NCBI GenBank assembly: GCA_964626905.1 | Contig: CAZVHA010000005.1 | Span: forward strand, 51,345-115,344 | Direction: 5' to 3' | Origin: an uncultured bacterium | GTDB taxonomy: Bacteria; Chlamydiota; Chlamydiia; Chlamydiales; SM23-39 | Length of the DNA stretch: 64,000 nucleotides | Part shown: one piece after another, positions 1 to 64,000 of the stretch | How positions within the stretch are numbered: the first letter of the stretch is position 1 | How the letters are laid out: each line of letters opens with the position of its first letter | The notes under the pieces: model-generated | Database searches by the model: none | Seen by the model: only the letters and a program-made list of their open reading frames with translations | Told to the model about the DNA's origin: nothing | Made by a program: the position numbers and the translations under genes

Positions 1-506
1 CATTCAAGCGCTTTTTTTTGTGCTAAGACGATCGAATCTTCAAATTTGAGCGCTTGATGAGTGGGCTGTCGAAAGTACCAATAATTGGAGAGCTTGAGCG
101 CCGTGTGGTGCATATAGTCGCTGCAGTTGAGCCACTCCAAAAACTGTTTCCCGTCGGGGATCTCATCGGCGTCGAGGAAAAGGAGACTTTCCGCCGCCTC
201 ATCGACAAAGTTAAAGCCGACAAGTCTTGAAAGACTGTGCCAAAAATGGGCTGTCTCTACCTGTTTTAAAATTTTTTTTGGAATTTTTTTTGGCAAATAG
301 GGATATTCGACAAAGAGACACTCAGGAAAAGCGGCATATATTTTTTCCAAAAGGGGGCGATTTTCCTCCGAACCATCGAAAAAATGGTCACAAACAGGTA
401 CAATGACCTGCATGGAAAAAGTGAGCGCCTGCTCGAGCGTCGATTTGATGAAGCGGCTCTCATTCGAGGAAAAATTGACAATCGTCGCAATCGGGTGCTT
501 TTCCAT
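1..506 (-). CDS. GT-A fold glycosyltransferase (family 2-like). Only the 5' part is present; the gene runs off the left edge.
   Basis: Not in the ORF track because there is no stop in the window. My own reverse translation from the ATG at 506-504 reads MEKHPIATIVNFSSNESRFIKSTLEQAL...ESLLFLDADEIPDGKQF... and stays open to base 1. The N-terminal strand pattern and the DAD (DxD) motif are typical of GT2-like enzymes. Confidence 0.6.
   Translation of the reverse strand, partial: MEKHPIATIVNFSSNESRFIKSTLEQALTFSMQVIVPVCDHFFDGSEENRPLLEKIYAAFPECLFVEYPYLPKKIPKKILKQVETAHFWHSLSRLVGFNFVDEAAESLLFLDADEIPDGKQFLEWLNCSDYMHHTALKLSNYWYFRQPTHQALKFEDSIVLAQKKALE
270..293. repeat. Perfect 12-nt tandem duplication (aattttttttgg x2) inside the partial glycosyltransferase CDS
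   Basis: Read directly. It encodes PKKI-PKKI on the minus strand. Each unit carries an 8-nt A/T homopolymer. Confidence 0.9.
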
Positions 507-537
507 GAGTAAACCATAACATAAAGTACACATTTCT

Positions 538-1881
538 ATGAATGTAGTCATTCTCGGAGCGGGTAAAATCGGCTCCTTTGTCGCCTCGACACTCGCAGAA
601 GAAGAGCACAACGTGACTTTGATCGATCAGGAAAGCGAAGCGCTCAGCCGTGTTGAGAGGGAAAGCGATGTCGCTCGGGTTCACGCGAAAGTGAGCGCAA
701 AACTTTTGGAAGAGCTCTTTGAGCAAAAACCAGATCTATTTCTCGCAGCGACGGGCAATGATGAGACCAATTTGACGTTTTCGGCCCTTGCAAAAAATAT
801 CGGATTTCCCAAAACGGTGTGCCGGGTCCAAAAAAGAGAATATCTCAACCATCCCAGACTCGATTTTCGAAAAATTTTTTCGGTCGACTATTTTTTAGCA
901 CCAGAAGTGCTCGCAGCAGAAGACCTTTGTAAACTCCTCCTCCACGCCAAAGATTTAGCAGTTGAGCACTTTGCCCATGGCGCCATTCAAATGCGCACCA
1001 TTCAAATTCCCGACCTTTGGGACAAAGGGGGGATTCCCATCGCGAAGCTAGCGCTTCCCGAAGAGCTCATCGCAGGGCTCATTCGGAGAAAAATGGCCGA
1101 AGGCGACTCCATTTTGATTCCGAGTGGAGAAGATCATATTTTGCCAGGAGATCAGCTCACAGTCGTGGGAGAGGCCAAAGTGATGCATCGGCTCCATGAA
1201 ATTTTCCATTCTCCCCAAGCGGAAATCCGCTCTGTTGTCATCGTCGGCGGCACCCCTGTCGCAGTGCACCTCACTCATCTACTGTGCCAGCAAAAAATCG
1301 CTGTCCGGATCATAGAAAAAAGTGAGATGCGCTGCCATGAACTTGCAGAAATGCTCCCGCAAGCGACGATCATTCACCGCGACGGGCGCGATTTACAACT
1401 TTTAAAATCTGAAAGAGTGCAAGAGGCCGACGCATTTGTCTCCTGCACCCACTTTGATGAAAAAAATCTCATGATTGCAGGGCTTGCAAAAGAGCTGGGC
1501 TGTCCCAAATCGATGGCCCAAATCACCAACGGGCAAATCACCCATCTTTTAGAAAAAATGGGAGTGATCCCCATCTTATCGCCCCGCGTCAACATCGCAA
1601 ATCGGATCCTTTCCATCTTAGATGAAGGGACCACCCTTTCTGTCGCCTCCTTAAGCTGCGATGCGGCAAAAATTCTCGAGATGAAAGTCGCTCCCACATC
1701 CAAGTTGATCGGCACCCCCCTCGCAGATCTCAATTTGCCTAAAGGGCTTCTCTTCGCTGTGATTGAGAGCCGAGGGCAAGTGATGGTCGGACGGGGCAAC
1801 AAAATACTAAATCCAAATGATATTGTGATCGCAATCTGCAACCCGGTTCAGATTCCCAAATTGCAACAACTGTTCCATTGA
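538..1881 (+). CDS. trkA: Potassium uptake protein TrkA (NAD-binding peripheral subunit)
   Basis: 447 aa. It has two Rossmann-type glycine motifs (VVILGAGKIG and VVIVGGTPVA) in a duplicated domain layout. It sits immediately upstream of trkH and overlaps it. Confidence 0.9.
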   Translation: MNVVILGAGKIGSFVASTLAEEEHNVTLIDQESEALSRVERESDVARVHAKVSAKLLEELFEQKPDLFLAATGNDETNLTFSALAKNIGFPKTVCRVQKREYLNHPRLDFRKIFSVDYFLAPEVLAAEDLCKLLLHAKDLAVEHFAHGAIQMRTIQIPDLWDKGGIPIAKLALPEELIAGLIRRKMAEGDSILIPSGEDHILPGDQLTVVGEAKVMHRLHEIFHSPQAEIRSVVIVGGTPVAVHLTHLLCQQKIAVRIIEKSEMRCHELAEMLPQATIIHRDGRDLQLLKSERVQEADAFVSCTHFDEKNLMIAGLAKELGCPKSMAQITNGQITHLLEKMGVIPILSPRVNIANRILSILDEGTTLSVASLSCDAAKILEMKVAPTSKLIGTPLADLNLPKGLLFAVIESRGQVMVGRGNKILNPNDIVIAICNPVQIPKLQQLFH

Positions 1882-3476
1882 TGATGATTGCCAAAACTTT
1901 GAGTCGGTATCTCTTCTACCTCTCGCTCCTCCTCCTCGCCCCCATCGCTCTATCGGCCTACTTCCAATTTTTTTCCCAATCTCACCCACAGCCCCACAGT
2001 TTTTTCCCATTTTTATGGACCCTACTGATCGCACTGGGCTGCTCCTCCGTTCTCTATTTTATCGGAAAAAAAGGAAAAGATCCCCTGTACCGCAAAGAGA
2101 GCATTTTACTCCTCATCCTCATCTGGATTTTAACTACCCTGATCAGCGCCCTCCCTTTTGTCTTTAGCAAAACACTCAAACCCATCGACGCTTTTTTTGA
2201 GGCGATGTCGGGTCTTACGACGACGGGCGCCACAGTCATCGCCCCAAAGGCTTTTGATTCCAGAACAGGCGATGAAATTCCGATCCATCTGACCAATGTC
2301 CACGTCCCCGAAAAAACCTATTCCTACTTTGGGACTATCGATCCGATCCGAGATGTTGCAACGGGCATGATCACCCACTCTGGAGTGGAGGCTGTGGGTA
2401 AAGCGCTCCTTTTTTGGAGAAGCCTTTTACAGTGGATCGGCGGCATTGGCATCGTCGTCGTCTTTTTGGCGGTCCTTCCCGTTTTGGGCGTGGGGGGGAA
2501 ATTTCTCTTTCAAATGGAGACAACAGGTCCCATTAAAGACGAAATCCAACCCCGCGTCCGGATGGCAGCTTCGCGAGGCTGGAAACTCTACGCCTCTTTG
2601 ACCGTTTTAGAGATGATTCTTCTCGTCTCAACCAACCGAGATATGCCCCTTTTTGATGCGATCTGCACCTCTTTTTCCACCATTTCAACTGGGGGATTTT
2701 CAGTTCGGAATGAAAGTATCGGAAGTTATCACAGCCTTGCGACAGAGACGATCGTCATTATTTTTATGATCTTGGGAAGCATTAACTTTTCCCTCTATTT
2801 TCATATTCTTCGGATGAAGTTTTCCAAAATTTATGTCCCCGATTTTTTTCTCTTCTTAGGAGTGATTGCGATCGGCTCTATCGCCATCTCCTCTTTTCTC
2901 ATCCCTGAATTTGGAGTGGCGAACGGGTTTCGCCAAGGGATCTTTCAGGCAGTTTCAGTGCAGACCACAACAGGCTTTTTTTCCACAAATTACGACCTTT
3001 GGCCCTTTGCCCCGCAGATGCTCATGCTCATTTTGATGTTTGTCGGAGGCATGTCGGGCTCCACTGCAGGTGGAATTAAAACCTCAAGGTTCTACATCGC
3101 CTATAAAATTCTCATCCACCGCCTCGAATCGATTTTTCGCCCCGACAGCATCCGCAAACTCTACGTCGGACCGAGTGAAGTGGACGATAAAAATGCCCTC
3201 ACCGTCCTCACCTTCTTTTGCATTGTCGCTTTTTCTACAACTTTAGGGACAATCCTCCTCGTCTTTGACGGGATCGATCCAGAAACTGCCCTCGGCCTCA
3301 TCTCCTCATTCTTGAACAACTCCGGCATCGCCTTTAGAGCCGCTGGCCCCACCGAAACCATGGCCTTCTTATCCCCATTTTCCAAGCTCATGGCCTCCTT
3401 CTGGATGCTCTTGGGCCGCCTCGAATTTTTCGCCGTTTTGCTCCTCTTTTTACCCTCATTTTGGAAAAATCGGTAG
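1881..3476 (+). CDS. trkH: Potassium uptake transporter TrkH
   Basis: Polytopic membrane protein with four pore-loop-like motifs (TTTGATV, STGGFSV, TTTGFFS, STAGGIKT). The ATG at 1881 overlaps the trkA TGA (TGATG). The track start at 1878 is a TTG. Confidence 0.9.
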   Translation: MMIAKTLSRYLFYLSLLLLAPIALSAYFQFFSQSHPQPHSFFPFLWTLLIALGCSSVLYFIGKKGKDPLYRKESILLLILIWILTTLISALPFVFSKTLKPIDAFFEAMSGLTTTGATVIAPKAFDSRTGDEIPIHLTNVHVPEKTYSYFGTIDPIRDVATGMITHSGVEAVGKALLFWRSLLQWIGGIGIVVVFLAVLPVLGVGGKFLFQMETTGPIKDEIQPRVRMAASRGWKLYASLTVLEMILLVSTNRDMPLFDAICTSFSTISTGGFSVRNESIGSYHSLATETIVIIFMILGSINFSLYFHILRMKFSKIYVPDFFLFLGVIAIGSIAISSFLIPEFGVANGFRQGIFQAVSVQTTTGFFSTNYDLWPFAPQMLMLILMFVGGMSGSTAGGIKTSRFYIAYKILIHRLESIFRPDSIRKLYVGPSEVDDKNALTVLTFFCIVAFSTTLGTILLVFDGIDPETALGLISSFLNNSGIAFRAAGPTETMAFLSPFSKLMASFWMLLGRLEFFAVLLLFLPSFWKNR

Positions 3477-3504
3477 ATTTGGTATAATAGAAGTGAGGTG
3501 AATT

Positions 3505-3885
3505 ATGGAAATAACAAATACATCAAATTATCGGTATAACAATAGTAATTATAATTGGTCCGACTTCCTTCAATTATACAACCAATTCGGTGCTGATCGA
3601 AATCTTCTTCAACACGATCTCAGCCAAACTCCCCCCAATTGGTCGAAAATTCAACAGGATTTGAGCAAGATGGAACAAGATTTTAACGCGATGGTACAGA
3701 TGGCTCCCTTCATGAAAGGGGCAAGCGCAAAGCTTCTCGCGGGAGTCCTTGGACCCATGGCCAATTTCATTGCTCAGATGAAAGACGAAGCCATAGACAA
3801 GAATACAGACGGAATGTCCAAAACCCTTGCTTTATTTAACTTCCAGATGGGCCCCATTCTTCAGGTGATTCTGCAGGGGCGGTAG
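3505..3885 (+). CDS. Hypothetical protein, 126 aa, with an Asn/Tyr-rich N-terminus
   Basis: ATG preceded by GTGAGGTG. The ORF occupies an otherwise empty gap. No motif recognised and no signal peptide. Confidence 0.5.
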   Translation: MEITNTSNYRYNNSNYNWSDFLQLYNQFGADRNLLQHDLSQTPPNWSKIQQDLSKMEQDFNAMVQMAPFMKGASAKLLAGVLGPMANFIAQMKDEAIDKNTDGMSKTLALFNFQMGPILQVILQGR

Positions 3886-3913
3886 AACCCACCCCAGGTG
3901 CTTTTCCGCAGTA

Positions 3914-5892
<1,979 letters not shown>

Positions 5893-5918
5893 TGTCTTCC
5901 TCCAACTTTTTTAAGGCG

Positions 5919-5947
5919 ATTATAAAGGGTCCTCTTGAATTAGTCAA
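5919..5947 (-). promoter_or_regulatory. Candidate sigma-70/66-type promoter of groES-groEL
   Basis: The minus strand reads TTGACT (5947-5942), a 17-nt spacer, then TATAAT (5924-5919). A GGAGGA RBS at 5903-5898 precedes the ATG at 5892. Confidence 0.5.
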
Positions 5948-6003
5948 CATTTAGCAATCACTCCCCCCTCGTTGCCAAACCTCATGGCGAGAGTTCAGAG
6001 GCA

Positions 6004-6078
6004 GCCCTCAAAACTGCTTTGCATGGACGCAACGTGGCTCAAAAGGGCGATTTTTCCAGGCAAATGAGTTTTGAGGGC
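6004..6078. repeat. Perfect 11-bp inverted repeat (GCCCTCAAAAC ... GTTTTGAGGGC) with a 53-nt spacer
   Basis: Read directly. The arms are at 6004-6014 and 6068-6078, in the divergent region between groES and the RND operon. Confidence 0.8.
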
Positions 6079-6124
6079 GGCCTCTTCATTGACGAATAAA
6101 GGGAAATTTGCAAAGTTGCGAAAT

Positions 6125-7234
6125 ATGAAGATGGTGGGATGGTTCTTTCTTGTTTTGGCTCTTTTTTCCTGTGCGAAGAGGGAAGAAAAGCGGGCGATTG
6201 TCAAAGTGGTTCCGTACACTGTGGAGCCGCGGACGATTCCGTTGACATTTGAGTTTGTCGGGGTATGCCAGAGTTCCCACTTAGTGGAGGTCCGCTCGCG
6301 GGTGGAGGGGTATTTAGACAAGGTGGCCTATACTGAGGGGGCGCCGGTGAAAGAGGGGGACCTCCTTTTTGAGATCGACGCGCGTCTTTTCGAGGCGAAG
6401 TTGGATGAGGAGAAGGCGAATTTAGAGAAAGAGAAGGCAATTTTATGGTCAGCGCAAAGGGCGGTCGATCGATATAAGCCGCTTTTTGAGCAACGAGCTG
6501 CGAGCCGCAAAGATTTGGACGATGCGACAGCGCAGCTGCTCGCCCAGCAGGCGCAGGTGAGTTTTTATGAGGCGCGGCTGCATGAAGCTGAGCTGAATTT
6601 AAGTTACACGTCGATCCATTCCCCTATTTCAGGTCTGACGACCAACTCGAGATATCAAGAGGGGACGCTGATCTCTCCTGGAGCGAACGATCTTCTGACG
6701 ACGGTTTCAGTGATTGATCCTATCTGGGTTGTTGTGAACGTATCTGACTATTATTTTTTAAAGAGTTCTGAGGAGATTGCGGCGGGGATATTAGAAGTTC
6801 CTAAGGATTTTCATTTTGATGTAAAGCTCATTCTTTCCAATGGGAACGAATACCCCTATTCGGGGGAGGTGAGTTTTATTTCTCCTGTGTTGAATTCGAG
6901 TACGGGGACATTGAGTGCAAGGGCCATCTTTAAAAATCCGGAGTATCTTTTAAAGCCTGGGCAATTTGTGAAGGCGATTGCGTCTGGGGCAAAGAGGCTT
7001 CATGCGATCACCGTTCCCAAGTCTGCCATTGTGCAGGGGGAAGGGGGGCGATTTGTCTATGTGATTAAGGAGGGGAACCGGGTTGAGAAGAGAGCCGTTG
7101 TAACCGACACGTGGTACGGCGATGATTGGATTATCACATCGGGGTTAAAGGCGGGTGACGTGGTGGTTCAGGAAGGGGTGAATAAAGTAAAAGAGGGAAT
7201 GGTTGTAGAAGTGATCGATTCCCCAAAGAAATGA
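6125..7234 (+). CDS. RND efflux pump periplasmic adaptor (membrane fusion protein, AcrA/MexA family) lipoprotein
   Basis: Signal/lipobox MKMVGWFFLVLALFSC at the internal ATG 6125. Coiled-coil hairpin region (LDEEKANLEKEK...AQQAQVSFYEARL) and SPISG lipoyl-like motif. It is followed by the RND permease. The track start at 6071 adds 18 non-signal residues. Confidence 0.85.
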   Translation: MKMVGWFFLVLALFSCAKREEKRAIVKVVPYTVEPRTIPLTFEFVGVCQSSHLVEVRSRVEGYLDKVAYTEGAPVKEGDLLFEIDARLFEAKLDEEKANLEKEKAILWSAQRAVDRYKPLFEQRAASRKDLDDATAQLLAQQAQVSFYEARLHEAELNLSYTSIHSPISGLTTNSRYQEGTLISPGANDLLTTVSVIDPIWVVVNVSDYYFLKSSEEIAAGILEVPKDFHFDVKLILSNGNEYPYSGEVSFISPVLNSSTGTLSARAIFKNPEYLLKPGQFVKAIASGAKRLHAITVPKSAIVQGEGGRFVYVIKEGNRVEKRAVVTDTWYGDDWIITSGLKAGDVVVQEGVNKVKEGMVVEVIDSPKK

Positions 7235-7241
7235 TCGAAAT

Positions 7242-10200
7242 ATGTCAAATTTTTTTTTAAAAAGGCCGATATTTGCGATGGTTCTGTCGATCATCATCGT
7301 ATTGATTGGCATTGCCTTTTTAAGGCGACTTCCCATAGAGCAATTTCCCTCTTTAAGTCCAGTGCAGATCAAAGTGATCACTCGATTGCCTGGGGCGTCG
7401 GCCCAGGCTCTATCGGATAGCGTGGCGGCGCCTTTAGAGGAGGCGATCAATGGGGTCGAGAATATGATCTACATGTATTCTCAGAGCGTAGCTCCGGGAA
7501 ATCTCAGTTTAGTGGTCTCATTTAAGATTGGAACCGATCCAAACACCGCTTTGATCAACACGCAGAACCGGGTGAATCTAGCTCTTTCCTCCCTTCCTCC
7601 TGAAGTGCAAAAGGAGGGGGTGGTGGTCATCAATCAAAACCCCAGCATTTTGCTTTTTGTGGCCATTGAGTCGGAAAACGATTCACACGATCCGATTTTT
7701 CTTGCCAACTATGCGAATACAAACATTGCCAATTATCTTGAACGGATCAATGGGGTTAGTTCAGCCAAAGTGCTCAATGCGAAGGACTATTCGATCCGCA
7801 TTTGGATTAAGCCTGATCGGCTAGCGCAATTTGGGATGACGGTGACCGATGTGATTCGAGCGGTTCAAGAGCAAAATGGGACCCATTCGATTGGGTTGAT
7901 TGGGGGAGAGCCGACAATGACGCCGAACCAATTGACGATTCCAGTGACTGCTCCTGGGCGGTTAAAAAATGTGGAGGAGTTCGAAAACATTATTTTGCGG
8001 GCTGAGCGGGATGGGGCGATGGTGCTGCTCAAGAATGTGAGCGATGTCACTTTGGGCTCTATCAGTTATAACCTTGTGGGAGATCTCAACGGCAAATCGG
8101 GTGCTTTCATCGGGATTTACCAAGACACAGCGGCCAACGCGATTGAGGTGTCGAGTTCGGTGCGATCGAAGCTCGAGGAGCTCTCGCAATTTTTCCCTGA
8201 GGGAATCGTCTATAAAATTCCCTATGACACTTCAAATTACATCAAGTTATCGATTTCACATCTTCAAAAAACGCTCATCGAGGCTGTTTTGCTGGTCGCG
8301 CTGGTTATTTTTATCTTTTTACACAGCATTAGGGCGGCGATTGTTCCGATTGCGGCGATGCTCGTATCGATCACTGGGGCATTCATTGGGATGTATCTTT
8401 TTGGGTTTTCCGTGAACACTCTCACTCTTTTTGGGCTTGTTTTAGCGGTGGGGATTGTCGTGGATGACGCGATCATCGTCGTTGAAAATATCGAGAGGAA
8501 GTTGGGGGAAAAAGAGCTGACTCCACAGGAGGCGGCCCAAGTTGCGATGAAAGAGGTGACGGGGGCCGTTGTTGCGACGGCATGTGTATTGGGGGCGGTG
8601 TTCATTCCGGTCTCGTTTTTAGGGGGGATTACGGGGCAATTTTTCAAGCAATTTGCAATTACGATTGCAACGTCTGTTTTTCTCTCTGGGTTTGTCGCTT
8701 TGACGCTGAGTCCTGTTCTTTCGATACTCTTGCTGAAAAAGGGGCGCAAAAAAGCTAGGTGGGCGATCTATTTTGATTCGATGTTTGGGGCTTTATGTGA
8801 ATTTTATCTCAAAGGGGCGAGCTTTTTGATTCGAAAGCCGCTCTACGGCATCGGATTCTTTATTGCGATGATCATTGCAACTGGGGTGATTGTGAAGTCA
8901 ACCCCGATTGGGCTTGTCCCTCATGAAGATCAGGGGCTCGTGTTGATTTCATCTTCATTGCCAGATGGGGCGAGTTTATCGCGGGTGGAGGCTGTTTCGA
9001 ATCAAATTGAGAAAATCGCCTCTCAAAATCAGGGGGTATCGGATGTGCTTGCTATGTCTGGATATAGTTTGATTGAATCGATTGAGCGTTTGCAGATGGG
9101 GGCCTATTACATCAACTTGAAGAATTGGGATGAAAGGAAGGAGAGCGCATTTCAGATCATTGACTCATTAAATGCCCAATTGAGTGAGATTCCCGAAGCG
9201 CTGATTACGGCGCTAAATCCGCCTGATATTCCTGGAATTGGGGTGGTTGGAGGATTTGATTTTTGGATTGTCAATGATGGGCCTGCCGATTATGAAGCGG
9301 TCAATCGAGTGGTTAATGAGATTGTCGCAAAGGCGAAGACGCATCCTGAATTTTCGAAGGTATTGACTTCGATCAATGCGAATAACATGGAATTATTTAT
9401 CAATCTCGATGCAGTAAAAGCGCGCTCATTTGGGGTGAACATCGATGAAATTTACCAAACACTGCAGGTGCTTCTCGGTTCATCTTATATCAATCAGTTC
9501 AACAAATTTGGCCATGTTTATCAGGTGGTAGCGCAAGCGGAACCTTCTGGGCGCGATTCGATTGAAGATATTGGGAATACGTATGTGAGATCGAGTCAAA
9601 ATGAGATGATTCCGCTGAAATCGCTCATCATTCCCACTTTTTCTAAGGGGCCGACGTTGGTGCAGCGGTTCAATGGATTTCCGGCGGCATTGGTCTCATT
9701 GATTCCGGCAATTCCCGACCCAGAGCGGATCGTATCGGTCATGGAGAAAATTGCGAAAGAAACTCTTCCTCCGGGGATGTCTTATTCTTGGGGGGGACTT
9801 GCATTTCAACACAAGGAGACGGGGGGGATGTCGGCGGCGGCATTTCTTTCGGCATTTGTGCTCATCTTTTTAGTTTTAGCTGCGCTTTATGAGAGATGGC
9901 TTCTTCCGATTGCGATTTTGATGGCGGTTCCCTTTGGTGTATTTGGGGCCTTTTTAAGTGTCCGGTTGTTTCACACGGGGGCGAACATCTATTTAGTCAT
10001 TGGGGTGATTGCGCTGATTGGGCTTGCGGCCAAAAATGCGATTTTGATCATTGAGTTTGCGAAAGAGGAGAGAAAAGCGGGCAAAGAGATCATCGATGCG
10101 GCGCTGACGGCGGCAAGGCTCCGCTTTAGGGCGATTATGATGACCTCGCTTACGATTATCGTCGGATCGCTCCCCTTAGTGGTTACAACAGGCGCTGGGG

Positions 10201-10337
10201 CAATCAGTCGCAAATCGGTTGGGATGGGGATGATTGGCGGGATGGCGATGGCGACCTTTTTGGCAGTCTTTTTTGTCCCCCTATTCTACCAGGGGATGGA
10301 GAACTTATCAGAATGGTTTAAAAATAGGAAAAAATGA
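7242..10337 (+). CDS. RND efflux transporter permease (AcrB/MexB family)
   Basis: 1031 aa starting MSNFFLKRPIFAMVLSIIIVLIG. It has twelve-TM architecture with two large periplasmic loops, and VVDDAIIVVENIERK and AKNAILIIEFAKE motifs. Confidence 0.93.
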   Translation: MSNFFLKRPIFAMVLSIIIVLIGIAFLRRLPIEQFPSLSPVQIKVITRLPGASAQALSDSVAAPLEEAINGVENMIYMYSQSVAPGNLSLVVSFKIGTDPNTALINTQNRVNLALSSLPPEVQKEGVVVINQNPSILLFVAIESENDSHDPIFLANYANTNIANYLERINGVSSAKVLNAKDYSIRIWIKPDRLAQFGMTVTDVIRAVQEQNGTHSIGLIGGEPTMTPNQLTIPVTAPGRLKNVEEFENIILRAERDGAMVLLKNVSDVTLGSISYNLVGDLNGKSGAFIGIYQDTAANAIEVSSSVRSKLEELSQFFPEGIVYKIPYDTSNYIKLSISHLQKTLIEAVLLVALVIFIFLHSIRAAIVPIAAMLVSITGAFIGMYLFGFSVNTLTLFGLVLAVGIVVDDAIIVVENIERKLGEKELTPQEAAQVAMKEVTGAVVATACVLGAVFIPVSFLGGITGQFFKQFAITIATSVFLSGFVALTLSPVLSILLLKKGRKKARWAIYFDSMFGALCEFYLKGASFLIRKPLYGIGFFIAMIIATGVIVKSTPIGLVPHEDQGLVLISSSLPDGASLSRVEAVSNQIEKIASQNQGVSDVLAMSGYSLIESIERLQMGAYYINLKNWDERKESAFQIIDSLNAQLSEIPEALITALNPPDIPGIGVVGGFDFWIVNDGPADYEAVNRVVNEIVAKAKTHPEFSKVLTSINANNMELFINLDAVKARSFGVNIDEIYQTLQVLLGSSYINQFNKFGHVYQVVAQAEPSGRDSIEDIGNTYVRSSQNEMIPLKSLIIPTFSKGPTLVQRFNGFPAALVSLIPAIPDPERIVSVMEKIAKETLPPGMSYSWGGLAFQHKETGGMSAAAFLSAFVLIFLVLAALYERWLLPIAILMAVPFGVFGAFLSVRLFHTGANIYLVIGVIALIGLAAKNAILIIEFAKEERKAGKEIIDAALTAARLRFRAIMMTSLTIIVGSLPLVVTTGAGAISRKSVGMGMIGGMAMATFLAVFFVPLFYQGMENLSEWFKNRKK

Positions 10338-11812
10338 GCCGTCTTTTCCTATCTTTACTTCTTTTGAGCGCAGCTTGCAATTTTAGGCCTGAATACGAGC
10401 GGCCCGAATTGGAGATGGGGGAAACGTATCGATTTGAGCCGGTGAATGCGAGTGAATATGCGAATCTCTCCTGGTGGAAGCAGTTTCAAGATCCGACGCT
10501 CGACAATCTGATTGAGATCGCTTTGGAAAACAACAAGGATCTGCATGTAGCGACAGCGCGAGTGCTCGAGTATAACGCCAAATACAAGATTGTTTTTTCC
10601 CAATTTTTCCCTGAGATCGATGCGCAAGGCAATCTCGATCGATTGAAGCTTTCTCAGGACGTCAATTTCCAACCCATACCTCTGAAAGTACCTCGGATCA
10701 ATCCGCTGTATGCATTTCTCTTTAAGATCTCCTATGAGATTGATTTTTGGGGGAAGATTCGGAACCAAACGGAATCGGCGAAGGCGATCTATTTGTCGCA
10801 AATTTATGCGAGACAAAATGTGATTTTGACTCTCGTGAGCTCGGTGGCAGCGAACTATATTCTCCTGAAGCAATATATCAAGCAGCTTGAGATTTCGAAG
10901 TTGACGTATGACTCCCGAAAAGAGGCTTGGGACATAGCCATTTTGCGCTTTGACGGAGGGCTAGTGTCTGAGCTAGAGGTGAAGCAGGCCGAATCGGAGA
11001 CTTTGGTTGCAGAGGTGGAGATCAAGAATTTTGAGTTATTCATTGGCAAGCAAGAGGATCTGATCAGCATTCTTTTAGGGCAAGCGCCGGGGCCGATTGA
11101 GGGGGGGCTTCTTTTGAGTGAATTGACATTGCCGCCGAACGTTCCGACCGGTTTGCCGTCAGATCTTTTGGAAAATCGCCCAGATATATTGCAGGCGGAG
11201 GAGCAAATTTTAGCGGCAAACGCAGATGTAGGGGTTGCAAGGGCTGCCTTTTTCCCCTCATTCACATTGACTGGCGACTATGGGCAAAGGACAACGAGGG
11301 CGAATCAATTTTTTGAAAGTTCGGCAACTCTTTGGGATATCGGTTTGCAGGCATTTGAGCCTCTTTTCACTGGCTGGAGACTGACAAACCAGTTGAATGA
11401 GAGCGAAGCAATTCTCTTGGAGGCGCTCTATTCTTATCAGCAGACGATTTTGACTGCGCTTAAAGAAGTTGACGACGCGCTGATCTCTCATGAGAAGGCG
11501 AAGGAAAAACTGGCGATCCAAAGGGAGCGGGTAGCGGCGTTGAAAGACTATTTAAATCTTGCGAACCTGAGATATTTCAACGGACAAAGCGACTATTTGA
11601 CAGTGTTGGATGCGGAAAAATCGCTGTTTGTGACGCAGTTGAGTGAGGTGGTGACAGAAGGCGATCTATTCTACTCTCTGATTTTCCTCTACAAAGCGCT
11701 CGGGCAAGGGTGGAACGTCGAGATTCCTTGCGAATCAGACCCTACGAATGAAGTCGAAGAAACAGACCCCGTTCTTGTCCAAATGGATTGCACCCAACCT
11801 CTCCCTCAATAG
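10334..11812 (+). CDS. RND efflux outer membrane factor lipoprotein (NodT/OprM family)
   Basis: 492 aa with lipobox LLLLSAAC. It has the duplicated TolC-like repeat structure and LDAE/YLTVLDAE motifs. An ATGA overlap links it to the permease gene. Confidence 0.85.
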   Translation: MSRLFLSLLLLSAACNFRPEYERPELEMGETYRFEPVNASEYANLSWWKQFQDPTLDNLIEIALENNKDLHVATARVLEYNAKYKIVFSQFFPEIDAQGNLDRLKLSQDVNFQPIPLKVPRINPLYAFLFKISYEIDFWGKIRNQTESAKAIYLSQIYARQNVILTLVSSVAANYILLKQYIKQLEISKLTYDSRKEAWDIAILRFDGGLVSELEVKQAESETLVAEVEIKNFELFIGKQEDLISILLGQAPGPIEGGLLLSELTLPPNVPTGLPSDLLENRPDILQAEEQILAANADVGVARAAFFPSFTLTGDYGQRTTRANQFFESSATLWDIGLQAFEPLFTGWRLTNQLNESEAILLEALYSYQQTILTALKEVDDALISHEKAKEKLAIQRERVAALKDYLNLANLRYFNGQSDYLTVLDAEKSLFVTQLSEVVTEGDLFYSLIFLYKALGQGWNVEIPCESDPTNEVEETDPVLVQMDCTQPLPQ

Positions 11813-13023
11813 AGGAGAAATTTTTTCCGTTTTTCTAAGAAGGCCTCTCTTTCATTTTTGTGGAGTTCGACCAATTTCCAAGCGGGGAATTTTTCATTGA
11901 GGAGCATTTGGTAGACTTTATCGGTGCCATTGGCTTTACAAAAGAGCTCTATTTTTTTGGGAGAGGATTGGAGTTTTTCGCTGAATTCTTTGGGGTAAAG
12001 GCTTTTGAGGATTCCGAGGAGGAAGAATTGAATAGAGAGGGGTTTATAAACAGTTGGGTCGGTGATCTGGATTAAAACGCCTTGGCAATCGGTTCCCTTA
12101 TACAATCCCCAAAAAGGGCGGAAGTGGTAGGGGGAAAAGTGGACGCCGGGCAATTTTTGGGCGTTTAGTTTTTTTGCAAACAACTGGGCATCGATCCAGG
12201 GGGCGCCGACAATTTTGAAAGGGAGGGTAAATCCGATGCCGATGTTGAGGATGCCGAGTTCTCCGAGGATGCCGGTGGAGGGGCAAAAGAGGGGGGTATC
12301 TGGTTCTGGGACATTGGGGCTGGGGGGGATCCAAGCGAGCCCTGTGTCTCGAAAGCTCATTTTTCTTTGCCACCCTTTCATGGGAATCACTTTGAGTTTG
12401 CAGCCAACTTTGTATTCTTCATTGAAGAAGAGGGCGAGTTCACCGATGGTCATTCCGTGGCAATAGGGGGTATTGATGTAGCCGATGAAGGAGCGCCAAG
12501 AATCTTCGAGCATGGGACCATCGACGGTGAGGCCGTTGATGGGATTGGGGCGATCGAGGACGATCACTTCGATGCCGTGTTTGGCGGCCTCTTCCATCAT
12601 GTAGAATAGGGTGGTGGGGTAAGTGTAGGCTCTGACGCCGGTGCATTGCATGTCGTAGACGATGACGTCGAGGTTTTCGAGCATTTCTGGGGTGGGTCTG
12701 CGCGTTTCTCCGTGGAGGCTATAGATAGGGACGCCGAGGAAATCGGAGTGATCGACTTTTTCCCATGCGTAGCATTGGCCTTTGAGGCCATGTTCGGGGG
12801 AAAAAATGGCTGCGAGCGAAAAGTTTTCGCAGAAGCGCTCGAGAGTGAGGCGCATTTGGGTATCGATGCCTGTGTGGTTGGTGAGGAGGCCGATTTTTTT
12901 ATCTTTTAACAGGGCGTCGTGACCGTCGTTAAAGAAGACATCAACTCCAGGAGACACAATGGGAGCCGCCATAAGAGACATGAGAAACACGGGTAAAACC
13001 AAAAAAAGAATCGCGCGCATCAT
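11806..13023 (-). CDS. DUF1343 / NamZ-family exo-beta-N-acetylmuramidase-like protein, secreted
   Basis: Family blocks GLLTNHTGID, FSPEHGLKG, VRAYTY, VLDRPNPINGL and GMTIGELALFFN. Signal peptide from ATG 13023 (MMRAILFLVLPVFL). The track start at 13032 is a TTG. Confidence 0.8.
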   Translation of the reverse strand: MMRAILFLVLPVFLMSLMAAPIVSPGVDVFFNDGHDALLKDKKIGLLTNHTGIDTQMRLTLERFCENFSLAAIFSPEHGLKGQCYAWEKVDHSDFLGVPIYSLHGETRRPTPEMLENLDVIVYDMQCTGVRAYTYPTTLFYMMEEAAKHGIEVIVLDRPNPINGLTVDGPMLEDSWRSFIGYINTPYCHGMTIGELALFFNEEYKVGCKLKVIPMKGWQRKMSFRDTGLAWIPPSPNVPEPDTPLFCPSTGILGELGILNIGIGFTLPFKIVGAPWIDAQLFAKKLNAQKLPGVHFSPYHFRPFWGLYKGTDCQGVLIQITDPTVYKPLSIQFFLLGILKSLYPKEFSEKLQSSPKKIELFCKANGTDKVYQMLLNEKFPAWKLVELHKNEREAFLEKRKKFLLY

Positions 13024-13068
13024 CGAAATCAATTATAACAGAATTTTGATTGAAGTATAGAGTCCCAT

Positions 13069-16000
13069 ATGAGTCATTTAGATGCAGCGATTGAGATCTT
13101 GGATCAAGTAGCGGGCAAACCGCAAACGATCTCGGAGCGGGGGCGATTTGCAGTTGAGCTTGCGGCGTTGATGTTGGAAGAGGCGAATCGGACGATGTCC
13201 TCCTCGGAGAAAAAAGAGCAGGAGCAGCTCAGCCGTTTGATGCGCGATCCTCTTGGGAAAGCGTTTACGACTTCGATGACAGATGAGTGTTTTCGGAGCC
13301 ATTCAAATCGGCGCATTGCAGATCAGATGATCTATCTTTTAAACCAATTGGGGGTACCGCAATATCTCGATTTATGGAAGAAGGCGGAGCTATTTGTCTT
13401 CCGTTCATTGAGTCCGCAGCTTGCGGGGATGTTGATCCCTTTTGCAATGCAGGAGTTGCGGAGGCAAACGGCGAAGGTGATTCTTCCTGGGGAGACGGCC
13501 GCTTTGACGAAGCATCTCAAGGAGCGCAAAGCGGAATCTGTGCGGCAAAACATCAACCATTTGGGCGAAGCGATTTTAAGTGAGGCGGAGGCGAAAAAGA
13601 AGCTCCACCTTTATCTAGAGGATTTAAAGAATCCAGATATCGATTACATGTCGGTGAAAATTTCGACGATTTACAGTCAAATTCAGCTGCTCGCTTTTGA
13701 AGAGACTGTCGAGCATATTGCGCAGAAGCTGAAAAAGTTGTATCGGGCGGCGATGGCGATGAGCCCACCCAAATTCATCAATCTGGATATGGAGGAGTAT
13801 CGGGATCTCGATTTGACGGTAAGCAGTTTTAAGAAGGTGTTGGATGAGCCTGAGTTCCATTCATATTCTGCGGGGATCGTGTTGCAAGCGTACCTGCCCG
13901 ATTCGCATCAATTTCAAAAAGAGTTGACCGAGTGGGCGAAAGTGCGGATCAAGCAAGGGGGGGCGCCGATCAAGATTCGGATTGTGAAGGGAGCGAATTT
14001 GGCGATGGAGCAATTTGAGGCATCGCTGAAGGGGTGGCCGCAGGCACCCTACACGCAAAAGGTGGATGTAGATGCGAATTATAAGCGGATGTTGATTTAC
14101 GGGTGTATTGCAGAAAATGCCCGGGCAGTGCGCCTTGGGATTGCAAGTCACAACCTTTTTGATATTGCCTTTGCGATGCTGCTGCGCTCCGAGAACCGGG
14201 TGGAGCCCTATACGGGATTTGAGATGTTGGAGGGGATGGCAGATCCGATTCGGCGAGTGGTGCAGAAGCTAACGGGAGATATGCTCCTCTACTGTCCTGT
14301 GGCCCTGAAGGAAGATTTTCAACATGCGATTGCCTATTTGATTCGGAGACTGGATGAAAATACGGGGCCGGAGAATTTTTTACGGCATGTATTTGGGCTG
14401 AAACCTGGGACAGAGAATTGGGAGAATCAGACAGCGCTCTTTCTTCAGAGCTGCGATGAAATTGAGACTGTTTTTCAAGGGTCTCGGAGGGTCCAAAATA
14501 GACTTCTTGCGCCAATGGCACATGATCCGAGACTCGGATTTGAAAATGAGCCGGACACCGATTTTTCCCTGCCGCAAAACCGCAAGTGGGCGCAGGAGGT
14601 GGTGCGGCACTGGAAAAGCGTCAAAGAGAAGCCAATTCCCCTCGTGATTGGGGGAAAACAGATTTTGGAAAACGAGGAGGGGGTGGGCCGCTGTCCGAAC
14701 AGCACAACGGAGGAATTTTCAAATGTAAAGCCGCTTTACATTTACACCAAAGCCCATAAACATCATATAGATGCGGCTCTAAAATGCGCAAAAGCGCACG
14801 AAAAGGAGTGGGGGGAAACGACGGCGCAATATCGGGGTCAGCTTTTAGCGCAAGTGGCGCAAGGGTTAAGGCAGAGGCGTGGGGAGCTGATAGGTGCGAT
14901 GATGATGGATGGGGGGAAGCTGATCACAGAGGCGGATCCGGAGGTTTCGGAGGCGATCGATTTTGCCCAGTATTATCGGCGCCAATTAGAGAAGATGTTT
15001 CAGATGAAGGACATTGAGTGGGCGCCTAAGGGGACCATTTTAGTGGCATCGCCGTGGAATTTTCCGTGTGCGATTCCGGCTGGGGGGATGTTGGCGGCGT
15101 TGGCAGCGGGGAACTGTGTGATTTTCAAGCCTTCATCGGAGGTTGTGTTGACAGCTTGGCATTTGGTGAATGTGTTTTGGGATGCTGGGGTTCCGAAGGA
15201 GGTGTTGCAATTTGTTCCCTGTTCTGGCGACGGTGCTGGGGGGGATTTGATCCGGGATGAGCGCATCAATGGCGTGATCTTGACAGGGGGAACTGAGACG
15301 GCGAAATCATTTTTGCGGATGCGGCCCAGTTTAGATCTTGCGGCGGAGACGGGTGGGAAGAATGCGATCATTATTACGGGGTTATCGGATCGGGATTTAG
15401 CGATCAAGGATCTTTTGCACTCTGCGTTTAGCAATTCTGGGCAAAAATGTTCAGCGGCGGCGCTTGGGATCCTTGAGGCAGAAATTTATGATGACCCACA
15501 TTTTCTCGATTCTTTGAAGGAAGCGGCGGCGAGCATGAAGGTGGGGCTGAGTTGGGAGTTGGGTGTAAAAGTAGGGCCATTGATTCATCCTCCGCGTGGG
15601 GCATTGAAGAGGGGGCTAACGACTCTGGAAGAGGGGGAGGAGTGGTTACTAGAGCCTCGGCAGAATCCGGATCATCCTTGTCTTTGGAGTCCGGGGATCA
15701 AGCTTGGGGTACGTGCTGGCAGTTTTACGCATATGACTGAGTTATTTGGGCCTGTTTTGGGTCTTATGAGGGCGGACAATTTGGACCATGCGATTGAGCT
15801 TGCGAATCAGGTGCCGTATGGGTTGACATCGGGGTTGCAGAGTTTAGATGAGCGGGAGCAAGGGAAGTGGCTTGATCGGATAGAGGCGGGCAATCTTTAT
15901 ATCAATCGAGGGATCACGGGTGCGATCGTGCGCAGACAGCCGTTTGGGGGGTGCAAGGCGTCGAGTATTGGGAAGGGGGCGAAAGCTGGTGGGCCGAATT

Positions 16001-16653
16001 ATGTTTGTGAATTTATGAAGCCGAAGCAAACGGGCCTTCCACAGGAAAAGTATCCGGTAAACGAGCGGGTCAATCATCTGACAGCCTTTTTAGATCGGAT
16101 GGACTTGACGGCGGAGCAGCTAGGGGTTTGGACAGCGAGCTGTGCGAACTATGCATATTGGTGGAGGCGGATGAAGCAGGACCGGGACCCATCGAAAATT
16201 GTGGGGCAGGACAATTTCTTCCGCTATGTTCCGAGGAAGAGGATTGTACTGCGTCTTGAGCTGCACTCAAATCCATTGGAATTTTTGAAAGTGTGTGCGG
16301 CGGCGCTCACCTGTGGAGCGGGGGTTGAAATCAGTTATCCGATGGAGCTAGAGACGAAGATTCCGTGGCTGAGAGAACTTGCCTCTATTCCAATCGTTGA
16401 AGAAGCGGAGGAACAATTTTTAAAGCGGCTCCATGACGGAAAGATTGGCCGTTTGCGACTATTGGAGCCCGCAAACGAGAAAATCGCAAAAGCGGCGGCA
16501 CACTCTGCGACCTATATTTCGGATGATTTAGTGTTGACGAATGGGCGCCTAGAGCTATTGCATTATCTTCGCGAAGTATCGATCAGTATCGATTATCATC
16601 GTTATGGGAATTTAGGGCTTCGCGAAGGTGAACTGCGCAAGCCGATTCTCTGA
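13069..16653 (+). CDS. putA: Bifunctional proline dehydrogenase / 1-pyrroline-5-carboxylate dehydrogenase PutA
   Basis: 1194 aa. The N-terminal half is a PRODH barrel (IKIRIVKGANL, EMLEGM). The C-terminal half is an ALDH domain (SPWNFP, FKPSSE, ELGGKN-like ETGGKNA, GQKCSA catalytic Cys). Confidence 0.92.
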   Translation: MSHLDAAIEILDQVAGKPQTISERGRFAVELAALMLEEANRTMSSSEKKEQEQLSRLMRDPLGKAFTTSMTDECFRSHSNRRIADQMIYLLNQLGVPQYLDLWKKAELFVFRSLSPQLAGMLIPFAMQELRRQTAKVILPGETAALTKHLKERKAESVRQNINHLGEAILSEAEAKKKLHLYLEDLKNPDIDYMSVKISTIYSQIQLLAFEETVEHIAQKLKKLYRAAMAMSPPKFINLDMEEYRDLDLTVSSFKKVLDEPEFHSYSAGIVLQAYLPDSHQFQKELTEWAKVRIKQGGAPIKIRIVKGANLAMEQFEASLKGWPQAPYTQKVDVDANYKRMLIYGCIAENARAVRLGIASHNLFDIAFAMLLRSENRVEPYTGFEMLEGMADPIRRVVQKLTGDMLLYCPVALKEDFQHAIAYLIRRLDENTGPENFLRHVFGLKPGTENWENQTALFLQSCDEIETVFQGSRRVQNRLLAPMAHDPRLGFENEPDTDFSLPQNRKWAQEVVRHWKSVKEKPIPLVIGGKQILENEEGVGRCPNSTTEEFSNVKPLYIYTKAHKHHIDAALKCAKAHEKEWGETTAQYRGQLLAQVAQGLRQRRGELIGAMMMDGGKLITEADPEVSEAIDFAQYYRRQLEKMFQMKDIEWAPKGTILVASPWNFPCAIPAGGMLAALAAGNCVIFKPSSEVVLTAWHLVNVFWDAGVPKEVLQFVPCSGDGAGGDLIRDERINGVILTGGTETAKSFLRMRPSLDLAAETGGKNAIIITGLSDRDLAIKDLLHSAFSNSGQKCSAAALGILEAEIYDDPHFLDSLKEAAASMKVGLSWELGVKVGPLIHPPRGALKRGLTTLEEGEEWLLEPRQNPDHPCLWSPGIKLGVRAGSFTHMTELFGPVLGLMRADNLDHAIELANQVPYGLTSGLQSLDEREQGKWLDRIEAGNLYINRGITGAIVRRQPFGGCKASSIGKGAKAGGPNYVCEFMKPKQTGLPQEKYPVNERVNHLTAFLDRMDLTAEQLGVWTASCANYAYWWRRMKQDRDPSKIVGQDNFFRYVPRKRIVLRLELHSNPLEFLKVCAAALTCGAGVEISYPMELETKIPWLRELASIPIVEEAEEQFLKRLHDGKIGRLRLLEPANEKIAKAAAHSATYISDDLVLTNGRLELLHYLREVSISIDYHRYGNLGLREGELRKPIL
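14721..14743. repeat. Copy A of the dispersed palindrome (AAATGTAAAGCCGCTTTACATTT), inside putA
   Basis: 23-nt perfect palindrome. The 21-nt core is at 14722-14742 and is read in-frame as NVKPLYI. Confidence 0.95.
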
Positions 16654-16668
16654 GAGGCTCACCCCCCC

Positions 16669-17199
16669 TCATAAACGCTCATGTTCGGGGATTTCATAAA
16701 GGGTGAGATAAAAATCCTGTTCGTCCCTCCCATTCAGACTCCCTTGGAAAATGGCCGTATTTCGAACATAGAGTTGGGCATGATTAAGGAGCCTTTGATC
16801 CGCTCCGTTTTCGACCAAATAACGATAAAATGGGTGGCTTTCCTTTGCGTGGTATCGATTGTAGAGCCATCTTGGGATCAAAGTGATACAACGAATTGGC
16901 AAAGTTGCAAAATCAATCACTGCCGAAACGATGACTGTCAAAATTTTGAGGCCAAATTCTTTTATCTTTAAGGCAGCAATGGCTCCAGGAAAGAAAAGAT
17001 CTTTGCAAAAGTTCCCAATAGTGTCCGTTCTAACAACAACGAACTGCCCCTCCCAGGAACATTTTCTGGCATTGTAACTGCAAAGATTGGCCACACGCGA
17101 ATATTCACCGACACTTTTACACTCTTTGGTAAAGAGCCAAGGCTGGCCAGCCCCTTCTGAAACACGAATAGCGTTAGTGACTCTTAATTCAGCACTCAT
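16669..17199 (-). CDS. Hypothetical membrane protein, 176 aa
   Basis: ATG start and a central hydrophobic segment ILTVIVSAVIDFATLPIRCITLIPRWLY. No enzyme motif recognised. Confidence 0.5.
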   Translation of the reverse strand: MSAELRVTNAIRVSEGAGQPWLFTKECKSVGEYSRVANLCSYNARKCSWEGQFVVVRTDTIGNFCKDLFFPGAIAALKIKEFGLKILTVIVSAVIDFATLPIRCITLIPRWLYNRYHAKESHPFYRYLVENGADQRLLNHAQLYVRNTAIFQGSLNGRDEQDFYLTLYEIPEHERL

Positions 17200-17285
17200 A
17201 CAGCCCCCGATTTTAATCGGTTCAAAGGGTCGCCGATTTTCCCACTAAATGTCAACTTTGCCAGGTTAGTGAAGCGACATACAGA

Positions 17286-17335
17286 ATTCGGTTGTAACCG
17301 AATGAACTGCACGCCATTATTCGGTTACAACCGAA
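17286..17335. repeat. Two copies of a dyad, ATTCGGTT-NN-AACCGAA(T), spaced about 33 nt apart
   Basis: 17286-17303 is a perfect 8+2+8 palindrome. 17320-17335 is a perfect 7+2+7 palindrome of the same sequence. Both lie in the 186-nt gap between two minus-strand genes. Confidence 0.85.
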
Positions 17336-17385
17336 CAAATTGGTATGGAACGGTTATTTGAGATTCAACGCATTATCATTACGCT

Positions 17386-17976
17386 CTAGTGCTCAGTCTC
17401 AGGCAATTTTTTTCTGATACATTTCACTTTTGATAAAATGTCCGTAATAATATACACATCAGGAGTTACATATTTCCTCTCTTCCTTCGGACAGACTCCA
17501 TCTTCTTCGGCTATAAAATACATAATCTCATTCTCATAGATCGCTATCATCTCCAAATCGTCTTTCCGTAAGTGCCTTTTTTCATCATAGTCAAAATGTA
17601 AACGAAAAGATAAATCCTCATAGGTAATAGGAAAATGATAAAAACAATTCCGAAACTCTTCTCTACTATTCAAAAGAGCGAGCAACCCATCAACAATTTT
17701 ATAAAAATACCGTCTTCCTTCATCACATCTTATATTCAAATCTACACTATACCCCAGATCAATTAAGTGGATTTTCCCATCATAAACTTTATCCCGGCCT
17801 GTGCAACGCACTCCATATGATCTCAGCTTAACGTTCTTTTCTTTTCTCAATTGTTCTGAATATTTCTTTATCAAAGGAATCACTTCATCTCTAGGATTGC
17901 TTGTTTTGCTCATTGCATAAACAGGACCCGACTGCAATGCGGATAAAATAGCAAAGAAATATAGGTACCAATTCAT
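17386..17976 (-). CDS. Hypothetical secreted protein, 196 aa, in a very AT-rich gene
   Basis: Signal peptide MNWYLYFFAILSALQSGPVYA. An ATGA overlap links it to the upstream gene. No motif recognised. Confidence 0.55.
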   Translation of the reverse strand: MNWYLYFFAILSALQSGPVYAMSKTSNPRDEVIPLIKKYSEQLRKEKNVKLRSYGVRCTGRDKVYDGKIHLIDLGYSVDLNIRCDEGRRYFYKIVDGLLALLNSREEFRNCFYHFPITYEDLSFRLHFDYDEKRHLRKDDLEMIAIYENEIMYFIAEEDGVCPKEERKYVTPDVYIITDILSKVKCIRKKLPETEH

Positions 17977-18578
17977 CGCATCCCCCCATATTTTTCGTAA
18001 TCAGGTGCATTAAATCTCTTTATCCCCTTCTGATATGTTTGATTTTCAAAATAATGCCCCTTAATAAATCCCGAATAGACCTCCTCATCTGAATCGAAAA
18101 GAATGTACTGGTTTTTCAAATGCGTCTTCGCAGAAATTTCCCCGCTCGATGTATTCGTAAACCCCTTCGCACTCTGCGCAAAATTGTGCGCATTGTAGCG
18201 AAATACCTGCCTCGGCTCCTCTTTTTCCCCGTAAAATCCCTTCCCAATTTGCGGATACTTTTGCTCGTTCGGGTCGAGAAAATAACAGAGCGTCGTCCCA
18301 TTGCGCTCATTCACAAAAATCTCATTCGTCAAACAAGAAAATGAGGCCCTTAAGTGCCCATCTCCCCTAAACGTCCCCAGCCGGCTAATAAATGCCCTTT
18401 GCAAACGAATCGGCTCTGCCCCCTGAACCACATAATCCTCATCAAACGAATACAAATCCCCCGTAATCATGCTCACCCCCTCCACAAGAGCCGAAGGATC
18501 ATTCTCCGTCACCGCAACCGCCAACTCATCCGAATGGATAGAAAAAATAAGAAATAAAAAAACGCAAAGATACTTCAC
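17973..18578 (-). CDS. Hypothetical secreted protein, 201 aa, with an Rhs/DUF6531-like N-terminal string
   Basis: GTG start after GGGGGA. Signal peptide MKYLCVFLFLIFSIHS. The segment VSMITGDLYSFDEDYVVQGAEPIRLQRAFIS resembles the V-x-x-x-[ST]-G-...-D-...-G-..-P-[IL]-x-[LF]-x-R-x-[YF]-x-S pattern at the start of Rhs/YD-repeat proteins. Confidence 0.5.
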   Translation of the reverse strand: MKYLCVFLFLIFSIHSDELAVAVTENDPSALVEGVSMITGDLYSFDEDYVVQGAEPIRLQRAFISRLGTFRGDGHLRASFSCLTNEIFVNERNGTTLCYFLDPNEQKYPQIGKGFYGEKEEPRQVFRYNAHNFAQSAKGFTNTSSGEISAKTHLKNQYILFDSDEEVYSGFIKGHYFENQTYQKGIKRFNAPDYEKYGGMR

Positions 18579-18689
18579 TTTTCCCCCACGATCAGTGTAA
18601 AGGAAATACTTTAATCAAAGGTTTGCATTTCGATCGAACATTTTTAGATGTGGACTTATTTTTTCTTAACATGATATAAAAAACACCTT

Positions 18690-20282
18690 ATGACAACCGC
18701 TACCTCGAACGTCGTCCAGCTCTCTACGGACTACTGGATTACGCTGGATGAATTCTCCTCTCTCTTGGTGAATGCCGAGATCGATCTCGGTGAACAGGCA
18801 ATCGAGCGGATGAATGAGACGCGCCGTTTTATCGACTACCTTTTATCGGCCCAAATCCGCGTGTATGGCTTGACAACCGGTTTTGCCGACCTTAGAAACA
18901 CCGCGGTCGATGCGGAATACGCAGCCCTACTTTCAAAAAACATGATCCTCAGCCACGATGCCGGCATCGGCAAGCCGCTTGCGCAAAATATCACTTTGGG
19001 CGCCATGATTTTGAGGGCCCACTCTCTCTCAAAAGGGTATTCGGGGTTTTCAGTCGATTCGTTGGAGACCCTCATCCAAATGATCAATGCTAGAATTGTC
19101 CCGGAGATCCCCTGCACAGGCTCTCTCGGCGCAAGCGGCGATCTCGCCTTTTTGGCAAGGCTCGGCAGAGCCATGATGGGCGAAGAGGTCCCTGTACTGC
19201 ATCGAGGGATGAAAACGAGCGCAAAAGAGGCTTTTCGCCTCGCGAAAATTGAACCAATGACTCCAAAGGCCAAAGAGGGCCTCGCGTTGACCAATGGCAC
19301 CTCTTTCATGGCCTCCATGATGGCGATCGGCTACCAAAAAGAGATGCAATGCCTCGAAAATGCCATCTCGCTCCTCGGCCTTTTTCTCAATGCAACGGCT
19401 GCTGCTGAACCCGCTTTCTTTGACATGATGCAGAGCGTGAGACGCCAAAAAGGACAAGCCCGCATCGCAGAAGTTTTACGCCCCTTCTTGCGAGAAGAAA
19501 GATCCAGAGAAATCCAAAATGACTACTCCATCCGCTGCCTGCCCCAAATCTTAGGCCCTAAGGTTGAAATGATCTTAGAACAGAGGCAAAAGATCGAAAA
19601 CGAACTCAACGCCATCACCGATAACCCCCTCATCTTCCGAAATGACGAAATCTCCCCAGATGTCGATCGCTCCCATATCATCCCCTTCAATGGGACCGAT
19701 TGGGTCGTCGCTTCAGGCGGCAATTTCCACGGCGAAACGACCAGCACAATCGCCGATGCGATCGCAATCGCCAACGCCAAAATCGCCCTCACTTTGGAAA
19801 GACAGCTCACCTACATGCTCAACCCCGCCCGCAATGGGAAAAAATTCCCCATCTACCTCATTGCGAATCCAAAACTTGCAGGCTTCCAATCGGGCTTCAT
19901 GATCACCCAATACACCGCCAATGCCCTGACCCACAAGATTTGCCTCCTCGCCAACCCAGCCTCAACCACGAACCTCACCTCGGCAAATGAATCGGAAGAC
20001 GTCGTCAGCTATGGAGCCACAGCCGCACAAAAATTGCTCGAACAAATCGAACTCTTCGAACAGCTTTTGGCCATTCATCTCCTCACGACAGCGCAAGCTT
20101 ATTCCCTCATTCGAAAAACAAAAGAAAACAAAAACCCTTTCTGCGAAGAAATCTTTGCAAAAATCGAATCTAAAATCCCATTCCCCCAAATCGAAGACGA
20201 AAGTTTCGATCACAAATACAAAGTGGCCCTCTCCCTTTTGCAATCGGGCAGCTTGGTGTATCACATTCTTAAAATGTCTTGA
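18690..20282 (+). CDS. hutH: Histidine ammonia-lyase (MIO-dependent aromatic amino acid lyase family)
   Basis: 530 aa. The MIO-forming triad Ala-Ser-Gly sits in GSLGASGDLA (nt 19131-19139). The Ser-His selectivity pair in ILSHDAG favours histidine over Tyr or Phe. Confidence 0.82.
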   Translation: MTTATSNVVQLSTDYWITLDEFSSLLVNAEIDLGEQAIERMNETRRFIDYLLSAQIRVYGLTTGFADLRNTAVDAEYAALLSKNMILSHDAGIGKPLAQNITLGAMILRAHSLSKGYSGFSVDSLETLIQMINARIVPEIPCTGSLGASGDLAFLARLGRAMMGEEVPVLHRGMKTSAKEAFRLAKIEPMTPKAKEGLALTNGTSFMASMMAIGYQKEMQCLENAISLLGLFLNATAAAEPAFFDMMQSVRRQKGQARIAEVLRPFLREERSREIQNDYSIRCLPQILGPKVEMILEQRQKIENELNAITDNPLIFRNDEISPDVDRSHIIPFNGTDWVVASGGNFHGETTSTIADAIAIANAKIALTLERQLTYMLNPARNGKKFPIYLIANPKLAGFQSGFMITQYTANALTHKICLLANPASTTNLTSANESEDVVSYGATAAQKLLEQIELFEQLLAIHLLTTAQAYSLIRKTKENKNPFCEEIFAKIESKIPFPQIEDESFDHKYKVALSLLQSGSLVYHILKMS

Positions 20283-21415
20283 AATCCTAAGATAAAGAAC
20301 CCAAAGAATCCCAAAATGAGATGCGAAAAGGTGCACCCCACCAAGGATCTTTGCTTCGCATACATCCACCCCCAGATCAGACCCCAAAAATAGACTCCGA
20401 GGGTGAGAGAAAAAGATAAGTGAAGATGGATCATGCTAAAGGGAAGATTCGAAACGAGAATCGCAATCAGCGTATTGCGCTTTGACAAAAGGAGCTTTTC
20501 CAAAACGTTTTGCATAAACCCGCGGTAAATCATCTCCTGCACCGGAACAAAAATGAGATAGGCGACAACTAAGATCACAAACAACAGCGGAGTATACGGA
20601 ACATTTTCACCGAGCGCAGGAGAAATGGAAATCAGATGCAAGTCATGAAATTCAGTGACCCATCGAATCGCCGCCCATTTCATCAAAACGAGCAAAAGGA
20701 CCATCGGAATCGTCCAAAAAAAGGAGGAAATGAGCTGCTTCCCCCAATTACGACTCGTAAAGCCATAATCGCTCCAGGGATAGTCGGTCTTGCGGACAAG
20801 CATCATCATCGCAAGGACAAACACAATCAGGATCGGCACGCTGATCACTGTGCTCGACAGGACTTGGATCTGAAGTAAATCGAGAAAACGGATCGAATAA
20901 ATATAGAAAAAGATCAGTAGGAGAAGATAAATCAGGCAGTTCCCCAGATGACTTCTCGCTTTTTCCTGTTTCAATTGATTCTGAATCGCCAACACCGCAA
21001 CATCTGCCCCTCCTCTTGCCCGTTCCGTTAAAACTTGCAAAAATTGAAGCTGTATTTGAGCGCCCAGCTCTTTTGTCTCAGGATGTTTGGCAAGCTCTTC
21101 CAAAGAGATCCGAAGAAGCGTGCAAGAAGTTTTTGCTAGGGCCGTTGCAATTCTCCGATGCGACTTTGCCACAGCTGCCATCTCACCGACAACCTCTCCT
21201 TTGTGAATCAGGGCCAAGTGGATCTGATCTTTAACGATCTCTATCGTCCCATCGATCACTAGAAAAAATTCTTCCCCTTGCTCTCCCTCTCGAAAAAGAG
21301 AGCTCCCTTCTTTGAAATGGACCATTTTGGAAAATTGTAAAAGGGCGCTCAACTCGCGCTTCGAAAAGTTCTTGAAAAAGAAATTTTGACTCAAAACATC
21401 GAGATCTACCTCCAT
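20261..21415 (-). CDS. Fusion protein: cyclic-nucleotide-binding domain plus CPBP (CAAX/Abi) intramembrane protease domain
   Basis: The N-terminus is a CAP_ED-like domain (FKEGSSLFREGEQGEEFFLVIDGTIEIV...GEVVGEMAAV...RRIATALA). The C-terminus is polytopic with CPBP motifs (VQEMIYRGF, PFSMIHLH, FSHLILGFFGF). The ATG at 21415 shares one base with the upstream TGA. The track start at 21424 is a GTG. Confidence 0.7.
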   Translation of the reverse strand: MEVDLDVLSQNFFFKNFSKRELSALLQFSKMVHFKEGSSLFREGEQGEEFFLVIDGTIEIVKDQIHLALIHKGEVVGEMAAVAKSHRRIATALAKTSCTLLRISLEELAKHPETKELGAQIQLQFLQVLTERARGGADVAVLAIQNQLKQEKARSHLGNCLIYLLLLIFFYIYSIRFLDLLQIQVLSSTVISVPILIVFVLAMMMLVRKTDYPWSDYGFTSRNWGKQLISSFFWTIPMVLLLVLMKWAAIRWVTEFHDLHLISISPALGENVPYTPLLFVILVVAYLIFVPVQEMIYRGFMQNVLEKLLLSKRNTLIAILVSNLPFSMIHLHLSFSLTLGVYFWGLIWGWMYAKQRSLVGCTFSHLILGFFGFFILGFQDILRM

Positions 21416-22830
21416 CAATCCCACCCTTCAGCCGGCCCGCTTGGCAGATGATGGGTCGATTTTCTGTGGTAAAGGAAAGCGCTCACAAGAAACGCAATGA
21501 CCATCAATATCCCCAAAAGGAAATGGACCGAAGAAAAACTCATCATCTCAGCAATTCTCTCCCCCACATTCGGCAAATAGATGGCCTTTTCCCAACTTGT
21601 AAAAGCAAAAATCAGCGCAAGCCCTATCGTCCCGGCAAATACCCTCAACATACTCACAATCCCAAAAGCAATGCCCAACTGCTCCTCCGGAATATCACTC
21701 ATCGCAACTGTATAGGAAGGGGTAAAGATCAAAGGGAGCCCCATTCCAAAAAAGAAGAGGGGAATCAGGTATAAAATGAGCGTCGGCATTGGCGTGTTGC
21801 CCAACCAGAAAAAAGAGAGGATAATCAGACAATACCCAAGCGCAATCGGCAATTTGGGACTCACCTTGTCAGATAAAAATCCCCCCACATACGAGAAAAA
21901 AAAGACCGGCACGGATGAAAAAGCAGTAATTATACCCGTCTGAGTGGGGGTATATCCCAAAATAGTCTCCGTATAAATCGTTCTAAATACCGTAATCATC
22001 AAAATAAATTGCGAAATCGCAATGCTCACATTGATCGATGCAAAGATCGGACGCTTGAAAAGTGTTAAAGTTATAAACGGATTGCGGGAAGTTTTTTCCC
22101 TTCTGAGGAGTAAAATAGCTGCGATAAAAGCCACAATGCCAGCGGCTAAGACCCTCCTGCTCCCCCATCCCCAGCTCGTCCCTTGCATAAAGACAAGGGT
22201 TGAAAAAAATGAGAAAAGCGCAAAATAAATAAAGCCGAGAAAATCGATCTTCCCCTCCCTTTTAGGAGATTTTGGGAGAACCAAAATGGTCAAAAAGATC
22301 CCAAGTGCTGCAATTGGCAAATTGATCCAAAAAATCCACCGCCAAGAGAGCCACTCAGTTAAAATCCCCCCTATCAATGGCCCCAGGATAAGGGAAATCG
22401 ATCCAATGCTCGCGATAATGCCGACAGCTCTCCCCCTCGAGACGGAAGGAAAACTAGTAGATATGAGCGCCGTCTGAGAAGGGCCGAGCATTGCGCCGGC
22501 AAGCCCCTGAAGGGCCCTGGCCCCAATCAAAAATTCTCCGCTTTGACTCATCCCACAAAGAAGGGAAAATAGAGCAAAAAGAGACATGCCCCAAAGATAA
22601 TTTACCCGGTGTCCAATCCGATCCCCTATTTTCCCCGCGAGTAAAACAAATACAGTCCACGAGAGAAGATAGGCATTGACCGCCCACTGCAAAGAGGTGG
22701 CGCTGGATCCGAACTCCTTTTGAATGACTGGAAGCGCCACGGGCAAAATCGACTGGTCCATGAACATCATCGCCGAAGAAGGAATGATGGCAAAGATTCG
22801 GCGCAGGCGCTCTGCGGATGTCAAGCTCAT
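21415..22830 (-). CDS. MFS transporter, 14-TM DHA2/EmrB-like drug:H+ antiporter family
   Basis: About 471 aa, polytopic. MFS motif A-like GKIGDRIGHR and motif C-like GPLIGGILTE. The ATG at 22830 is preferred over the track GTG at 22839. Confidence 0.85.
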   Translation of the reverse strand: MSLTSAERLRRIFAIIPSSAMMFMDQSILPVALPVIQKEFGSSATSLQWAVNAYLLSWTVFVLLAGKIGDRIGHRVNYLWGMSLFALFSLLCGMSQSGEFLIGARALQGLAGAMLGPSQTALISTSFPSVSRGRAVGIIASIGSISLILGPLIGGILTEWLSWRWIFWINLPIAALGIFLTILVLPKSPKREGKIDFLGFIYFALFSFFSTLVFMQGTSWGWGSRRVLAAGIVAFIAAILLLRREKTSRNPFITLTLFKRPIFASINVSIAISQFILMITVFRTIYTETILGYTPTQTGIITAFSSVPVFFFSYVGGFLSDKVSPKLPIALGYCLIILSFFWLGNTPMPTLILYLIPLFFFGMGLPLIFTPSYTVAMSDIPEEQLGIAFGIVSMLRVFAGTIGLALIFAFTSWEKAIYLPNVGERIAEMMSFSSVHFLLGILMVIAFLVSAFLYHRKSTHHLPSGPAEGWD

Positions 22831-22857
22831 AATCCGCACTATATAATGCGGGTCATT

Positions 22858-23436
22858 TTACTCAAAGGGGGATTGATTCCAAGAGGCAATAGAAATTGGG
22901 TCCTTCCCGAGATCGATCTCACAAAAATGGCCCGTCTTTACTTTCTCGCTGTGAAGGAGGCGAAGAATCCCTCCACTCGTCACGGCCAAAAGGGTCGAGG
23001 TGGGGAATTTTCGATGCAATTCCACGAACCAATTTTGAAGATTTTGCACATGCTCTTGAGCTTGTCCTTGAAAAATAGCGCTTTGCCACTCCGCACTTGC
23101 CGACCAACGGGCATACTGCAAAGGCCACCCGCGTACAATTTGTTCAGCAGTGAGTCCCTCCCAAAGGCCATAGTCGATCTCATTGAGCACTGGCACCTGC
23201 TCTACGGCCATTGCCAACGGATCCGCAATCGCCCGAGCCGTTTCTATCTGTCTTTTAAGTCCCCCCGCAAAAATGGCGCTCACCTCAATTCTTTTTTTGC
23301 GCATATATGCGGCCATTTGGCTCGCTTGTCCCTTCCCAAAAAGGGTTAACGGGAGATCGGTTCGCGCGCCAATTTGAATCGGTGATTGCCCCTCCTCAAA
23401 TGTGTTGCCATGGCGCATTAAAATAAGCCTCGTCAC
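22858..23436 (-). CDS. Histidine phosphatase family protein (phosphoglycerate mutase-like)
   Basis: 192 aa with LILMRHGNT (catalytic RHG) near the N-terminus. The GTG start overlaps the kdsB stop (GTGA). Confidence 0.8.
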   Translation of the reverse strand: MTRLILMRHGNTFEEGQSPIQIGARTDLPLTLFGKGQASQMAAYMRKKRIEVSAIFAGGLKRQIETARAIADPLAMAVEQVPVLNEIDYGLWEGLTAEQIVRGWPLQYARWSASAEWQSAIFQGQAQEHVQNLQNWFVELHRKFPTSTLLAVTSGGILRLLHSEKVKTGHFCEIDLGKDPISIASWNQSPFE

Positions 23437-24206
23437 AACAGTTCCCCCTCTTTTGCAATGATCGACTCGATCAAAGCTACATCTTCGGGGCGATCGACTG
23501 ATCCATGGGTCCTTCCCCGATAATCGATTTCAACTACCCGAATCGGGATCCCATTTTCCAAAGCGCGCAACTGCTCCAGTTTTTCGCACCTTTCCAAAGG
23601 ACCTTCGGGAAGAGTGCGCAAATAGCGAAGCGTTTGGGCCCGATAAGCGTAAAGGCCGATATGCCGAAAAATAGTCTGGTTGAATGGCTCCCGGGCGTAA
23701 GGGATCAGCGCTTTTGAGAAATAAAGGGCATTTTTATGCCGATCAAAAACCACTGTAGTCCCACTGGAACTTCCCCTCTGTTTTGCCTTTACAAAATGGG
23801 CGAGCGCCTCCCCTTGCAGATGCACTGCCGGCGTGGCAATCTGAACGCTCGGCTCATTCAACATCACTTTTAAAACCTCTTCGATGGCCCATGGGGGGGT
23901 TAAGACAGCATCTCCTTGCAAACTAAAAAAAATCGAATGGTCGGGAAATTTTTGGACCACTTCGGCCACGCGATCAGTGCCTGTCGGACATTCGGGGCTC
24001 GTCATGCACACATGCGCGCCAAACCCCTTTGCGAAGGCAAAGAGGGTCGGGTCATCCGTGGCGATGACGACATCCCCTGCCGAAGGGACCGCTTTCCCTA
24101 TGGCCCACACCCGCTCAATCATCGTTTTTCCGGCAATCTGGACCATCGGCTTATTTGGAAACCGGGTCGAGGCCATGCGGGCAGGGATTACAATCAGTAC
24201 AGACAT
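23433..24206 (-). CDS. kdsB: 3-deoxy-manno-octulosonate cytidylyltransferase (CMP-Kdo synthetase)
   Basis: MSVLIVIPARMASTRFPNKPM...IATDD...LQGD motifs. The ATG at 24206 is preferred. The track TTG at 24251 adds 15 residues. Confidence 0.9.
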   Translation of the reverse strand: MSVLIVIPARMASTRFPNKPMVQIAGKTMIERVWAIGKAVPSAGDVVIATDDPTLFAFAKGFGAHVCMTSPECPTGTDRVAEVVQKFPDHSIFFSLQGDAVLTPPWAIEEVLKVMLNEPSVQIATPAVHLQGEALAHFVKAKQRGSSSGTTVVFDRHKNALYFSKALIPYAREPFNQTIFRHIGLYAYRAQTLRYLRTLPEGPLERCEKLEQLRALENGIPIRVVEIDYRGRTHGSVDRPEDVALIESIIAKEGELL

Positions 24207-24319
24207 GCTAGCGCTCCATGGTAAAATGGGCCTCCTCTTTAGGGCAATCAATATTTAAGCTTCGCCAAAAACAGGGATTGAGGTATGTGTACAATTAAGA
24301 CAAGAGCTCTGAGGGGAGT

Positions 24320-24712
24320 ATGGAATTTTTACAAGATTTATTTGCGTTTATCGGCAGAGTGTTGATCAGCGGCACGTTTCTCTGGTTAGCCTATGAAAAA
24401 ATCACCCATTGGGATCGATCGATCGAATATATGAAATCCCATGGCGTGCCCAATGTCAATCTGATATTGCCGGTTGAAGTTGGGGTCAAAATCATTGGGT
24501 CTATATTGATATTTTTGGGATGGTATGCGCATGTGGGAGCCCTTTTACTCCTCATCGTATCGATCGCCTCACTATTGAAAATGCACCACTGGTGGAAAAT
24601 GAGCTCGTCTGAGGAGGCAGAAGTAGAAAAATTCTTCTTCTTTAAAGATGCTGCCGTCATTGGGGGGTTATTTATGATTTTGGCATTTGGGTCGGGCCGC
24701 TTCGGATTATAG
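24320..24712 (+). CDS. DoxX family membrane protein
   Basis: 130 aa with four hydrophobic helices. The GRVLISGTFLWLAYEKI start is typical of DoxX. Confidence 0.7.
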   Translation: MEFLQDLFAFIGRVLISGTFLWLAYEKITHWDRSIEYMKSHGVPNVNLILPVEVGVKIIGSILIFLGWYAHVGALLLLIVSIASLLKMHHWWKMSSSEEAEVEKFFFFKDAAVIGGLFMILAFGSGRFGL

Positions 24713-25637
24713 ACGCTAGCTTCAAAAAAGCCCTCTTGGCTTTTCCGACCGAAATGAATGTTTTCCAGTGGCGATCCCTCAATCTCAGCCCCCGAATATT
24801 GGGAATCCATGGACTGGGAGTGACGACTACCCCCTTATGAAAACTGGGGGCCCACATATTGGCCCAAGTTTTTCTCCTGCAAAGAGTCAAAGTGGGCACT
24901 CCGAGGGCCGATGCGAGATGGCCCAAGCCCGAATCATTGCCGATAAGAAAACCCGACTCGTATAGAAAGCAGGCCAAAAGATCGAGTGTCGGGAAAAGGG
25001 GCACATCAAACCCCCTCTCTTCCCAACCGGCCTTTGCCCCGGGGATGAGAACAGGCTCATACCCCTCTTCTTTCAAAGCAGTTGCGAGGGCCAAAAATTT
25101 TTCTTTAGGCCAGTTGCGCGTCTCTCTTGCGCTCGTCGGATGAATGGCGACCCTTTTAGGGTGCTTTCTTGAAACCAGGCCACTGAGCGGAATAAATCCG
25201 TTGCTCTTTGTTATTTTGGGCAAATGGAGGATCTTTTCACAAAAGAGCTTCATATTCTCGGAGATCGGCAAAGTGGGATCGGTCAAACAATCGGCGTAGT
25301 AGGGTTCATTGACGATGTTTTTGGAAGGGTAGAGATAAATGATCTTCATCTGATCGGGAAAACGGCGCTTTCCCTCTTCTGCGAGTTTTAAGACAAAGGG
25401 GTCTGTATCGTTATGGACGACAAAAAACCAATCATAGGCGTTGAGAATGCGAGAAAGCTCTGAAAGAGGGGGGTAAGGGAGTACCGCTAGGTGGGGAACC
25501 CAATTTTGCATAGCCCCCATTACATTACTATAGGTGTGGACCTTCCAACCGTTGAGCTGCAAATTGTTCGATAACACTAAGGAATTGACGCCATCTCCAA
25601 GCCCATTGTGGCAAAAGACACCTGCTTTCGGTCCCAT
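24672..25637 (-). CDS. Glycosyltransferase family 9 (LPS heptosyltransferase-like)
   Basis: 321 aa starting HNGLGDG. C-terminal GNDSGLGHLASALGVPTLTL signature of GT9. Confidence 0.8.
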   Translation of the reverse strand: MGPKAGVFCHNGLGDGVNSLVLSNNLQLNGWKVHTYSNVMGAMQNWVPHLAVLPYPPLSELSRILNAYDWFFVVHNDTDPFVLKLAEEGKRRFPDQMKIIYLYPSKNIVNEPYYADCLTDPTLPISENMKLFCEKILHLPKITKSNGFIPLSGLVSRKHPKRVAIHPTSARETRNWPKEKFLALATALKEEGYEPVLIPGAKAGWEERGFDVPLFPTLDLLACFLYESGFLIGNDSGLGHLASALGVPTLTLCRRKTWANMWAPSFHKGVVVTPSPWIPNIRGLRLRDRHWKTFISVGKAKRAFLKLASIIRSGPTQMPKS

Positions 25638-25729
25638 TGAAATCCTCCCAAAGGAGCCATTTTAATCGGTTGGGGACAAGAGAATCAATCGCCTTGTTTT
25701 AGATTAGCCGTTTGGTGTATGGGGAGGGC

Positions 25730-26911
25730 ATGAAGCAAATGCCCCTCACCCAACAGCGCCTCGTGATGACAGGCGCTCTGCGCCAGGCTCTCGAGATTCT
25801 CAGGATGCCAGAGCAAGAACTTGCCCTGTGGCTGCTCAAAGAGATTGAAAAAAACCCCTTTTTGGAGCTCAATACCCCCAAGATGAAAAGGCGCTTCGAG
25901 GGAGATTTTCCAGCCCCCTTGACTCTTCATGAACACCTCATGAATCAAATCCGAGACCAGTTCCAAGGAGAACTTGAGCAAAAAGAGGCCCTTTCGCTCC
26001 TCGATCAATTGGATGAGCGGGGGTTCATCGGCATGGAAGTGGCGCAAACGCCTACCTTAACTCTTTTGCAAACGTTCGAACCCCCCGGAATTTTTGCGAG
26101 AAATCTCCAAGAATCGCTCCTCTTGCAGCTCAAGGCTAGAGGAGCCCTCCATTCAACAGCCTATTTTCTCGTCGAAAACCACTACGAAGATCTCCTGCAT
26201 GGCCGTTTCAGCATCATTGCGAAAAAACTGAAGGAAGAAGATCTAAAAAAAGGACTCGATCTCCTCGCGCGCCTCTCCATGAGACCCGCATATGCCTTTA
26301 AAGAGGAGCAGCTGCGCCCCATTATCCCCGATCTTACGATCGAGCGAATCGACGGGGGATGGACGATTGCCCTCAATGAGGAGGATCTGCCCGAAGTGAA
26401 ATTGCAAACCAGGTATTTTGATCTCGATGTGAAAGGGGATGAGGAAAATGAGTGGATCCGGGCATTCAAAACAGAGGCAAAATGGATTATCCGCTCATTG
26501 ACGAGAAGGCGTAAACTCCTTTTAGAGATTGGAAAGGCAATCCTCACAAAACAGGCTCCCTTTCTAGACCAAAAAGGTCCCTTGGCCCCCCTCAGCATGT
26601 CAGAGCTCGCAAGTGAGCTCGAAATCCATGAATCGACCCTCTCAAGAGCTTTTTCCGAAAAATATATCGCAACCCCTCGGGGAATTCTTCCAATGAGCTC
26701 TTTAGTCAAAGCAGATCCAAAACCGGCCCACGCCAGAGAAATGCTCGAAAAATTGATTGCTAGCGAAGACAAACAAAACCCATTGACCGATGAAGAGCTC
26801 TCAAACGCATTGATTAAAGAGGGGATCTTTATCGCGAGAAGAACCGTAGCAAAATATAGAGGCAAACTCAATATTGGGTCTGCCTCACAAAGAAAATACT
26901 CAAGAAACTGA
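25730..26911 (+). CDS. rpoN: RNA polymerase sigma-54 factor
   Basis: MKQMPLTQQRLVMTGALRQALEILRMP..EIEKNPFLE region I. C-terminal HTH and RpoN box ARRTVAKYR. GGGGAGGG RBS before the ATG at 25730. The track start at 25712 is a TTG. Confidence 0.9.
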   Translation: MKQMPLTQQRLVMTGALRQALEILRMPEQELALWLLKEIEKNPFLELNTPKMKRRFEGDFPAPLTLHEHLMNQIRDQFQGELEQKEALSLLDQLDERGFIGMEVAQTPTLTLLQTFEPPGIFARNLQESLLLQLKARGALHSTAYFLVENHYEDLLHGRFSIIAKKLKEEDLKKGLDLLARLSMRPAYAFKEEQLRPIIPDLTIERIDGGWTIALNEEDLPEVKLQTRYFDLDVKGDEENEWIRAFKTEAKWIIRSLTRRRKLLLEIGKAILTKQAPFLDQKGPLAPLSMSELASELEIHESTLSRAFSEKYIATPRGILPMSSLVKADPKPAHAREMLEKLIASEDKQNPLTDEELSNALIKEGIFIARRTVAKYRGKLNIGSASQRKYSRN

Positions 26912-28171
26912 CCACTCGCGATCGGGATGGTGCATCAAAATCACCGCGATCACAGCCACTCCCGTAATTCCCGCAAGGAGCAAAAAGGCCCCCTGATAAT
27001 TCCCCGTGAGATCGATCAATCTCCCCGTCAAAATCGGCCCTATCACCCCGCCGAGCGATAGACAGCTCGAGGTGAGCCCTTGCGCCGTCCCTGAACGGTT
27101 TTTTGCAACATCGATATTGACACTGAAAAAGGCCGGCTGCGGCATGAGCCCAAACCCGAGGGCCAGACTCAAAAAGAGAATGGATGGAAATAGAGTCGTT
27201 GTAAAGCTGAGAAGGACAAAGAAAAATGCGGCGAGCAATTGACTGACCCAAATGAGATGAGAGCGGGCAAGTCTGCCACTTCCCGTCTTCTTGTAGAGAT
27301 AATCAGACAAAAATCCCCCCAATTTTAAAAAAACAGCCCCCACTAACCACGGGATCGTGAGATACCAGCCAACACTTTTCAAATTGAGGTTGTGCTGCGT
27401 TAAAAAATAGCCGGGAAGCCAAAGGGTGGCAAAAAAGAGCATGTAGCCAAAAGCGAAATAGGCGATGTTGTTTGCAATGAGAGCCGGATGCATCAGGATA
27501 AAGCGCCAATCGATAAAGTTTTTTTTCTGCTCGGAAGACATCAAAGAGGGAGTCGCAATCCAGTCCCTCTCCTCGGGAGATACCCGTTTACAGTCCTTGG
27601 GATGATCGGTAAAACAAAAATACCAGACGAACCCCCAAAGAATGCCAACCGAACTGATGATGAAAAACATCGCTCTCCACCCAAAATCGGCGACGAGATA
27701 CGAGGTGAGGGGAGCTCCAACCACAGCCGAAAGGGGGATCGCCACTAACCCCAACCCAAGAGCTGTCGCCCTCTCAGAAGGCGATAGCCAATTGCTCACC
27801 GAACAGGTAATGGCAGGAAAGTGGGGCCCCTCCGCCACTCCTAATAAAAAACGGATCCAGATAAATCCCCAAAATCCAGAGGCGAGCCCCAAAACAGCCA
27901 CGCATAAAGACCAAAAAATCGCCGCAAGCGGCCACACGATCCGGGGCCCCCATCGATCGACGAGCCAGCCCCCCAGCATCGTCATGAAAATATAGCCCAT
28001 CCCAAAAGCCGAGAGAATCATCCCAAACTGGGTGTCGGTAAAATGGAATTCCTCTTTTAAAGGGCCTATGACAAACGAGATTGCCGATCTATCCACAAAG
28101 TTAATTAAGGTTATTACGAAAATAAGAGTCGCAATAAACCAACGATAATTAGTTCGACTTACAATCGCCAT
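26900..28171 (-). CDS. MFS transporter (anion:cation symporter/ACS-like subfamily)
   Basis: 423 aa with 12 TM. N-terminal FINFVDRSAISF pattern and GGWLVDRWGPR motif A. Confidence 0.85.
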   Translation of the reverse strand: MAIVSRTNYRWFIATLIFVITLINFVDRSAISFVIGPLKEEFHFTDTQFGMILSAFGMGYIFMTMLGGWLVDRWGPRIVWPLAAIFWSLCVAVLGLASGFWGFIWIRFLLGVAEGPHFPAITCSVSNWLSPSERATALGLGLVAIPLSAVVGAPLTSYLVADFGWRAMFFIISSVGILWGFVWYFCFTDHPKDCKRVSPEERDWIATPSLMSSEQKKNFIDWRFILMHPALIANNIAYFAFGYMLFFATLWLPGYFLTQHNLNLKSVGWYLTIPWLVGAVFLKLGGFLSDYLYKKTGSGRLARSHLIWVSQLLAAFFFVLLSFTTTLFPSILFLSLALGFGLMPQPAFFSVNIDVAKNRSGTAQGLTSSCLSLGGVIGPILTGRLIDLTGNYQGAFLLLAGITGVAVIAVILMHHPDREWSVS

Positions 28172-28223
28172 GAAACCTCACCCATTTAAGTTTGAGGAGA
28201 TTATCACAAGTCAAATCTTTTCG

Positions 28224-29102
28224 CTATACAAATTGTTTGTTAAACTCCCGTTCCAAAAGCCTCAAGGGAGACTTCTCGGGTGTGAGAAGTCCCTTTTGAG
28301 GAATGATCAAGGTTTGCTCCAAAGCGTACTGGCCCTGAAGAGCGGCGTGGGACACCTGGTCTGTAAAGACAGCCCAGCAAGAAAGGGGGGGGAATTCCCA
28401 GCGTTTTTTCGAACACTGCTCTTGGAATGCGCTATTTTCTTTCAAGTAATTATGGAATCGCAGCATGAAACTATCGTATGGGGAGCGCAGCGCCCATTTC
28501 ATTCCCAAAGGGCGCAAGAGCCTGCGCAATATTTTATAATTGGACTGGGGAATCTCTTTGCCAAACTGTTGTAACAGCTCTTCAAAACTATTCGATGTGT
28601 TCCAAACGCGATTTTCTACTGGGTTAATGTTGGTGAAAAAGCGCAAAATACGGGCTCCATGCAAGGGGCGGGTCGGAAATGCATCGACATGGAGAAGGTC
28701 ATTCCTTGCGCGCAAACGGAGGCCCCGCCCTTTTTCTTGGAAGGGGCGAAAACTGGCGTAGTCGTGTCTCCAATATTTTGCATACGGGGACAATAGCGAA
28801 GAGAGGAAAGTAGTGACTCGATTGGAGTAGCTGCGCAAAATACCTTTTAGTTTTTCTGCTTCCAAGGGATCCTTTGTTTCGTGATTGGTGATCCGATCGA
28901 GTCCCGGTTTGTAGGCGATATTTTTTCTCGCCTTCGACGAACCCTGCTTTTGCGCCAGGAGAAATTCGATCTCATTTTTAGGAAAATCAAAGGGGACCTC
29001 TGGGAAAAAAAGGAGATTGCCCTTTTCCAACTCGGTGCAATATTTCAACCTATTTTCTTCTCGCTCCCATTCTCGATCTTGCACAACAATTTTTTGAGTC
29101 AT
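28224..29102 (-). CDS. kdoO: Kdo hydroxylase-like Fe(II)/2-oxoglutarate dioxygenase (KdoO family)
   Basis: 292 aa from the MTQKIVV ATG at 29102, which overlaps the upstream stop (ATGA). LLHVDAFPTRPLHGARILRFFTNINP carries the HxD at nt 28683-28691. The distal His lies in FTDQVSHAALQGQYALEQT. The longer track ORF to 29444 overlaps the upstream gene and was not used. Confidence 0.7.
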   Translation of the reverse strand: MTQKIVVQDREWEREENRLKYCTELEKGNLLFFPEVPFDFPKNEIEFLLAQKQGSSKARKNIAYKPGLDRITNHETKDPLEAEKLKGILRSYSNRVTTFLSSLLSPYAKYWRHDYASFRPFQEKGRGLRLRARNDLLHVDAFPTRPLHGARILRFFTNINPVENRVWNTSNSFEELLQQFGKEIPQSNYKILRRLLRPLGMKWALRSPYDSFMLRFHNYLKENSAFQEQCSKKRWEFPPLSCWAVFTDQVSHAALQGQYALEQTLIIPQKGLLTPEKSPLRLLEREFNKQFV

Positions 29103-29872
29103 ACCTCTCCTTTTAAATATGCGCGGATAATTCTCCAGCGCAAACAGTTTTGTTTTTCGGCCAAAAGCTCTATCGACATCTTCTTTGAAAGCAGCTCTAT
29201 TTCCCGATCGGTGAGTCTGAAAAGGATCGCCCGAGTGCTGCGGGGATTTTGAGTTTTCTGATCGATCTGATGAGCAGCCCTGCGCAATTGCAAATGGCGC
29301 CGAATCAGGCGATGAAACCCGAGCCCCGTCCAAAAAGCCCCCAACAAATAAAACGGGGGAAAAAAAGCGCCTCCTAAAATAGAAAGCAAAAAGGGCCACG
29401 CTTCCCAGGGGCGGCGCAAAATGGGACCGAGGACCCGTCTCCACCTCTTTTCGGAAGTCATATAGGCAAAAAATTCTTCAAAAACGGCCTCGTTGAACCC
29501 ACATCTCGCCCCGTGAACCGCCTCATGCGCCAAAATCTCCTCTCGGCGATAGAGTTTTAGATAACGGCCTCTCTTTTTTAACCCCTCTCGGAGTTGGATA
29601 GAGCTCAACCTTCCCCCCTCAATCCAGGAAGCTGCTCCTTGCCAGGGGGTGAGTCCCCGATTTGAGTAAAAAGCGCAAATGTAAAGCGGCTTTACATTAA
29701 AAAGTTCATAGAGAAACTCGCGCACCCAGTCCCAATGGACCTCAGGAATCCACTCCCCTTCTTTGTACTGATTTTGGGTCTTTGACACTCTTAGGGCGAA
29801 GGCCTCTTCATCCTCGTTGGGCCCGGGAATGAACCCGATTTTATCTAGCTCCAATAAGTCGCGATCTGTCAT
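29099..29872 (-). CDS. Hypothetical membrane-associated HExxH protein (putative zinc metalloprotease-like)
   Basis: 257 aa. HEAVH at nt 29513-29527 is followed by NEAVFEEF and two hydrophobic helices (WPFLLSILGGAFFPPFYLLGAFWTGLGF). The gene contains palindrome copy B. Confidence 0.55.
   Translation of the reverse strand: MTDRDLLELDKIGFIPGPNEDEEAFALRVSKTQNQYKEGEWIPEVHWDWVREFLYELFNVKPLYICAFYSNRGLTPWQGAASWIEGGRLSSIQLREGLKKRGRYLKLYRREEILAHEAVHGARCGFNEAVFEEFFAYMTSEKRWRRVLGPILRRPWEAWPFLLSILGGAFFPPFYLLGAFWTGLGFHRLIRRHLQLRRAAHQIDQKTQNPRSTRAILFRLTDREIELLSKKMSIELLAEKQNCLRWRIIRAYLKGEV
29678..29698. repeat. Copy B of the dispersed palindrome (AATGTAAAGCGGCTTTACATT), inside the HExxH gene
   Basis: 21-nt perfect palindrome. 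It is read on the minus strand in-frame as NVKPLYI. Confidence 0.95.
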
Positions 29873-29971
29873 AAAGAAACATTATGGTCTGAAGGGGAAA
29901 AACTTCACAGTCCTTTCTCGAAAATCGGAAATCGGGTACGATCGGGCCCAGTTTAAAGACTTAAGGCACAT

Positions 29972-32491
29972 ATGGGCAAAGCCCTAGTTATTGTTGAATC
30001 ACCGGCAAAGATCAAGACGCTGAAAAAATTTTTGGGTCCCAATTTTATTTTTGAGTCATCGATTGGGCACATTCGGGATCTTCCGCAGAAGGAATTTGGG
30101 ATTGATGTCGAGGGTGATTTTGAACCAAAATACGTCACCCTTTCTGATAAGAAAGAGGTGATAAAGAAGCTGCAAGAGGCGGCTAAAAAGGCAGATGTTG
30201 TCTATCTATCTCCCGACCCTGACCGCGAAGGGGAGGCAATCGCGTGGCATATTGCCTCGATTTTGCCTAAGGGGACAAAAATCAAAAGGAGCGCATTTCA
30301 ATCGATCACGAAGGCGGCAGTGGTTGAGGCGCTCGACAATCCGCGCGATATTGATATGGATCTCGTCAATGCCCAGCAGGCGAGGCGCCTTCTTGACAGA
30401 ATCGTCGGCTACAAAATTTCTCCGATTTTGACCCGCAAAGTGAAGAGGGGGCGCAGTGGAACTTCGGCGGGAAGGGTGCAATCGGTGGCTCTCAAACTCG
30501 TCGTTGACCGAGAAAAAGAGATCGATGCATTTGTCCCGGTGGAATATTGGAATCTTGGAGCCCTTCTTTCTCCAAAGCATGAAAAGGTATTTGCGGCGGC
30601 GCTCCACTCTGTTGGGGGATTAAAAGTTGAAAAAGAAAAGGGGAATAAAGAGTGTTTTCTCATTCCCGACAAAAAAACAGCCGTTGGGATTGTCGACAAG
30701 CTTAAAAAAGCAAAATACACCGTCTCCTCGGTTGAGAAGAAGGAGAAGAAGAGACATCCGGTCCCCCCTTTCATCACCTCCACTTTGCAGCAGGAGGCGA
30801 GTCGCCACTATGGTTTTTCTGTATCGCGCACCATGAGCATTGCGCAGGGTCTTTACGAGGGGATTGATGTGGGCCCAGAGGGGACAGAGGGTCTTATCAC
30901 CTACATGCGTACCGACTCGGTGAACATTGCCCCTGAGGCGATTTCGAATGCGAGGAAGTTTATTTTGGAACAATTTGGGAAAGAATATCTCCCCGATCAA
31001 CCCAAAATTTACGCCTCGAAAAAGACAGCCCAAGAGGCACACGAGGGGATTCGCCCTACCAATTTGCATAAAAGTCCGGAGAAGATCCGTTCCTATTTGA
31101 GTCAAGATGAGTATAAGCTCTATTTGCTCATTTGGCGCAGATTTATCGCCTCGCAGATGAATCCGGCCATTTACGACACTGTATCGGCCGATATTGCGAC
31201 AGATCAAGAGATGGTTTTGCGCGCGAGTGGCTCTGTGATCAAGTTCAACGGCTATTTAGCTGCATATGAGGAGAAAAGGGACAGAGGATCTGCCGAAGAG
31301 GAGGATGAGAGCGCCAAAATTTTGCCACCGCTTGAGCCCGATATGCGGCTCGATCTTCACGAAGTGACTTCGACGCAGTCGTTTACGAAACCGCCACCCC
31401 GCTTTACAGAGGCCTCTTTAGTCAAGGAGCTGGAGCGTTTGGGGATTGGGCGTCCATCGACCTATGCTGCGATCATGAATAAGATTCAAAGCAGGGACTA
31501 CACGACTAAGGAAAATCACGCTCTTAAACCGACAGAGCTTGGCAAGGTGATCTGTGCGATGTTGGAGGAGAGTTTTCCGCCGATCATGGACGTGACGTTT
31601 ACAGCCCAGCTGGAGAACCAACTTGAAGAGGTTGCGGAGCACAACAAGAATTGGAAGGAGCTTTTGCGGGCGTTTTGGAAAGATTTTATCCCTCTTGTAG
31701 AAAAGGCGGAAAAAGAGGCGGTTGTACCCAAACTCGAGACTGATATCAACTGCCCAAAATGTAGTTCAAAGCTGCAGAAAATTTGGTCGCGCAACAAATA
31801 TTTCTATGGGTGCTCTCGCTATCCTGACTGCGATTTCACGGCGCCTTTGGAGGCGTTAAAGTTTGACAAGAGCAATTACGACCCCGATTTCAATTGGGAT
31901 CAGCCGTGTCCTCATTGCGGTTCACCTATGACAGTGCGCCACGGAAAATATGGGGCCTTTTTAGGCTGTTCCAAATATCCGGAGTGCAAAGGAATCGTGA
32001 ATATTCCGAAGAAAGGAGAAACGACTTATCGCCCTGAAGATCTCCCGGCGTGTCCTGCCATTGGGTGCGATGGGAGGATGACGGCTCGCAAGTCCCGTTT
32101 TGGGAAAACCTTTTTCTCCTGCTCTAATTTTCCCGACTGCGATGTGATTGTCTCAGAGGTGGGTCAATTGGAGACCAAATACGATGCAAGCCATCCTAAA
32201 ACCGCATATGTGAAAAAGGGCAAGTATGCGAAAAAAGGGAGCAAGAAAAGGAAGATAACTCAGCCGGCCTATAAGACATCAGCTGATCTTGCCAAAATTG
32301 TGGGGGCAAAAGAGGTTAGCCGCCCCGAGGCGACGAAAAAGATTTGGGAGTACATCAAGGCGCACAAGCTGCAAGATCCGATCAACAAAAGAAAAATCAT
32401 CCCCGATGAACTCCTTTCAAAAATCATAGGAAAAGAGCCGATCGATATGATGAAACTCTCCTCATTCTTGTCAAAACATTTGAAAAAATGA
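29972..32491 (+). CDS. topA: DNA topoisomerase I with a C-terminal SWIB/MDM2 domain
   Basis: 839 aa. TOPRIM start (LVIVESPAKIKTL, DPDREGEAIAWH), catalytic region (TYMRTDS), and four Cys-type zinc ribbons. A C-terminal SWIB-like segment follows (LAKIVGAKEVSRPEATKKIWEYIKAHKLQDPINKRKI). Confidence 0.95.
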   Translation: MGKALVIVESPAKIKTLKKFLGPNFIFESSIGHIRDLPQKEFGIDVEGDFEPKYVTLSDKKEVIKKLQEAAKKADVVYLSPDPDREGEAIAWHIASILPKGTKIKRSAFQSITKAAVVEALDNPRDIDMDLVNAQQARRLLDRIVGYKISPILTRKVKRGRSGTSAGRVQSVALKLVVDREKEIDAFVPVEYWNLGALLSPKHEKVFAAALHSVGGLKVEKEKGNKECFLIPDKKTAVGIVDKLKKAKYTVSSVEKKEKKRHPVPPFITSTLQQEASRHYGFSVSRTMSIAQGLYEGIDVGPEGTEGLITYMRTDSVNIAPEAISNARKFILEQFGKEYLPDQPKIYASKKTAQEAHEGIRPTNLHKSPEKIRSYLSQDEYKLYLLIWRRFIASQMNPAIYDTVSADIATDQEMVLRASGSVIKFNGYLAAYEEKRDRGSAEEEDESAKILPPLEPDMRLDLHEVTSTQSFTKPPPRFTEASLVKELERLGIGRPSTYAAIMNKIQSRDYTTKENHALKPTELGKVICAMLEESFPPIMDVTFTAQLENQLEEVAEHNKNWKELLRAFWKDFIPLVEKAEKEAVVPKLETDINCPKCSSKLQKIWSRNKYFYGCSRYPDCDFTAPLEALKFDKSNYDPDFNWDQPCPHCGSPMTVRHGKYGAFLGCSKYPECKGIVNIPKKGETTYRPEDLPACPAIGCDGRMTARKSRFGKTFFSCSNFPDCDVIVSEVGQLETKYDASHPKTAYVKKGKYAKKGSKKRKITQPAYKTSADLAKIVGAKEVSRPEATKKIWEYIKAHKLQDPINKRKIIPDELLSKIIGKEPIDMMKLSSFLSKHLKK

Positions 32492-33693
32492 CGCTTCGAT
32501 TCAATTTGAAGTGGGTGTTGACGCTCCTTTTTATTGCGCTTGGTCCTTTGGGCAATCTGTTGACTCCCAACTTTCTGCCGAGTGCTTTTCGGGCGTATTA
32601 CTTTATCCTTCCCCTATTTCCTCTCTTTTTTTTACCCGGGAAGGGCAAAGAGGTGAAAATTGGGATTCTTTTTCTCCCGTTTTTGATCTATTGTGCTGTG
32701 TCTGCTCTGATTGTAGAAACTTTCGAGATCTCCAATGAGCCATTTGCCTTTTTTCGCTTCCTCCTTTTTGCGAGCCAATTTTTTTTCATTTTAGGGGCTG
32801 TCTCGAATTTAAAGAGTGAAGAGCAGATGAAAACGATCCTAAAAACCTATTTGCGTTTTTATTTTTTCTCCCTTGGGATCGGCTATATTTTCTTTTTGGG
32901 TTACTATTTACATGCGATTCCCCTTTCGGTGATCGAACGTTTTTCTGTACTTACGCAATTCAGTTTTAACTTGCTCCGTTTTTCACCTGGATCGTATCCG
33001 AACGAGTATGGGATCGTATCGAGTTTTGTCCTCTCGGTCCTGGGGCTCATTTTTTTGGAGAAGAGAAAAGGGGAATTTGGATTTTCAACTCTCTCTTTGT
33101 TTTTTTTATTCTTTGCCACTTTTTTGGCGCTGATTTTAACGACGACGAGAGCTGCCTATCTCTCTCTTTTTATCAGCGCAATTTACGCCTTATGGCAATC
33201 GAATCGACGGTTCAAAGGGATTGCCCTTGTTTTATCTCCCATTTTTGCCCTTTTTTTCCTCCTCTCTTTTTTCAAAATTGACATGTTGAAATTTCTATTG
33301 GCGGGCTTTAGTCAAAGCCTTTATGAGGGATCCCTTGGAAGCAGAACCGAAATTTGGGTTGAGAGTGCAGAAAAAGCGCTCGAAAATTCGTTATGGGGAG
33401 CAGGCTTTGCGTCGCTGACCAATATTCACAATGTCTATTTGCAAACTGTCTTTGAACTTGGGGTTGTTGGCATTTTTCTTCTTTTGGGAACTTTATTTTT
33501 TTTGGTTATAGAAACCCACTCTCGCTATACCGGGGCGACCTTTTTTTTTAAAATACGCGTAGTGGGGCTGATCCATATCTTGTCATTTGCGATGAGCAAT
33601 CACAACCTCAATCACCATCTCACCTGGTTTGTTTGTTTTCTTTGCCTTGCGATTCCAAAAGTTTCTCGTTCGAGTAGTGAGATTACACATTGA
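32488..33693 (+). CDS. O-antigen ligase-like (Wzy_C domain) polytopic membrane protein
   Basis: 401 aa. LILTTTRAAYLSLFISAIY and GSRTEIW...WGAGFAS...HNVYLQTVFELGVVG blocks are typical of the WaaL/Wzy_C family. The ATG overlaps the topA TGA (ATGA). Confidence 0.75.
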   Translation: MTLRFNLKWVLTLLFIALGPLGNLLTPNFLPSAFRAYYFILPLFPLFFLPGKGKEVKIGILFLPFLIYCAVSALIVETFEISNEPFAFFRFLLFASQFFFILGAVSNLKSEEQMKTILKTYLRFYFFSLGIGYIFFLGYYLHAIPLSVIERFSVLTQFSFNLLRFSPGSYPNEYGIVSSFVLSVLGLIFLEKRKGEFGFSTLSLFFLFFATFLALILTTTRAAYLSLFISAIYALWQSNRRFKGIALVLSPIFALFFLLSFFKIDMLKFLLAGFSQSLYEGSLGSRTEIWVESAEKALENSLWGAGFASLTNIHNVYLQTVFELGVVGIFLLLGTLFFLVIETHSRYTGATFFFKIRVVGLIHILSFAMSNHNLNHHLTWFVCFLCLAIPKVSRSSSEITH

Positions 33694-33810
33694 ACCAAAA
33701 AGTGTTGCTTCCCCGATTTATCAACAATTGGTTATACTCTCGACTTTGCAACTTTTTAGGAGCCTTAGATTTTCTGCGGGACATCGACAGGCCTCAAATT
33801 AAGGAAACCG

Positions 33811-34896
33811 ATGAAATTAACAGTTATATTCTTGTTGTCTCTTTCGTTATTTTGTTTTGCAGACACCGATGTAGAAGATAAATTGAGGGCCTGTTTTTTT
33901 AGTCCGGAAATTACAACATTGGATATTGCCGACTGGAATCAGCCAACTGTGGATGATTTATGGAAATTGCAAAATTTCATGAAAGAAAGACATATTCAAA
34001 ACATTAAACGTCATTCAGAAGATCCCACTTTTCAAGCACCATTTCCCAGCGATTATTTGAACAAAGAATTCTTTGGGTGGATTCTATATCGAAGTGGGAG
34101 GATTTCTTTTATCAAAGATGAGACAGTAACCCCAGTCAGACAAATTGTTTATTTCAATAATGATCCAAATAAAAAGGACAAATGTGTCATTTGCTATGCG
34201 GGGCATCAATCAAAGTGGAATGAGAGAGATTACATTCGCGGTATCCATTTGATGATTAAAGCATTAGAACAGACACATTTTGATGGCCACTTTATCTATT
34301 ACATAGGTGGATGGCCTAGCCTTAAGAAGGGTAGGCTGAAATACATTGACGTTCCTTTTGCCTTTAAACCATTTCTTTTCGAGGAAGCTAGGGATTTAGG
34401 TTATAGAAGGGTATTATGGCTGGATGCCTGTTGTTTACCGGTCAAAAGCTTAAAGCCCATATTCAAGCATATGCGAAAAAAGGGGCTCTGTTTTTATAGT
34501 TATGGTTCTTTGCAACAGTGGAGAGAATTTGATTTAGGATATGCCTACATGATGCCTTTCTTGAATCTTTCCAATGAGGGGCGCTACGAGCAAATTTCCT
34601 CGCAAGTCATTGGTTTAGATCTGTCTAATCCGAAGGCGCTTTGCCTTTTGAATGAATGGATCAAAGCCGCAGAAAGAAGAATCCCGTTCTTGCAAAGCGA
34701 TGAGCCTCCTTTTATGTATTTAATAAATCATCTGCAACTTCAAGACTGCCGCATGCCCAATTTCTATTACATAGAAACCCCCTGCAATACGGGAGATTTC
34801 AACTATAGACGAGCAAATAAAAATGCAATTATTTACCATCAATATGATTTTATCAATCCTCAATATCGAGTTCCAAAAAATCTTTTTAGCAATTAG
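33811..34896 (+). CDS. Hypothetical secreted protein, 361 aa
   Basis: Signal peptide MKLTVIFLLSLSLFCFA. No secure domain assignment. AT-richer than the core genes by eye. Confidence 0.55.
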   Translation: MKLTVIFLLSLSLFCFADTDVEDKLRACFFSPEITTLDIADWNQPTVDDLWKLQNFMKERHIQNIKRHSEDPTFQAPFPSDYLNKEFFGWILYRSGRISFIKDETVTPVRQIVYFNNDPNKKDKCVICYAGHQSKWNERDYIRGIHLMIKALEQTHFDGHFIYYIGGWPSLKKGRLKYIDVPFAFKPFLFEEARDLGYRRVLWLDACCLPVKSLKPIFKHMRKKGLCFYSYGSLQQWREFDLGYAYMMPFLNLSNEGRYEQISSQVIGLDLSNPKALCLLNEWIKAAERRIPFLQSDEPPFMYLINHLQLQDCRMPNFYYIETPCNTGDFNYRRANKNAIIYHQYDFINPQYRVPKNLFSN

Positions 34897-35879
34897 CGCA
34901 TTTGTTTTCTTAACTTTTCGAGCTGCTGATCATAAATTTTTTTGAATTCCTCTGAAATTTCAGCGATACGTGAATCGTCAACGGGTACAGACCTCTCCTT
35001 AAACAGAGTCACGAGAGTAGAACGCATAACATTACCTAAGCCATTTGCCCCAATTGCCCTTAGACAAGTCTCTAAAAATAGCATTTGAACCTTATAACCT
35101 TCTTGGTAGGATTGTCTCTTCTCACAGGCTTCTATAGATTCCCCTAATTCCACAATCTCTTTTAGAACATCTTTCCCTGCTAACTTCTGGAATTCGTTTT
35201 GAGTGCACTGATCTACGAGTTGGAACTGATAGGGATCCCCTCCTCTCAGTTCCGGAATTTCCTCTAGCCTTGAGGCCACTAATCCACCAAGCATTCCTGA
35301 AAACCCCCAAATCAATTCTTTTTGCTTCTCTGTTAAGGGAGCGTTTTCATTTCTTTTCTCTTCTGTCGCCTCCCTCTTCAAGGGGCCCTCTTTCAAAGTA
35401 AGCTTTGCTGTCAAATCATTCTCTTCAGAGTTGACAGTCAGACAATAGCTTTGCCCCTCTTCAAGAGTCTCAGGAAACTCGATCTCCATTTCTAAATCAT
35501 ATCTTTCAAAAAAGATTTGATGGATCACCTTCCCATTCGCATCCAAGGTTGCAGGCCCTTTTTTAGAACTTTGTTCAACTATGCCTGCTTTAAGGGTCAA
35601 GTTTTTGATCTGCTCGATCGTAAGCTGTAGTGCCTCTGAGCTACGCTCCTTATTCAAAAGAGGATGCACCGGATGTATGGATCGAAGTGTGAAAGGCAAA
35701 AACTGTTTTTGATGGGACGACCCCTTTTCGGGTATGCTTACAGATACCTGATCTTTTGTATTTTTGAAAATGAGATCTACTACTCCAACATCCCTTTGCA
35801 TATTATGAGAAGAGCAAGGCCCCTCCCATTTGAAAAAAAGAACAATTGGAGAAGAAGTCGGTACTAACTGCGATGCCAT
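34893..35879 (-). CDS. Hypothetical protein, 328 aa
   Basis: Long ATG-initiated ORF with no competing frame. No signal peptide and no recognised motif. Confidence 0.5.
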   Translation of the reverse strand: MASQLVPTSSPIVLFFKWEGPCSSHNMQRDVGVVDLIFKNTKDQVSVSIPEKGSSHQKQFLPFTLRSIHPVHPLLNKERSSEALQLTIEQIKNLTLKAGIVEQSSKKGPATLDANGKVIHQIFFERYDLEMEIEFPETLEEGQSYCLTVNSEENDLTAKLTLKEGPLKREATEEKRNENAPLTEKQKELIWGFSGMLGGLVASRLEEIPELRGGDPYQFQLVDQCTQNEFQKLAGKDVLKEIVELGESIEACEKRQSYQEGYKVQMLFLETCLRAIGANGLGNVMRSTLVTLFKERSVPVDDSRIAEISEEFKKIYDQQLEKLRKQMR

Positions 35880-36060
35880 ATAAAACGCTCCTTTTTAATC
35901 CAATGCATTGCCAATGTAGGCTGTAAAAGTGAAAGGAAAGACTATGCTATGCAAAGATAAATATTTTGTAAATATCAATCTTGACAGAGAGTTTAGAGCC
36001 CCTCCTTCGGACAGATATCCTACAGAGGGGGAGTGACATTTTGAACGGGAGCAGTATAAG

Positions 36061-37242
36061 TTATTCGAAAGTATTCAAAGGTGGTACGTTTGGATCCGAT
36101 GTATCGTTTTTCCTTTCTTCCATCACAACACCATTTTGCTCTTGCCGAGGAAAATCTTCGATCCTTGGATACATAGGCATCAGGAGACGAATGTACTTTT
36201 CATATAATGCGACAATTTTGTCCACTTTCTGCTGATAATGAGCAATGAGGCCCTTTGCCCCTTCTCTACTAGACGACATCTCCATTAATTCAGAATGAAG
36301 TTGTTCTGGGTGATCTAAATTTGAAGGATCTGAACACTCGATGATATAATTCTTTGCGTTTGCTTCAGCTACAGATTCAAGTTTTTTTATTTCAAATTCT
36401 CTGGCAAAAAGATATATGTGATACGCCTCTTCATCATCTTGGAATTCAATTTTTGAAGAATAAAAAGCCCTCATAACTTTTTCGACAATCGTTTCTGGAA
36501 TATTTAAATGCAGTTTTGGGATCAAATTCTCATTTTCTTGATTGGCATCTGGGAAATCGGGGTTTTGTGCTTCAACTAGTGATCCGAGCAATTTGGGAGC
36601 AATCTGTTCGAGTATGCATTTGTCAACAAGATCTCCTTGCTGAGCTCTAGCAACGTTATCTCCTTGCTCCATTCCTTCTCGTATTTCAACTTGCTGCCCG
36701 AATACTTCGACCAACCGGCGCTGATATTCCCCTCTTGACGGTTTGAGCGATGATGCATCTATGGGATCAAGCTTCGGGGGTTCTTTTTGCTGGCGCTCTA
36801 ACAGTGCTTGATATTCTTCACAAGAAGCTTTATGTGCTAATTGATATGCGTCATAAATACCAGCATAATCTCCTGTCATACTAGATATCATTTCAAGATA
36901 AACTGTTTTTGCTTTCATTTGGGACAACAAAACATCGCCCCTCGTTCGGTTCAAATCATTATATTCTTCTTTAAAGTTATAGCTGATGGTTTTACATATG
37001 AAAAAAACCTTGTTTTCGAGCGCCCCAGAAGAATCTTTTGGCCCATTACTTCCTTTAAAATAAAGATCTAGATTGACTGTAAACTCAATGTAATTTTCTC
37101 GATCGGATGGTCGCCATGAGTATACACGTTGATTACTTTCGCCGGGCCTTTGATAGTCAGATTGGGTCCCAGAAGAAAACTGGCAATATGGGATATTGAG
37201 TTTAATAATCCCGAATTTTGACGGATGATAATTTATCGACAT
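36061..37242 (-). CDS. Hypothetical protein with a possible BTB/POZ-like segment
   Basis: The ATG at 37242 (MSINYHPS) has a weak GGTG RBS. The alternative ATG at 37290 has none. Residues encoded by about 36340-36636 (CILEQIAPKLLGSLVE...LHLNIPETIVEKVMRAFYSSKIEFQDDEEAYHIYLFAREFEIKKLESVAEANAKNYI) resemble the BTB fold pattern. Confidence 0.5.
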   Translation of the reverse strand: MSINYHPSKFGIIKLNIPYCQFSSGTQSDYQRPGESNQRVYSWRPSDRENYIEFTVNLDLYFKGSNGPKDSSGALENKVFFICKTISYNFKEEYNDLNRTRGDVLLSQMKAKTVYLEMISSMTGDYAGIYDAYQLAHKASCEEYQALLERQQKEPPKLDPIDASSLKPSRGEYQRRLVEVFGQQVEIREGMEQGDNVARAQQGDLVDKCILEQIAPKLLGSLVEAQNPDFPDANQENENLIPKLHLNIPETIVEKVMRAFYSSKIEFQDDEEAYHIYLFAREFEIKKLESVAEANAKNYIIECSDPSNLDHPEQLHSELMEMSSSREGAKGLIAHYQQKVDKIVALYEKYIRLLMPMYPRIEDFPRQEQNGVVMEERKNDTSDPNVPPLNTFE

Positions 37243-37458
37243 ATTACACCTATTAAAAATTAAAACACAATTATATACAAAATTTAACATTAAGGCAAAC
37301 AGTAATAAATCAAAAACCTATCCGATATCCCTCCTTCACGAGCAGGGCATCAATAGCCGCACGAAGGAAAAACGCAAGTAATTGATAGTTATATATTTAC
37401 ATTCTTTATAACAAAAAAAACAAAAGGGAAGGCTATGCAAAGATCTGCCGCTCGTGAC

Positions 37459-38874
37459 TCAAGAAACTGGGATGAGGTGATCGAGGGCTGAAAGGCGATT
37501 TACCCGAAAGTGCAACATTGGACGCCCCTGGGCAATCAGGGCTGGGGCAAGGGCGATCGTCGCCAACGTTTCTCTTGATTTAGGGGTATTGAGCGGTCTT
37601 GTTTTCGCATAGAGAAGAGCGAGGTTTGCGGCCCCCCGATCCACGCAGCTGCGGCACGAAACATTGCAAGTCGCGGGTGTTTTTTCCCGAATGAACGTTT
37701 CGATGATGCCGACATAGACGAGCTCGATGAAGCGATGTCTTTGCCATTTTTCAAGTGTGGGGGCTGAGGCAAAATAAGTTTGGTGTACCTGTTCGATCAC
37801 ATTCATTGCGATATTTCTTGTATCGCCCCGGTCCCACGCGATTGGAAAGTGAAATGCTTCAAGATCGCTAAACATCCGGTCAATGAACGTCTCTTTAAAT
37901 TGTTCTGCGTCGTTCATGGCGGAAAAAGAGTTTGACTGGTGATAAAAATCACAATCATGCGAGAGTGTGAGTAAATCTAGGACATCTCCCCTTTTTCTCT
38001 CTAAATCTTCGAGGGCTTCAATTCTTTTCTTTTCCGATCCATGACGCATCATGAGATTTACGTAGAAATGTCGTTTTCCGACTCTTTTCGCATGGTCTAA
38101 AAATCCTTCAAATTCTTCGACAATTTTTGCTTTTTCAAGAGATCCAAAAAAGGATCTCTTCTCATCGCGTGTCACTGCCGGGGTACGGATGATTTGCGTG
38201 TTTCCAATCTTGAATAAACGGCTCGGCGTATCGCCTAAATAACGGGGATCATAGGGCCGGTAATCTTGAAACACTTCTCCTTGAAATTGGGATTTGTTTA
38301 CCAGTCTTCCATGTAAGCTTCGAAGAAATTGAGAGTTCACTTTTATCGATAGGTTGCGCCTCTCATTTTCAGTCATATTTCCTTGGATCCATTGGCTCAT
38401 CGCTCCCAGCAAGTTTGGCCCCATATAAATCCAGTTGCAAAACCGTTCGGCAAATTGCGCGCTCTTGGGATCAAGGTCCTTCTTGCGATTCAATAGATCT
38501 CGATGCCGCACTACAACTCCTTTGTGAAAGAGCTCTCGATTGGAAACAGGTTGTAAAATCCACCGAACTAGATCAAGTGAGCCCAATTCTGGATTTTTCC
38601 CCACTTCCGACGAGATGAATCGATGGAGTTTTTCTCGATACCGATCAAAGAGCTGTGTCGAATAAAAATAGGGGAAATCAGCAAGGGGAACTTTTCGAAG
38701 AGAGCGATATGCCCATCTGATTCCGTCCATCATGAACAGGATCGGAGTGATGATCAAAGCAGCTATTGCAGCCGTTGCAATCAAAGAGCGCCGCGCGATT
38801 CCGTGGGATTGTTTCCACGAATTTTCCAAGCGAAGAAAGGTATTTGCCGTAATTGGAAAAGAACAATGGCTCAT
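37459..38874 (-). CDS. Membrane-anchored hypothetical protein with the shared N-terminal module and a Sac-like C-x2-C-V-D-R string
   Basis: The ATG at 38874 lies 4 nt after the upstream stop. The track TTG is at 38895. The N-terminal module is HGIARRSLIATAAIAALIITPILFMMDGIRWAYRS. CRSCVDR is encoded at nt 37636-37656. Confidence 0.55.
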   Translation of the reverse strand: MSHCSFPITANTFLRLENSWKQSHGIARRSLIATAAIAALIITPILFMMDGIRWAYRSLRKVPLADFPYFYSTQLFDRYREKLHRFISSEVGKNPELGSLDLVRWILQPVSNRELFHKGVVVRHRDLLNRKKDLDPKSAQFAERFCNWIYMGPNLLGAMSQWIQGNMTENERRNLSIKVNSQFLRSLHGRLVNKSQFQGEVFQDYRPYDPRYLGDTPSRLFKIGNTQIIRTPAVTRDEKRSFFGSLEKAKIVEEFEGFLDHAKRVGKRHFYVNLMMRHGSEKKRIEALEDLERKRGDVLDLLTLSHDCDFYHQSNSFSAMNDAEQFKETFIDRMFSDLEAFHFPIAWDRGDTRNIAMNVIEQVHQTYFASAPTLEKWQRHRFIELVYVGIIETFIREKTPATCNVSCRSCVDRGAANLALLYAKTRPLNTPKSRETLATIALAPALIAQGRPMLHFRVNRLSALDHLIPVS

Positions 38875-38878
38875 AATA

Positions 38879-40063
38879 TTAGTAATCCCAGTCAATAAAT
38901 ATTGGCAATTTTAAACCCCTAATGTTTCCAATTGTCTCGCTAAACAAAGTTTTTGCTTTGGCTTTATCCGTTTCCACTTGTTCTGGAAGATCTGCAGCGT
39001 ATTCGACCACATCTTTGGAGCAAAACTTTTTGAGGAGATACTGTTCGCTAAATTTCTCCTGGAATCTCTTTTTTTGCGGATAGATATTTTCCGGATAGAC
39101 CTTGTCATCTTCTCCGACAACTAGTTTCGTTGAGCTCGCAAGAGTTCCATTGTGGCTCTCTTCGAGCCAACGCATCCCCGGGTTGTTTTCTTTACTCTCA
39201 AAATGACGAAGCGGAAGACTTGGATCTCCCAAATAGCCTTGCGCCGCATCAGTCATCGAGATCAGGTAGGTAAAATCAATAGCTACTTTGGGGAAAAGGG
39301 CTCGGATCTCTTTGATCATGCTCCCCTCAAAACCAATATCGATAAAAGTGCACTGATCTCCCTCTTGAATCTGGAGATTTTCTCGAACATATCGATCAAA
39401 AACGGATTGATTTTCTGTTGATGCGACCGCGTGCCGCAGCAATTTTCTAGACATGTGGGCCAAAACAAGGCGATCATCTCCTACGAGGTTGGGATATTTT
39501 TGCGCATATTCAGGTTTTGCCATCAACTTTATGGCGAGCTGATAGTAGGGGATTGCGTCTCGGGCCAAAAAAACAAGCTTTTTATTGTCTCGATTCGCGG
39601 TTTCCAAAAGATGGTCTACAAAATGGCGAATGACTGGACCATAAATTTTTTGGGAGCGGGCAGAATAGGCGCAGATTTTATCAATTAACTTTTCCTTTTG
39701 CCCTAAAGACAGCGATCGAAAATCCCTTTGATGCTTGTCGAAATACTTTCGGATCTGGGCTTCCGTTCGATTCACCTCTTCAGGTGCAAGCCGTTTCCGA
39801 TCTTCGTAAATGGCTCGAATAACGAGTTGCTTTGATTGATACCAACGGATTGGGTAGCTGATCAGGCTATAGAAAAAAGCAAACACTAAGGAAACGGCCA
39901 AGGCTACATCTAAAAGTCGATTTTTGACCCCATTGGCCAAGAAAAAGAGCCCCTTTCGCGAGAGTGAATCAGACTTCAATACCTCGATCTGAGTCTTTCT
40001 TCGCAAACCCTGAAATTGAAACCAACAAGTTTTAACAGGTTGAAATAAAATGTTAGCAGCCAC
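38879..40063 (-). CDS. Membrane-anchored hypothetical protein, tandem paralog 1 (394 aa)
   Basis: GTG start. The N-terminal module is NGVKNRLLDVALAVSLVFAFFYSLISYPIRWYQS. Blocks conserved with the neighbouring gene: KLVFLARD, DIGFEGS, GMRWLEESHNGTLAS, LFSETI. Confidence 0.6.
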   Translation of the reverse strand: MAANILFQPVKTCWFQFQGLRRKTQIEVLKSDSLSRKGLFFLANGVKNRLLDVALAVSLVFAFFYSLISYPIRWYQSKQLVIRAIYEDRKRLAPEEVNRTEAQIRKYFDKHQRDFRSLSLGQKEKLIDKICAYSARSQKIYGPVIRHFVDHLLETANRDNKKLVFLARDAIPYYQLAIKLMAKPEYAQKYPNLVGDDRLVLAHMSRKLLRHAVASTENQSVFDRYVRENLQIQEGDQCTFIDIGFEGSMIKEIRALFPKVAIDFTYLISMTDAAQGYLGDPSLPLRHFESKENNPGMRWLEESHNGTLASSTKLVVGEDDKVYPENIYPQKKRFQEKFSEQYLLKKFCSKDVVEYAADLPEQVETDKAKAKTLFSETIGNIRGLKLPIFIDWDY

Positions 40064-40128
40064 AAATAAACCAATTTTATATTTAAAATATTTTACAACA
40101 AAATAACATAAAAATCAATCAAACAAAA

Positions 40129-41346
40129 CTATTGATCCCAGCCGACAGGAATCAGAAGTTCGCCATTTTTGATTTGTCGAATGGTTTCACTAAAAATTTT
40201 CTTTGTCTCTGCCCTTTCCTTCTCAGTCTGCAAGGGGAGATCGGCAGCGCTGTGGACCACTGCTTTTAGGCAAAATTTTCTGATTAGGTAAGGGAGGGAG
40301 AATTTAGCCTCGGTGCGAACTTTCCCCGGATATTTTTCGCTTTGCACCCCTTTTGAATCATGAACGACATAAACCCTGTTTTTTTCGCCATCTAGAGCAA
40401 GTTCGGTGCCACTCGCAAGAGTGCCGTGATGTGTCTCTTCCATCCAGCGCATCCCCAGGTTCTGCTTTTCAGATTCGAAATAAGGGAGAGGCTGATCTGG
40501 TGTTGCCAAAAAGCCGTTCGCTTTATCTGAAGTGGCAACTAAAAATTCGAATACAATATCGTTTTCTGGAAGAAGTTTTCGAATGGGGTCGACCATCCTC
40601 CCTGAGAAACCAATATCGGCAAATATACAGTTTTCTAAGGGTTTAACCCCCAGATTTTCAGCAAAATACTGCTGGAACAGTTCTGGCTTTGAAAGAGATT
40701 TAAAAACCAATTCCCTTGAAAAATACCCGTAGACCAGTGCCCCTTCCTTTGCAAGGAATGGATATTTCTTTTGATATTCTTCTTGTTTCATGAGCTTTTG
40801 AGCTACCTCGTAGAAAGGGAGCCCGTCTCGAGCCATAAAGACGAGTTTGCGCTTTCCCCTATCGGCTGCTTCGAGGAGGTGGTCTACGAACTGCCTTGCA
40901 ACGGGGGCGAAAACGGCCTGGCTACGCGCGCATTGGGCAGTGACTTGGCGTATGATCTTTCCCTTTTGTCTACCTGATTGTCGGTCAAAAAAAGTTTTGT
41001 GTTTGTTAAAATAACGGAAGAGCTCCTCAGAGCCAATCACTGGTTTTTTAATTCGGGCTAAATCGAGCTCAATGCTTCTTCTTTCAAGGAGCTCGGCCTT
41101 GTAAAAGCGAAACGGAAAGGTCAAAAGGCAGTACAACCCCACAAAGAGAGTCGCAATGACAAAGGCGAGCTCGACAAGTCTATTTTTTATTCCGTTGGCT
41201 AGGAAAAAACCGATTTTTTTAATCGATGAGCAGGGGGATGAAGCGGGCTCAAGAGGCCTATCATAAACGCTGTGCAGCCGATTCCAAACCGTCATCAGTG
41301 GCTGAATCATTAAAATATTTTCTGGGGCCATTTTTATCTTCATCAT
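40129..41346 (-). CDS. Membrane-anchored hypothetical protein, tandem paralog 2 (405 aa)
   Basis: The N-terminal module is NGIKNRLVELAFVIATLFVGLYCLLTFPFRFYKA. Conserved blocks: KLVFMARD, DIGFSGR, GMRWMEETHHGTLAS, IFSETI. Alignment with paralog 1 suggests the ATG at 41331 (MAPENIL) as an alternative start. Confidence 0.6.
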   Translation of the reverse strand: MMKIKMAPENILMIQPLMTVWNRLHSVYDRPLEPASSPCSSIKKIGFFLANGIKNRLVELAFVIATLFVGLYCLLTFPFRFYKAELLERRSIELDLARIKKPVIGSEELFRYFNKHKTFFDRQSGRQKGKIIRQVTAQCARSQAVFAPVARQFVDHLLEAADRGKRKLVFMARDGLPFYEVAQKLMKQEEYQKKYPFLAKEGALVYGYFSRELVFKSLSKPELFQQYFAENLGVKPLENCIFADIGFSGRMVDPIRKLLPENDIVFEFLVATSDKANGFLATPDQPLPYFESEKQNLGMRWMEETHHGTLASGTELALDGEKNRVYVVHDSKGVQSEKYPGKVRTEAKFSLPYLIRKFCLKAVVHSAADLPLQTEKERAETKKIFSETIRQIKNGELLIPVGWDQ

Positions 41347-41400
41347 AATTGCCGATCACACAAATTAACCGCACCAATTTTACTTAATTTTTATTAAAAA

Positions 41401-41419
41401 AGCAATCATTGCGATTGCT
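41401..41419. promoter_or_regulatory. Dyad AGCAATC-attgc-GATTGCT flanked by A-runs in a divergent promoter region
   Basis: Perfect 7-bp arms with a 5-nt spacer, read directly. It lies in the 126-nt AT-rich gap between divergent genes 40129-41346 (-) and 41473-42546 (+). Confidence 0.4.
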
Positions 41420-41472
41420 AAAAATTATTTTCATTTGTTTTTAGATGCTCTTTAATATACAATATTTAGCAA

Positions 41473-42546
41473 ATGGTTAGGGCTGTGGGACAAAAGGGGG
41501 ATTTTTCTATTCCCCCGGAAACAATACAATGCAATGGATTGCGGGCTCGAGTGGGCTCTGTTGTTCGCGCCTGTTTTGAATGGCTCCGAGCTGTTTTCCT
41601 TTTTCCCTTTCGCTATTTGGGGTCCAAAACGTGGTCTATACCAGGGGTCATCCTTCGGGCGCCGTGGCTCTGTGTGAAGAGAGTTTTTACAAAATTCTCT
41701 TTACGGCAAGAATTATTTGGAGCAAAGTACCAATACTTTTTTGAAAAGAGTTTGGGGCCTGAGGAACTAAGACCGTATCTTCCTTACGCCTGTGCTGTCG
41801 CGTTTGTGGCGTCGGTCAATCCAGAGTATCGCCTTTCTGGGTGGAATCACGTTTGTTCGCTCGATCTGAACCTTCCGGAGGGGTGTTCCCTAAATCAGGA
41901 AGGGTATGTCGTTGATTCTATGGCGGGGTTTAAGTCTGTTATATTGGAAAAAGGGGATGAATTGATCATCGCATTTAGGGCCATGAAGCATTGTTTAAAG
42001 AGGGATGAAAGCGATCCTAAAAAGCCAGTGAGACTTCCCAGCATGGATCCGGATGCAAAAAATCTCGTGAGTCAACTTGCAGGATTAAAGCCAGCTCTTT
42101 TTGAACGGGCAAGTTCCTATGTAAAGCATATCGGCAATCTCCCCCAATCCCGAGGTAAAAAGATTATAGTCGCCGGACAATGTCATGGAGGTACTATTGC
42201 TTCTTATGCCGGGATTGCAAATGGGATCCCTGCCATCTGTTTCAACACTTGCCCTCTAGGTGTAGGGCTTCAGAAAGATTTGGGCAGAGAGCGGCTTGAT
42301 CGGGCGAGCGACTTAGCGACGCATATTTGTATTGAAGGAGACTTCCTAACAGACCATTCTTATCAGGCGCCTTTAGATGTCCTTGCTAACGGTCTTGGAT
42401 TGCGCACTCCTGGCAATTTTGGAAAGAAATTTCGCATCCCATCAGCCTATTCTAAGGAGCACGATAAGCACGTCTTCTCGTTGGGGAGCGTGCTGAAACA
42501 TCTCGGATACCCGATTCGCACTCTCCCAAAAGAGATCGCGCTATAG
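41473..42546 (+). CDS. Class-3-lipase/DUF2974-like alpha/beta hydrolase with Cys in the nucleophile elbow
   Basis: 357 aa. ELIIAFRA (compare the lipase_3 AFRGT block). The nucleophile elbow reads GQCHGG (nt 42175-42192) instead of GHSxGG. Candidate Asp is in IEGDFLTD and candidate His in EHDKHVF. The N-terminus NGLRARV...FLFPFRYLGS matches the module of the neighbouring genes. Confidence 0.6.
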   Translation: MVRAVGQKGDFSIPPETIQCNGLRARVGSVVRACFEWLRAVFLFPFRYLGSKTWSIPGVILRAPWLCVKRVFTKFSLRQELFGAKYQYFFEKSLGPEELRPYLPYACAVAFVASVNPEYRLSGWNHVCSLDLNLPEGCSLNQEGYVVDSMAGFKSVILEKGDELIIAFRAMKHCLKRDESDPKKPVRLPSMDPDAKNLVSQLAGLKPALFERASSYVKHIGNLPQSRGKKIIVAGQCHGGTIASYAGIANGIPAICFNTCPLGVGLQKDLGRERLDRASDLATHICIEGDFLTDHSYQAPLDVLANGLGLRTPGNFGKKFRIPSAYSKEHDKHVFSLGSVLKHLGYPIRTLPKEIAL

Positions 42547-42560
42547 CAGACCATCGCATT

Positions 42561-43589
42561 TCATCTGACGCTCTTGGCTCGATCCCTCAACTCTTGTAAA
42601 AGGGCCTTGACTCTTTGAGATTCTCCTTTCTTGCTGATGAGAATTGCCTCATCGGTTTCCACGATGAGAAGATCGTCCAATCCGATCGTGGAGACGATTC
42701 TTTTGCCGCCGATGATGAGGCTGTTCGTGGTGTCAATGGCTAAAACATCGCCAATTTTGACATTTCGATCTTCATCTTTTTGAAGAACATCGTAGACGCT
42801 ATCCCAGCAGCCGACATCAGACCAGGTGATGGCGAGAGGGCAGACGAGGAGATCTTTCGATTTTTCCATGATGCAATAATCGATGGATAGCTCGGGCAGT
42901 TCACCAAATCGACTCATCACCTCTTTGAGGTCCAGCTGAAATAGGGCTCCAAAGGAGGGGGCATGTAACTGTAGCTGCTCCCAAAAACTTTGAGGCGTGA
43001 ACAAAAACATCCCCGAATTCCAAAAAAAATGGGGATTTCTCAGGTATTTTTCGGCCAGTTTTAAATTCGGCTTTTCGACAAATCGCTTTACTTCGAAAGT
43101 GAGCGGATCACATTTTTTCCCCATTTCGATATATCCGTACCCGGTCTCTGGCTTCGTAGGGCGTATTCCGAAAGTGATGATTTTGGCCCTAGGCTGCAAT
43201 TGCTCTAAAGCGTGAAGAAAAATCTCCTCGGGCTCGATTAAATGATCTGAGGGGACGACCAAAATGGATTCTGAAGGGCTGCACCCCATCTCATTTTGCA
43301 GTGTTTTGACAGCTAAAGCGATGGCAGCTGCCGTATTTTTCCTCATCGGTTCTATAAGAATGGGGCAATCGATCCCAATTTTACTCAGCTGCTCCGTCAC
43401 AAGGGAATGGTGGAGCGCGTTGGTAGCGACAATCACCTCATCGATAAATGGCGCCTCTTTGAGCCGCATGACCGTCTTTTGGAGCAAAGAGGCCCCCATG
43501 CCAAAGTTGAGAAATTGTTTCGGGAAATTCTCCTTTGAAAGGGGCCAAAGGCGCTGCCCTCCACCGCCCGCTAGTACAATTGCCTTCAT
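42561..43589 (-). CDS. Mannose-1-phosphate guanylyltransferase (nucleotidyltransferase domain only)
   Basis: MKAIVLAGGGGQRLWPLSKENFPKQFL from the ATG at 43589, which overlaps the upstream stop (ATGA). GYGYIE block. No C-terminal cupin/PMI domain. Confidence 0.85.
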   Translation of the reverse strand: MKAIVLAGGGGQRLWPLSKENFPKQFLNFGMGASLLQKTVMRLKEAPFIDEVIVATNALHHSLVTEQLSKIGIDCPILIEPMRKNTAAAIALAVKTLQNEMGCSPSESILVVPSDHLIEPEEIFLHALEQLQPRAKIITFGIRPTKPETGYGYIEMGKKCDPLTFEVKRFVEKPNLKLAEKYLRNPHFFWNSGMFLFTPQSFWEQLQLHAPSFGALFQLDLKEVMSRFGELPELSIDYCIMEKSKDLLVCPLAITWSDVGCWDSVYDVLQKDEDRNVKIGDVLAIDTTNSLIIGGKRIVSTIGLDDLLIVETDEAILISKKGESQRVKALLQELRDRAKSVR

Positions 43590-44677
43590 CGTTTTGCCTC
43601 GACGAATGTGGAAAACTGTCTGTTGAATCGCTCGAGCGAAAAAAGCTCTGCCCTTTTGCGACATTTTTCTGGATCGAATTCCATTTTTTCAAACTCTTGA
43701 ATAGCGCCAATGAGAGAAGAGATACTCTGCTCCTCAAAAAAATGGCCCGTTTCCCCCTCGATCACGCTCTCTTTTACTCCCCCTTTGCCAAAAGCGATGA
43801 CCGGTGTTCCCGACGCCATCGCTTCGACAGGGGCAATACCAAAATCTTCAAGTGCAGCAAAGACGAACCCTTTTGCCCTTTGTAAAAGCCCTTTCAACAC
43901 GTGGTCCTCTTGATATCCGAGTAGTTCCACATTTTTGCCAGCGATTGCCCTCACTTTTTTCCACTCGGGACCATCGCCGACAACCACAAGTTTTTTGTCC
44001 CCCATTTTCGAAAATGCCTCCACAATTAAATCGATCTTTTTATAGGGGACAAACCTCGATGCGGTGAGATAAAAGCTCTCTTTTTTCTCCTTCTTTTCAA
44101 AAAGATCCACATCGACTGGGGGATAAATCACTTCGGAACTTCGCCCATAAAATTTCTGAATCCGTTTCGCAACAAATTTCGAATTGGCGATAAAATGATC
44201 GACTCTTTGCACCGAATGGAGATCCCATCCTCGCAAATAGTGCAAAAAAAACTTTGCAAAAAAGCCTTTGATTCCCCGATCGAGCTTGGCCTCTCTTAAA
44301 TAGGCGTGCATCATGTCCCAAGCATAGCGCATCGGCGTGTGGCAATAGCAAATATGGAGCTGTTCAGCACCTGGGATCACTCCCTTGGCAACACAGTGCG
44401 ACGAAGAGAGGATCAGATCGTATCCGCTCAAATCAAAATGCTCGATTGCTAGAGGAAAAAGGGGCAAATACCTCTGATACTTCGCCTCTACCTTTGGAAA
44501 TTTTTGCAAGAAAGAAGAAAAGATCTCAAGACCTTCAAAATAGGTTCCCTGAAGTTTTTTGGCATTTTGAATGAGGGTGAAAATGGGAGAAGGGTAGAGC
44601 TGGTGGATCGCTTGAAGCACCTTTTCGCCGCCTCCAACACTAGAGAGAAGCCAGTCGTGAACGATGGCGCTACCCAT
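43586..44677 (-). CDS. Glycosyltransferase family 4 (GT-B)
   Basis: MGSAIVHDWLLSSVGGGEKVL start at the internal ATG 44677. The C-terminal block EDFGIAPVEAMASGTPVIA is a family signature. The upstream part of the track ORF overlaps the preceding gene. Confidence 0.8.
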   Translation of the reverse strand: MGSAIVHDWLLSSVGGGEKVLQAIHQLYPSPIFTLIQNAKKLQGTYFEGLEIFSSFLQKFPKVEAKYQRYLPLFPLAIEHFDLSGYDLILSSSHCVAKGVIPGAEQLHICYCHTPMRYAWDMMHAYLREAKLDRGIKGFFAKFFLHYLRGWDLHSVQRVDHFIANSKFVAKRIQKFYGRSSEVIYPPVDVDLFEKKEKKESFYLTASRFVPYKKIDLIVEAFSKMGDKKLVVVGDGPEWKKVRAIAGKNVELLGYQEDHVLKGLLQRAKGFVFAALEDFGIAPVEAMASGTPVIAFGKGGVKESVIEGETGHFFEEQSISSLIGAIQEFEKMEFDPEKCRKRAELFSLERFNRQFSTFVEAKR

Positions 44678-45647
44678 CAAGGGCCTCTTCAAAAATTTGT
44701 CGGTGACTCTCTGCACACTTTTCCCATGAAAAAAGAGATGCTCTTTGAAATCCTTTCTGGATGAGTGGGTCCCTTTGTTGTAAGGCTCGTTGAATCGTTT
44801 GCGCCATCTCCTCGATGTTTTCTGGGTCAAAATAGAGGCTCGCCTCACCGCACACTTCGGGGATGCTGGCTTTTTTAGCGACAGCCGTGGGACAACCGCA
44901 ACTCATCGCCTCTAGCGGAGGGAGGCCAAACCCTTCATAAAGGGAAGGGAATACAAATACCTGGGCCATACTATACAAAACGGGCAAATCAGCATGGGCA
45001 ACTTCGAGAAGTCCATTTCCGACGGCGATCAAGGGGACATCAGAAAGTATTGCAAGCGCTTTTTTTAACCCATCGAGATTTTTATGTGGTTTGTGGCTTC
45101 CGACAAAAAGGGCAAAGTTTTGCGGCAACTGGTATTTTTGTCTCAACCGATCGCAATGCTCTCTTGGATAAAAGTGGCTCTGATTGACGCCGATGTGCAC
45201 TGCCCTCACCCGTTTTACTTTAAAATGATTCTCAATTTCACTTTTAGAAAATTCAGAGACGGTAATAACCCCATCCGATTGGAGCGCAGCCCTCATCAGG
45301 AGCTTTGCGTAGAGCCTTTGCAATAAAGATCCGAATTTCAAGTGATAAATGTCGTGAATGGTGACAAGGCGCTTTTTTGCCCGGATTTTGAATAGAGGGA
45401 CATTGTAATGAGGGGACCAAAAGAGATCGCAAGGGGGAATCGTGGATGGGTATTGCCACTGCTCTTTTAAGGAATAGATGGGAGCTGTAAAAAGGATCTG
45501 CTCAAGCCCTTCACACCACTCTCTGCTCAGCTGATCGACGAGAAGGGTGATGCGAAAATCTTTTTGCAAAAGAGGGACAAGTTCGCGAATATAGGTTCCA
45601 ATTCCAGAACAAAACGCCATGCGCACATCAATGCAAAGATCTCTCAT
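44670..45647 (-). CDS. Glycosyltransferase family 4 (GT-B)
   Basis: 325 aa with the YEGFGLPPLEAMSCGCPTAV signature. Confidence 0.8.
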   Translation of the reverse strand: MRDLCIDVRMAFCSGIGTYIRELVPLLQKDFRITLLVDQLSREWCEGLEQILFTAPIYSLKEQWQYPSTIPPCDLFWSPHYNVPLFKIRAKKRLVTIHDIYHLKFGSLLQRLYAKLLMRAALQSDGVITVSEFSKSEIENHFKVKRVRAVHIGVNQSHFYPREHCDRLRQKYQLPQNFALFVGSHKPHKNLDGLKKALAILSDVPLIAVGNGLLEVAHADLPVLYSMAQVFVFPSLYEGFGLPPLEAMSCGCPTAVAKKASIPEVCGEASLYFDPENIEEMAQTIQRALQQRDPLIQKGFQRASLFSWEKCAESHRQIFEEALDG

Positions 45648-45705
45648 GCATGAGATTCTATCAGATTTCTTCAGTTTCTACGATCAATTGCTTAAGTTTT
45701 TGACA

Positions 45706-46977
45706 TCACTCTTCTGGATCCACCGGTTTTCCCTTCATATAGGTCACTTTTCGGAAGAATCCCCCATTTTCATCAAAGAGGGTCGCAACTCCCGCACCCT
45801 TGCTGACGGAGGAGACGGGGTCTTTTTGGTACCTCTTGTAGTATTGCCCAGAGAGGAGGTGATCTTCTTCGTATTCTTCATAGAACATGAGGCTCCCGTC
45901 TGAATACCAGGCGAGAGCAGGGCCCATCCGCTGATTGCGCGAATACTCTCTTTGGCTTTGAAGCGAACCATTTTTATACCAAGTTTTGACACATCCGTGG
46001 ATCTTATTTTCATTCCAAGCAATCGATAGTTTGGGAAAAGGGGCCGTAGGGTTTGTCTTTAAATCGGCAGCTAAAAAATAATCGATCTCTTCGCCATGTT
46101 TCATCCCCCCTTTCGTGAAAAAGGTCTTCCGCATTTCCCCTTGGGAGGTGAAATTGCGCCAAAGCCCTTCTGGGCGCCCTACTTTATATTCGATTAAGGT
46201 GAGCTCCCCGTCCCCAAAACGGGCCACAAAACCGGCCCCTTTTTCTACCTCGGAAATGAGCTCTCCTTCCAAATTGAAATATGATCCATCTCGAAGTCTC
46301 CCGTCGGAATACTCTTCAACCCACGCTTTCGCCCCCTCTTCAAAATAGCCAAAACTATCCCCTTCTTTGATCCCCTGCTTGTATTGCGTCTTCGATTTCA
46401 CAACGCCGTTCAGCCAATACTCGATCTCACTGCCATGGAGTTTATTTTTGGCGAAAAACAGCTCTCTTTCTATCTGACCAGAAGGGTAATAATAGGTGCT
46501 TTTGCCTTCTAAAGACCCCTTGTCATAGGGAATAGCGGCGATCAGATGCCCCTGTTCATCCCAAACTCTACTCATCGCATCAAAAACCCAATCTTCTTGC
46601 GCCCCTGAGGCAAGATCGGCTGTCCCTCCAATCACTTTCGCCTCTATCTTGAGCTGTCCATTTGAGAACCACTCTCGATAGGCGCCGTGGGCCCGCATCT
46701 CCTCTGCTTCCAAATACTGCGCGATCACCCCATTGGGATGATAGGTCGTAATCCGCGAGCGGTTTTTCCCATCGCCTCTATAGACCCTAAGTACTTTTTT
46801 ATAAGGTTGATTGTTGAGAAAATCGACAGTTTCGTAGCTGACGAGCCGATCTGGATTGCTGATCGTCTCCGTGAGACCATTTCGATCTTGGATCTGGATG
46901 AGCGTGAGCGGGTCTTCTTTCGCGCTGTAATGACAAGCGCTCAAAAAGGCGAGGACAAAAATAGAAAAACGTCTCAT
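45706..46977 (-). CDS. Lipoprotein with MORN-variant (YwqK-like) repeats
   Basis: Lipobox VLAFLSAC. It has many repeats of the G-x-x-x-x-[YW]-[YF]-x-[NS]-G-x-[LI] type (for example HGAYREWFSNGQL, EGKSTYYYPSGQI, HGSEIEYWLNGVV). Confidence 0.75.
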   Translation of the reverse strand: MRRFSIFVLAFLSACHYSAKEDPLTLIQIQDRNGLTETISNPDRLVSYETVDFLNNQPYKKVLRVYRGDGKNRSRITTYHPNGVIAQYLEAEEMRAHGAYREWFSNGQLKIEAKVIGGTADLASGAQEDWVFDAMSRVWDEQGHLIAAIPYDKGSLEGKSTYYYPSGQIERELFFAKNKLHGSEIEYWLNGVVKSKTQYKQGIKEGDSFGYFEEGAKAWVEEYSDGRLRDGSYFNLEGELISEVEKGAGFVARFGDGELTLIEYKVGRPEGLWRNFTSQGEMRKTFFTKGGMKHGEEIDYFLAADLKTNPTAPFPKLSIAWNENKIHGCVKTWYKNGSLQSQREYSRNQRMGPALAWYSDGSLMFYEEYEEDHLLSGQYYKRYQKDPVSSVSKGAGVATLFDENGGFFRKVTYMKGKPVDPEE

Positions 46978-47612
46978 TGCGAATTAAACTCCCGTTTGAT
47001 GAGGTCCATTTCCACTTCAAACACATCAAAGTAAAGAGGACTGTTGATTTTTTTGAGCCTAAAATCGGTGATCAAAAGATGCGGTAAATGGTTTTCTTTT
47101 ACTCCCTCTTCCCTCGGCAAATCTTCAATGAGGGTAAGAATCTCTTTCAAATCAGTTTCATCCATTTGAACGGGGAGGCGCTGATGTTCTTTTACCTCTT
47201 TCATCTCATCCGATGTCTCGATCTTTTCTTCTTTAAAGCTCAATCGATTTTCATTGATAAAGGCGAGCCTCTCCTGAAAAGCGCCCCGCTCCGGTAAGGC
47301 GGGGTGATTCAAAAGTGCATCGCACTGTTTTTTCTCTTTTTGCAAAAGGGGAAACGATTCAATTTTTCGATCGAGAAAATAGGGATCGGCGCCCGAATGG
47401 CGAAAGAGAAAACGCTCTTTTCTCCCCTTTTTTTCCATGGCGAGTCTCTCGATTCTCGCAGCTTTTCCAAAACGAACTTCGAGATCTTGGAGTAGAGCCG
47501 ATTTTTGCATGAGGAAAAAAAGAGCTCCCAAAATGGGGCTCACGAGAAGAATAAAGAAAAAAAGAGGGCGTATTTGAGAGAAAAAGGCTTTTCCACATTT
47601 TTCAAGGAACAT
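46974..47612 (-). CDS. Hypothetical single-pass membrane protein, 212 aa
   Basis: N-terminal TM segment LFFFILLVSPILGALFFLM. It overlaps both neighbours, by 11 nt upstream and by ATGA downstream, so it is probably co-translated in an operon. Confidence 0.45.
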   Translation of the reverse strand: MFLEKCGKAFFSQIRPLFFFILLVSPILGALFFLMQKSALLQDLEVRFGKAARIERLAMEKKGRKERFLFRHSGADPYFLDRKIESFPLLQKEKKQCDALLNHPALPERGAFQERLAFINENRLSFKEEKIETSDEMKEVKEHQRLPVQMDETDLKEILTLIEDLPREEGVKENHLPHLLITDFRLKKINSPLYFDVFEVEMDLIKREFNSQ

Positions 47613-49158
47613 AAGGGGTCCTATTTTTCAGATAAAAAGTTGTCCTATACGATTCATTCAAAACATCCCAACTGATCTCCAAATGGGGATTTACCAAGTC
47701 ATCTCCTTGTCTTAGCATTTCGTGAAAGCGCCTCGCATTCATCACGTTTTTCAAGGAAAACTCGAGCTCCACTCTCTCTAAATAGGGCTCTTCTGCCGAA
47801 GAAAGAGTCGGAAATTGAACGAGCTCGACTCTCAGCTCCCTCACATCCATCGGATCATTTTCGCCTCTCAACGCCTCCAAGAGGGGGTGTGAAGAGAGCC
47901 AAGCGAGCACCTCAACCACTTTGGGCGCTGTGGGGAGATAGGGATACTCTCGATTGTTCTCTTCGACCATTTCAATCCACCGATCGATCCGCTCTTCCAT
48001 GCTCCCTTCCAATCCGATCTCTTTAGGCAAAGAAGGATGAAGCATATGGAGCATTTGTTCTTGCGCCGACTTTTCGAATCGAATCCCCCAAAAGAAAAGG
48101 AGCGCACTTAAAAAAAGGGACGTTCCTAAAAGAGCGAGGGCGATTTTCCCCATCCGAATCCAGTTCTTCTTCGGAAAAAATTCTCCTCTTCGAAGCTGCA
48201 GGGGCTTAAAGAGAATCTGCTCTAAGCATAAACCGAGACTCACCGCATATTTTTGCTCTTCCAAAGACAAGGTCCATTCACCGCGCGCGAAATCGATGAG
48301 AAATTCGGGCAGATGGATAAAGGCATCCGTCCTCCCAGTAAAAAGGAGGGGACACACCTTATTTTTGGTATAGGAATAGTGCACTTTTCCAATCTCTTGT
48401 CGCAAGGAATTGAGTTGCATTGATAAATGGGGATTGAGATGCGGCTTGAAAAGGAGCAGATCGATCTGTTGCGCCGCCCCTTCAATCTCCGTTTTTAAAA
48501 GGACCCTTTTTCGGTCATCGTAAAGAGCTGCTAAAAGGTTTTCTACACCAATTGAAATGGGATGCGCCCGTTTTAATCTTCCATTTTCCATAAAGACGCA
48601 AGTAACCCCTTCAGATCCGATATCGACGATAAACGCGTTGGTTACCTTGGGAAATTTCCATCGGATAAAGTGGCAAAGGGCAGAAGCGGTTGTACTCACG
48701 ACATCGGGATCGATCCCCCATTTGGCAAGCTCATCGAGGTGTTTTCTCATCTCACTTCGCGGAATCGTAAAAATGAGAGCCTCTGATTGCCCTTTTTCAA
48801 CGAGGGGAATTGCGAGAATTTCATTCGGTTTAAAATGGCTGAGCGCCTCTGATTTAAAACTCAAGGTCTCTTCCAGATAACGAAAGCTCCCATTTTTAGT
48901 GCCAGTCGTTCGGACTAAAAAGTCGGTCGCAGCAAGCCCACTGACCACTTTCCCTCTGAAAGTTTGAATGTAAAGCCGCTTTACATTTGGCTGTTTTGGA
49001 GCTGCCAAAGCCTCCGAATGGCCATTTGAATCTATTGCCTCTGTCTCCCCAACCATGGGGAGGGTTTCCATCCAGCGGATGTCGATCTTTTGACCCGACT
49101 TTCGGATGAGGCTAACGCGCAAAAAAGGGAAATCTTTATGGACGCCGAGAATCTGCAT
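47602..49158 (-). CDS. PilM/GspL-like protein: actin-fold cytoplasmic domain, single TM, then a periplasmic domain
   Basis: 518 aa. FIVDIGSEGVTCVFMENGRLKRAHPISIGVENLL resembles PilM/FtsA-type nucleotide-binding strands. There is one TM segment (IALALLGTSLFLSALLFFWGI) about two-thirds along. The gene contains palindrome copy C. Confidence 0.45.
   Translation of the reverse strand: MQILGVHKDFPFLRVSLIRKSGQKIDIRWMETLPMVGETEAIDSNGHSEALAAPKQPNVKRLYIQTFRGKVVSGLAATDFLVRTTGTKNGSFRYLEETLSFKSEALSHFKPNEILAIPLVEKGQSEALIFTIPRSEMRKHLDELAKWGIDPDVVSTTASALCHFIRWKFPKVTNAFIVDIGSEGVTCVFMENGRLKRAHPISIGVENLLAALYDDRKRVLLKTEIEGAAQQIDLLLFKPHLNPHLSMQLNSLRQEIGKVHYSYTKNKVCPLLFTGRTDAFIHLPEFLIDFARGEWTLSLEEQKYAVSLGLCLEQILFKPLQLRRGEFFPKKNWIRMGKIALALLGTSLFLSALLFFWGIRFEKSAQEQMLHMLHPSLPKEIGLEGSMEERIDRWIEMVEENNREYPYLPTAPKVVEVLAWLSSHPLLEALRGENDPMDVRELRVELVQFPTLSSAEEPYLERVELEFSLKNVMNARRFHEMLRQGDDLVNPHLEISWDVLNESYRTTFYLKNRTPYVP
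48967..48987. repeat. Copy C of the dispersed palindrome (AATGTAAAGCCGCTTTACATT), inside the PilM/GspL-like gene
   Basis: 21-nt perfect palindrome. It is read on the minus strand in-frame as NVKRLYI. Confidence 0.95.
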
Positions 49159-49212
49159 CTCCCCAGTTTACAGGACATGACGAAAATAGGAAATACCCTT
49201 AATATATGAGCC

Positions 49213-49467
49213 ATGTATTTGATCTACATTGTAAATCTTCTTTTTACGACCTACACGGTGCTCCTCTTCATCCGGATCATCAGTTCTTGGGTTCCCAGTT
49301 GGCAAAGGACTCAGTTCATCCATTTTGTCGCCTTTTACACTGACCCTTACCTCAACCTTTTTCGCCGCCTTCTCCCTCCGATTGGAGGTCGTCTAGACAT
49401 CAGCCCGATCCTCGCTTTTTTTGCTTTGAGGCTCATTGAAATGATTGTGTTATACTTATTGTCATGA
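49213..49467 (+). CDS. YggT family membrane protein
   Basis: 84 aa with LLFIRIISSWVP and LDISPILAFFALRLI, typical of YggT. Confidence 0.8.
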   Translation: MYLIYIVNLLFTTYTVLLFIRIISSWVPSWQRTQFIHFVAFYTDPYLNLFRRLLPPIGGRLDISPILAFFALRLIEMIVLYLLS

Positions 49468-50474
49468 GTGAACCCTTTTTTATCGGCAGTGCCGAACTTC
49501 CCAACAAAATTCTTTACGCGCCCTTGGCAGGGTGTTCTGATCTCCCCTTTCGGCAAATGTCTTGTCGCTACCGCCCAGGAATTGTCTATTGCGAGATGGT
49601 GAAAATCGACGCGCTCGTCCGCAATGACCAGAATACCTATCGGATGCTCGACTATACGGTAGATATGCATCCGATCGGAGCGCAACTGTGTGGGAGCAAG
49701 CCCAAAATCGCCAAAGAGGCGGCCCGTATCGTTGAGGATTTGGGATTTGATGTGATCGATTTAAACTGCGGCTGTCCTGTAGATAAGGTGACTAAGGATG
49801 GGAGCGGATCGGGCCTTCTGAAAACGCCCGATCTGATTGGCGAAATAGTCTCAGAAATCGTCGCGGCAGTAAAAATCCCGGTGACGGTGAAAATCCGTTC
49901 TGGCTGGGATGAAGAGCATATCAATGCGAGCGCAGTTGCCAAGATTGCTGAAAATGCAGGAGCCCGGGCCATCGCCATCCATGGCAGGACCCGAGAGCAG
50001 GGGTATAAAGGGCGGGCCAACTGGGATCACATCAAGGCGTGCAAAGAGGTTGCCAAAGATATTTTAGTGATTGGGAATGGGGATGTATTTGATGCTGAAA
50101 GCGCCCTTCGGATGTTTGCATATACCGGTTGTGATGCGGTGTTAGTTTCTCGCGGGACAATGGGGCAACCTTGGATCGTGGAAGACATCCTGAGGGCTTT
50201 GGACCAAAAAGAGCCGATTGAGCGGTCGGTGGAAATGTTAAGAGGGGGACTTCTGGAGCATTTTGACTGCATTTTAAAATACAAAGATGAGCGGCAATCG
50301 CTCCTCGACATGCGCAGGGTGGGCTGCTGGTATTTAAAACGGTTGACGGGAGTTAAAGAATTGCGTATGCGTATCAATAGGGCTGCGTCCACCATAGAAG
50401 TATTTCAATGCCTTGAAGATTTTTCTTGGGAGATGTCCGGTTGGACCCAAGAGCCAATTGTTAGCGAGTCATAG
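49464..50474 (+). CDS. tRNA-dihydrouridine synthase
   Basis: 336 aa with LAPLAGCSDLPFR, DLNCGCPVDKVTKDGSGSGLL and HGRTREQ blocks. ATGA overlap with yggT. Confidence 0.88.
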   Translation: MSEPFFIGSAELPNKILYAPLAGCSDLPFRQMSCRYRPGIVYCEMVKIDALVRNDQNTYRMLDYTVDMHPIGAQLCGSKPKIAKEAARIVEDLGFDVIDLNCGCPVDKVTKDGSGSGLLKTPDLIGEIVSEIVAAVKIPVTVKIRSGWDEEHINASAVAKIAENAGARAIAIHGRTREQGYKGRANWDHIKACKEVAKDILVIGNGDVFDAESALRMFAYTGCDAVLVSRGTMGQPWIVEDILRALDQKEPIERSVEMLRGGLLEHFDCILKYKDERQSLLDMRRVGCWYLKRLTGVKELRMRINRAASTIEVFQCLEDFSWEMSGWTQEPIVSES

Positions 50475-50475
50475 C

Positions 50476-50745
50476 ATGGAAGAGATCCACATATTTGTGA
50501 GCGGAGTTGTGCAGGGTGTCGGATTTCGGACAGCCGTCAAAAGGCATGCGATGTTCCATCAAATCAAGGGGTATGTGCGCAATTTACCTGATGGGCGAGT
50601 GGAAATTTGCGCGCAGGGGCGCGGCGATCAGATCCATCAGTTTATCAAGACAGTGGAGACGAGGCCGGGTGCGGGGTCGATCACAGGGATCGAGACGAAA
50701 TACCATCCGATGCAAAGTTTTTTTTCCTCATTCGAAGTTCTCTAA
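50476..50745 (+). CDS. acyP: Acylphosphatase
   Basis: 89 aa from the internal ATG, with VSGVVQGVGFRTAVKRHA...GYVRNLPDGRVEI motifs. The track start at 50413 lies inside the dus gene. Confidence 0.85.
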   Translation: MEEIHIFVSGVVQGVGFRTAVKRHAMFHQIKGYVRNLPDGRVEICAQGRGDQIHQFIKTVETRPGAGSITGIETKYHPMQSFFSSFEVL

Positions 50746-51212
50746 CTTTTTTTGAGCCGCTCTTCAAAAATTTTTTCAAGTTGATCGACATTACGAGGGC
50801 TCTCTTTGATCATTTTGGGCTCACTTTTCCCCTTTTTTTTCTTGAGCCATGCGATGAAAGGCCCATTTTCCAAGACATTTGCACCGGCAGTTTTTGCATG
50901 CATTTTGAGGCCTCGATCGTTGGTCACAACGGTAATTTGCTTTTTCCCCTTGCCAAGTTGGATCTCTTCGACGATGTACTCGTCGGCACTTTGCCCTTTG
51001 GGAGTGTAGGCGACCACCAAGGGGCTTGGATAAGACAACCCGCTCTCTTCGCCTCTTTGGTGAGCCCCATCAAAGACGAGCACCCCCTGCAACTTGCGCG
51101 TGGCAAATTTTTTTTGCAGATATCGGATGACTTTTTCTCTGAGCGCCTGGAGGGACCCCTTGGATTCGACGAGGCTAAAAATCAAATTATAGCCATCGAT
51201 GAGATAGATCAT
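50742..51212 (-). CDS. NYN-domain YacP/Rae1-like ribonuclease
   Basis: 156 aa with MIYLIDGYNLIF, VVFDG, SADEYIVEEI and VVTNDRGL blocks. ATGA overlap with rdgB. Confidence 0.75.
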   Translation of the reverse strand: MIYLIDGYNLIFSLVESKGSLQALREKVIRYLQKKFATRKLQGVLVFDGAHQRGEESGLSYPSPLVVAYTPKGQSADEYIVEEIQLGKGKKQITVVTNDRGLKMHAKTAGANVLENGPFIAWLKKKKGKSEPKMIKESPRNVDQLEKIFEERLKKS

Positions 51213-51826
51213 CCCGTTCCCATCACTGATTCGAGCATAGGGATGATTTTATCGAGGGCTTTGCGCCTATGGGAAATCCGATTTTTCACCGATTCGCCGA
51301 GCTCGGCAAAGGTTTTGCTATAGCCGTGCTTGATGAAGAGGGGGTCATAGCCGAAGCCGCTGCCGCCCCGATCTTTTGTGAGAAGAAGCCCTTCGCAGGT
51401 GCCCTTAGTGCACTTTTTAAGTCCTTCAGGTGAGGCGAGGGCGATTGCGCACTCATAAAAAGCTTGTCTATCGTCGTCCATGAGGTGCTGCATCTCTTCG
51501 AGGAGTTTTTTCCGATTGTCGAGATCGCTTGCATGGCCCCCTGCATAGCGGGCGGAAAAAACACCAGGCGCCCCACCTAAGGCGGGGACAACGAGCCCCG
51601 AATCGTCAGCAAGGACCCAACGACCCAAGGCTTTTGCAGCTGCAACTGCCTTTAATGAGGCATTTTCCTCAAAAGTGCCCCCGGTCTCTTCAGGGGAAAC
51701 ATAATTTGGAAAATCGCAAAGACTCAAAAGGTCGATGCGTGGGTAGGGTTTTAGCATGTTCCGCAGTTCACGCACTTTGTGGACATTGGCACTCGCGATG
51801 ACGAGCTCGACTGGTGAAGATGACAT
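51209..51826 (-). CDS. rdgB: dITP/XTP pyrophosphatase (RdgB/HAM1 family)
   Basis: 205 aa with LVIASANVHKVRE, FEENA..KA, DDSGL.VPALGGAPGVFSARY, FGYDPLF and ISHRRKAL. Confidence 0.9.
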   Translation of the reverse strand: MSSSPVELVIASANVHKVRELRNMLKPYPRIDLLSLCDFPNYVSPEETGGTFEENASLKAVAAAKALGRWVLADDSGLVVPALGGAPGVFSARYAGGHASDLDNRKKLLEEMQHLMDDDRQAFYECAIALASPEGLKKCTKGTCEGLLLTKDRGGSGFGYDPLFIKHGYSKTFAELGESVKNRISHRRKALDKIIPMLESVMGTG

Positions 51827-51890
51827 AGGTACTTCCTTGGTCCTTTCAAGATAGTGGATCTATTTTTTCTGAGCAAAGCAATTAATCGAC

Positions 51891-51911
51891 ATATAAGAGG
51901 AGCTCTTATAT
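51891..51911. promoter_or_regulatory. Perfect 9+3+9 dyad, ATATAAGAG-gag-CTCTTATAT, upstream of the aromatic amino acid transporter gene
   Basis: Read directly. It ends 20 nt before the ATG at 51932, in the divergent rdgB/transporter intergenic region. Confidence 0.4.
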
Positions 51912-51931
51912 TCTAGTACCGCTAAGACGTC

Positions 51932-53170
51932 ATGAGCACACAAACACAAAGTAGAGTAGAGGCGGGCTCCTCTTGGAGGGGCGCCCTTCTGGTGAGCGGG
52001 ACCTGTATTGGCGGGGGGATGCTGGCTATGCCCATTCAAACGGGGGCAGCGGGTTTCTTCATTTCCCTTATTGTCGTCCTCATCAGTTGGGCGTTTATGA
52101 CCTTCACTGGCCTACTTCTCGTCGAGGCCACTTTTTGGCTCAAAAATAACACCCACTTTTCCTCTATGACCGAGGCCCTTTTAGGAAAAACGGGGAAAGT
52201 CATCAGTCTTGTGATCTATTTATTTATCAACTGCGCCTCACTGGTTGCCTACACTTCTGGGGGAGCCCATCTGATCGATCATTGGGCCCAAATGCTCACC
52301 GGCTCCTCTTTGGGATATGCCAATAGCTGTCTTTTTTTTACGCTTCTTTTTGGAACCATTGTCTATTTTGGCGCCTATTTTATTACCAAAATGAACAGCC
52401 TATTTATGATTTTCATGGCGATCGTCTATCTTCTCCTCGTGGGAATGGGGATTTTCAGTATTCAAATGAAAAATCTCCTGTTTCGCCCGGAATGGGTCGC
52501 AGGGCTCCACAGTTTTCCTCTGATTATCGCCGCCTTCAGCTATCAAATGATCGTGCCGTCGCTTTGCTCGATTACCCATTACAACTTGGAGGAATCGAAA
52601 AAATCGATTCTCATTGGCACTGCGATCCCGTGTCTCATTTATCTCATTTGGCTATCCGTGGTGCACGGGATTGTCCCATTTGAGGGAAGTGGAGGGCTCC
52701 ACGAGGCCTATGTAAAAGGGTCACTGATCACTGAGTCTTTGCAAAGATATTCAAAGACCTTTTTCCTCGTAATATTGACCGACCTATTTGCATTTTTAGC
52801 TCTCGTCACTTCCTATTTAGGGCTTTCTCTTGCGCTCTTTGACTTTGTGAAGGATCTCTTCAAAAATGGGAAATACAAGGCGAACTGGGTCACCTTTTTA
52901 TCGCTGGTTCCTTCTCTTCTTCTCGCGATCTTTTTCCCAAGGGCTCTTTTAGACTTTTTAGATATGACTGGGGGGTTCGGCGACGCTCTTTTGTCGGGGC
53001 TGATCCCGATTGCGATGGTTTGGGTAGGGCGTTTTCACAAAAAACAGCCCTCCGAGTACCGCGTTTTTGGGGGGAAATGGTCCCTTGTGACAGCGGGGCT
53101 GTTTGCAATCTTCATTTTCATGATCCAATGGATCAAATTGCAGAAGAACTTGTTCAACAGCCCGCTTTGA
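51932..53170 (+). CDS. Aromatic amino acid permease (HAAAP family, TyrP/Mtr/TnaB-like)
   Basis: 412 aa with 11 TM. N-terminal LLVSGTCIGGGMLAMP signature. Confidence 0.85.
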   Translation: MSTQTQSRVEAGSSWRGALLVSGTCIGGGMLAMPIQTGAAGFFISLIVVLISWAFMTFTGLLLVEATFWLKNNTHFSSMTEALLGKTGKVISLVIYLFINCASLVAYTSGGAHLIDHWAQMLTGSSLGYANSCLFFTLLFGTIVYFGAYFITKMNSLFMIFMAIVYLLLVGMGIFSIQMKNLLFRPEWVAGLHSFPLIIAAFSYQMIVPSLCSITHYNLEESKKSILIGTAIPCLIYLIWLSVVHGIVPFEGSGGLHEAYVKGSLITESLQRYSKTFFLVILTDLFAFLALVTSYLGLSLALFDFVKDLFKNGKYKANWVTFLSLVPSLLLAIFFPRALLDFLDMTGGFGDALLSGLIPIAMVWVGRFHKKQPSEYRVFGGKWSLVTAGLFAIFIFMIQWIKLQKNLFNSPL

Positions 53171-53174
53171 AAAA

Positions 53175-54614
53175 TCAATCCTGTTTTTTCTCTTCAGACT
53201 CTCCAGTTACAGTTGTTTTATCCCTTCTCGCCGAGAGATCTCCTGCATTCACAAGAAAATCCATAAGACTATCCGTTGCATTTCGTAAAATGCTCAAAGA
53301 TTGTGATTCGTTATGACTATGAGCATTAGTATTTGGGTCTTCGACGCCCACTAACATTGCGTCAATCCCGGGAAAAGCTTTTTCAAAATCGCAGAACATG
53401 GGGATTGCTCCACCGGTGGGCATGACAGCCGTTTTGGGGTAATATCTGGACATTGATTCTAAAAACTGTCTAGCAAACGGTTTTTCTATCGGATTTGTCG
53501 CCCACGCTTTTGAAGCCGCTCCAATCCGTCTTAAAGTGAGAGGAAGGTTCCAAAGCACCTCTTGCTTATTCAGATATTTTTGAACCACTTCAAAAACTTT
53601 CTCTGGGTCTTGGCCATCGGTCAATCGAATACCAATCGTCGCCTCGGCATGGCTCTGGATAGAGTTGCCTCCTCCCAACTTTCCGCACTCCATATTGATC
53701 ACACTCAAACTTGGTTCATCCGAAACCCTTTGGAAAACGGACTTTGCCGAATCGCCTCTGAGATGAGCTCCCTCGACAACTCTGTGCTCTGCTGCGTATC
53801 CCTCCGCACTGATAGATGCTTCATTTAGCTGTTGAATTTGGGCTTGAGTCAATGGGATACAACCATCCATAAATCCAGGAATTTCTCTCGGATTTTCCAA
53901 ACTACTGACTAATTTACAAAGAGCCATACCCGGGTCTGGGGTAAGACATCCCACTCCACTATGCGTGGGCTGTGCTAGAGCATCCACGCGAAGAGATAGG
54001 GTCAAAATACCTCTTGTAGAAGATTCCAGTGTTCCGGTCCTTTCACTCATATTGCCGCCATCCATTACGACCAAAGCATCGGCATCCAGCATGGCAGCAT
54101 ATTTTTGAATCAGCTGCGTCATGGGCTCTGAGTCATACTCCTCATCGCCCTCAATCAAAACTTTGATGTTGGCTTGCAAATCGATTCCCTCACTTCTTAA
54201 AAACTGCAATGCTTTTGTGATGACAACAACTCCGGCCTTGTCATCGCTTGCGCCGCGACCATAGAGCCTGGCTTCCCTTCGCTCCATGTGGAATGGATTT
54301 GTATCCCATTTGTCCCGATCCACCGGTTGAACATCGTAATGTCCATATAAAAGGATGGTTGGATACGCTGCATTCACCACTCTTTGTGCAAATACAAACT
54401 TTGGCGCATCGCCAATTTCGAGCAATTGCGGCTCAAAATCGCTCTCTTTAAGCAGTTGCACGGTAAATTGGGCTGCATTATCCAACGCCTGCACAGAATA
54501 ATCAGGACTTTTCGGGTTGCTGACTGAAGGGATGGCAACGAACTCCCCCAGAGTTTCTATCATGTGGTGAAAATAGGGATCGTCGATTCTACATTGTATT
54601 TGACTTGCATTCAT
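53175..54614 (-). CDS. M20 family metallopeptidase (dipeptidase-like)
   Basis: 479 aa with LLYGHYDVQPV, LYGRGASDDKAG and EGDEE metal-ligand blocks. Confidence 0.85.
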   Translation of the reverse strand: MNASQIQCRIDDPYFHHMIETLGEFVAIPSVSNPKSPDYSVQALDNAAQFTVQLLKESDFEPQLLEIGDAPKFVFAQRVVNAAYPTILLYGHYDVQPVDRDKWDTNPFHMERREARLYGRGASDDKAGVVVITKALQFLRSEGIDLQANIKVLIEGDEEYDSEPMTQLIQKYAAMLDADALVVMDGGNMSERTGTLESSTRGILTLSLRVDALAQPTHSGVGCLTPDPGMALCKLVSSLENPREIPGFMDGCIPLTQAQIQQLNEASISAEGYAAEHRVVEGAHLRGDSAKSVFQRVSDEPSLSVINMECGKLGGGNSIQSHAEATIGIRLTDGQDPEKVFEVVQKYLNKQEVLWNLPLTLRRIGAASKAWATNPIEKPFARQFLESMSRYYPKTAVMPTGGAIPMFCDFEKAFPGIDAMLVGVEDPNTNAHSHNESQSLSILRNATDSLMDFLVNAGDLSARRDKTTVTGESEEKKQD

Positions 54615-54673
54615 CTATAGGCTCCTCGTTAAGGTTTAAAGAAACGGAGGAGCATAGATCTCAAGTCAATTTC

Positions 54674-56857
54674 TTACAATTCTTTTTGATCAAAAAAGTT
54701 GTCCAAATCTGCAACCATAAACGACTCTCCTTGAAAAGTGAACTTTTCTCCGATGGTTTTTCCCTTCATAGCCTGTGCTAATTTGGACTGGAAAGAGAGG
54801 ATATGTTTTTCCGGATCAGCCTCCCAAGGTCCGAGGAGGGTAAATCGCAAATGTTCCCCTTTGGAGTCGCGCAAGCTGACGACAGAACCGATACCCACTT
54901 CGTCTGTGGAGACATCTTCTGGGGTGATAATGCGAGCCTGATTGATCTGATCTGCGAGGAACTTGAGCTCCGACTGAAGGCGATCGCGCCTTTCGAGCGC
55001 GGCCTTAAACTCGGCGTTTTCGCGCAAATCTCCGTGGGATCTGGCCACTTCGATCTCTTTTGCATTGCCAACTGTTTCTACCGTGGCAATTTGCTGCATG
55101 CGCGCTTGCGTTTTCTGATACCCTTCTTGCGTTGTCCAGATGACACTCTCTTCTGCGACAACGCGATCCTTATCCTTTCGCAACCTAGACAGCGAGGGGT
55201 GGACCACTTCGCCAAGCGAGTGTAAGATTTTGATATCGTGATCTGTTAAAGAGCTGCATTTCGTAGCCAAAAGCAAATACTCTTTCACCTCATCCAAACC
55301 AGAATGGCTCATGATATCGCGCACAATTTTGTATCGATCGGCAGTCAAAAGGAGGAGAATTTTCTTAGCTAAATCGCGATGCTGTACCTTTTTCTCCAAA
55401 AAATCCAAGAGGATGAGAAGCCCCTCAAAGAACCGATTTTTCCCTTCCGGATCAGAGAAGGGGAGTTTCGATTTTTTATCGATGATCTTTTGAAAATACC
55501 AGATAAACACTTCGGGGAAAGAAAGAGGATGGATCAAAAGGGAATTCAGTTTTTGTTTGAGCGTCTCTTTTGTCTTCACCTCATCGAGCTCGCTCAAGAT
55601 AAAATCCCTCAAAAGATTTTGATCTACAGTAAAGAGCAGATCGAGGAAAACTTCTATCCAATCTGCGCGCAATTTTTTGATTCTTTGAAGCGCTTTTTTC
55701 TGAAATCCCATTACGTGAATCGACCGAATCACATCGGGCGCCTTTTGCAAATGGCGAAAGAGCTCATCGATTTGTCCTGACACTTGAGAGACATTGAGCT
55801 CTTCTAAAAAGAAGAGCACTTGCAGTTTTTGACTCTCTTCTAAGTGTTCTTGCGCTAGCAGTTCTTGAAAACGGGCTTGCAAAGAGGTTTTGAACTCGGG
55901 ATTTTTCAGCGTCTCTGGGAAATCGCGCAAAAAAGCATAGACCATTTGGATCGTCGCATTGACTCCAGGCTTTGCCTCAAGTGCCTTATGCAAGGCCACT
56001 TCATGGGGCACCTCCTCTTCCAGAAGGACAAAGGGATCCTTCAATTCTTTGGGACACTGGATTTTGGTATCTTTTTTCAGTTTCGCTCTTGCCGTCTGCC
56101 ACCATCGATTCCAATCATCGACGGGAATGACGAGATCGGAGAGCTCTTCCTTAATTTCGGCCGCTGTTTTGGGACCTAAATCGCGCAACAGAAGGCGGAT
56201 GATCTCACCAGGATTTTCTCTCGCTTCTTTCTCAAAGAAGTCGGGATTTCCGAACCGCTTTGCATAAAAATGCTCCGGCGGCAAAGGGATCAACGTCTTA
56301 AAAGCCTTTTCAAAAGAGAGGTGCTGTACGCCGATCACGTATTCGAATTCCAAAGTGAGCTCTTCTCTTACGAGTGAGACATCGAGAATCTCACCCGTTC
56401 CCCAACCAGCGGAGTGGAAGACAAAATTCCCCTTTTTGATGTGGGTGAGCAGCTCATAATTTCGGATCGCCGACTGAAATCTCTCTCGATTTCTAAGGCC
56501 GATCAGGCGAAATTTTTCGCTGAGAAGAGGATCATCGGGGTACAAATTTTTGAGGTATTCAGTGGCGAGATCTGCGAGCTCTTCGCTATTGGTCGTTTGA
56601 AGATCATATACAAGTCTGAGCGCTTCGTGAGCTCTTTTTGCATCTTTGAGGAGGCGCCAAAAAGGGAGAAGCCGCTCGACATGAACGCCAAAGGGTTTTG
56701 ATAAATCGGATGCCTTGACACTTTCCAAGACAGCGACAATCTCCTCCCCATCGGGCTGATCGCCATAGCAGTATTCTTCCCAAATTTTTAAAAACCCCGG
56801 ATAGTCGTTATTCTGGATCCGTTCGCGAAAATCTTTCAAATAGGCCATATCTTTCAT
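54674..56857 (-). CDS. greA: Transcript cleavage factor GreA, long chlamydial form
   Basis: About 727 aa. The C-terminal roughly 150 aa is canonical GreA (GDLRENAEFKAALERRDRLQSELKFL...GSVVSLRD). It has a large N-terminal extension. The ATG at 56857 is preferred over the track TTG at 56866. Confidence 0.85.
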   Translation of the reverse strand: MKDMAYLKDFRERIQNNDYPGFLKIWEEYCYGDQPDGEEIVAVLESVKASDLSKPFGVHVERLLPFWRLLKDAKRAHEALRLVYDLQTTNSEELADLATEYLKNLYPDDPLLSEKFRLIGLRNRERFQSAIRNYELLTHIKKGNFVFHSAGWGTGEILDVSLVREELTLEFEYVIGVQHLSFEKAFKTLIPLPPEHFYAKRFGNPDFFEKEARENPGEIIRLLLRDLGPKTAAEIKEELSDLVIPVDDWNRWWQTARAKLKKDTKIQCPKELKDPFVLLEEEVPHEVALHKALEAKPGVNATIQMVYAFLRDFPETLKNPEFKTSLQARFQELLAQEHLEESQKLQVLFFLEELNVSQVSGQIDELFRHLQKAPDVIRSIHVMGFQKKALQRIKKLRADWIEVFLDLLFTVDQNLLRDFILSELDEVKTKETLKQKLNSLLIHPLSFPEVFIWYFQKIIDKKSKLPFSDPEGKNRFFEGLLILLDFLEKKVQHRDLAKKILLLLTADRYKIVRDIMSHSGLDEVKEYLLLATKCSSLTDHDIKILHSLGEVVHPSLSRLRKDKDRVVAEESVIWTTQEGYQKTQARMQQIATVETVGNAKEIEVARSHGDLRENAEFKAALERRDRLQSELKFLADQINQARIITPEDVSTDEVGIGSVVSLRDSKGEHLRFTLLGPWEADPEKHILSFQSKLAQAMKGKTIGEKFTFQGESFMVADLDNFFDQKEL

Positions 56858-56988
56858 AGTTTCCAAAAAGGGTTCAAGTTCTTCGGGGGGAAGTATAGCT
56901 CTTCGGCAAAATATTGTTCAAATTAAGAACTGTCTTGCAAGAAATGTCTATACAATCCTACCCTTGCCCCTTCACCCTCTTTGCATAA

Positions 56989-59148
56989 ATGAAATGGCTC
57001 TTGATCCTCTTCCCCCTCTCTCTCTTCTGCCAGGCAGAAAGTATTTGTTGCCTTGAGTCGCCCGCCTGTCAACTCTTCAAAGATCTAGAGATCGTGGGGA
57101 AAATCGATCAGGAGATCAAAGACAAACTTCCCGTCGTCATTAACTACCAGCTACAGGGAGGATATTTCGCCATGCCGTCGGCCCGCACATTTGTAGCAGG
57201 GGCTTTGGGATTCGGATTTGCCTATGCTCCCCCCTACCACATCTGGAGCTTGGGATTCCAGTTTTTTGATCACCTTGAGGCGACGGGAAACTATTGGATT
57301 TACAAGGGAGTTTTGGATAGCATTTTTGGCTCATTGGGGTTTGGAGATACGGCCGAAAGAGCCGCCAATCTCAAATGGGTCCTCTTGAGAAGAGAGGATG
57401 GCTTTTCTTTCTTGCCCGACTTTGCCCTTGGATTGAACGATTTTATGGGCACCTGCCGCTTTAAGTCGTTTTATGTAGTCATGACAAAAGAATTTTTGAA
57501 GTGGAATCTGGAGGCGACCCTCGGCTGGGGCTGCGGGCGGATCCAAGGATTTTACGGGGGCGCAGCTTGGAGCCCTTTTCGCTACTGGGATACATTTTTA
57601 AAAAATTTGACTTTGGCCGCTGAATACGATGCAAATAACTACAAAAAGCACACCCACGAACACCCGAGCGGCAGGAGTGTGAAGAGCCGGATCAACGCGG
57701 GGCTCCAATGGACCCTTTGGGATTTGATCCGCTTTTCTGGGAGCACTTTGCGCGGGGAAGCACTCGCAGGGAGCATCGCCCTGAACTACAATTTGGGAAG
57801 TTCCAAAGGATTGCTGCCAAAAACGAATAACCCCCTTCCCTACTGCGCGCCCATCGATACACAGCCCATCGGACTTTTGAGAAATAGACAAGAGCTCGCC
57901 CAAGAGTTTGCCTACGCCTTTCAAGAGCAGGGCTTTGATCTCTATCACCTCTATCTCGTTCCCACAGATTGCGGCCAGGATAGACTTTGGATGAGGGTGG
58001 TCAACGTCCGCTACCGAGAAGAGGATGAGGTGCGCAATCGGATCCAATATGTCCTCGCCGCCCTCACCCCATCCAATATTTCTGGCGTCACCGTTGTGAG
58101 CGAAGCGGAAGGGATCCCCATCCAAGAGTACCGGTTTCGCCGGGAAGATTTGAGGCGCTATGCAGAAGGGAAATTGGGAGAGGACGAGTTTCGGGTGATC
58201 TCCCCGCCAAATGAGGTCTCAAATACGCCTGATAAATATGACGCAGCGCTCTTGTACCGCAGAAAAAAAGCGATTTGGATTCTCACACTTCGCCCCTGGT
58301 TTCGCTCCTTCTTAGGATCGAGCCGTGGCAAATTCAAATACGAAGTGGGCCTTGCCCTAAATCCCGAAGGATATCTCTTCGATGAGATCTACTACAATAT
58401 CTGCGGTACTTATACTGCGAAATCAAGCGCACAGGATATCGAGGCGCAAGATTTTATCAACCCCTCTCGCCTGATCAATGTCCGCACCGATTCCATTCTC
58501 TACAACCAATCCAATACCTGGCATCTCGAATCGGCCTTTTTCCAAAAGAGTTGGAACATGAGTCAAGGCTGGTTTTCAAGACTTGCCGCCGGATATTTTG
58601 AGATGGCCTACGGGGGATTTGCCCTTGAAACTCTCTATTACCCCGTCGACGTGAATTGGGCCGTCGGCTTTTCTGCGGCCGCCCTCTTTAAAAGAAGTTA
58701 CTACGGCTTAGGCTTCCAACAAAAGGTGCGAAAACTCACCGACGATGGGCCGATCTATGTTCCCTACACCGGATTGCAATACTTTGCCGATTTTTACTAC
58801 CAGTACCGGCCACTTGCGCTCGACTTTAAATTGAGCGCTGGACAATTTCTCGCAAGGGACAAAGGGATTCGGGTCGAAGGGGGGCGCACATTTGCCAGCG
58901 GGCTCAGAGTCGGACTCTGGTATACCCTGACAAATGCGGGAGACCAGGTCAATGGGAGCCGCTATTATGACAAGGGATTTTCAATCACCATGCCTCTCGA
59001 TCTATTCCTCAGAAAATCGAGCCGTACGCGGATCGGCTACGCGATGTCTGCATGGCTCAGAGATTGCGGAGCCATTGGCTCAACAGGCAAACAGCTCTAT
59101 CCGACCCTTTTCTGGTCTCGCTACAACACAAAGCCGGTATTTTATTGA
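56989..59148 (+). CDS. YjbH-family outer membrane/exopolysaccharide-associated protein
   Basis: 719 aa with a signal peptide. FAMPSAR near the N-terminus. The C-terminal blocks GYFEMAYGGFALETLYYPVDVNWAVG, SAGQFLARDKG and GFSITMPLDLFL...SRTRIGY...LRDCG match the E. coli YjbH pattern as I remember it. Confidence 0.8.
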   Translation: MKWLLILFPLSLFCQAESICCLESPACQLFKDLEIVGKIDQEIKDKLPVVINYQLQGGYFAMPSARTFVAGALGFGFAYAPPYHIWSLGFQFFDHLEATGNYWIYKGVLDSIFGSLGFGDTAERAANLKWVLLRREDGFSFLPDFALGLNDFMGTCRFKSFYVVMTKEFLKWNLEATLGWGCGRIQGFYGGAAWSPFRYWDTFLKNLTLAAEYDANNYKKHTHEHPSGRSVKSRINAGLQWTLWDLIRFSGSTLRGEALAGSIALNYNLGSSKGLLPKTNNPLPYCAPIDTQPIGLLRNRQELAQEFAYAFQEQGFDLYHLYLVPTDCGQDRLWMRVVNVRYREEDEVRNRIQYVLAALTPSNISGVTVVSEAEGIPIQEYRFRREDLRRYAEGKLGEDEFRVISPPNEVSNTPDKYDAALLYRRKKAIWILTLRPWFRSFLGSSRGKFKYEVGLALNPEGYLFDEIYYNICGTYTAKSSAQDIEAQDFINPSRLINVRTDSILYNQSNTWHLESAFFQKSWNMSQGWFSRLAAGYFEMAYGGFALETLYYPVDVNWAVGFSAAALFKRSYYGLGFQQKVRKLTDDGPIYVPYTGLQYFADFYYQYRPLALDFKLSAGQFLARDKGIRVEGGRTFASGLRVGLWYTLTNAGDQVNGSRYYDKGFSITMPLDLFLRKSSRTRIGYAMSAWLRDCGAIGSTGKQLYPTLFWSRYNTKPVFY

Positions 59149-59158
59149 TTGATCCACC

Positions 59159-59189
59159 ACTCAAATGTAAAGCCGCTTTACATTTGAGT
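59159..59189. terminator. Copy D of the dispersed palindrome, extended to 31 nt (ACTCAAATGTAAAGCCGCTTTACATTTGAGT). Candidate bidirectional terminator.
   Basis: Perfect 15+1+15 palindrome lying exactly between convergent genes ending at 59148 (+) and 59178 (-). It contains the last codons CAA ATG TAA of the minus-strand gene. No clear U-tract. Confidence 0.5.
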
Positions 59190-60527
59190 TTCCACCGCCG
59201 CTCTCTTTTTTCGACTCCAGACCCAAATTTCCCCTGCACAAAACCCTAAAAAGGAGAGAGAAATGGAGATGATTTCGGAAGGAAACGGCGAGGCGACAAA
59301 TCGGAAAAAGCAAAAACTGCAAAGGCCGATGAAAATGGCCAAAAGGGCCGAGATAAAATTCCCTTGCGGCCTAAATAGAGCGATAAAGATCGGCACAAAG
59401 AGACAACTCAAAGAGAGTTCATAGCTTTGGATAAGGACATCGACGACGTTGTTGAAAAGAAAGGCAAATAAAATGGCGCCAATCGACATGAGCGCAGTCA
59501 AAAATTGCATAAAGGCAACCCCTTCTTTTTCCCTAAAAAAATCTTGTGAGAGATTCGAGCTGATCGCATTGATGAGTGATGTCGCGGTTGAAATGATAGC
59601 GGCAATCACTGCGCAACCAACAACAGCTGAAATCCAAGGGTTGGTGAAAGCGTTGATCGCAACCATGAGGATGCTGGCCCCTTCCGAAGGGATAACGCCC
59701 ATTTTTTTAGCAAATACGCCCAAAAAAACGGGAATACAACAAATCAGCAAAGTAAGAACTCCTGCTGCGAAAGTAGCCCTGGAGACTGTTTTTGGAGAAT
59801 CGCCTGCAAAGCAGCGCTGTCCCATATCTTGTTCGATCGTCATAAAAAGAAGGGGCATCAAAAGCCATCCCACCCATTTTGACGAGGAGCTCGCGAATGG
59901 CTCTACCACCATCGGAGCGCTCCAATCGCTACTCCAAGCAACAAATGCAAATGAGAAGAAGAAAACAAGGGAAAAGACAAACGCCTGGGCGATATCCGTT
60001 GAAATGACCGCTTTTAGCCCCCCTTTCACTGTATAGGCAATGATAATCGCCCAAAAGAAGATAAAAAGAGGCGTGCTGGAAAAGCCGAGCGTCAGTAGAA
60101 ATTTGCGCGAGGCGATGATCTGGCCGACCAATATCATAAACAAAGAGATGACGGAGAGGGTGGAGGCCACTTTTTTTAAGAAGGGAGATCGGTAGACGAG
60201 CTCCAAAATTTGGGCCACCGTTGAAACTGGGAATTTGGCTAATTTTTTTCCCAACCCCAATCCGAGCCCAATCAATCCTAAAGAAGCGCCCAAAGGATAT
60301 AGAAGGACAGGCCACCCGTATCGATAGGCCTCCTCAGCTGCTCCTAAAACAAGCCCCCCGCCCACTTGTGTTGCTAAAAAAGTCATCAATAAAGGGAAAA
60401 ACGAAACACTTTTCCCTGCTAAAAAGTAGTCCTCTTTCCCCTTCAGATTTTTTGACGAGCGCCTTCCAATCACCCAATAAAGCGCCTGGAGGCCAAAGAG
60501 AAGAAAAATAAAAAATGTTATATCCAT
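59178..60527 (-). CDS. Sodium:solute symporter family (SSS) transporter
   Basis: About 449 aa, polytopic. YFLAGKSVSFF and GGGLVLGAAEEAY are typical of PutP/PanF-type SSS proteins. The ATG at 60527 is preferred over the track GTG at 60533. Confidence 0.85.
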   Translation of the reverse strand: MDITFFIFLLFGLQALYWVIGRRSSKNLKGKEDYFLAGKSVSFFPLLMTFLATQVGGGLVLGAAEEAYRYGWPVLLYPLGASLGLIGLGLGLGKKLAKFPVSTVAQILELVYRSPFLKKVASTLSVISLFMILVGQIIASRKFLLTLGFSSTPLFIFFWAIIIAYTVKGGLKAVISTDIAQAFVFSLVFFFSFAFVAWSSDWSAPMVVEPFASSSSKWVGWLLMPLLFMTIEQDMGQRCFAGDSPKTVSRATFAAGVLTLLICCIPVFLGVFAKKMGVIPSEGASILMVAINAFTNPWISAVVGCAVIAAIISTATSLINAISSNLSQDFFREKEGVAFMQFLTALMSIGAILFAFLFNNVVDVLIQSYELSLSCLFVPIFIALFRPQGNFISALLAIFIGLCSFCFFRFVASPFPSEIISISLSFLGFCAGEIWVWSRKKRAAVETQM

Positions 60528-60702
60528 AACCACCCAAAAATTTTTTAAAGTTTACAATGCAACCGTTCTACAAAAAAAGATCAATGGTGATGGTGGAAAT
60601 GAATAGGAGAGACGAGATAAGTCTTTATTTTTGAAAAATTTATTTGCATTGCCATAAATCCATCTCCTTGGTGGATGGGGACATTCTAAGAAAAGGGTCT
60701 AT

Positions 60703-61689
60703 TTAAAGCAATTTCATTTGTGAAAGAACCTGTTTAATCGCGTAAGTGAAAATGAGATCGGCCCCCGCCCGTTTGATGCTGAGGAGAGTCTCATAGAAAA
60801 CTTTTTCCTCGTTCAACCACCCTGCTTTGTGGGCTGCCATCACCATGGCATATTCTCCACTGACATGGTAGGCGGCAACGGGTCTTCTCGTCTGTTCTTT
60901 GAGTTTGGCGATGACGTCGAGATACAAAGTTGCCGGTTTTACCATGAGGATGTCCGCCCCCTCTTCTTCATCTAGGGCAGCCTCCAAGAGAGCTTCTCGG
61001 CAATTGGCCGGATCCATCTGGTAGGTTTTTTTATCGCCAAATCCCAATTTGACCTGGAGTGCCTCGCGAAAGGGGCCGTAGAGGGCCGACGCATATTTCG
61101 CACTATAGGCGAGGATGCCAACTCCTTCGAATCCCTCTTGATCGAGCGCTTCTCGGATTGCGCCAACCCGTCCGTCCATCATATCGCTAGGGGCGACAAA
61201 ATCGACCCCAGCTCTTGCCTGCATGAGCGCCATTTGCGTCAAACAATCGATTGTCGCGTCGTTCAGAATTTCCCCTTTTTCATTGACGAGCCCATCGTGG
61301 CCATGGGTCGTGAATGGATCGAGAGCGACGTCGGCCATGATACAAAGATCGGGGAGGGCAAATTTGATTTCCCGAATCGCCCTTGCTAAAAGCCCGTCGG
61401 AATTCCACGCCTCTTCAGCTCCCAAACTTTTTAGATTTGGAAAAATGACAGGGAAAAGGGCAATGGAGCAGATCCCTTGGCGAAAGAACTCTTTGGCCTC
61501 CTTGACTGCGAGGTCGACCGAAAGCCTTTCGACTCCGGGCATGCTCTGAATTTCCTCTCGCCGCTTTTCCCCTTCGATGACGAAGATGGGAGCGACCAAA
61601 TCGGCAGGTCTTAAGTGGGTCTCTTGGACAATTTTGCGAATCGCTTCGGACTTCCGATTTCTTCTCAGACGAATGGGGAGATTTAACAT
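60703..61689 (-). CDS. hemB: Porphobilinogen synthase (delta-aminolevulinate dehydratase)
   Basis: RLRRNRKSEAIRKIVQETHL start. Blocks DPFTTHGHDG, VAPSDMMDGRV, SYSAKYASALYGPFR, MVKPA and YHVSGEYAM. ATG at 61689; the track TTG is at 61695. Confidence 0.93.
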   Translation of the reverse strand: MLNLPIRLRRNRKSEAIRKIVQETHLRPADLVAPIFVIEGEKRREEIQSMPGVERLSVDLAVKEAKEFFRQGICSIALFPVIFPNLKSLGAEEAWNSDGLLARAIREIKFALPDLCIMADVALDPFTTHGHDGLVNEKGEILNDATIDCLTQMALMQARAGVDFVAPSDMMDGRVGAIREALDQEGFEGVGILAYSAKYASALYGPFREALQVKLGFGDKKTYQMDPANCREALLEAALDEEEGADILMVKPATLYLDVIAKLKEQTRRPVAAYHVSGEYAMVMAAHKAGWLNEEKVFYETLLSIKRAGADLIFTYAIKQVLSQMKLL

Positions 61690-61724
61690 TGACAAATCCT
61701 TTTTTACACATTAGCATTTTAGCG

Positions 61725-62573
61725 ATGCGTATATTTCTTTTCGCCCTTTTTGCACTTTTCTCTTGTACCTCTTCACCGGAGCGCTCCAGGCTTGCCATCT
61801 GCGCTATTTTCAAAAACGAAGCTCCCTGGTTGAAAGAGTGGATCGCATACCATGCAAATGTGCTTGGGGTGAGCCATTTTTACCTCTACAACGACAAGAG
61901 CGAGGACAACTACCTCGAAGTGTTGGAGCCCTACATCGAAGTTGGGTTGGTTGAAGTGATCGACTGGGACTCTTCTGATCCAGCACATATCCTTCCTGGG
62001 GGAAATCCGGGCGATGGTCCCTGGATTCCCGCCCAAATTGGAGCCTACAACGAATGTTTGAAAACGAGGGCCCTCGGAAAAGAACAGTGGGTGGCGATGA
62101 TTGACATCGATGAGTTTATTGTCCCAGCAAAAGGAGTCCCATCTTTCTACGCTCTTTTAAAACAGGCCGAAAAGAGCAACAAGGGGAGCGTTTCGCTCAA
62201 GTGGCACATTTTTGGCACTTCGAATGTCAAGGAGCTGGGAGAAAAAGAGCTACTCACGGAGCGTCTAACGTGGCGCGCGCGCGACGATCACCCGTGGCAC
62301 GAGCTCGTCAAAAGCATCCACCGCCCCGAAGCTGTGGAAAAATGCCTTGTTCACATAGCGATTGAACTGAAACCTGGATTTGGGGCCCGCACTTTAAAAC
62401 CTGAGCAGGCCTCCATCCATCACTACTGGACTCGTACAGAGAATTTTTGCAAAGAAAAGAGGAAAAATCTGATCGAATGTGAACCTGATCTTTTAGAGGC
62501 GTTGCATCAAGTGGAAGATCAGACGATATTTCAGTATTTGCCAGCGTTAGGACTTGCAAGAGACGTTGAATGA
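61725..62573 (+). CDS. GT92/Glyco_tranf_2_4-like glycosyltransferase, lipoprotein
   Basis: Lipobox from the ATG at 61725 (MRIFLFALFALFSC). AICAIFKNEAPWLKEWIAYH..GVSHFYLYND and MIDIDEFIVP (DxD) blocks. Confidence 0.68.
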   Translation: MRIFLFALFALFSCTSSPERSRLAICAIFKNEAPWLKEWIAYHANVLGVSHFYLYNDKSEDNYLEVLEPYIEVGLVEVIDWDSSDPAHILPGGNPGDGPWIPAQIGAYNECLKTRALGKEQWVAMIDIDEFIVPAKGVPSFYALLKQAEKSNKGSVSLKWHIFGTSNVKELGEKELLTERLTWRARDDHPWHELVKSIHRPEAVEKCLVHIAIELKPGFGARTLKPEQASIHHYWTRTENFCKEKRKNLIECEPDLLEALHQVEDQTIFQYLPALGLARDVE

Positions 62574-63615
62574 AATGCTCCGCTGTGAACAATTTTGCTT
62601 GATCGCTTTGCAAAAAGGCCCGAATCCGCACTAAATACCCCTCGTATTCTTGAGCGCTTATCTGTTTCATAAACTGATAGACCTCTTCATCGCTTGCAAA
62701 TTTCCTTCGGTCGATGAAACAATCTGCCGGGATGTAATCTGTCACGTTGCTCGCTCCCCAATAAACGGGGATGACACCTGCGCCGAAGCAGTCGAATATT
62801 TTTTCTGTGATGTACCCTTTTACATCGCCCATATTTTCGTAGCAGATGGAAAATTTATACTCTTTGAGTTTTTCGATCTTGTTGGAGTGGAGAGCTCCTC
62901 GCCAATTCTTAAATTTTTCCCTTTCCCAGAAATACCCGTATAAATCGAATTCACCGGCCGGTTTTTCCTCAAAAAAGCGGATCATCTTTTTTCTCATCGA
63001 ATAGAGCTCTCTCGGATGTTTACTCGTGAGCCGTCTACAGATCATGACGCAAAATTTTTTCTCTTCGAAGGAGGGGAGATCATTGGCCATGGGAACGAGC
63101 GCGGGATAGTGGAATTTGAAAAACTTTTTGTTATCGACCAGATCGTCATCCCAGGTGAAAATTTTACCAAAACAGCTTTGGATTTTGGGATCGTAGAGCT
63201 CTTTTTGCACAGTGGGTGGCTCCCACATGACTAAGATCATTTTTTCCGTAGCGGTTTTTGCCAAATTGCATTCCTTTAATTTCGGGCCTAAATTCCAAAA
63301 CATCCAATATTTTGTCTCGGGCAAGATGGGTTGTTTTCTCTCGAGGCCAAGCTTAAGCCAATGTTTTAGATCCTGAAAATTTTTGACCCCTTTCCAAGTG
63401 ATCAACCAGGGGTGATACGCGTCGATTTCGAGGCTCTTCAACAGATGGCCCCTCTCTTTCAGGCGCCGACTCAACAAGTGGTTCAAGGAGAGCTCTTTTT
63501 CCGAAACATTTTCAAGTGTAGAAACGATCCCTTTTGCATCGCAACTCCAATCGCAAAAAAGTTCGATTTCGGCCCCCAAAACCAAAAGTGGCAAGAAAAA
63601 GAAAAGAAAATGCAT
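62308..63615 (-). CDS. GT10-like alpha-1,3/4-fucosyltransferase
   Basis: Signal/anchor MHFLFFFLPLLVLGA. FKFSICYENMGDVKGYITEKIFDCFGAGVIPVYWG is the GT10 nucleotide-sugar motif region. The recognisable domain ends near 62565. The last roughly 85 codons run antisense through the convergent gene, so the true 3' end is uncertain. Confidence 0.72.
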   Translation of the reverse strand: MHFLFFFLPLLVLGAEIELFCDWSCDAKGIVSTLENVSEKELSLNHLLSRRLKERGHLLKSLEIDAYHPWLITWKGVKNFQDLKHWLKLGLERKQPILPETKYWMFWNLGPKLKECNLAKTATEKMILVMWEPPTVQKELYDPKIQSCFGKIFTWDDDLVDNKKFFKFHYPALVPMANDLPSFEEKKFCVMICRRLTSKHPRELYSMRKKMIRFFEEKPAGEFDLYGYFWEREKFKNWRGALHSNKIEKLKEYKFSICYENMGDVKGYITEKIFDCFGAGVIPVYWGASNVTDYIPADCFIDRRKFASDEEVYQFMKQISAQEYEGYLVRIRAFLQSDQAKLFTAEHFIQRLLQVLTLANTEISSDLPLDATPLKDQVHIRSDFSSFLCKNSLYESSSDGWRPAQVLKCGPQIQVSVQSLCEQGIFPQLRGGGCF

Positions 63616-63710
63616 CCGCCCATTCTAGAAGTTCAAGGGCAATTCCGTCAATTGCGCTTGCGCTTGGAATCTAAATATGGCAATCTATTATTTGCATTTG
63701 GAGGTAAGAA

Positions 63711-64000
63711 GTGCAACAAGATGAGTTTAGTGAAAGTCAGTTGCAAATTCTGGAACATTTTGTCACAAACGTAAGTGGCGATGTTTTTGCGCTCCGCAAT
63801 CTTCCCGAGGTGATTAAAGGGGCTCTGTTTTCGAGGTATTCGCGCTCGACTTTGGGTCTTCGGCATCTCCTTTTAAAAGAGTTTATTTTGAATGACGACA
63901 CCGCTTTTGCTTCGATTACCGGGAAATTTGACGCTGACCGGACGAATCAGATGGTGGCGATTCAAAAGGCGCAAAGTTTTTACGATCGGATTCTCGACGG
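63711..64000 (+). CDS. thyX: Probable FAD-dependent thymidylate synthase ThyX (long form), 5' part only
   Basis: Not in the track because there is no stop in the window. GTG at 63711, 5 nt after GGAGGT. My translation reads [58 protein letters not shown]... The [14 protein letters not shown] start resembles ThyX-type proteins from memory only. Confidence 0.45.

Follow-up and report, generated by a model that had tools for sequence, protein, structure and literature searches.

Results

Four copies of one palindrome at unrelated genes

The window, a stretch of 64,000 nucleotides, harbors four copies of the sequence AATGTAAAGCSGCTTTACATT, whereas none is expected. The first copy (AATGTAAAGCCGCTTTACATT, positions 14722-14742) forms codons 552-558 (NVKPLYI) of an ORF at 13069-16653 on the plus strand, which is identified as PutA by its Pro_dh and Aldedh domains. 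The second (29678-29698) has its centre G on the plus strand and therefore lies in the opposite orientation; it supplies codons 59-65 (NVKPLYI) of an ORF at 29099-29872 on the minus strand, which contains HEAVH, an HExxH motif, and for which no Pfam family was found. This copy lies 274 nt upstream of the divergent topA-SWIB gene (29972-32491). The third (48967-48987) encodes residues 58-64 (NVKRLYI) of a 518-aa ORF at 47602-49158 on the minus strand, previously described as PilM/GspL-like, and a search for its Pfam family likewise returned none. The fourth occupies positions 59159-59189 with the core at 59164-59184, since its flanks are palindromic too, giving 15+1+15 nt in all. This copy is located between two convergent genes, a YjbH-like gene (56989-59148, plus strand) and a gene for an SSF symporter (59178-60533, minus strand), and the TAA stop codon of the latter (59178-59180) is the TAA of the motif.

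An earlier note on this DNA had reported these four copies as a 21-nt perfect palindrome well above chance and as a short autonomous motif with no larger duplication behind it. All four were confirmed, 100 dinucleotide shuffles of the window gave no match, and the flanks of the copies are unrelated. The half-site count that the note proposed, carried out in the window, showed that the 10-nt half-site never occurs on its own, and no further copies appeared in the window when up to three mismatches were allowed. The repeat is thus real, but its description needs correction: the architecture is 10+1+10, and because of the odd length the centre base is not self-complementary and confers an orientation. 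Only the inner 19 nt, ATGTAAAGC-N-GCTTTACAT, form the conserved unit, while the outer A/T of the 21-mer is only about 63% conserved. We agree that the motif fits no described family: no published description of it was found in the literature searched, and there were no Rfam matches at gathering score at the window sites, at seven loci of a composite element (see below) or at nine phage loci.

Distribution and spacing

The 19-mer was found in at least 116 blocks of 8 kb from at least 46 assemblies, 43 of them labelled Chlamydiae or Verrucomicrobia and belonging to several orders. P22-like phage contigs of about 38-42 kb, all of one family, also contain it in more than 200 stretches. The palindrome is therefore an almost invariant sequence of 19-21 bases shared by many environmental Chlamydiae and an uncultured tailed-phage family. 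Perfect copies are commoner than near-copies, a dominance that is inflated by the gathering of loci through exact matches. Outside the window solo half-sites are rare, and most of them are decayed or hybrid copies.

In the genome from which the window comes, a further exact copy, the fifth, lies 5.5 kb to the left of the window and one with two mismatches 4.8 kb to the right, which makes six sites in 78.6 kb, or about one per 10-20 kb. The gaps between them (20.2, 15.0, 19.3, 10.2 and 9.7 kb) are more even than under random placement (CV 0.33, P=0.016; minimum gap, P=0.0035), a pattern that was spotted post hoc in six sites of a single stretch.

Placement relative to genes

Using crude gene calls (longest ORFs), 46 of the 117 host sites fall between genes compared with about 6.6 expected; the other 71 lie inside called ORFs, 58 of them deep within ORFs of 150 codons or more. 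Overall, the sites are enriched 7-9-fold in intergenic DNA. The motif often provides the stop codon of a gene. Among the sites between tandem genes 22 of 24 are closer to the 3' end of the upstream gene, 12 sites lie between convergent genes and 10 between divergent ones. The genes beside the sites are unrelated housekeeping genes with no common function, and no -10 element at promoter spacing (16-18 bp from a -35 hexamer) was found at the sites above the random level. A sigma-70-type promoter was rejected on the latter ground, even though TTTACA is present on both strands.

These data bear on the notion that the palindrome serves a global transcription factor of the LacI/cre, TyrR, CRP or NtcA kind as operator, with a regulon that would be controlled partly by intragenic roadblock. 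The half-site letters do resemble the consensus sequences of these regulators (TyrR box, TGTAAA-N6-TTTACA; cre, TGTAAGCGCTTACA; CRP, AAATGTGA-N6-TCACATTT, with TGTGA-N6-TCACA; NtcA, TGTA-N8-TACA), the outer letters TGTAAA...TTTACA and AAATGT...ACATTT and the two-fold symmetry being shared. Two tandem copies 25 nt apart precede a gene in loci L148 and L196, and the second window site precedes topA. However, the spacing is one base off each operator family (N5 and N9) and is rigidly maintained: host DNA contains 133 instances of TGTAAA-N5-TTTACA, two with the N6 of the TyrR box, an operator found upstream of aromatic amino-acid genes, and none with N4 or N7. The cre and LacI-family operators are of even length with a central CG (WTGNAANCGNWNNCW) and lie at or near the promoters of a catabolic regulon, whereas the palindrome has a conserved inner GC-N-GC with a centre of strictly one base and is located at gene ends. 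Additionally, promoter positions are avoided, the even spacing does not suit an operator, and no regulon can be recognized. Thus the cre/LacI-like operator suggested in the earlier note does not hold, and we regard any operator of this kind as very unlikely.

Sequence rules

The geometry of the palindrome is strict, the centre being one base long in 272 sites, two bases in four sites, and never zero or three to seven. Mismatches cluster at positions 0 and 5-7 of the half-site, and TGTA is nearly invariant; TGTA/TACA is recognized base by base. The variant GCNGT is present in 104 viral stretches. An asymmetric variant shows no bias towards the transcribed strand when compared with gene direction (24:24 at tandem and 20:19 at genic sites), and the sense strand has G at the centre in 29, C in 27, A in eight and T in six cases. 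The hairpin of the 21-mer is weak (-5.6 kcal/mol), and no U-tract or T-run was found after the motif, which in phages is followed by a purine-rich RBS; an intrinsic, Rho-independent terminator was rejected on these grounds. Ordinary terminator hairpins frequently adjoin the motif.

One would argue that the signal acts in the transcript, as an RNA hairpin AUGUAAAG-CNG-CUUUACAU that a host RNA-binding protein or RNase would read as a label of mRNA 3' ends or processing sites and that phages would reuse, since they must use the expression signals of the host. The sites at stop codons and between cistrons point in this direction, as do the phage sites, which lie 4-15 nt past a stop codon with an RBS directly after them. 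Related phages carry ordinary hairpins at the equivalent place after a gene of the capsid region, and some phage copies lie within group I intron-like sequences. On the other hand, neither the asymmetric variant nor the centre base follows the sense strand, and a G.U-compatible change in TGT/ACA, which the stem would tolerate, is nearly absent (two cases, compared with more than 100 of the GCNGT variant). The loop length is fixed although a tetraloop would fold equally well, the stem is weak and lacks a U-tract, 10 host sites separate divergent genes, and more than half lie within ORFs, including the middle of putA. A transcript-level signal is therefore quite unlikely in our view, and the sequence rules fit a symmetric protein that binds double-stranded DNA and acts at the level of the chromosome.

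Origin in place and reading register

In five pairs of orthologues (L036/L050, L018/L001, L019/L011, L054/L063 and L088/L012) the motif overlays homologous codons of a motif-free gene with no gap. No excess of 2-5-nt direct repeats was detected at four boundary offsets over 125 sites, and the conservation of the flanks tapers gradually with no sharp element ends. The copies are gained and lost by base substitution at homologous codons, not by insertion.

Positions of the sites are conserved as well. The 19-mer of the first window site occupies the same putA codons in loci L021, L089 and L102; it is identical in the four species, whereas identity at adjacent third-codon positions is just 37-47%, which suggests that selection acts on the DNA itself. 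The comparison of codons that the earlier note had proposed thus speaks for a DNA-level element, as the three other species share both the 19 nt and the codons. The orthologue of the HExxH ORF in L030 has the motif at the same codons, and the motif of the third site is kept in the orthologues of L016 and L004 in spite of a surrounding protein that is only 27-32% identical and rich in indels. At the gene end equivalent to the fourth site, L103 has the motif directly against the stop codon, L005 has a degenerate version of it, and L098 lacks it.

The common register of the three intragenic window copies had been considered meaningful. The +1 register has TAA on both strands, so that only two registers are open, and in other genomes these are used 33 and 25 times; the shared register is therefore a matter of chance. 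In-frame copies occur in tolerant stretches of proteins in both open registers.

A miniature mobile palindrome of the RPE, REP/RAYT or MITE kind, inserting 21 nt in frame or leaving such a footprint, was also considered. The PutA heptapeptide falls into a six-residue gap relative to distant, structurally solved P5C dehydrogenases, perfect copies predominate, and an 85-nt composite element, in which the palindrome is combined with a conserved hairpin and a hybrid copy, is present in eight genomes, one instance being flanked by a 32-nt duplication. Opposed to this are the five gapless alignments and the missing target-site duplication and sharp ends, for which a MITE or another transposon-derived repeat was rejected. 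Also, the annotated neighbours showed no association with a transposase or RAYT. RPEs resemble the palindrome in being palindromic DNA translated in frame within unrelated proteins; they are, however, insertions of 100-150 bp, whereas here 19-21 nt are involved with no change in length relative to orthologues, only 19 nt are conserved between unrelated flanks, and the extra residues of PutA lie in a loop that varies in length among chlamydial orthologues. The RPE-like in-frame insertion proposed earlier is thus contradicted by motif-free orthologues that align codon for codon. REP and BIME units similarly lie at gene ends and between convergent genes at about one per 10-20 kb, and other small elements insert into them, which recalls the 85-nt composite. 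In contrast, REPs lie outside genes, are imperfect, are confined to one species or genus and multiply by copying, while more than half of the host copies of the palindrome (71 of 117) are in called ORFs, and its sequence is born by substitution and identical across orders of Chlamydiae. Taken together, a mobile origin appears highly improbable.

Copies in tailed phages

The phages carry the palindrome at a density similar to that of the host, and 91 of 122 phage sites are intergenic compared with about 8% expected. Most often the phage copies sit between tandem paralogous tail-like genes (22 pairs). We infer that this P22-like family infects Chlamydiae.

This context and a small serine recombinase encoded by the phage family would suit a site for recombination by a host or phage enzyme, att-like or marking a cassette boundary. 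Hybrid copies resemble att junctions, and at the junction of the fourth window site locus L098 holds three additional genes, the first of which has a motif copy on either side. Nevertheless, the odd centre of one base does not agree with recombinase geometry: serine recombinases make a cut with a 2-nt stagger, which is incompatible with it, and for tyrosine recombinases a one-base centre is too short as a spacer. Gene order is kept at 20% of the site-bearing junctions compared with 28% of other junctions of at least 40 nt, a slight difference only, the positions of sites are conserved between distant species, and the single prophage-like junction examined has no motif. We give such a recombination site hardly any credence.

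Discussion

Our data describe a sequence that is invariant across species, strict in geometry, free of strand bias, made by substitution, kept in position and evenly spaced in the stretch analysed; it is also present in phages and defines no regulon. The explanation that we favour, at somewhat less than an even chance, is a double-stranded-DNA recognition site for a dimeric protein of two-fold symmetry, conserved across environmental Chlamydiae and with a role at the level of the chromosome. Both the dimeric nature of the reader and its role are what these patterns suggest. The predicted dimer would read the site at the level of the chromosome and not of single genes, and the site would be maintained at about one copy per 10-20 kb, made and lost through point substitution. 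Copies would be tolerated where they are least harmful, that is, just after stop codons, between convergent genes and where proteins have permissive in-frame stretches. The role of the site would probably be architectural or "punctuating", as a domain boundary, anchor or insulator at the ends of transcription units, comparable to parS, NBS, SBS or BIME sites. Phages would carry the site because this protein also handles phage DNA within the same cells. A sequence-strict RNA-binding protein could yield several of the same patterns. It is also not obvious why a phage should need an architectural site of its host, and a "self" or uptake signal or a role linked to transcription would explain the phage copies more directly.

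Chromosomal sites such as parS (bound by ParB), NBS (Noc), SBS (SlmA) and matS (MatP) offer the closest model for the dimer site. They too are short palindromes that occur as near-perfect copies, mostly in or beside unrelated genes, at positions conserved between species. They number from tens to hundreds per genome and act on the chromosome and not on neighbouring genes, as would probably hold for the palindrome; matS shares even the odd centre. The palindrome differs from them in its unrelated sequence, its strong preference for the 3' ends of genes and its presence in a phage family. It is not parS, which is a 16-bp, TGTTNCACGTGNAACA-like sequence clustered near the origin, whereas the palindrome is dispersed over many contigs; no canonical parS was seen in the loci retrieved.

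Another possibility, raised in the earlier note in the form of paired uptake-sequence terminators, is that molecular drive acts on an uptake or "identity" signal; we consider it unlikely but a serious rival. A DNA receptor, or another self-recognizing machine such as one for an anti-nuclease mark of the Chi kind, would prefer palindrome-bearing DNA. Copies would then accumulate through recombination, and phages would gain by mimicking the mark. Chlamydia is naturally transformable, which would agree with such a signal, and the USS of Pasteurellaceae and the DUS of Neisseriaceae share many properties with the palindrome: one sequence conserved throughout a clade and made in place by substitution with no indels, in-frame copies in tolerant segments (for the palindrome in both open registers), enrichment just 3' of genes (for the palindrome also between convergent genes), an even spread and the dominance of perfect copies. 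USS and DUS also include inverted pairs that double as terminators, and the host-like density in phages is in line with mimicry. However, known uptake sequences are mostly single and non-palindromic, whereas the palindrome is always 9+1+9 with solo halves essentially absent. USS and DUS are 9-12 nt long and occur about once per kb as single oriented copies; the palindrome, with 19-21 nt and about one copy per 15 kb (six sites in 78.6 kb), is about 15 times less dense, and its 19 nt far exceed the length of Chi sites and of the uptake sequences known so far.

We further put forward a speculation that joins host and phage copies and that we hold to be rather doubtful. The palindrome may be a phylum-wide mark of "own DNA" or of architecture, read at regular intervals by a protein specific to Chlamydiae, and the roughly 40-kb P22-like phages, as a family not recognized before, may infect environmental Chlamydiae and copy this mark so that their DNA is handled or spared like that of the host. 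If true, these would be the first tailed phages of Chlamydiae and the mark a new host-mimicking DNA signal.

The motif accounts for odd conserved heptapeptides (NVKxLYI, CKAALH) and for ATGTAA stop contexts in chlamydial annotations, and such peptides should not be taken as protein motifs. The presence of the 19-mer in hundreds of uncultured phage contigs provides a marker that could link these phages to hosts and may reveal tailed phages of Chlamydiae, for which, to our knowledge, only microviruses are known. Chlamydiae are, as far as we know, obligate intracellular bacteria whose chromosome organisation, segregation and condensation are little understood, and they divide without FtsZ. An invariant, evenly spaced site across their orders points to a new sequence-specific DNA-binding system, and the palindrome is a handle for finding this candidate system.

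Results

The palindrome consists of an almost invariant 19-nt unit, ATGTAAAGC-N-GCTTTACAT, which is extended to 21 nt in the window. The earlier note had placed four copies of AATGTAAAGCSGCTTTACATT at positions 14722, 29678, 48967 and 59164 and had considered them too many for chance. Both statements hold: no additional match with up to 3 mismatches is present in the window and shuffled sequence gave 0 matches, which together rule out a chance origin. The 10-nt half was never found alone in the window and, one trivial 14-mer aside, the motif is the only 14-20-mer family repeated there at least three times. It is also, as had been claimed, not a segment of a larger repeat, since the flanks are unrelated and it is the sole recurrent 9+1+9 palindrome in 0.9 Mb.

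In PutA, a protein with Pro_dh and Aldedh domains, the copy at 14722 covers codons 552-558; the copy at 29678 covers codons 59-65 of an ORF of 257 aa with a HEAVH sequence and no Pfam family, and that at 48967 codons 58-64 of a 518-aa ORF, likewise of no Pfam family. The copy at 59164 is flanked by a YjbH-like gene and a sodium:solute symporter gene and supplies the TAA stop of the latter. The reading frames in the note proved correct on checking. The significance seen in the register shared by the three intragenic copies had to be given up: the +1 register is closed by TAA on both strands, so that these three copies carry no signal, and elsewhere both open registers are used, with 33 sites well within long ORFs in the NVKxLYI register and 25 in the CKAALH register (among the matches listed).

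The window is chlamydial; it encodes a TopA-SWIB fusion, and its genes match loci of Chlamydiae MAGs with amino-acid identities of up to about 90%. The hemB (ALAD) gene is at 60703-61695. An unrelated 9+3+9 palindrome, ATATAAGAGGAGCTCTTATAT, lies at 51891-51911, between the divergent ORFs 51209..51826(-) and 51932..53170(+), and has the look of a local operator of the ordinary kind. In the 12000-20000 interval, GC skew falls from +0.27 to -0.13 at around 16.6 kb, the point at which coding passes to the other strand; the probable cause is gene orientation and not a landmark of replication.

Distribution in Chlamydiae and in phages

A scan for ATGTAAAGCNGCTTTACAT with one genome per species returned at least 116 blocks (at least 121 sites) in at least 46 assemblies, and at least 43 of these assemblies are labeled Chlamydiae, Chlamydiia, Parachlamydiales, Simkaniaceae, Anoxychlamydiales or 'Verrucomicrobia', or are MAGs with genes matching these. 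Among the matches listed, the centre base is C or G at 89 sites and A or T at 32, and conservation declines gradually into the flanks, with A in 63% at -1 and in 46% at -2. Rare variants with a two-base centre, TGTAAAGC-NN-GCTTTACA, occur in host loci L004 (3243) and L033 (1675), both from one MAG, and in phage contigs L186 (1781) and L248 (3354). The motif sequence appeared in no paper in the literature searched, searches on the EUO operator, chlamydial tailed phages, chlamydial palindromes and chlamydial GreA gave nothing usable, and cultured phage and plasmid records contain no real match.

With gene calls that are crude (longest ORFs) and loci mostly gathered by exact match to the motif, 46 of 117 host sites are intergenic among the matches listed, where random positions drawn in those loci would give about 6.6. 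In the same set, these intergenic sites divide into 24 tandem, 12 convergent and 10 divergent ones, 22 of the 24 tandem sites are closer to the 3' end of the upstream gene, and at 18 of 121 host sites an ORF of 100 codons or more takes its stop from the TAA of the motif.

The exact 19-mer is also present in at least 120 IMG/VR stretches, and a complete scan for the asymmetric GCNGT variant added 104 further ones; a viral scan with the inner 5 nt left free gave mostly chance matches, with a GCGGA variant seen 10 times. The motif-bearing contigs (L117-L338) are one family of uncultured P22-like tailed phages, many of 34-43 kb and with a GC content of 0.32-0.47, which have in common a P22-like portal, a major head protein, a large terminase (with an intein in the representative examined), collagen-like tail proteins and RecT/RecE-like genes. 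Among the matches listed, 91 of 122 exact phage sites are intergenic against about 8% expected; the typical site lies 4-15 nt past a stop codon, with the next RBS immediately behind it, and a 38-kb genome that is nearly complete contains four sites, none with more than 1 mismatch. At the corresponding place after the capsid-region gene, related phages carry ordinary hairpins. With 2438 metagenome proteins the portal family is very large, and in two relatives that were examined the motif is absent or nearly so.

In some of these phages a capsid-region gene is split by group I intron-like sequences, of which the palindrome forms one hairpin (L206 2052-2335 and 3163-3426; L156 1-250; L211 900-1300; L221 4750-5100; L247 7220-7482); the only intron called at the Rfam gathering threshold is the one in L247, and this intron is without the motif.

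Only GroES, a sigma-70 region-4 protein, a double HTH_17 protein and collagen repeats are common to the phages and the host loci. The phage GroES is 41-43% identical to that of the window, and the best named relatives of the phage sigma-70 region-4 protein are chlamydial SigA/RpoD. The shared motif and sigma region 4 suggest that Chlamydiae may be the phage hosts. On L446, a 379-kb contig, a phage part that includes a related portal gene (1-6400, about 40% GC) adjoins acidobacterial, Sulfotelmatobacter-like housekeeping genes (6400-22160). The contig may be a chimeric assembly or may carry a prophage in a host that was not expected. Its acidobacterial flanks, a 15-point GC mismatch and a motif limited to one 2-mismatch copy count against using it as a prophage that names the host; it is probably a chimera or a motif-less relative.

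Origin of the copies

Site positions are conserved between species: four have the putA site, two the HExxH-ORF site and three the 518-aa-ORF site, with a protein around this last one that is only 27-32% identical. In putA the 19-mer is identical in the species compared, the free centre base aside, while the adjoining 179 nt are 66-73% identical and their third-codon positions only 37-47%; because the loci were found by exact match, this comparison shows retention at the same codons and not a rate.

The earlier note had likened the motif, among other things, to in-frame palindromic elements of the RPE kind. An in-frame insertion is not what the alignments show: motif-free orthologues align codon for codon with no gap (CAT GTA AAG CCG CTT TAC ATT against CAT GTA AAA CCC CAA TCG ATT; TGT AAA GCC GCT TTA CAT against ATG GCA AAA GCC TTG CAG), and no signal of direct repeats is found at any motif boundary among the matches listed. 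An insertion element is thereby ruled out, and the motif appears and disappears by substitution. A mobile micro-element is very improbable. The PutA heptapeptide falls in a 6-residue gap relative to solved P5C dehydrogenases, and the length of this loop varies within Chlamydiae as well.

A separate observation concerns a composite element, about 85 nt long and conserved in 8 or more genomes, which combines a perfect palindrome, the hairpin GGGGnCCCCGAAAACGCnTCGTTTTTGGGG, a U-rich run and a hybrid copy TTGTATTGC-S-GCTTTACAT. It is present in the source genome about 5.5 kb left of window position 1 (L339 3902-3980) and in other loci (L025 7142-7231; L046 7660-7738; L055 2409-2488; L082 2523-2598; L095 19-99; L111 1955-2033; L116 5382-5463), the insert in L025 being flanked by a 32-nt direct duplication. 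The element matches no Rfam family and looks like a small terminator-like element targeting the palindrome, or an att-type junction.

Discussion

The placement of the motif close to gene ends raises the question of whether it is read as RNA. Terminator-like hairpins often adjoin it; the hairpin of the 21-mer itself is weak (-5.6 kcal/mol) and no U-tract was found after it, which rules out an intrinsic terminator, and the motif matches no Rfam family. An RNA-level signal, the second of the rivals, is unlikely, although a very strict RNA-binding protein might obey the same sequence rules. Against it, the centre base of tandem phage sites has no preference on the sense strand (G29, C27, A8, T6, among the matches listed), and the GCNGT variant is distributed 24:24 and 20:19 relative to gene direction in the full scan; a first look had given 4/4. 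A GCNGT site would give differing loops in the two transcripts. Since this position adjoins the loop, the strand test speaks mainly against recognition of the loop sequence, and for this reason a mid-stem variant and the centre length were counted too. Only 2 stretches have the C-to-T change in ACA, which would preserve G.U pairing in one transcript, compared with 104 for the tolerated position and at least 120 for the consensus, and the centre is one base long in 272 sites, two in 4, and never 0 or 3-7 among the matches listed. Such rules are what a reader of duplex DNA obeys if it has two-fold symmetry, holds its half-sites at a fixed distance and makes base-specific contacts, and it is highly probable, judged from sequence, that the motif is some kind of protein site on duplex DNA.

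The usual functions of such a site do not fit well. A promoter is rejected: both strands carry the -35 hexamer TTTACA, with no -10 element following at proper spacing. In one chlamydial MAG (L093 5383-7084) the palindrome lies 16 nt past the stop of rpoD (sigma-66); this position, the phage copy of sigma region 4 and the -35-like TTTACA on both strands may be a coincidence. The cre/LacI-like operator considered in the note is not supported, the spacing being one base off cre and the neighbours being unrelated housekeeping genes (epimerase, KdsB, Rsm22-like methyltransferase, MFS transporters, heptosyltransferase, RuvA, UDG, rpoD, uvrB, putA). The same neighbours exclude a regulon operator, and a global operator is quite improbable. 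A recombination site is as doubtful as the mobile micro-element: gene order is kept across 20% of site-bearing junctions versus 28% of other junctions of at least 40 nt, a weak and non-significant trend, and the motif is not clearly a recombination site or synteny breakpoint.

The spacing of the sites bears on a further possibility. Two metagenome contigs, 100% identical to the window, lengthen the source region to 78.6 kb and add an exact copy 5.5 kb left of the window and a 2-mismatch copy 4.8 kb right of it, 9 nt past the uvrB stop. The five gaps (20.2, 15.0, 19.3, 10.2 and 9.7 kb) vary less than random placement would lead one to expect (CV 0.33, P=0.016; minimum gap this large P=0.0035) in a post hoc test on this single region. 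A USS-like or Chi-like identity signal would account for the even spacing, the phage copies and the dominance of perfect copies, and it is the strongest rival; however, it leaves the obligate palindrome and the low density unexplained, and we regard it as rather unlikely.

In comparison with known systems, the behaviour of the motif is closest to uptake sequences and to parS/NBS/SBS/matS-type sites, its placement to REP/BIME elements, and its letters to TyrR, cre, CRP and NtcA boxes, from each of which its spacing is one base off. It falls outside the definitions of RPE, MITE, REP, terminator, cre, TyrR box, parS and promoter. From these sequence properties we rate it as a putative dispersed short recognition palindrome.

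The search for a binder covered the genes shared by phages and hosts and 125 phage clusters, whose proteins include Cro/HTH_3, HTH_17, resolvase and others; no protein was tied to the sites and no candidate was singled out. A possible reader is the 730-aa GreA homologue of the window (54674-56866, minus strand), which we take to be a DNA-binding transcription factor typical of Chlamydiae; its Gre domains occupy only residues 576-714, and precomputed annotation assigns it an N-terminal HTH_GRAD.

The explanation we prefer, tentatively and as something short of probable, is that the site is the target of a dimeric, chromosome-level DNA-binding protein conserved in environmental Chlamydiae. Such a protein would bind the motif where transcription units end, using it as a domain, anchor or insulator site; copies would sit at any place that tolerates the sequence, and the site would also be carried by phage DNA that the same cells handle.

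Follow-up and report, generated by a model that had tools for sequence, protein, structure and literature searches.

What is made by a chlamydial gene that appears to join a cyclic-nucleotide-binding (CNB) domain to a multi-pass membrane domain of the CPBP type, and is it a protease? The gene lies in a 64-kb stretch of DNA from an uncultured chlamydia that was analysed as a whole (the window), and a sequence-only reading had taken its product for a cyclic-nucleotide-controlled intramembrane protease or immunity-type protein. The open reading frame is intact (Table 1), the ATG at 21415 giving 384 residues, with an alternative GTG three codons further upstream. An assembly artefact is ruled out, since 9 independent public contigs code for the identical protein. 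All peptides quoted in the earlier reading were recovered from the translation: FREGEQGEEFFLVIDGTIEIV, GEMAAV...RRIATALA, QEMIYRG (residues 293-299), FSMIHLH (326-332), and SHLILG (364-369). Both Pfam domains scored well above their curated cutoffs, and the two-domain fusion of CNB and multi-pass CPBP is real.

Table 1. Coordinates of the fusion gene, its parts and its coupled neighbour (positions in the window; residues of the fusion protein)
Feature	Residues	Position	Strand	Basis
CDS, cNMP-binding/CPBP fusion protein	384 aa + stop	20261..21415	-	ORF list, translation, both Pfam domains above cutoff
CAP_ED/CNB beta-roll domain (Pfam envelope)	32-109	21089..21322	-	PF00027 cNMP_binding, E 5e-16
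Phosphate-binding cassette GEMAAVAKSHRRIATA	77-92	21140..21187	-	Aligns with PKG/PKA GE(L/M)AL...R(S/T)A(S/T)
Long linker helix, CNB to TM1	112-156	20948..21082	-	AF2 full-length model; family consensus motif R-L-R-x-T-N
Seven-helix membrane domain, CPBP/Rce1-like fold	157-384	20264..20947	-	AF2 model of 150-384, pLDDT 82.1, pTM 0.79
Rce1-like (PF02517) core	278-368	20312..20584	-	52.2 bits against cutoff 22.4, E 7.5e-14
Motif 1 variant Q293-E294-M-I-Y-R298 (canonical EExxxR)	293-298	20522..20539	-	Aligns with AEEL..R of canonical Haloarcula CPBP
Motif 2, F326-S-M-I-H330-L-H332 (FxxxH)	326-332	20420..20440	-	F326 in 148/152, H330 in 152/152 family members
Motif 3 variant S364-H365-L-I-L-G369 (canonical HxxxN/D)	364-369	20309..20326	-	H365 in 152/152 family members
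DHA2-type MFS transporter, translationally coupled, possible partner		21415..22839	-	MFS_1 188.5 bits; TIGR00711 228.9 bits against cutoff 230.2

The ORF list bore out the gene borders described earlier, with a TGATG stop/start overlap between the upstream DHA2-type MFS gene and the fusion gene, and a 22-nt overlap of the latter with a convergent lyase gene (18690-20282, plus strand). This last neighbour had been named hutH; it is an aromatic amino acid lyase, but its 369 bits fall below the HutH equivalog cutoff of 539, and the label should therefore be HAL/aromatic ammonia-lyase family. The core genes kdsB and putA surround the fusion gene, with synteny kept between 57%-identical chlamydiae. 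Scanning for promoters and terminators around the window operon gave no difference from shuffled sequence, and tblastn revealed neither a second paralog of the fusion gene nor a cyclase within the 64-kb window.

The cyclic-nucleotide-binding domain

The N-terminal domain scored 58.9 bits against PF00027 (curated cutoff, 27.5 bits), and a profile search of the PDB matched the CNB domains of PKG, PKA, and Epac with E values down to 4e-52. Its AF2 model agrees with the eight-stranded CNB beta-roll and its flanking helices: Foldseek aligned it to cAMP- and cGMP-bound CNB structures, the probability being 1.00 and the target TM-score reaching 0.86. Alignment to PKA, PKG, and CRP by both sequence and fold showed that the domain is of the CAP_ED type, as had been read from the sequence, and that its phosphate-binding cassette is intact (G77-E78-M-A80 ... 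R88-I-A90-T-A), the G-E pair of such cassettes serving the ribose 2'-OH and R-x-A the phosphate. Conservation was counted over 152 family members, of which 151 have G77, 141 have E78, 141 have R88, and 137 have A90. Residue 89 is Ile in the window protein and Ser or Thr in most of the family; PKA has Ala at the equivalent position.

Relatives are labelled CRP/FNR-like regulators in IMG. This label was rejected because the HTH domain is absent: Pfam detected none in the window protein, and CRP-type NCBIfam models reached residues 18-148 only and scored 39.8 bits where the cutoff is 266. The known bacterial CNB effectors compared here, namely CRP/FNR, the SthK and MloK1 channels, Bd1971 (CNB-EAL), Mt-Pat (CNB-acetyltransferase), and PycTIR, share the CNB beta-roll and cassette followed by a C-helix that relays ligand binding to an output module. 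They differ from the window protein in that module, which here is a CPBP membrane domain; a channel pore, EAL, GNAT, TIR, and HTH were all absent as judged by Pfam. CPBP is not among the outputs found in the literature for bacterial CNB effectors.

The membrane domain and its pocket

In the full-length AF2 model, a single continuous helix (residues 112-180) runs from the CNB domain into TM1. Confidence in this stretch was moderate (pLDDT 61-85; 61-74 in the linker region), and the modelled helix may serve in signal transmission. Searched as a whole, the full-length model matched solved folds through its CNB domain only, and a second model comprising residues 150-384 was therefore made. Loop charges of the membrane domain agree with an N-terminus-in topology. 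The only significant fold match in the PDB was SpdC (6U0O chain A; E 1e-3, TM-scores 0.65/0.62, 246 columns); APH-1B was a weak Foldseek match at rank 11, and MmRce1 (4CAD) was absent from the Foldseek matches of this model. Searches of PDB sequences with the membrane domain alone or with a hand-made CPBP consensus yielded no match, and a canonical Haloarcula CPBP therefore took the place of MmRce1 as the reference for residue-by-residue alignment. Among named NCBIfam CPBP families, Myxosortase and all others scored below cutoff, the best being MrtX with 34.9 bits against 180.

Motif 2 agrees with the canonical form, and the other two motifs depart from it. As noted earlier, the first Glu of EExxxR is Gln: Q293 stands opposite that Glu in the alignment with the Haloarcula protein and is kept in 150 of the 152 members, E294 and R298 are present in every member, and two members have reverted to EE. 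At motif 3, the oxyanion Asn is replaced by Gly369 in 148 of the 152. The reference Haloarcula CPBP likewise has no Asn there (it has Trp), which makes HxxxN/D a less strict feature than motif 1. Two further intramembrane polar residues are conserved, Q302 (151/152) and N323 (135/152). The combination of QE and HxxxG is also seen in stand-alone proteins such as Trichormus WP_011316849.

The first Glu of motif 1 is the catalytic base in Rce1 (E140; PMC12067869), and DidK, an active CPBP esterase, cannot do without the Asp (D203) that it has at this position (PMC10811503). With Gln at the Rce1 catalytic-base position and Gly for the oxyanion Asn, both family-wide, the name protease is not a safe one, and judging from these residues the window protein and its family may not be conventional proteases. 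The motifs are not needed by most of the studied Staphylococcus aureus CPBPs, which work through contacts with other proteins (PMC13559823), and SpdC scaffolds a partner enzyme without being catalytic itself (10.1101/2020.05.21.109470).

Distribution of the family

The architecture is not unusual: with sequences clustered at 50% identity, an exhaustive profile search recovered >140 representatives that are full-length relatives, and the family comprises hundreds of such clusters. A tiny family of 14 members, as returned by a word-index homolog search, was rejected as a sensitivity artefact in view of the exhaustive search. A single peptide pattern matched the genomes of 205 species, among them Legionella, Variovorax, Azospirillum, Bacteroidota, and Verrucomicrobia. 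The family occurs in obligate intracellular chlamydiae and also in cultured, partly genetically tractable organisms (Paenibacillus, Novispirillum, Legionella, Variovorax, and Azospirillum). Relatives are only about 30% identical and carry no database name beyond "cyclic nucleotide-binding domain-containing protein". In the literature on CPBP/CAAX/Abi proteins combined with cyclic nucleotides, no paper on the family was found and, in line with the sequence-only reading, no described ligand-gated CPBP protein. The architecture is thus common, being spread over many phyla, but not already characterised; the family is real, widespread, and uncharacterised.

Gene neighbourhoods

Loci were collected from relatives sharing GLFWGW[LM]Y, a subset of a 51-sequence alignment that was too diverse as a whole. 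All-against-all clustering of the ORFs from 90 loci gave no universally conserved neighbour. Class III cyclases adjoin family members in about 11 of 88 loci. Receiver- or PAS-linked cyclases lie directly upstream in Bacteroidota, and a CHASE2-cyclase adjoins both a paralog in a chlamydial relative (L010) and the member in L039. Apyc1-like metallo-beta-lactamase (MBL) genes, which are phosphodiesterase-like, were found downstream of the Legionella members. Sensor-linked cyclases or Apyc1-like genes of this kind accompany the family in several phyla. They make plausible the cyclic-nucleotide control predicted earlier and lend indirect support to putative cNMP binding.

The same pair of fusion and DHA2 MFS genes is present in L010, a 57%-identical chlamydial relative, and it is only in this close relative that the orthologous DHA2 neighbour is conserved, MFS neighbours elsewhere belonging to other subfamilies. 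Same-strand MFS genes stand directly beside family members in 16 of 88 loci representing at least 3-4 lineages, a count inflated by 12 related Comamonadaceae loci, and 72 of the 88 have no MFS neighbour. A purely lineage-specific link was rejected, since a PSSM search extended it to further lineages, with non-orthologous MFS genes adjoining the family gene in 14 other loci. Stop/start overlap of the two genes was seen in the window and in Variovorax (L080). The claimed linkage to a DHA2-type exporter thus stands for the TGATG coupling in the window but does not extend as orthologous conservation beyond the close chlamydial relative; the link recurs, but the transporters are non-orthologous, and it is therefore only suggestive. 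In the chlamydial genome, the coupled transporter would be the obvious candidate client.

Possible functions of the fusion protein

The best explanation, to which we assign a probability of roughly 0.4, is that the gene encodes a membrane-embedded cyclic-nucleotide receptor with a non-catalytic, client-binding output. The cytoplasmic N-terminal CNB domain, having an intact cassette, would bind its presumed ligand, a cNMP from class III cyclases, and the long helix predicted to join it directly to TM1 of the seven-helix CPBP (Rce1/SpdC-like) domain would shift upon binding and alter access to a conserved intramembrane pocket formed by Q293, E294, R298, Q302, H330, and H365. As its output, the protein would bind or regulate a membrane client under cNMP control, as a pseudoprotease or scaffold comparable to SpdC, LnsB, and the iRhoms. 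Family-wide, Gln takes the place of the catalytic Glu and Gly that of the oxyanion Asn; the sequences therefore suggest that Rce1-type proteolysis is most likely not the output.

Comparison with known proteins shows what is shared and what is not. Rce1 (MmRce1, 4CAD) and DidK have in common with the window protein PF02517 and the order and spacing of the motifs on consecutive TM helices (xE...R, FxxxH, Hxxx-), and the second Glu, the Arg, and both His are conserved here. The differences are Gln in place of MmRce1 E140 or DidK D203, Gly in place of the oxyanion Asn, and a cytoplasmic ligand-binding domain added at the N-terminus. SpdC (LyrA) of S. aureus resembles the membrane domain in its CPBP fold and scaffolds a membrane partner non-catalytically; it is only 15% identical, has no CNB domain, and can dispense with its motifs, unlike this family with its invariant pocket residues, and its partner SagB has no counterpart here. 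The iRhoms have an intramembrane-protease fold in which the catalytic residue is systematically replaced and the rest conserved, and they act by client binding. This analogy is conceptual only, the iRhoms being eukaryotic proteins of the unrelated rhomboid fold.

Several observations speak against the receptor and scaffold interpretation, among them the moderate confidence of the modelled linker and the lack of a cyclase in the window. E294, R298, H330, and H365, each present in 152/152 members, resemble an enzyme active site more than a scaffold, and the CPBP motifs of SpdC and LnsB are degenerate, in contrast to the invariant pocket here. Most loci, moreover, are without an MFS neighbour, and the family has no universal partner gene. 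Since two members reverted to EE, the pocket may still allow hydrolysis.

A true cNMP-gated intramembrane hydrolase or protease with altered chemistry, the model of the sequence-only reading, is only somewhat less probable. For example, H330 might act as the base, with Q293 positioning water or stabilising the oxyanion, and cNMP might open a lateral gate for a membrane-anchored substrate. Such a role of Gln would be analogous to that in the Gln/Glu dyad of eqolisin peptidases, the pocket geometry here being a predicted one. The intramembrane polar residues are near-invariant over relatives of about 30% identity, as is typical of active sites, the domain belongs to CPBP by both Pfam and fold, and the lack of a conserved partner gene is expected if substrates are encoded elsewhere. 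CPBP chemistry is flexible, DidK being an esterase with Asp at position 1 (PMC10811503). Against this, all CPBPs shown to be active carry a carboxylate at that position, mutation of which abolishes activity (Rce1 E140/E156, DidK D203), whereas an amide is found here, together with Gly at the place of the oxyanion Asn.

Two further roles were considered and rejected. In a Pycsar-like system, infection would trigger cNMP synthesis by a cyclase and the CNB-membrane protein would damage the membrane in the style of PycTM. The CNB domain does match PADLOC PycTIR/effector models (49-52 bits), the adjacent class III cyclases match PycC weakly, and some loci have Apyc1-like MBL neighbours; however, the PADLOC matches are limited to the generic CNB region, no PycTM model was matched, and the cyclases next to family members are linked to sensor domains (receiver, PAS, or CHASE2) of the kind typical of housekeeping signalling. 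The context is also wrong, with no cyclase in the window, core genes and conserved chlamydial synteny around the window gene, a member within the sucA-sucB-lpdA operon in L011, and strong sequence conservation of the family where turnover is expected of defence genes. This role is considered very improbable. Slightly less probable still is self-immunity to a bacteriocin or toxin, with the protein acting as an Abi/CPBP immunity factor together with the MFS exporter: immunity annotations are frequent for bacterial CPBP/Abi proteins (PMC10811503) and an efflux-type MFS gene is adjacent, but no bacteriocin, peptide-precursor, or biosynthetic genes occur in a set of 78 putative operon partners or in the surroundings of the window gene, the family extends to obligate intracellular chlamydiae, and constitutive immunity would have no obvious use for a cNMP sensor. 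The immunity-type function suggested earlier was therefore abandoned.

Significance

Whichever chemistry applies, the odds slightly favour a broader view, in which CNB-CPBP proteins would be a widespread, unrecognised class of cNMP output and the first ligand-gated members of the CPBP superfamily, their Gln-Glu/His/His pocket serving either non-canonical cNMP-triggered cleavage or a cNMP-controlled pseudoprotease that captures or releases clients such as MFS transporters.

Bacterial cAMP/cGMP signalling is known to act mainly via CRP-type regulators, with a few channels and a handful of enzymes, and CPBP proteins are abundant in bacteria, most of them having no known function or regulator. A cNMP sensor wired directly to a CPBP domain would, if true, give a tractable handle for both fields, as its ligand can be predicted, invariant residues mark the output pocket, and members exist in cultured hosts. 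That Gln has naturally replaced Glu at the catalytic position bears on the question of which bacterial CPBPs are enzymes and which are scaffolds. The presence of the family in chlamydiae and Legionellales would suggest that intracellular bacteria place a membrane process under the control of a second messenger.

A two-domain gene and its neighbours

Pfam searches of the window protein gave a cNMP_binding match at residues 32-109 (58.9 bits; curated cutoff, 27.5) and an Rce1-like (CPBP) match at residues 278-368 (52.2 bits; cutoff, 22.4), so that each half of the fusion of a cNMP-binding (CNB) domain with a CPBP domain scored well over its cutoff. The start ATG of this CNB-CPBP gene overlapped the TGA of the upstream MFS gene (TGATG) and its 3' end shared 22 nt with the convergent gene. 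ORF reading therefore agreed with the intact fusion gene, junction and overlap described in the sequence-only reading, and the peptides quoted there were all found where it had placed them. Nine independent public contigs encoded an identical 384-aa protein, indicating that the gene is not an assembly artefact. Coordinates and pocket residues are listed in the table.

Features of the window and of related loci (residue numbers are those of the window protein; residue counts are out of 152 family members)
Feature	Position	Strand	Description
CNB-CPBP gene, window	20261-21415	-	uninterrupted ORF, 384 residues from ATG at 21415
Convergent lyase gene, window	18690-20282	+	Ala-Ser-Gly MIO motif GSLGASGDLAFLA; candidate substrates His, Tyr, Phe
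Three consecutive ORFs, window	16669-18578	-	176, 196 and 201 aa; between putA and lyase gene
Second CNB-CPBP paralog, L010 (GCA_975249365.1)	14996-17134		followed by CHASE2-class III cyclase gene, 1-nt overlap
Two tandem paralogs, L011 (JGI 3300009703)	6635-9173		between sucA-sucB and lpdA; also in L012, L013
Apyc1-like gene, L019 (Legionella maioricensis)	7332-8099		directly downstream of CNB-CPBP
Apyc1-like gene, L020 (uncultured Legionella)	7318-8082		directly downstream of CNB-CPBP
Conserved cyclase clusters, L061, L070, L071, L075, L081, L083, L084	~3000-8800 each		Cyclobacteriaceae/Ohtaekwangia MAGs (Bacteroidota)
Gene for ~540-aa protein, L070	7179-8795		conserved; no Pfam match
121-aa ORF, L031, L032, L045	~7200-7570		Verrucomicrobiae MAGs; conserved, after CNB-CPBP
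121-aa ORF, L047	3895-4260		Verrucomicrobiae MAG; conserved, after CNB-CPBP
Stand-alone CPBP locus, L014	1-1788		Trichormus variabilis plasmid NZ_CP047244.1
Motif 1, first position	Q293		Gln in 150
Oxyanion-Asn position	G369		Gly in 148
Invariant residues	E294, R298, H330, H365		152 each
Conserved residue	Q302		151
Conserved residue	N323		135

The upstream gene encoded an MFS transporter scoring 228.9 bits with the DHA2/EmrB subfamily model (cutoff, 230.2). The product of the convergent gene, earlier called hutH, was an aromatic-amino-acid ammonia-lyase (PF00221, 414.9 bits); the family stood, but the HutH equivalog score was 369 bits against a cutoff of 539, and the name is plausible, not established. 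CNB-CPBP was the last gene of a same-strand run, after kdsB-like, histidine phosphatase and MFS genes, and this arrangement was kept in L010, a chlamydial locus with a 57%-identical relative. The three ORFs beside the lyase gene had '-' in the precomputed Pfam field of public contigs; the corresponding stretch in L010 lacked the lyase gene and contained just two small ORFs, neither with a Pfam match. The window PutA shared 73-75% identity with its counterparts in uncultured Chlamydiae MAGs, indicating that the source is an environmental member of Chlamydiota.

Cyclic-nucleotide-binding domain

The family profile matched CNB domains of PKG, PKA-R, Epac, SthK and Bd1971 in the PDB (E down to 4e-52), with the cassette columns G-E-(M/L)-A-L ... 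R-(S/T)-A-(S/T) in register. The cassette of the window protein was G77-E78-M-A80-A-V-A-K-S-H-R-R88-I-A90-T-A; among 152 relatives, G77 was conserved in 151, E78 and R88 in 141 each and A90 in 137, and residue 89, Ile in the window protein, was Ser/Thr in 131. Lack of a phosphate-binding cassette on proper alignment had been named as grounds for rejecting the earlier proposal; the cassette was present and in register. The AF2 model (mean pLDDT, 80.9) matched cAMP- and cGMP-bound CNB structures with a Foldseek probability of 1.00. By all these features of sequence and predicted fold, the protein is a CNB superfamily member and a predicted sensor, and the sensor half of the earlier interpretation is well supported.

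Membrane domain and its pocket

AF2 predicted seven transmembrane helices in the CPBP domain and one continuous helix from the CNB end (residue 112) into TM1 (residue 180), suggesting, with moderate model confidence, a direct helical connection between the two domains; the linker consensus of the family contained an R-L-R-x-T-N motif. Lys/Arg were present in loops 209-223, 309-313 and 356-357 and absent from loops 181-187, 253-275 and 329-334, a distribution that fits an N-terminus-in topology. Modelled alone (pLDDT 82.1, pTM 0.79), residues 150-384 had a sole significant PDB match, 6U0O chain A (E 1e-3; TM-score 0.65/0.62 over 246 columns). This chain, SpdC from the SagB-SpdC complex of S. 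aureus, serves as the SpdC reference in another study too (PMC10811503).

The motif reference was a canonical archaeal CPBP from Haloarcula (APAEELVYRG ... LFGLMH ... THAM), whose annotation is 'CPBP family intramembrane glutamic endopeptidase'. Its E-E pair aligned with Q293-E294, its motif-1 Arg with R298, and its FxxxH and motif-3 histidines with H330 and H365, respectively. In MmRce1, H173 and the first Glu (E140; yeast E156) are the catalytic dyad, while H227 and N231 make up the oxyanion hole (PMC12067869); the matching residue of the active CPBP esterase DidK, Asp203, is essential (PMC10811503). Two family members had reverted to EE at motif 1, and both kept Gly369. The pocket is evidently under very strong selection, yet differs in sequence from the canonical glutamic-protease pocket. 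Profile, fold and motif 2 place the window protein in the CPBP/Rce1-like superfamily, but as a divergent member, the motif 1 catalytic Glu and the motif 3 Asn being replaced (Gln293 and Gly369). The term protease had been applied to it earlier; the step from CPBP domain to protease is not secured, and the label of glutamic-type intramembrane protease should be avoided. WP_011316849.1, a stand-alone CPBP protein of 203 aa that lacks a CNB domain, had the same QE...R and SHxxxG variants, so the Gln variant is not confined to the fusion family; its gene lay 3 nt downstream of one for a CHAT (caspase-like) domain protein.

Family size and distribution

Just 14 two-domain relatives were picked up by a word-index search. 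When 1.84 billion cluster representatives were searched exhaustively by profile, 1,381 matched at E <= 1e-30; about 140 of the best 150 were single-stretch, full-length matches of 370-430 aa (E < 1e-77), the remainder being multi-CNB proteins. The peptide pattern GLFWGW[LM]Y, carried by roughly one family member in three, was found in 205 species genomes (one genome per species). These included Legionella, Coxiellaceae and other Gammaproteobacteria; Chlamydiota, Verrucomicrobiota and Lentisphaerae; Burkholderiales (Variovorax, Rubrivivax, Hydrogenophaga and others); Cyclobacteriaceae and other Bacteroidota; and Myxococcales, Gemmatimonadetes, Paenibacillus, Novispirillum and Caenispirillum. 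Azospirillum lipoferum 4B and Legionella lytica also had members, on plasmid records.

In the sources these proteins are called either 'cyclic nucleotide-binding domain-containing protein' or, alternatively, 'CRP-like cAMP-binding protein'. A CRP-type regulator was ruled out, there being no HTH domain, as were myxosortase and other named CPBP families, every score being below cutoff; no NCBIfam family matched the window protein at its cutoff. A literature search for a CNB domain linked with a CPBP/CAAX/Abi domain found no paper. The sequence-only reading would have been undercut by an architecture both common and already characterised; as far as can be seen, it is common but apparently uncharacterised. 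Two known modules are joined in a combination undescribed so far, with a pocket remodelled in a family-specific way, and the protein is not categorically new.

Genomic context

ORFs called in 90 family loci showed no universal neighbour. Among 78 same-strand neighbours within 100 nt of CNB-CPBP genes, Pfam scanning found MFS_1 in 7, Guanylate_cyc in 4, PD40/OmpA in 4, Response_reg in 3 and metallo-beta-lactamase/Apyc1 in 3. By PSSM search, a same-strand MFS gene directly adjoined CNB-CPBP in 16 of 88 loci (12 Comamonadaceae, 2 Chlamydiae, 1 unassigned proteobacterium and 1 alphaproteobacterium), MFS ORFs elsewhere in these loci being much rarer (9). The subfamilies were 14-TM DHA2 in the window, divergent 12-TM in Comamonadaceae and Bcr/CflA in the alphaproteobacterium. 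This spread, with the rarity elsewhere, indicates that the association recurs independently; with relatedness allowed for, no more than three or four lineages underlie it. The earlier link to the transporter thus holds as gene adjacency, and a functional link is a tentative suggestion, the transporters coming from different subfamilies.

Class III cyclases lay within 6 kb of CNB-CPBP in about 11 of 88 loci, among them one with CHASE2 in a Legionellales MAG, 13 nt upstream, and, in Bacteroidota, receiver- or PAS-linked ones immediately upstream. The gene order of the Cyclobacteriaceae/Ohtaekwangia clusters was receiver-/PAS-linked class III cyclase, PD40/OmpA protein (some loci), CNB-CPBP and the ~540-aa protein. 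Two Legionella genomes had an Apyc1-family match (57 and 64 bits; cutoff, 50) as the downstream gene, and a chlamydial MAG had a gene for another MBL-fold protein there. Neighbouring genes therefore make cyclic nucleotides and may degrade them. Apyc1 is an anti-Pycsar family of MBL-fold cyclic-nucleotide phosphodiesterases; the two Legionella copies were chromosomal, not phage-borne.

Within the 64-kb window, no cyclase and no second CNB-CPBP paralog were found. The second, divergent paralog in L010 shared 28% identity with the window protein and repeated its QE / FxxxH / HxxxG motifs; it is paired with the CHASE2-cyclase, and this pair had no equivalent in the window. The tandem paralogs of L011-L013 look like part of a single operon with lpdA and sucA-sucB, the latter being 2-oxoglutarate dehydrogenase E1 and E2; tandem paralogs were also present in L001 and L040. 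The Verrucomicrobiae 121-aa ORF, 7-10 nt from CNB-CPBP in four genomes, could be a candidate lineage-specific client or substrate. A giant ORF of ~1,900 aa preceded CNB-CPBP in two of these four loci; the preceding ORF was shorter in the other two, with 685 aa in L031 and 883 aa in L047, where the contig end may have truncated it.

Possible functions

From the domain fusion we infer a signalling role in which the cytoplasmic CNB domain would bind a cNMP, the C-helix and linker would pass the change on to TM1, and the access to or shape of the pocket would alter. The output may be non-proteolytic, namely the binding or regulation of a membrane client under cNMP control. We tentatively prefer this to hydrolysis, at a probability of about 40%, because both residues of Rce1/DidK chemistry are systematically replaced, the closest structure (SpdC) is a scaffold, translationally coupled MFS genes recur next to family members, and most studied CPBPs act via protein-protein contacts. 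Those studied so far in S. aureus mostly do so with dispensable motifs (PMC13559823). The motifs of SpdC and LnsB are degenerate, whereas E294, R298, H330 and H365 are completely invariant in the CNB-CPBP family; together with the lack of a universal partner gene, this invariance supports the rival reading, only somewhat less probable, that the pocket retains hydrolysis through altered chemistry.

A Pycsar-like defence role might be considered for a CNB domain beside cyclases, but it is highly improbable, since the adjoining cyclases are of the ordinary signal-transduction type, not Pycsar-type, and PADLOC matches of the window protein were limited to the generic CNB region. No PycTM model was matched in that scan, and identity as a Pycsar effector was rejected for the window protein. 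Bacteriocin immunity fits the context poorly and has an even slimmer chance. Control of a membrane client by cyclic nucleotides is the slightly favoured reading for this family, which is large and has cultured representatives. Through it, cyclic-nucleotide signalling could be tied, in a clean and testable way, to the bacterial CPBP proteins, which are poorly understood.

Follow-up and report, generated by a model that had tools for sequence, protein, structure and literature searches.

A lipase-like protein that carries a cysteine in the place of the nucleophilic serine raises two questions, namely whether it is an active enzyme and on which substrate it would act. Such a protein is encoded at positions 41473..42546 of the stretch of DNA analysed here (64,000 nucleotides from an uncultured member of the Chlamydiales), which is referred to as the window. 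Pfam and NCBIfam scans of the protein returned nothing over threshold, and every source annotates it as hypothetical. The domain of this open reading frame, named family C in this study, comprises no fewer than 352 clusters at 50% identity. All named matches belong to Chlamydiota MAGs. Relatives in genome contigs were recovered by an alignment-based search, while a search with the single protein found none. Judged by its sequences, family C is a large, unnamed and chlamydia-only family in which Cys is the usual nucleophile.

Fold, catalytic residues and Cys/Ser exchange

The following features were assigned to the gene and its protein:

41473..42546, + strand: family C coding sequence for a 357-aa predicted Cys-nucleophile alpha/beta hydrolase (ORF list, ATG start)
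41473..41532, + strand: residues 1-20, variable N-terminus of low confidence, unaligned in the family alignment
41539..41718, + strand: residues 23-82, N-terminal helical part with helices 23-43, 45-48, 56-72 and 77-82 (pLDDT 84-91)
41605..41646, + strand: residues 45-58, PFRYLGSKTWSIPG, the best conserved motif in the alignment of family C
41959..41982, + strand: residues 163-170, core strand ELIIAFRA (a strand in the models), ending in an F-G/R-A turn
42175..42192, + strand: nucleophile elbow G235-Q-C237-H-G-G240 between strand 230-236 and helix 238-249, aligned with GHSLGG of Tle6
42241..42273, + strand: residues 257-267, conserved loop FNTCPLGVGLQ after the next strand
42340..42342, + strand: D290, predicted catalytic acid, after strand 282-287
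42469..42471, + strand: H333, predicted catalytic histidine, after the last core strand (318-322)

The AF2 model of the protein, built with a 42-sequence alignment, reached a pLDDT of 87.7 and a pTM of 0.86, with residues 1-19 below a pLDDT of 50 in both models. A preliminary description of this DNA had proposed an alpha/beta-hydrolase fold for the protein. This assignment is borne out, because all Foldseek matches are alpha/beta hydrolases and the top one is a Tle6 lipase (9cys_A; E 9e-9 and 1.4e-8, probability 1.00). The match to Tle6 spans 275 of 277 target columns at modest TM-scores of 0.42-0.55, and a plant phospholipase A1, 7x0d (CaPLA1), was matched with a probability of 0.99. In the AF2 secondary structure, strand 230-236, C237 and helix 238-249 are followed by D290 past strand 282-287 and by H333 past strand 318-322, which is the order of nucleophile elbow, acid and His found in alpha/beta hydrolases.

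The unusual elbow GQCHGG was likewise present as described, with residues G235-Q236-C237-H238-G239-G240 at nucleotides 42175-42192 and the Cys codon TGT at 42181-42183, and the models place C237 on the strand-turn-helix elbow, as had been anticipated. The other strings quoted in the preliminary description were located at residues 163-170 (ELIIAFRA), 231-234 (IIVA), 257-263 (FNTCPLG), 287-294 (IEGDFLTD) and 329-335 (EHDKHVF). An identical copy of the protein was called on six contigs, and a 94%-identical orthologue also carries GQCHGG. The dN/dS of 0.18 between the gene and this orthologue makes purifying selection evident. Given these observations and the conservation of the elbow column in 172 relatives, the GQCHGG elbow is neither a chance occurrence nor a sequencing error.

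A survey of whether homologs carry Ser or Cys had been proposed earlier. When it was run on the 172 relatives, the elbow column, which lies in a conserved G-x-[CS]-x-G-[GA] context, showed 119 Cys, 51 Ser and 2 Asn and no other residue, corresponding to approximately 69% Cys and 30% Ser. The candidate Asp in IEGDFLTD is D290, the counterpart of the catalytic Tle6 residue Glu393 in the alignment and an acidic residue in 171 of the 172 relatives (D in 166, E in 5), while the candidate His in EHDKHVF is H333 and invariant (172/172). Sequence and models together predict a triad in which Cys237 is the nucleophile, assisted by the base His333 and the acid Asp290. Conservation extends to the loop at residues 257-267 (N258 in 171, G263 in 170 and Q267 in 171 of the 172 relatives) and to the end of the ELIIAFRA strand, with F168 kept in 152 relatives and Gly at position 169 in 155. 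Class 3 lipases possess an F-R-G-T/S turn at the oxyanion hole; by analogy, the end of the ELIIAFRA strand presumably occupies the oxyanion-hole position.

Cys and Ser have been exchanged many times in this family by the one-base change between TGY and TCN codons. A neighbour-joining tree calls for at least approximately 26 switches between the two residues, compared with a mean of 45 after shuffling, and all eight Ser codons of the fetched loci are TCN, a single base away from TGY. Cys and Ser elbows are both found inside the same A-B-C cassette context, which is described below.

The N-terminal motif of family C has the consensus P-x-R-Y-x-G-S-K-T-W-S-x-P-G, with G50, K52 and S55 invariant in members that have the motif region and R47, Y48, W54, P57 and G58 kept in at least 90% of those in which it is present. 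The preliminary description had spoken of a shared N-terminal module, a view that our data do not support. When residues 1-95 were compared with the window by tblastn, nothing better than an E of 0.3 (family B) was obtained, the N-terminal 90 residues accompany the hydrolase domain also where it forms the end of fusion proteins of 1,700-2,000 aa, and the TM-grade helix of families A and B has no counterpart in the family C protein. The N-terminal helices of the latter reach a maximum Kyte-Doolittle 19-residue score of 1.19, and residues 23-82 therefore contain no classical transmembrane helix. The motif is thus part of the hydrolase domain itself.

Conservation is higher in the motif than in most of the catalytic core, and the domain is found appended to other enzymes. 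Together with the Asn at the nucleophile position of two relatives, this would be in line with a scaffold, a targeting module or a pseudoenzyme. Such a non-catalytic role is nevertheless very improbable, given that H333 is invariant, D/E290 is kept in 171/172 and C/S237 in 170/172 relatives, the full triad is retained in fused copies of the domain, and the gene is under purifying selection.

Relation to lipases and to other Cys-elbow hydrolases

The layout of the lipase_3/DUF2974 families had been suggested for the protein. This proposal can be upheld as a remote likeness only, since weak Lipase_3 or Mbeg1-like matches occur in some relatives, but no Pfam match to either family was obtained for the window protein. 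The latter did not match Lipase_3 (PF01764, gathering score 22 bits) even at E <= 10, and the Lipase_3 serine in G-x-S-x-G is absent from its G-Q-C-H-G-G. Weak Lipase_3 matches were observed in 6 of 15 relatives with a best E of 1.7e-5, and the distant relative P0137 reaches 24.3 bits. Class 3 lipases and plant PLA1 (PF01764) share with family C the F-G/R-A strand, the elbow, an Asp after a later strand and the His. They differ from it in their Ser nucleophile, compared with approximately 69% Cys in family C, and the N-terminal helical module with its motif lies outside every Lipase_3 match obtained. Among precomputed matches, weak or faint hits to PF26363 ("Phospholipase-like") are recorded for P0006, P0011, P0013, P0172 and the gene in L105, which are mostly of the Ser type, and none for the window protein. 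A literature search on PF26363 or chlamydial lipase-like Cys hydrolases retrieved no paper naming PF26363 and no account of family C.

The nearest relatives of solved structure are the Tle6 phospholipase effectors of type VI secretion, with class 3 lipases coming next. The Tle6 effectors, represented by Tle of Enterobacter cloacae (PDB 7ubz/9cys) and Slp of Serratia, have the alpha/beta-hydrolase fold and the order of nucleophile, acid and His in common with family C. The best PDB sequence match was 7ubz_B, although it was weak, with an E of 0.54 for the single sequence and of 0.0046 for the family profile. In this alignment C237 corresponds to Ser341 and D290 to Glu393, and three features are in register, namely the G-x-Nuc-x-G-G box, the F-N pair that follows the next strand, and the acid in E-G-D/E-x-L-T. 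The identity, however, is only ~15%, and the P-x-R-Y-x-G-S-K-T-W-S-x-P-G motif lies outside the Tle6 sequence alignments. Tle6 has PLA1/A2 activity and the triad Ser341/Glu393/His448 (PMC11470151), whereas the predicted triad of family C is Cys237/Asp290/His333. Tle6 is moreover delivered by a T6SS, has an ankyrin-repeat immunity partner and becomes active through an AGE crosslink (PMC11470151). This context is absent at the family C locus, where scans of the neighbours in the window revealed neither ankyrin nor T6SS domains.

Cysteine on the elbow of an alpha/beta hydrolase is also known from dienelactone hydrolase (DLH). The polyhydroxyalkanoate (PHA) synthase PhaC has a G-x-C-x-G box and a Cys-His-Asp triad (PMC5509742). 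Both enzymes share the Cys elbow and the Cys-His-Asp triad with family C, in which C237, H333 and D290 take the corresponding positions. This shows that the proposed chemistry is feasible; it does not establish membership in either family. That family C belongs to one of these two classical groups of metabolic Cys-elbow enzymes would agree with the PhaC-like elbow box and with weak, elbow-centred DLH matches (PF01738, gathering score 21 bits) in 10 of 15 relatives; P0027 with 25.8 bits and P0032 with 21.0 bits are marginal cases. These matches, however, cover only ~50 residues around the elbow, outside of which the likeness to DLH and PhaC ends, and the overall fold ranking favours lipases, with DLH (E ~4e-3) far below Tle6 in Foldseek. 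The N-terminal motif is outside every DLH match, and the substrates of the two enzymes (dienelactones and hydroxyacyl-CoA polymerisation) find no support in the gene context of family C. The window protein itself scored 11.9 bits for DLH (E 0.17, residues 194-245), which is below the cut-off, and neither it nor the 15 relatives matched the PHA-synthase Pfam families. On the basis of these two results, membership in the DLH or PhaC family was rejected, and we attribute hardly any probability to it.

Foldseek also returned weak matches to the acyl-protein thioesterases APT1 and APT2 (probability 0.94-0.99, E ~1e-3), and a Cys-His-Asp triad is suited to thioester and amide chemistry. With an intracellular bacterium as the source, these data could point to a thiol amidase, i.e. 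a protease, a deubiquitinase-like enzyme or a lipidated-protein deacylase that attacks host proteins at amide or thioester bonds. We nonetheless consider this quite improbable, given that approximately 30% of family C have Ser in the same context and even in the same cassette, that the top homologues are lipases, and that the APT matches span only ~150-180 columns. Based on sequences and models, family C is most likely a thiol-dependent, PLA1-like acyl hydrolase or transferase.

Genomic context: the A-B-C cassette and glycogen enzymes

The family C gene is preceded in the window by genes of two orphan families, named A and B:

37459..38895, - strand: family A orphan protein, 478 aa, conserved neighbour (N-terminal helix with a 19-residue Kyte-Doolittle score of 2.45)
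38879..40063, - strand: family B paralogue, 394 aa (score 2.29)
40129..41346, - strand: family B orphan protein, 405 aa, conserved neighbour (N-terminal helix, score 2.41)
41347..41472, no strand: AT-rich intergenic region of 126 bp between the divergent family B and C genes

The promoter scan found no sigma-70-like match in 41347..41472. The two family B paralogues are 41% identical. Family B adjoins A and C on other chlamydial contigs, and the divergent arrangement of C and B-A is also present in L004, L016 and L104. For both families A and B, searches of Pfam, NCBIfam and the PDB with sequences and profiles gave nothing significant. Owing to their TM-grade N-terminal helices, A and B are predicted to be membrane-anchored. 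Family A carries the C-x5-R motif SCRSCVDRGA at residues 413-422, which is kept in 15 of 15 relatives, and this seven-residue C-x5-R motif is the one feature that hints at a phosphatase-like function. A defence-system role was also considered and dropped after PADLOC gave no match for A, B, C or other orphans.

In the MAG locus L022, the cassette slot behind B-A is occupied by an alpha/beta hydrolase of another family with the elbow GHCMGG, which does not match the family C profile and has an hhalign probability of 8% against family C. Its best PDB match is the ABH domain of MARTX toxins (E 1.4e-4), a lipase-like alpha/beta-hydrolase effector and PI3P-specific phospholipase A1 (6imp) with a Ser-Asp-His triad (PMC4640098). 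A relative of MARTX ABH with a Cys elbow thus occupies the cassette slot, although MARTX ABH is not detectably homologous to family C past the elbow, and the match of 6imp_A to the family C profile is very weak (E 1.9). This slot, the PF26363 and Lipase_3 matches, fusions of the family C domain to PLD domains in other chlamydiae and the C-x5-R motif of family A suggest a lipid theme at the level of sequence.

As the best explanation of the data as a whole, to which we assign a probability of roughly 60%, we propose that family C is a thiol enzyme with the triad Cys237/His333/Asp290 that acts on membrane glycerophospholipid in partnership with A and B. The His333-Asp290 pair would deprotonate Cys237, and the resulting thiolate would attack an acyl ester or thioester to form an acyl-thioester enzyme intermediate. 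The oxyanion may be stabilised by backbone amides that follow Cys237 and the ELIIAFRA strand. The intermediate would then be resolved by water, as in a hydrolase, or by an acceptor hydroxyl or amine, as in an acyltransferase. A membrane glycerophospholipid, possibly a phosphoinositide, would be the substrate class, and the membrane-anchored A, with its phosphatase-like C-x5-R motif, and B would be the partners. The data themselves show the fold, the place of the Cys, the conserved triad, the exchange of Cys for Ser, the confinement to chlamydiae, the cassette and the fusions. In proposing the above, we infer the chemistry, the lipid substrate and the cell location of family C, as well as any action on the host lipids or lipidated proteins that the preliminary description had named.

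The family C domain is also connected with glycogen enzymes. It makes up the C-terminal part of GlgA-GlgB fusions 1,667-2,000 aa long and the N-terminus of GlgA fusions (P0029, P0105 and a 1,064-aa protein in L003), and in L017 a GlgA-GlgB gene is immediately preceded by two free-standing copies. Among its gene fusions, the signal is strongest for glycogen synthase and branching enzyme, not for lipid enzymes. The neighbours of family C in the window comprise A, B, a ManC-like gene and GT4 genes; glycosyltransferase genes flank family C here as well as in L016, L017 and L105. The GlgA/GlgB fusions and the glycosyltransferase neighbours point to a glycan-related role instead of a lipid-related one.

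According to such a reading, family C would be a glycan-directed esterase or O-acyltransferase that is coupled to GlgA/GlgB and modifies glycogen, another alpha-glucan or an envelope glycan, with which weak Foldseek matches to CE7 acetyl-xylan esterases would also agree. We grant this a small but real chance. The rmsd to the CE7 enzymes is ~15 Å, and the nearest relatives in structure and sequence are phospholipases and lipases. No glgA or glgB was found in the window, PLD fusions exist too, and a MARTX-ABH-like hydrolase resembling PLA1 can take the slot in the cassette. In addition, we know of no account of acylated chlamydial glycogen. The phospholipase-like thiol enzyme remains our preferred reading.

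The fusions also concern earlier work on chlamydial glycogen metabolism. The GlgA-GlgB fusion of Waddliaceae and Criblamydiaceae was described as unique and as consisting of two domains (PMC7935935). Many metagenomic versions add the family C hydrolase as a third domain, which may bear on why this fusion exists and why its branching domain seemed inactive.

Implications for the Chlamydiota

The Chlamydiota live as obligate intracellular bacteria, and most of the proteins with which they interact with their hosts are uncharacterised. Family C, with its at least 352 clusters, is a large enzyme family of this phylum that is nameless in every source. To our knowledge, a preference for Cys over Ser is seldom found among lipase-like alpha/beta hydrolases. 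The many single-base swaps between the two residues, even within one cassette, represent a natural experiment on Ser/Cys exchange in catalytic triads. They are also relevant to an idea of Brenner, who reportedly considered Cys as an intermediate between the two classes of Ser codons.

Furthermore, the conserved A-B-C cassette provides a joint and testable context for three orphan families. A more far-reaching interpretation, which we regard as rather improbable, is that A-B-C constitutes a new chlamydial membrane module consisting of the TM-anchored, phosphatase-like A with its C-x5-R motif, the TM-anchored orphan B and, as the catalytic arm, the thiol lipase or acyltransferase C, with a slot that is open to unrelated Cys-elbow hydrolases and a hydrolase domain that other lineages have joined to GlgA and GlgB. 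If true, glycogen metabolism would be connected with membrane lipid (possibly phosphoinositide) through a previously unknown acyl-transfer step, such as the lipid anchoring or acylation of the glucan or glucan synthase at the membrane of the inclusion or of the bacterium.

Fold and elbow of the hydrolase

The open reading frame at 41473-42546 (+) is a real gene encoding 357 amino acids, which the preliminary description had read as a lipase-like hydrolase with Cys in place of the nucleophilic Ser. All sequence strings quoted there were found in the protein, namely ELIIAFRA (residues 163-170), IIVA (231-234), FNTCPLG (257-263), IEGDFLTD (287-294) and EHDKHVF (329-335). The elbow G235-Q-C237-H-G-G240 is encoded by nucleotides 42175-42192, with TGT at 42181-42183 as the codon of Cys237. 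Exactly this protein has been called on six contigs from public assemblies, an orthologue with 94% identity retains GQCHGG, and comparison of the two genes gave a dN/dS of 0.18, so neither sequencing error nor gene decay accounts for the Cys. The window derives from an uncultured chlamydia, as its topoisomerase I gene shares up to 86% identity with counterparts in Parachlamydiales/Chlamydiota MAGs.

Searches of the window protein against Pfam and NCBIfam gave no match above threshold; the only sub-threshold hints, DLH (E 0.17) and BPSS1187 (E 0.2), have the elbow at their centre. Two AlphaFold2 models, based on 15 sequences (pLDDT 76.6) and 42 sequences (pLDDT 87.7, pTM 0.86), both display the canonical order of an alpha/beta hydrolase.

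Order of core elements in the AlphaFold2 models
163-170: core strand ELIIAFRA
230-249: nucleophile elbow, strand 230-236, then Cys237, then helix 238-249
254-257: strand, then N258
282-287: strand, then D290
318-322: strand, then H333

Foldseek comparison with the PDB returned exclusively alpha/beta hydrolases. The one strong match was 9cys_A (E 9e-9 and 1.4e-8, probability 1.00, 275 of 277 target columns aligned), which is Tle6, a type VI secretion system (T6SS) phospholipase effector of Enterobacter cloacae. It was followed by the plant PLA1 7x0d (probability 0.99) and, at E values of about 1e-3, by acyl-protein thioesterases, CE7 esterases and dienelactone hydrolases. Tle6 was also the best PDB match by sequence, albeit a weak one (E 0.54 for the window protein alone, 0.0046 for the family profile); here GQCHGG pairs with GHSLGG, F-N with F-N and IEGDFLT with VEGELLT. 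Counting along the chains places C237 opposite Ser341 and D290 opposite Glu393. Tle6 has PLA1/A2 activity and a Ser341/Glu393/His448 triad, of which Ser341 and Glu393 were experimentally established as nucleophile and acid (PMC11470151). The alpha/beta-hydrolase fold is thus borne out by the models and the Foldseek matches, and the position of Cys237 at the elbow by the modelled strand and helix around it and by its pairing with Ser341.

The protein is predicted from its sequence to work like Tle6 or a class-3 lipase, while lacking an HMM match and having Cys where these enzymes have Ser; unlike Tle6, it carries Asp instead of Glu and has no T6SS or ankyrin context. By analogy it would share Cys-elbow chemistry with dienelactone hydrolase and PhaC, although local similarity to these extends over about 50 residues only.

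Conservation of the family and its N-terminal motif

A word-indexed search yielded 14 relatives and a profile 42, while HMMER, run exhaustively against 1.84 billion representatives, retrieved 352 (E <= 1e-3), of which 117 reach E <= 1e-30. In every source these proteins, here termed family C, are named 'hypothetical protein', and wherever a genome record containing them has a taxon name, it is a Chlamydiota MAG, with Parachlamydiaceae and Protochlamydia represented. No paper describing the family was found in the literature searched.

Residues at core positions (172 family C sequences covering the core)
237: Cys 119, Ser 51, Asn 2
290: Asp 166, Glu 5, Cys 1
333: His 172/172
G204, G235, N258, Q267: 171/172 each
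G263: 170/172
G317: 172/172

The preliminary description had named an Asp and a His as candidate partners and called for a survey of Ser and Cys among homologues. These residues, D290 and H333, are near-invariant and invariant, respectively, and column 237 is limited to two possible nucleophiles, which we regard as the signature of a working triad. On a neighbour-joining tree, which is rough and makes the count indicative only, Fitch parsimony infers a Cys root and a minimum of about 26 changes between Cys and Ser; shuffling the states on the same tree gave a mean of 45 and a minimum of 38. Where the DNA of a locus was available, Ser is encoded by TCN in all eight cases and Cys by TGY, so that every switch is a single transversion. 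In two relatives, P0066 and P0074, Asn takes the place of the nucleophile (GQNLGG, GQNFGG) while Asp and His are retained; these proteins may be pseudoenzymes or follow another chemistry.

The best-conserved stretch of the family, surpassing the elbow, is P-F-R-Y-L-G-S-K-T-W-S-I-P-G (residues 45-58), with G50, K52 and S55 invariant. It is enclosed by two helices, which the models predict with confidence when the deeper alignment is used. The N-terminal part had been taken for a module shared with the neighbouring genes, a view that did not hold. In proteins of 1,667-2,000 aa that end in the hydrolase domain, the motif stays attached to that domain and lies at about positions 1,300-1,550. Similarity to the neighbours' N-termini is at E = 0.3, and the best 19-residue hydropathy is 1.19 as against 2.29-2.45 in the neighbours A and B, which, unlike the hydrolase, possess a TM-grade helix. 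This N-terminal part could serve as a lid, substrate site or partner site.

The A-B-C cassette

The hydrolase gene is divergent from three genes of two orphan families, A and B, which adjoin it as follows.

37459-38895 (-): A, orphan family A, 478 aa
38879-40063 (-): B2, orphan family B, 41% identical to B1
40129-41346 (-): B1, orphan family B

The A gene and the start of B2 share 17 nt. These genes belong to a run without family match (33811-34896, 34893-35879, 36061-37290, A, B2, B1 and the hydrolase gene) that lies in a block of lower G+C content (0.40-0.44 at 32001-42000, versus mostly 0.45-0.53 elsewhere in the window). The block is flanked by topA and a polytopic membrane protein gene on one side and by ManC-like and GT4 glycosyltransferase genes on the other. 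The hydrolase gene ends only 14 nt from the ManC-like gene that converges on it (42561-43664, -), and the junction (42546-42561) showed no terminator-like hairpin.

On several chlamydial contigs, genes of family B have family A and hydrolase genes as neighbours, and nine contigs form the basis of the cassette statistics.

Cassette arrangement and residue at position 237 of the linked hydrolase (C)
Window, L004, L016, L104: C divergent from B-A; Cys
L010: B-A-C, co-directional, stop and start codons overlapping; Ser
L105: B-A-B-C plus a second C copy; Ser
P0175: link to the cassette presumed, its contig being equal in length to that of the family-A protein P0184; Ser

Neither A nor B matched anything in Pfam, NCBIfam, PADLOC or the PDB. 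Family A keeps a C-x5-R motif, S-C-R-S-[CT]-[VI]-D-R-G-A, in 15/15 relatives (SCRSCVDRGA in the window protein), which presumably resembles the P-loop of Sac-/IpgD-type phosphoinositide phosphatases and of glucan phosphatases, a lead rather than a test. The window A protein has a TM-grade N-terminal helix (KD19 2.45), as does each of the tandem paralogues B1 and B2; conserved motifs of family B are LVFMARDGLPxYE, DIGFxGSM and RWLEESHHGTLAS. In L104 (8696-9784) and in a JGI 3300047160 contig, B-A is followed by other uncharacterised genes (about 360-406 aa) with no match within the window, and the cassette may include further variable members.

On the chlamydial MAG contig L022 (3.1 Mb), B-A precedes a gene (8819-10018, +) for an alpha/beta hydrolase of another family, which the family-C profile does not match; it scores 30.9 bits against Abhydrolase_1 and weakly matches DUF818/CHLPS. 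This hydrolase has the elbow G-H-C-M-G-G and, among PDB entries, best matches the MARTX ABH domain (E 1.4e-4; GYSMGG opposite GHCMGG), a phospholipase A1 specific for PI3P whose triad is Ser-Asp-His. Since the slot is filled here from a different family, the cassette apparently needs a lipase-like hydrolase. The L022 protein is a predicted second, independent Ser-to-Cys lipase-like enzyme in this slot, and the thiol nucleophile appears to have arisen twice, in two alpha/beta-hydrolase families.

Fusion partners, probable substrate and predicted chemistry

Pfam scans of the long relatives revealed three architectures, in which the hydrolase copies retain Cys or Ser, Asp and His.

GlgA (Glyco_transf_5 + GT1) - GlgB (CBM48, alpha-amylase, Alpha-amylase_C) - hydrolase: P0026, P0027, P0044, P0051, P0154; also L001, L008, L015
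Hydrolase - GlgA: P0029, P0105, L003:7926-11120 (1,064 aa)
Hydrolase - PLD: P0108, P0110

A published account of the GlgA-GlgB fusion in Waddliaceae and Criblamydiaceae calls it unique; the searched text describes two domains only and mentions no lipase-like domain (PMC7935935). On contig L017, a GlgA-GlgB gene that lacks the hydrolase domain and stops exactly at Alpha-amylase_C is immediately preceded by two free-standing hydrolase copies. These two tandem paralogues and GlgA-GlgB share one strand, and a TcdA/TcdB-like (Gly_transf_sug) glycosyltransferase gene comes next (8001-16947); the L016 homologue has a similar glycosyltransferase gene and a LicD gene nearby.

The GlgA and GlgB fusions and glycosyltransferase-rich neighbourhoods point to a glycan-linked role, which we consider unlikely and rank second. 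A glycerophospholipid substrate is favoured by the Tle6/PLA1 homology, weak 'Phospholipase-like' and Lipase_3 matches, the PLD fusions and the MARTX-ABH-like substitute. Judged from sequence, the window protein would be an active thiol acyl hydrolase or transferase with a lipid as the most probable substrate, a reading to which we assign a probability of about 0.6. Fold, elbow position, conservation of the triad and equivalence of Ser and Cys are demonstrated by the present data, and a mechanism can be predicted from them. Cys237 would be activated by the His333-Asp290 pair, and its thiolate would attack an acyl group in ester or thioester linkage; water or an acceptor would then resolve the resulting thioester acyl-enzyme. 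Because a thioester intermediate transfers more readily than an oxyester, acyl transfer is as plausible an outcome as hydrolysis; PhaC, with the same elbow, is a precedent for such chemistry (PMC5509742). Family C is best called a Chlamydiota-specific family of lipase-like alpha/beta hydrolases, mainly with Cys as nucleophile, with an invariant N-terminal motif of its own and unusual partners.
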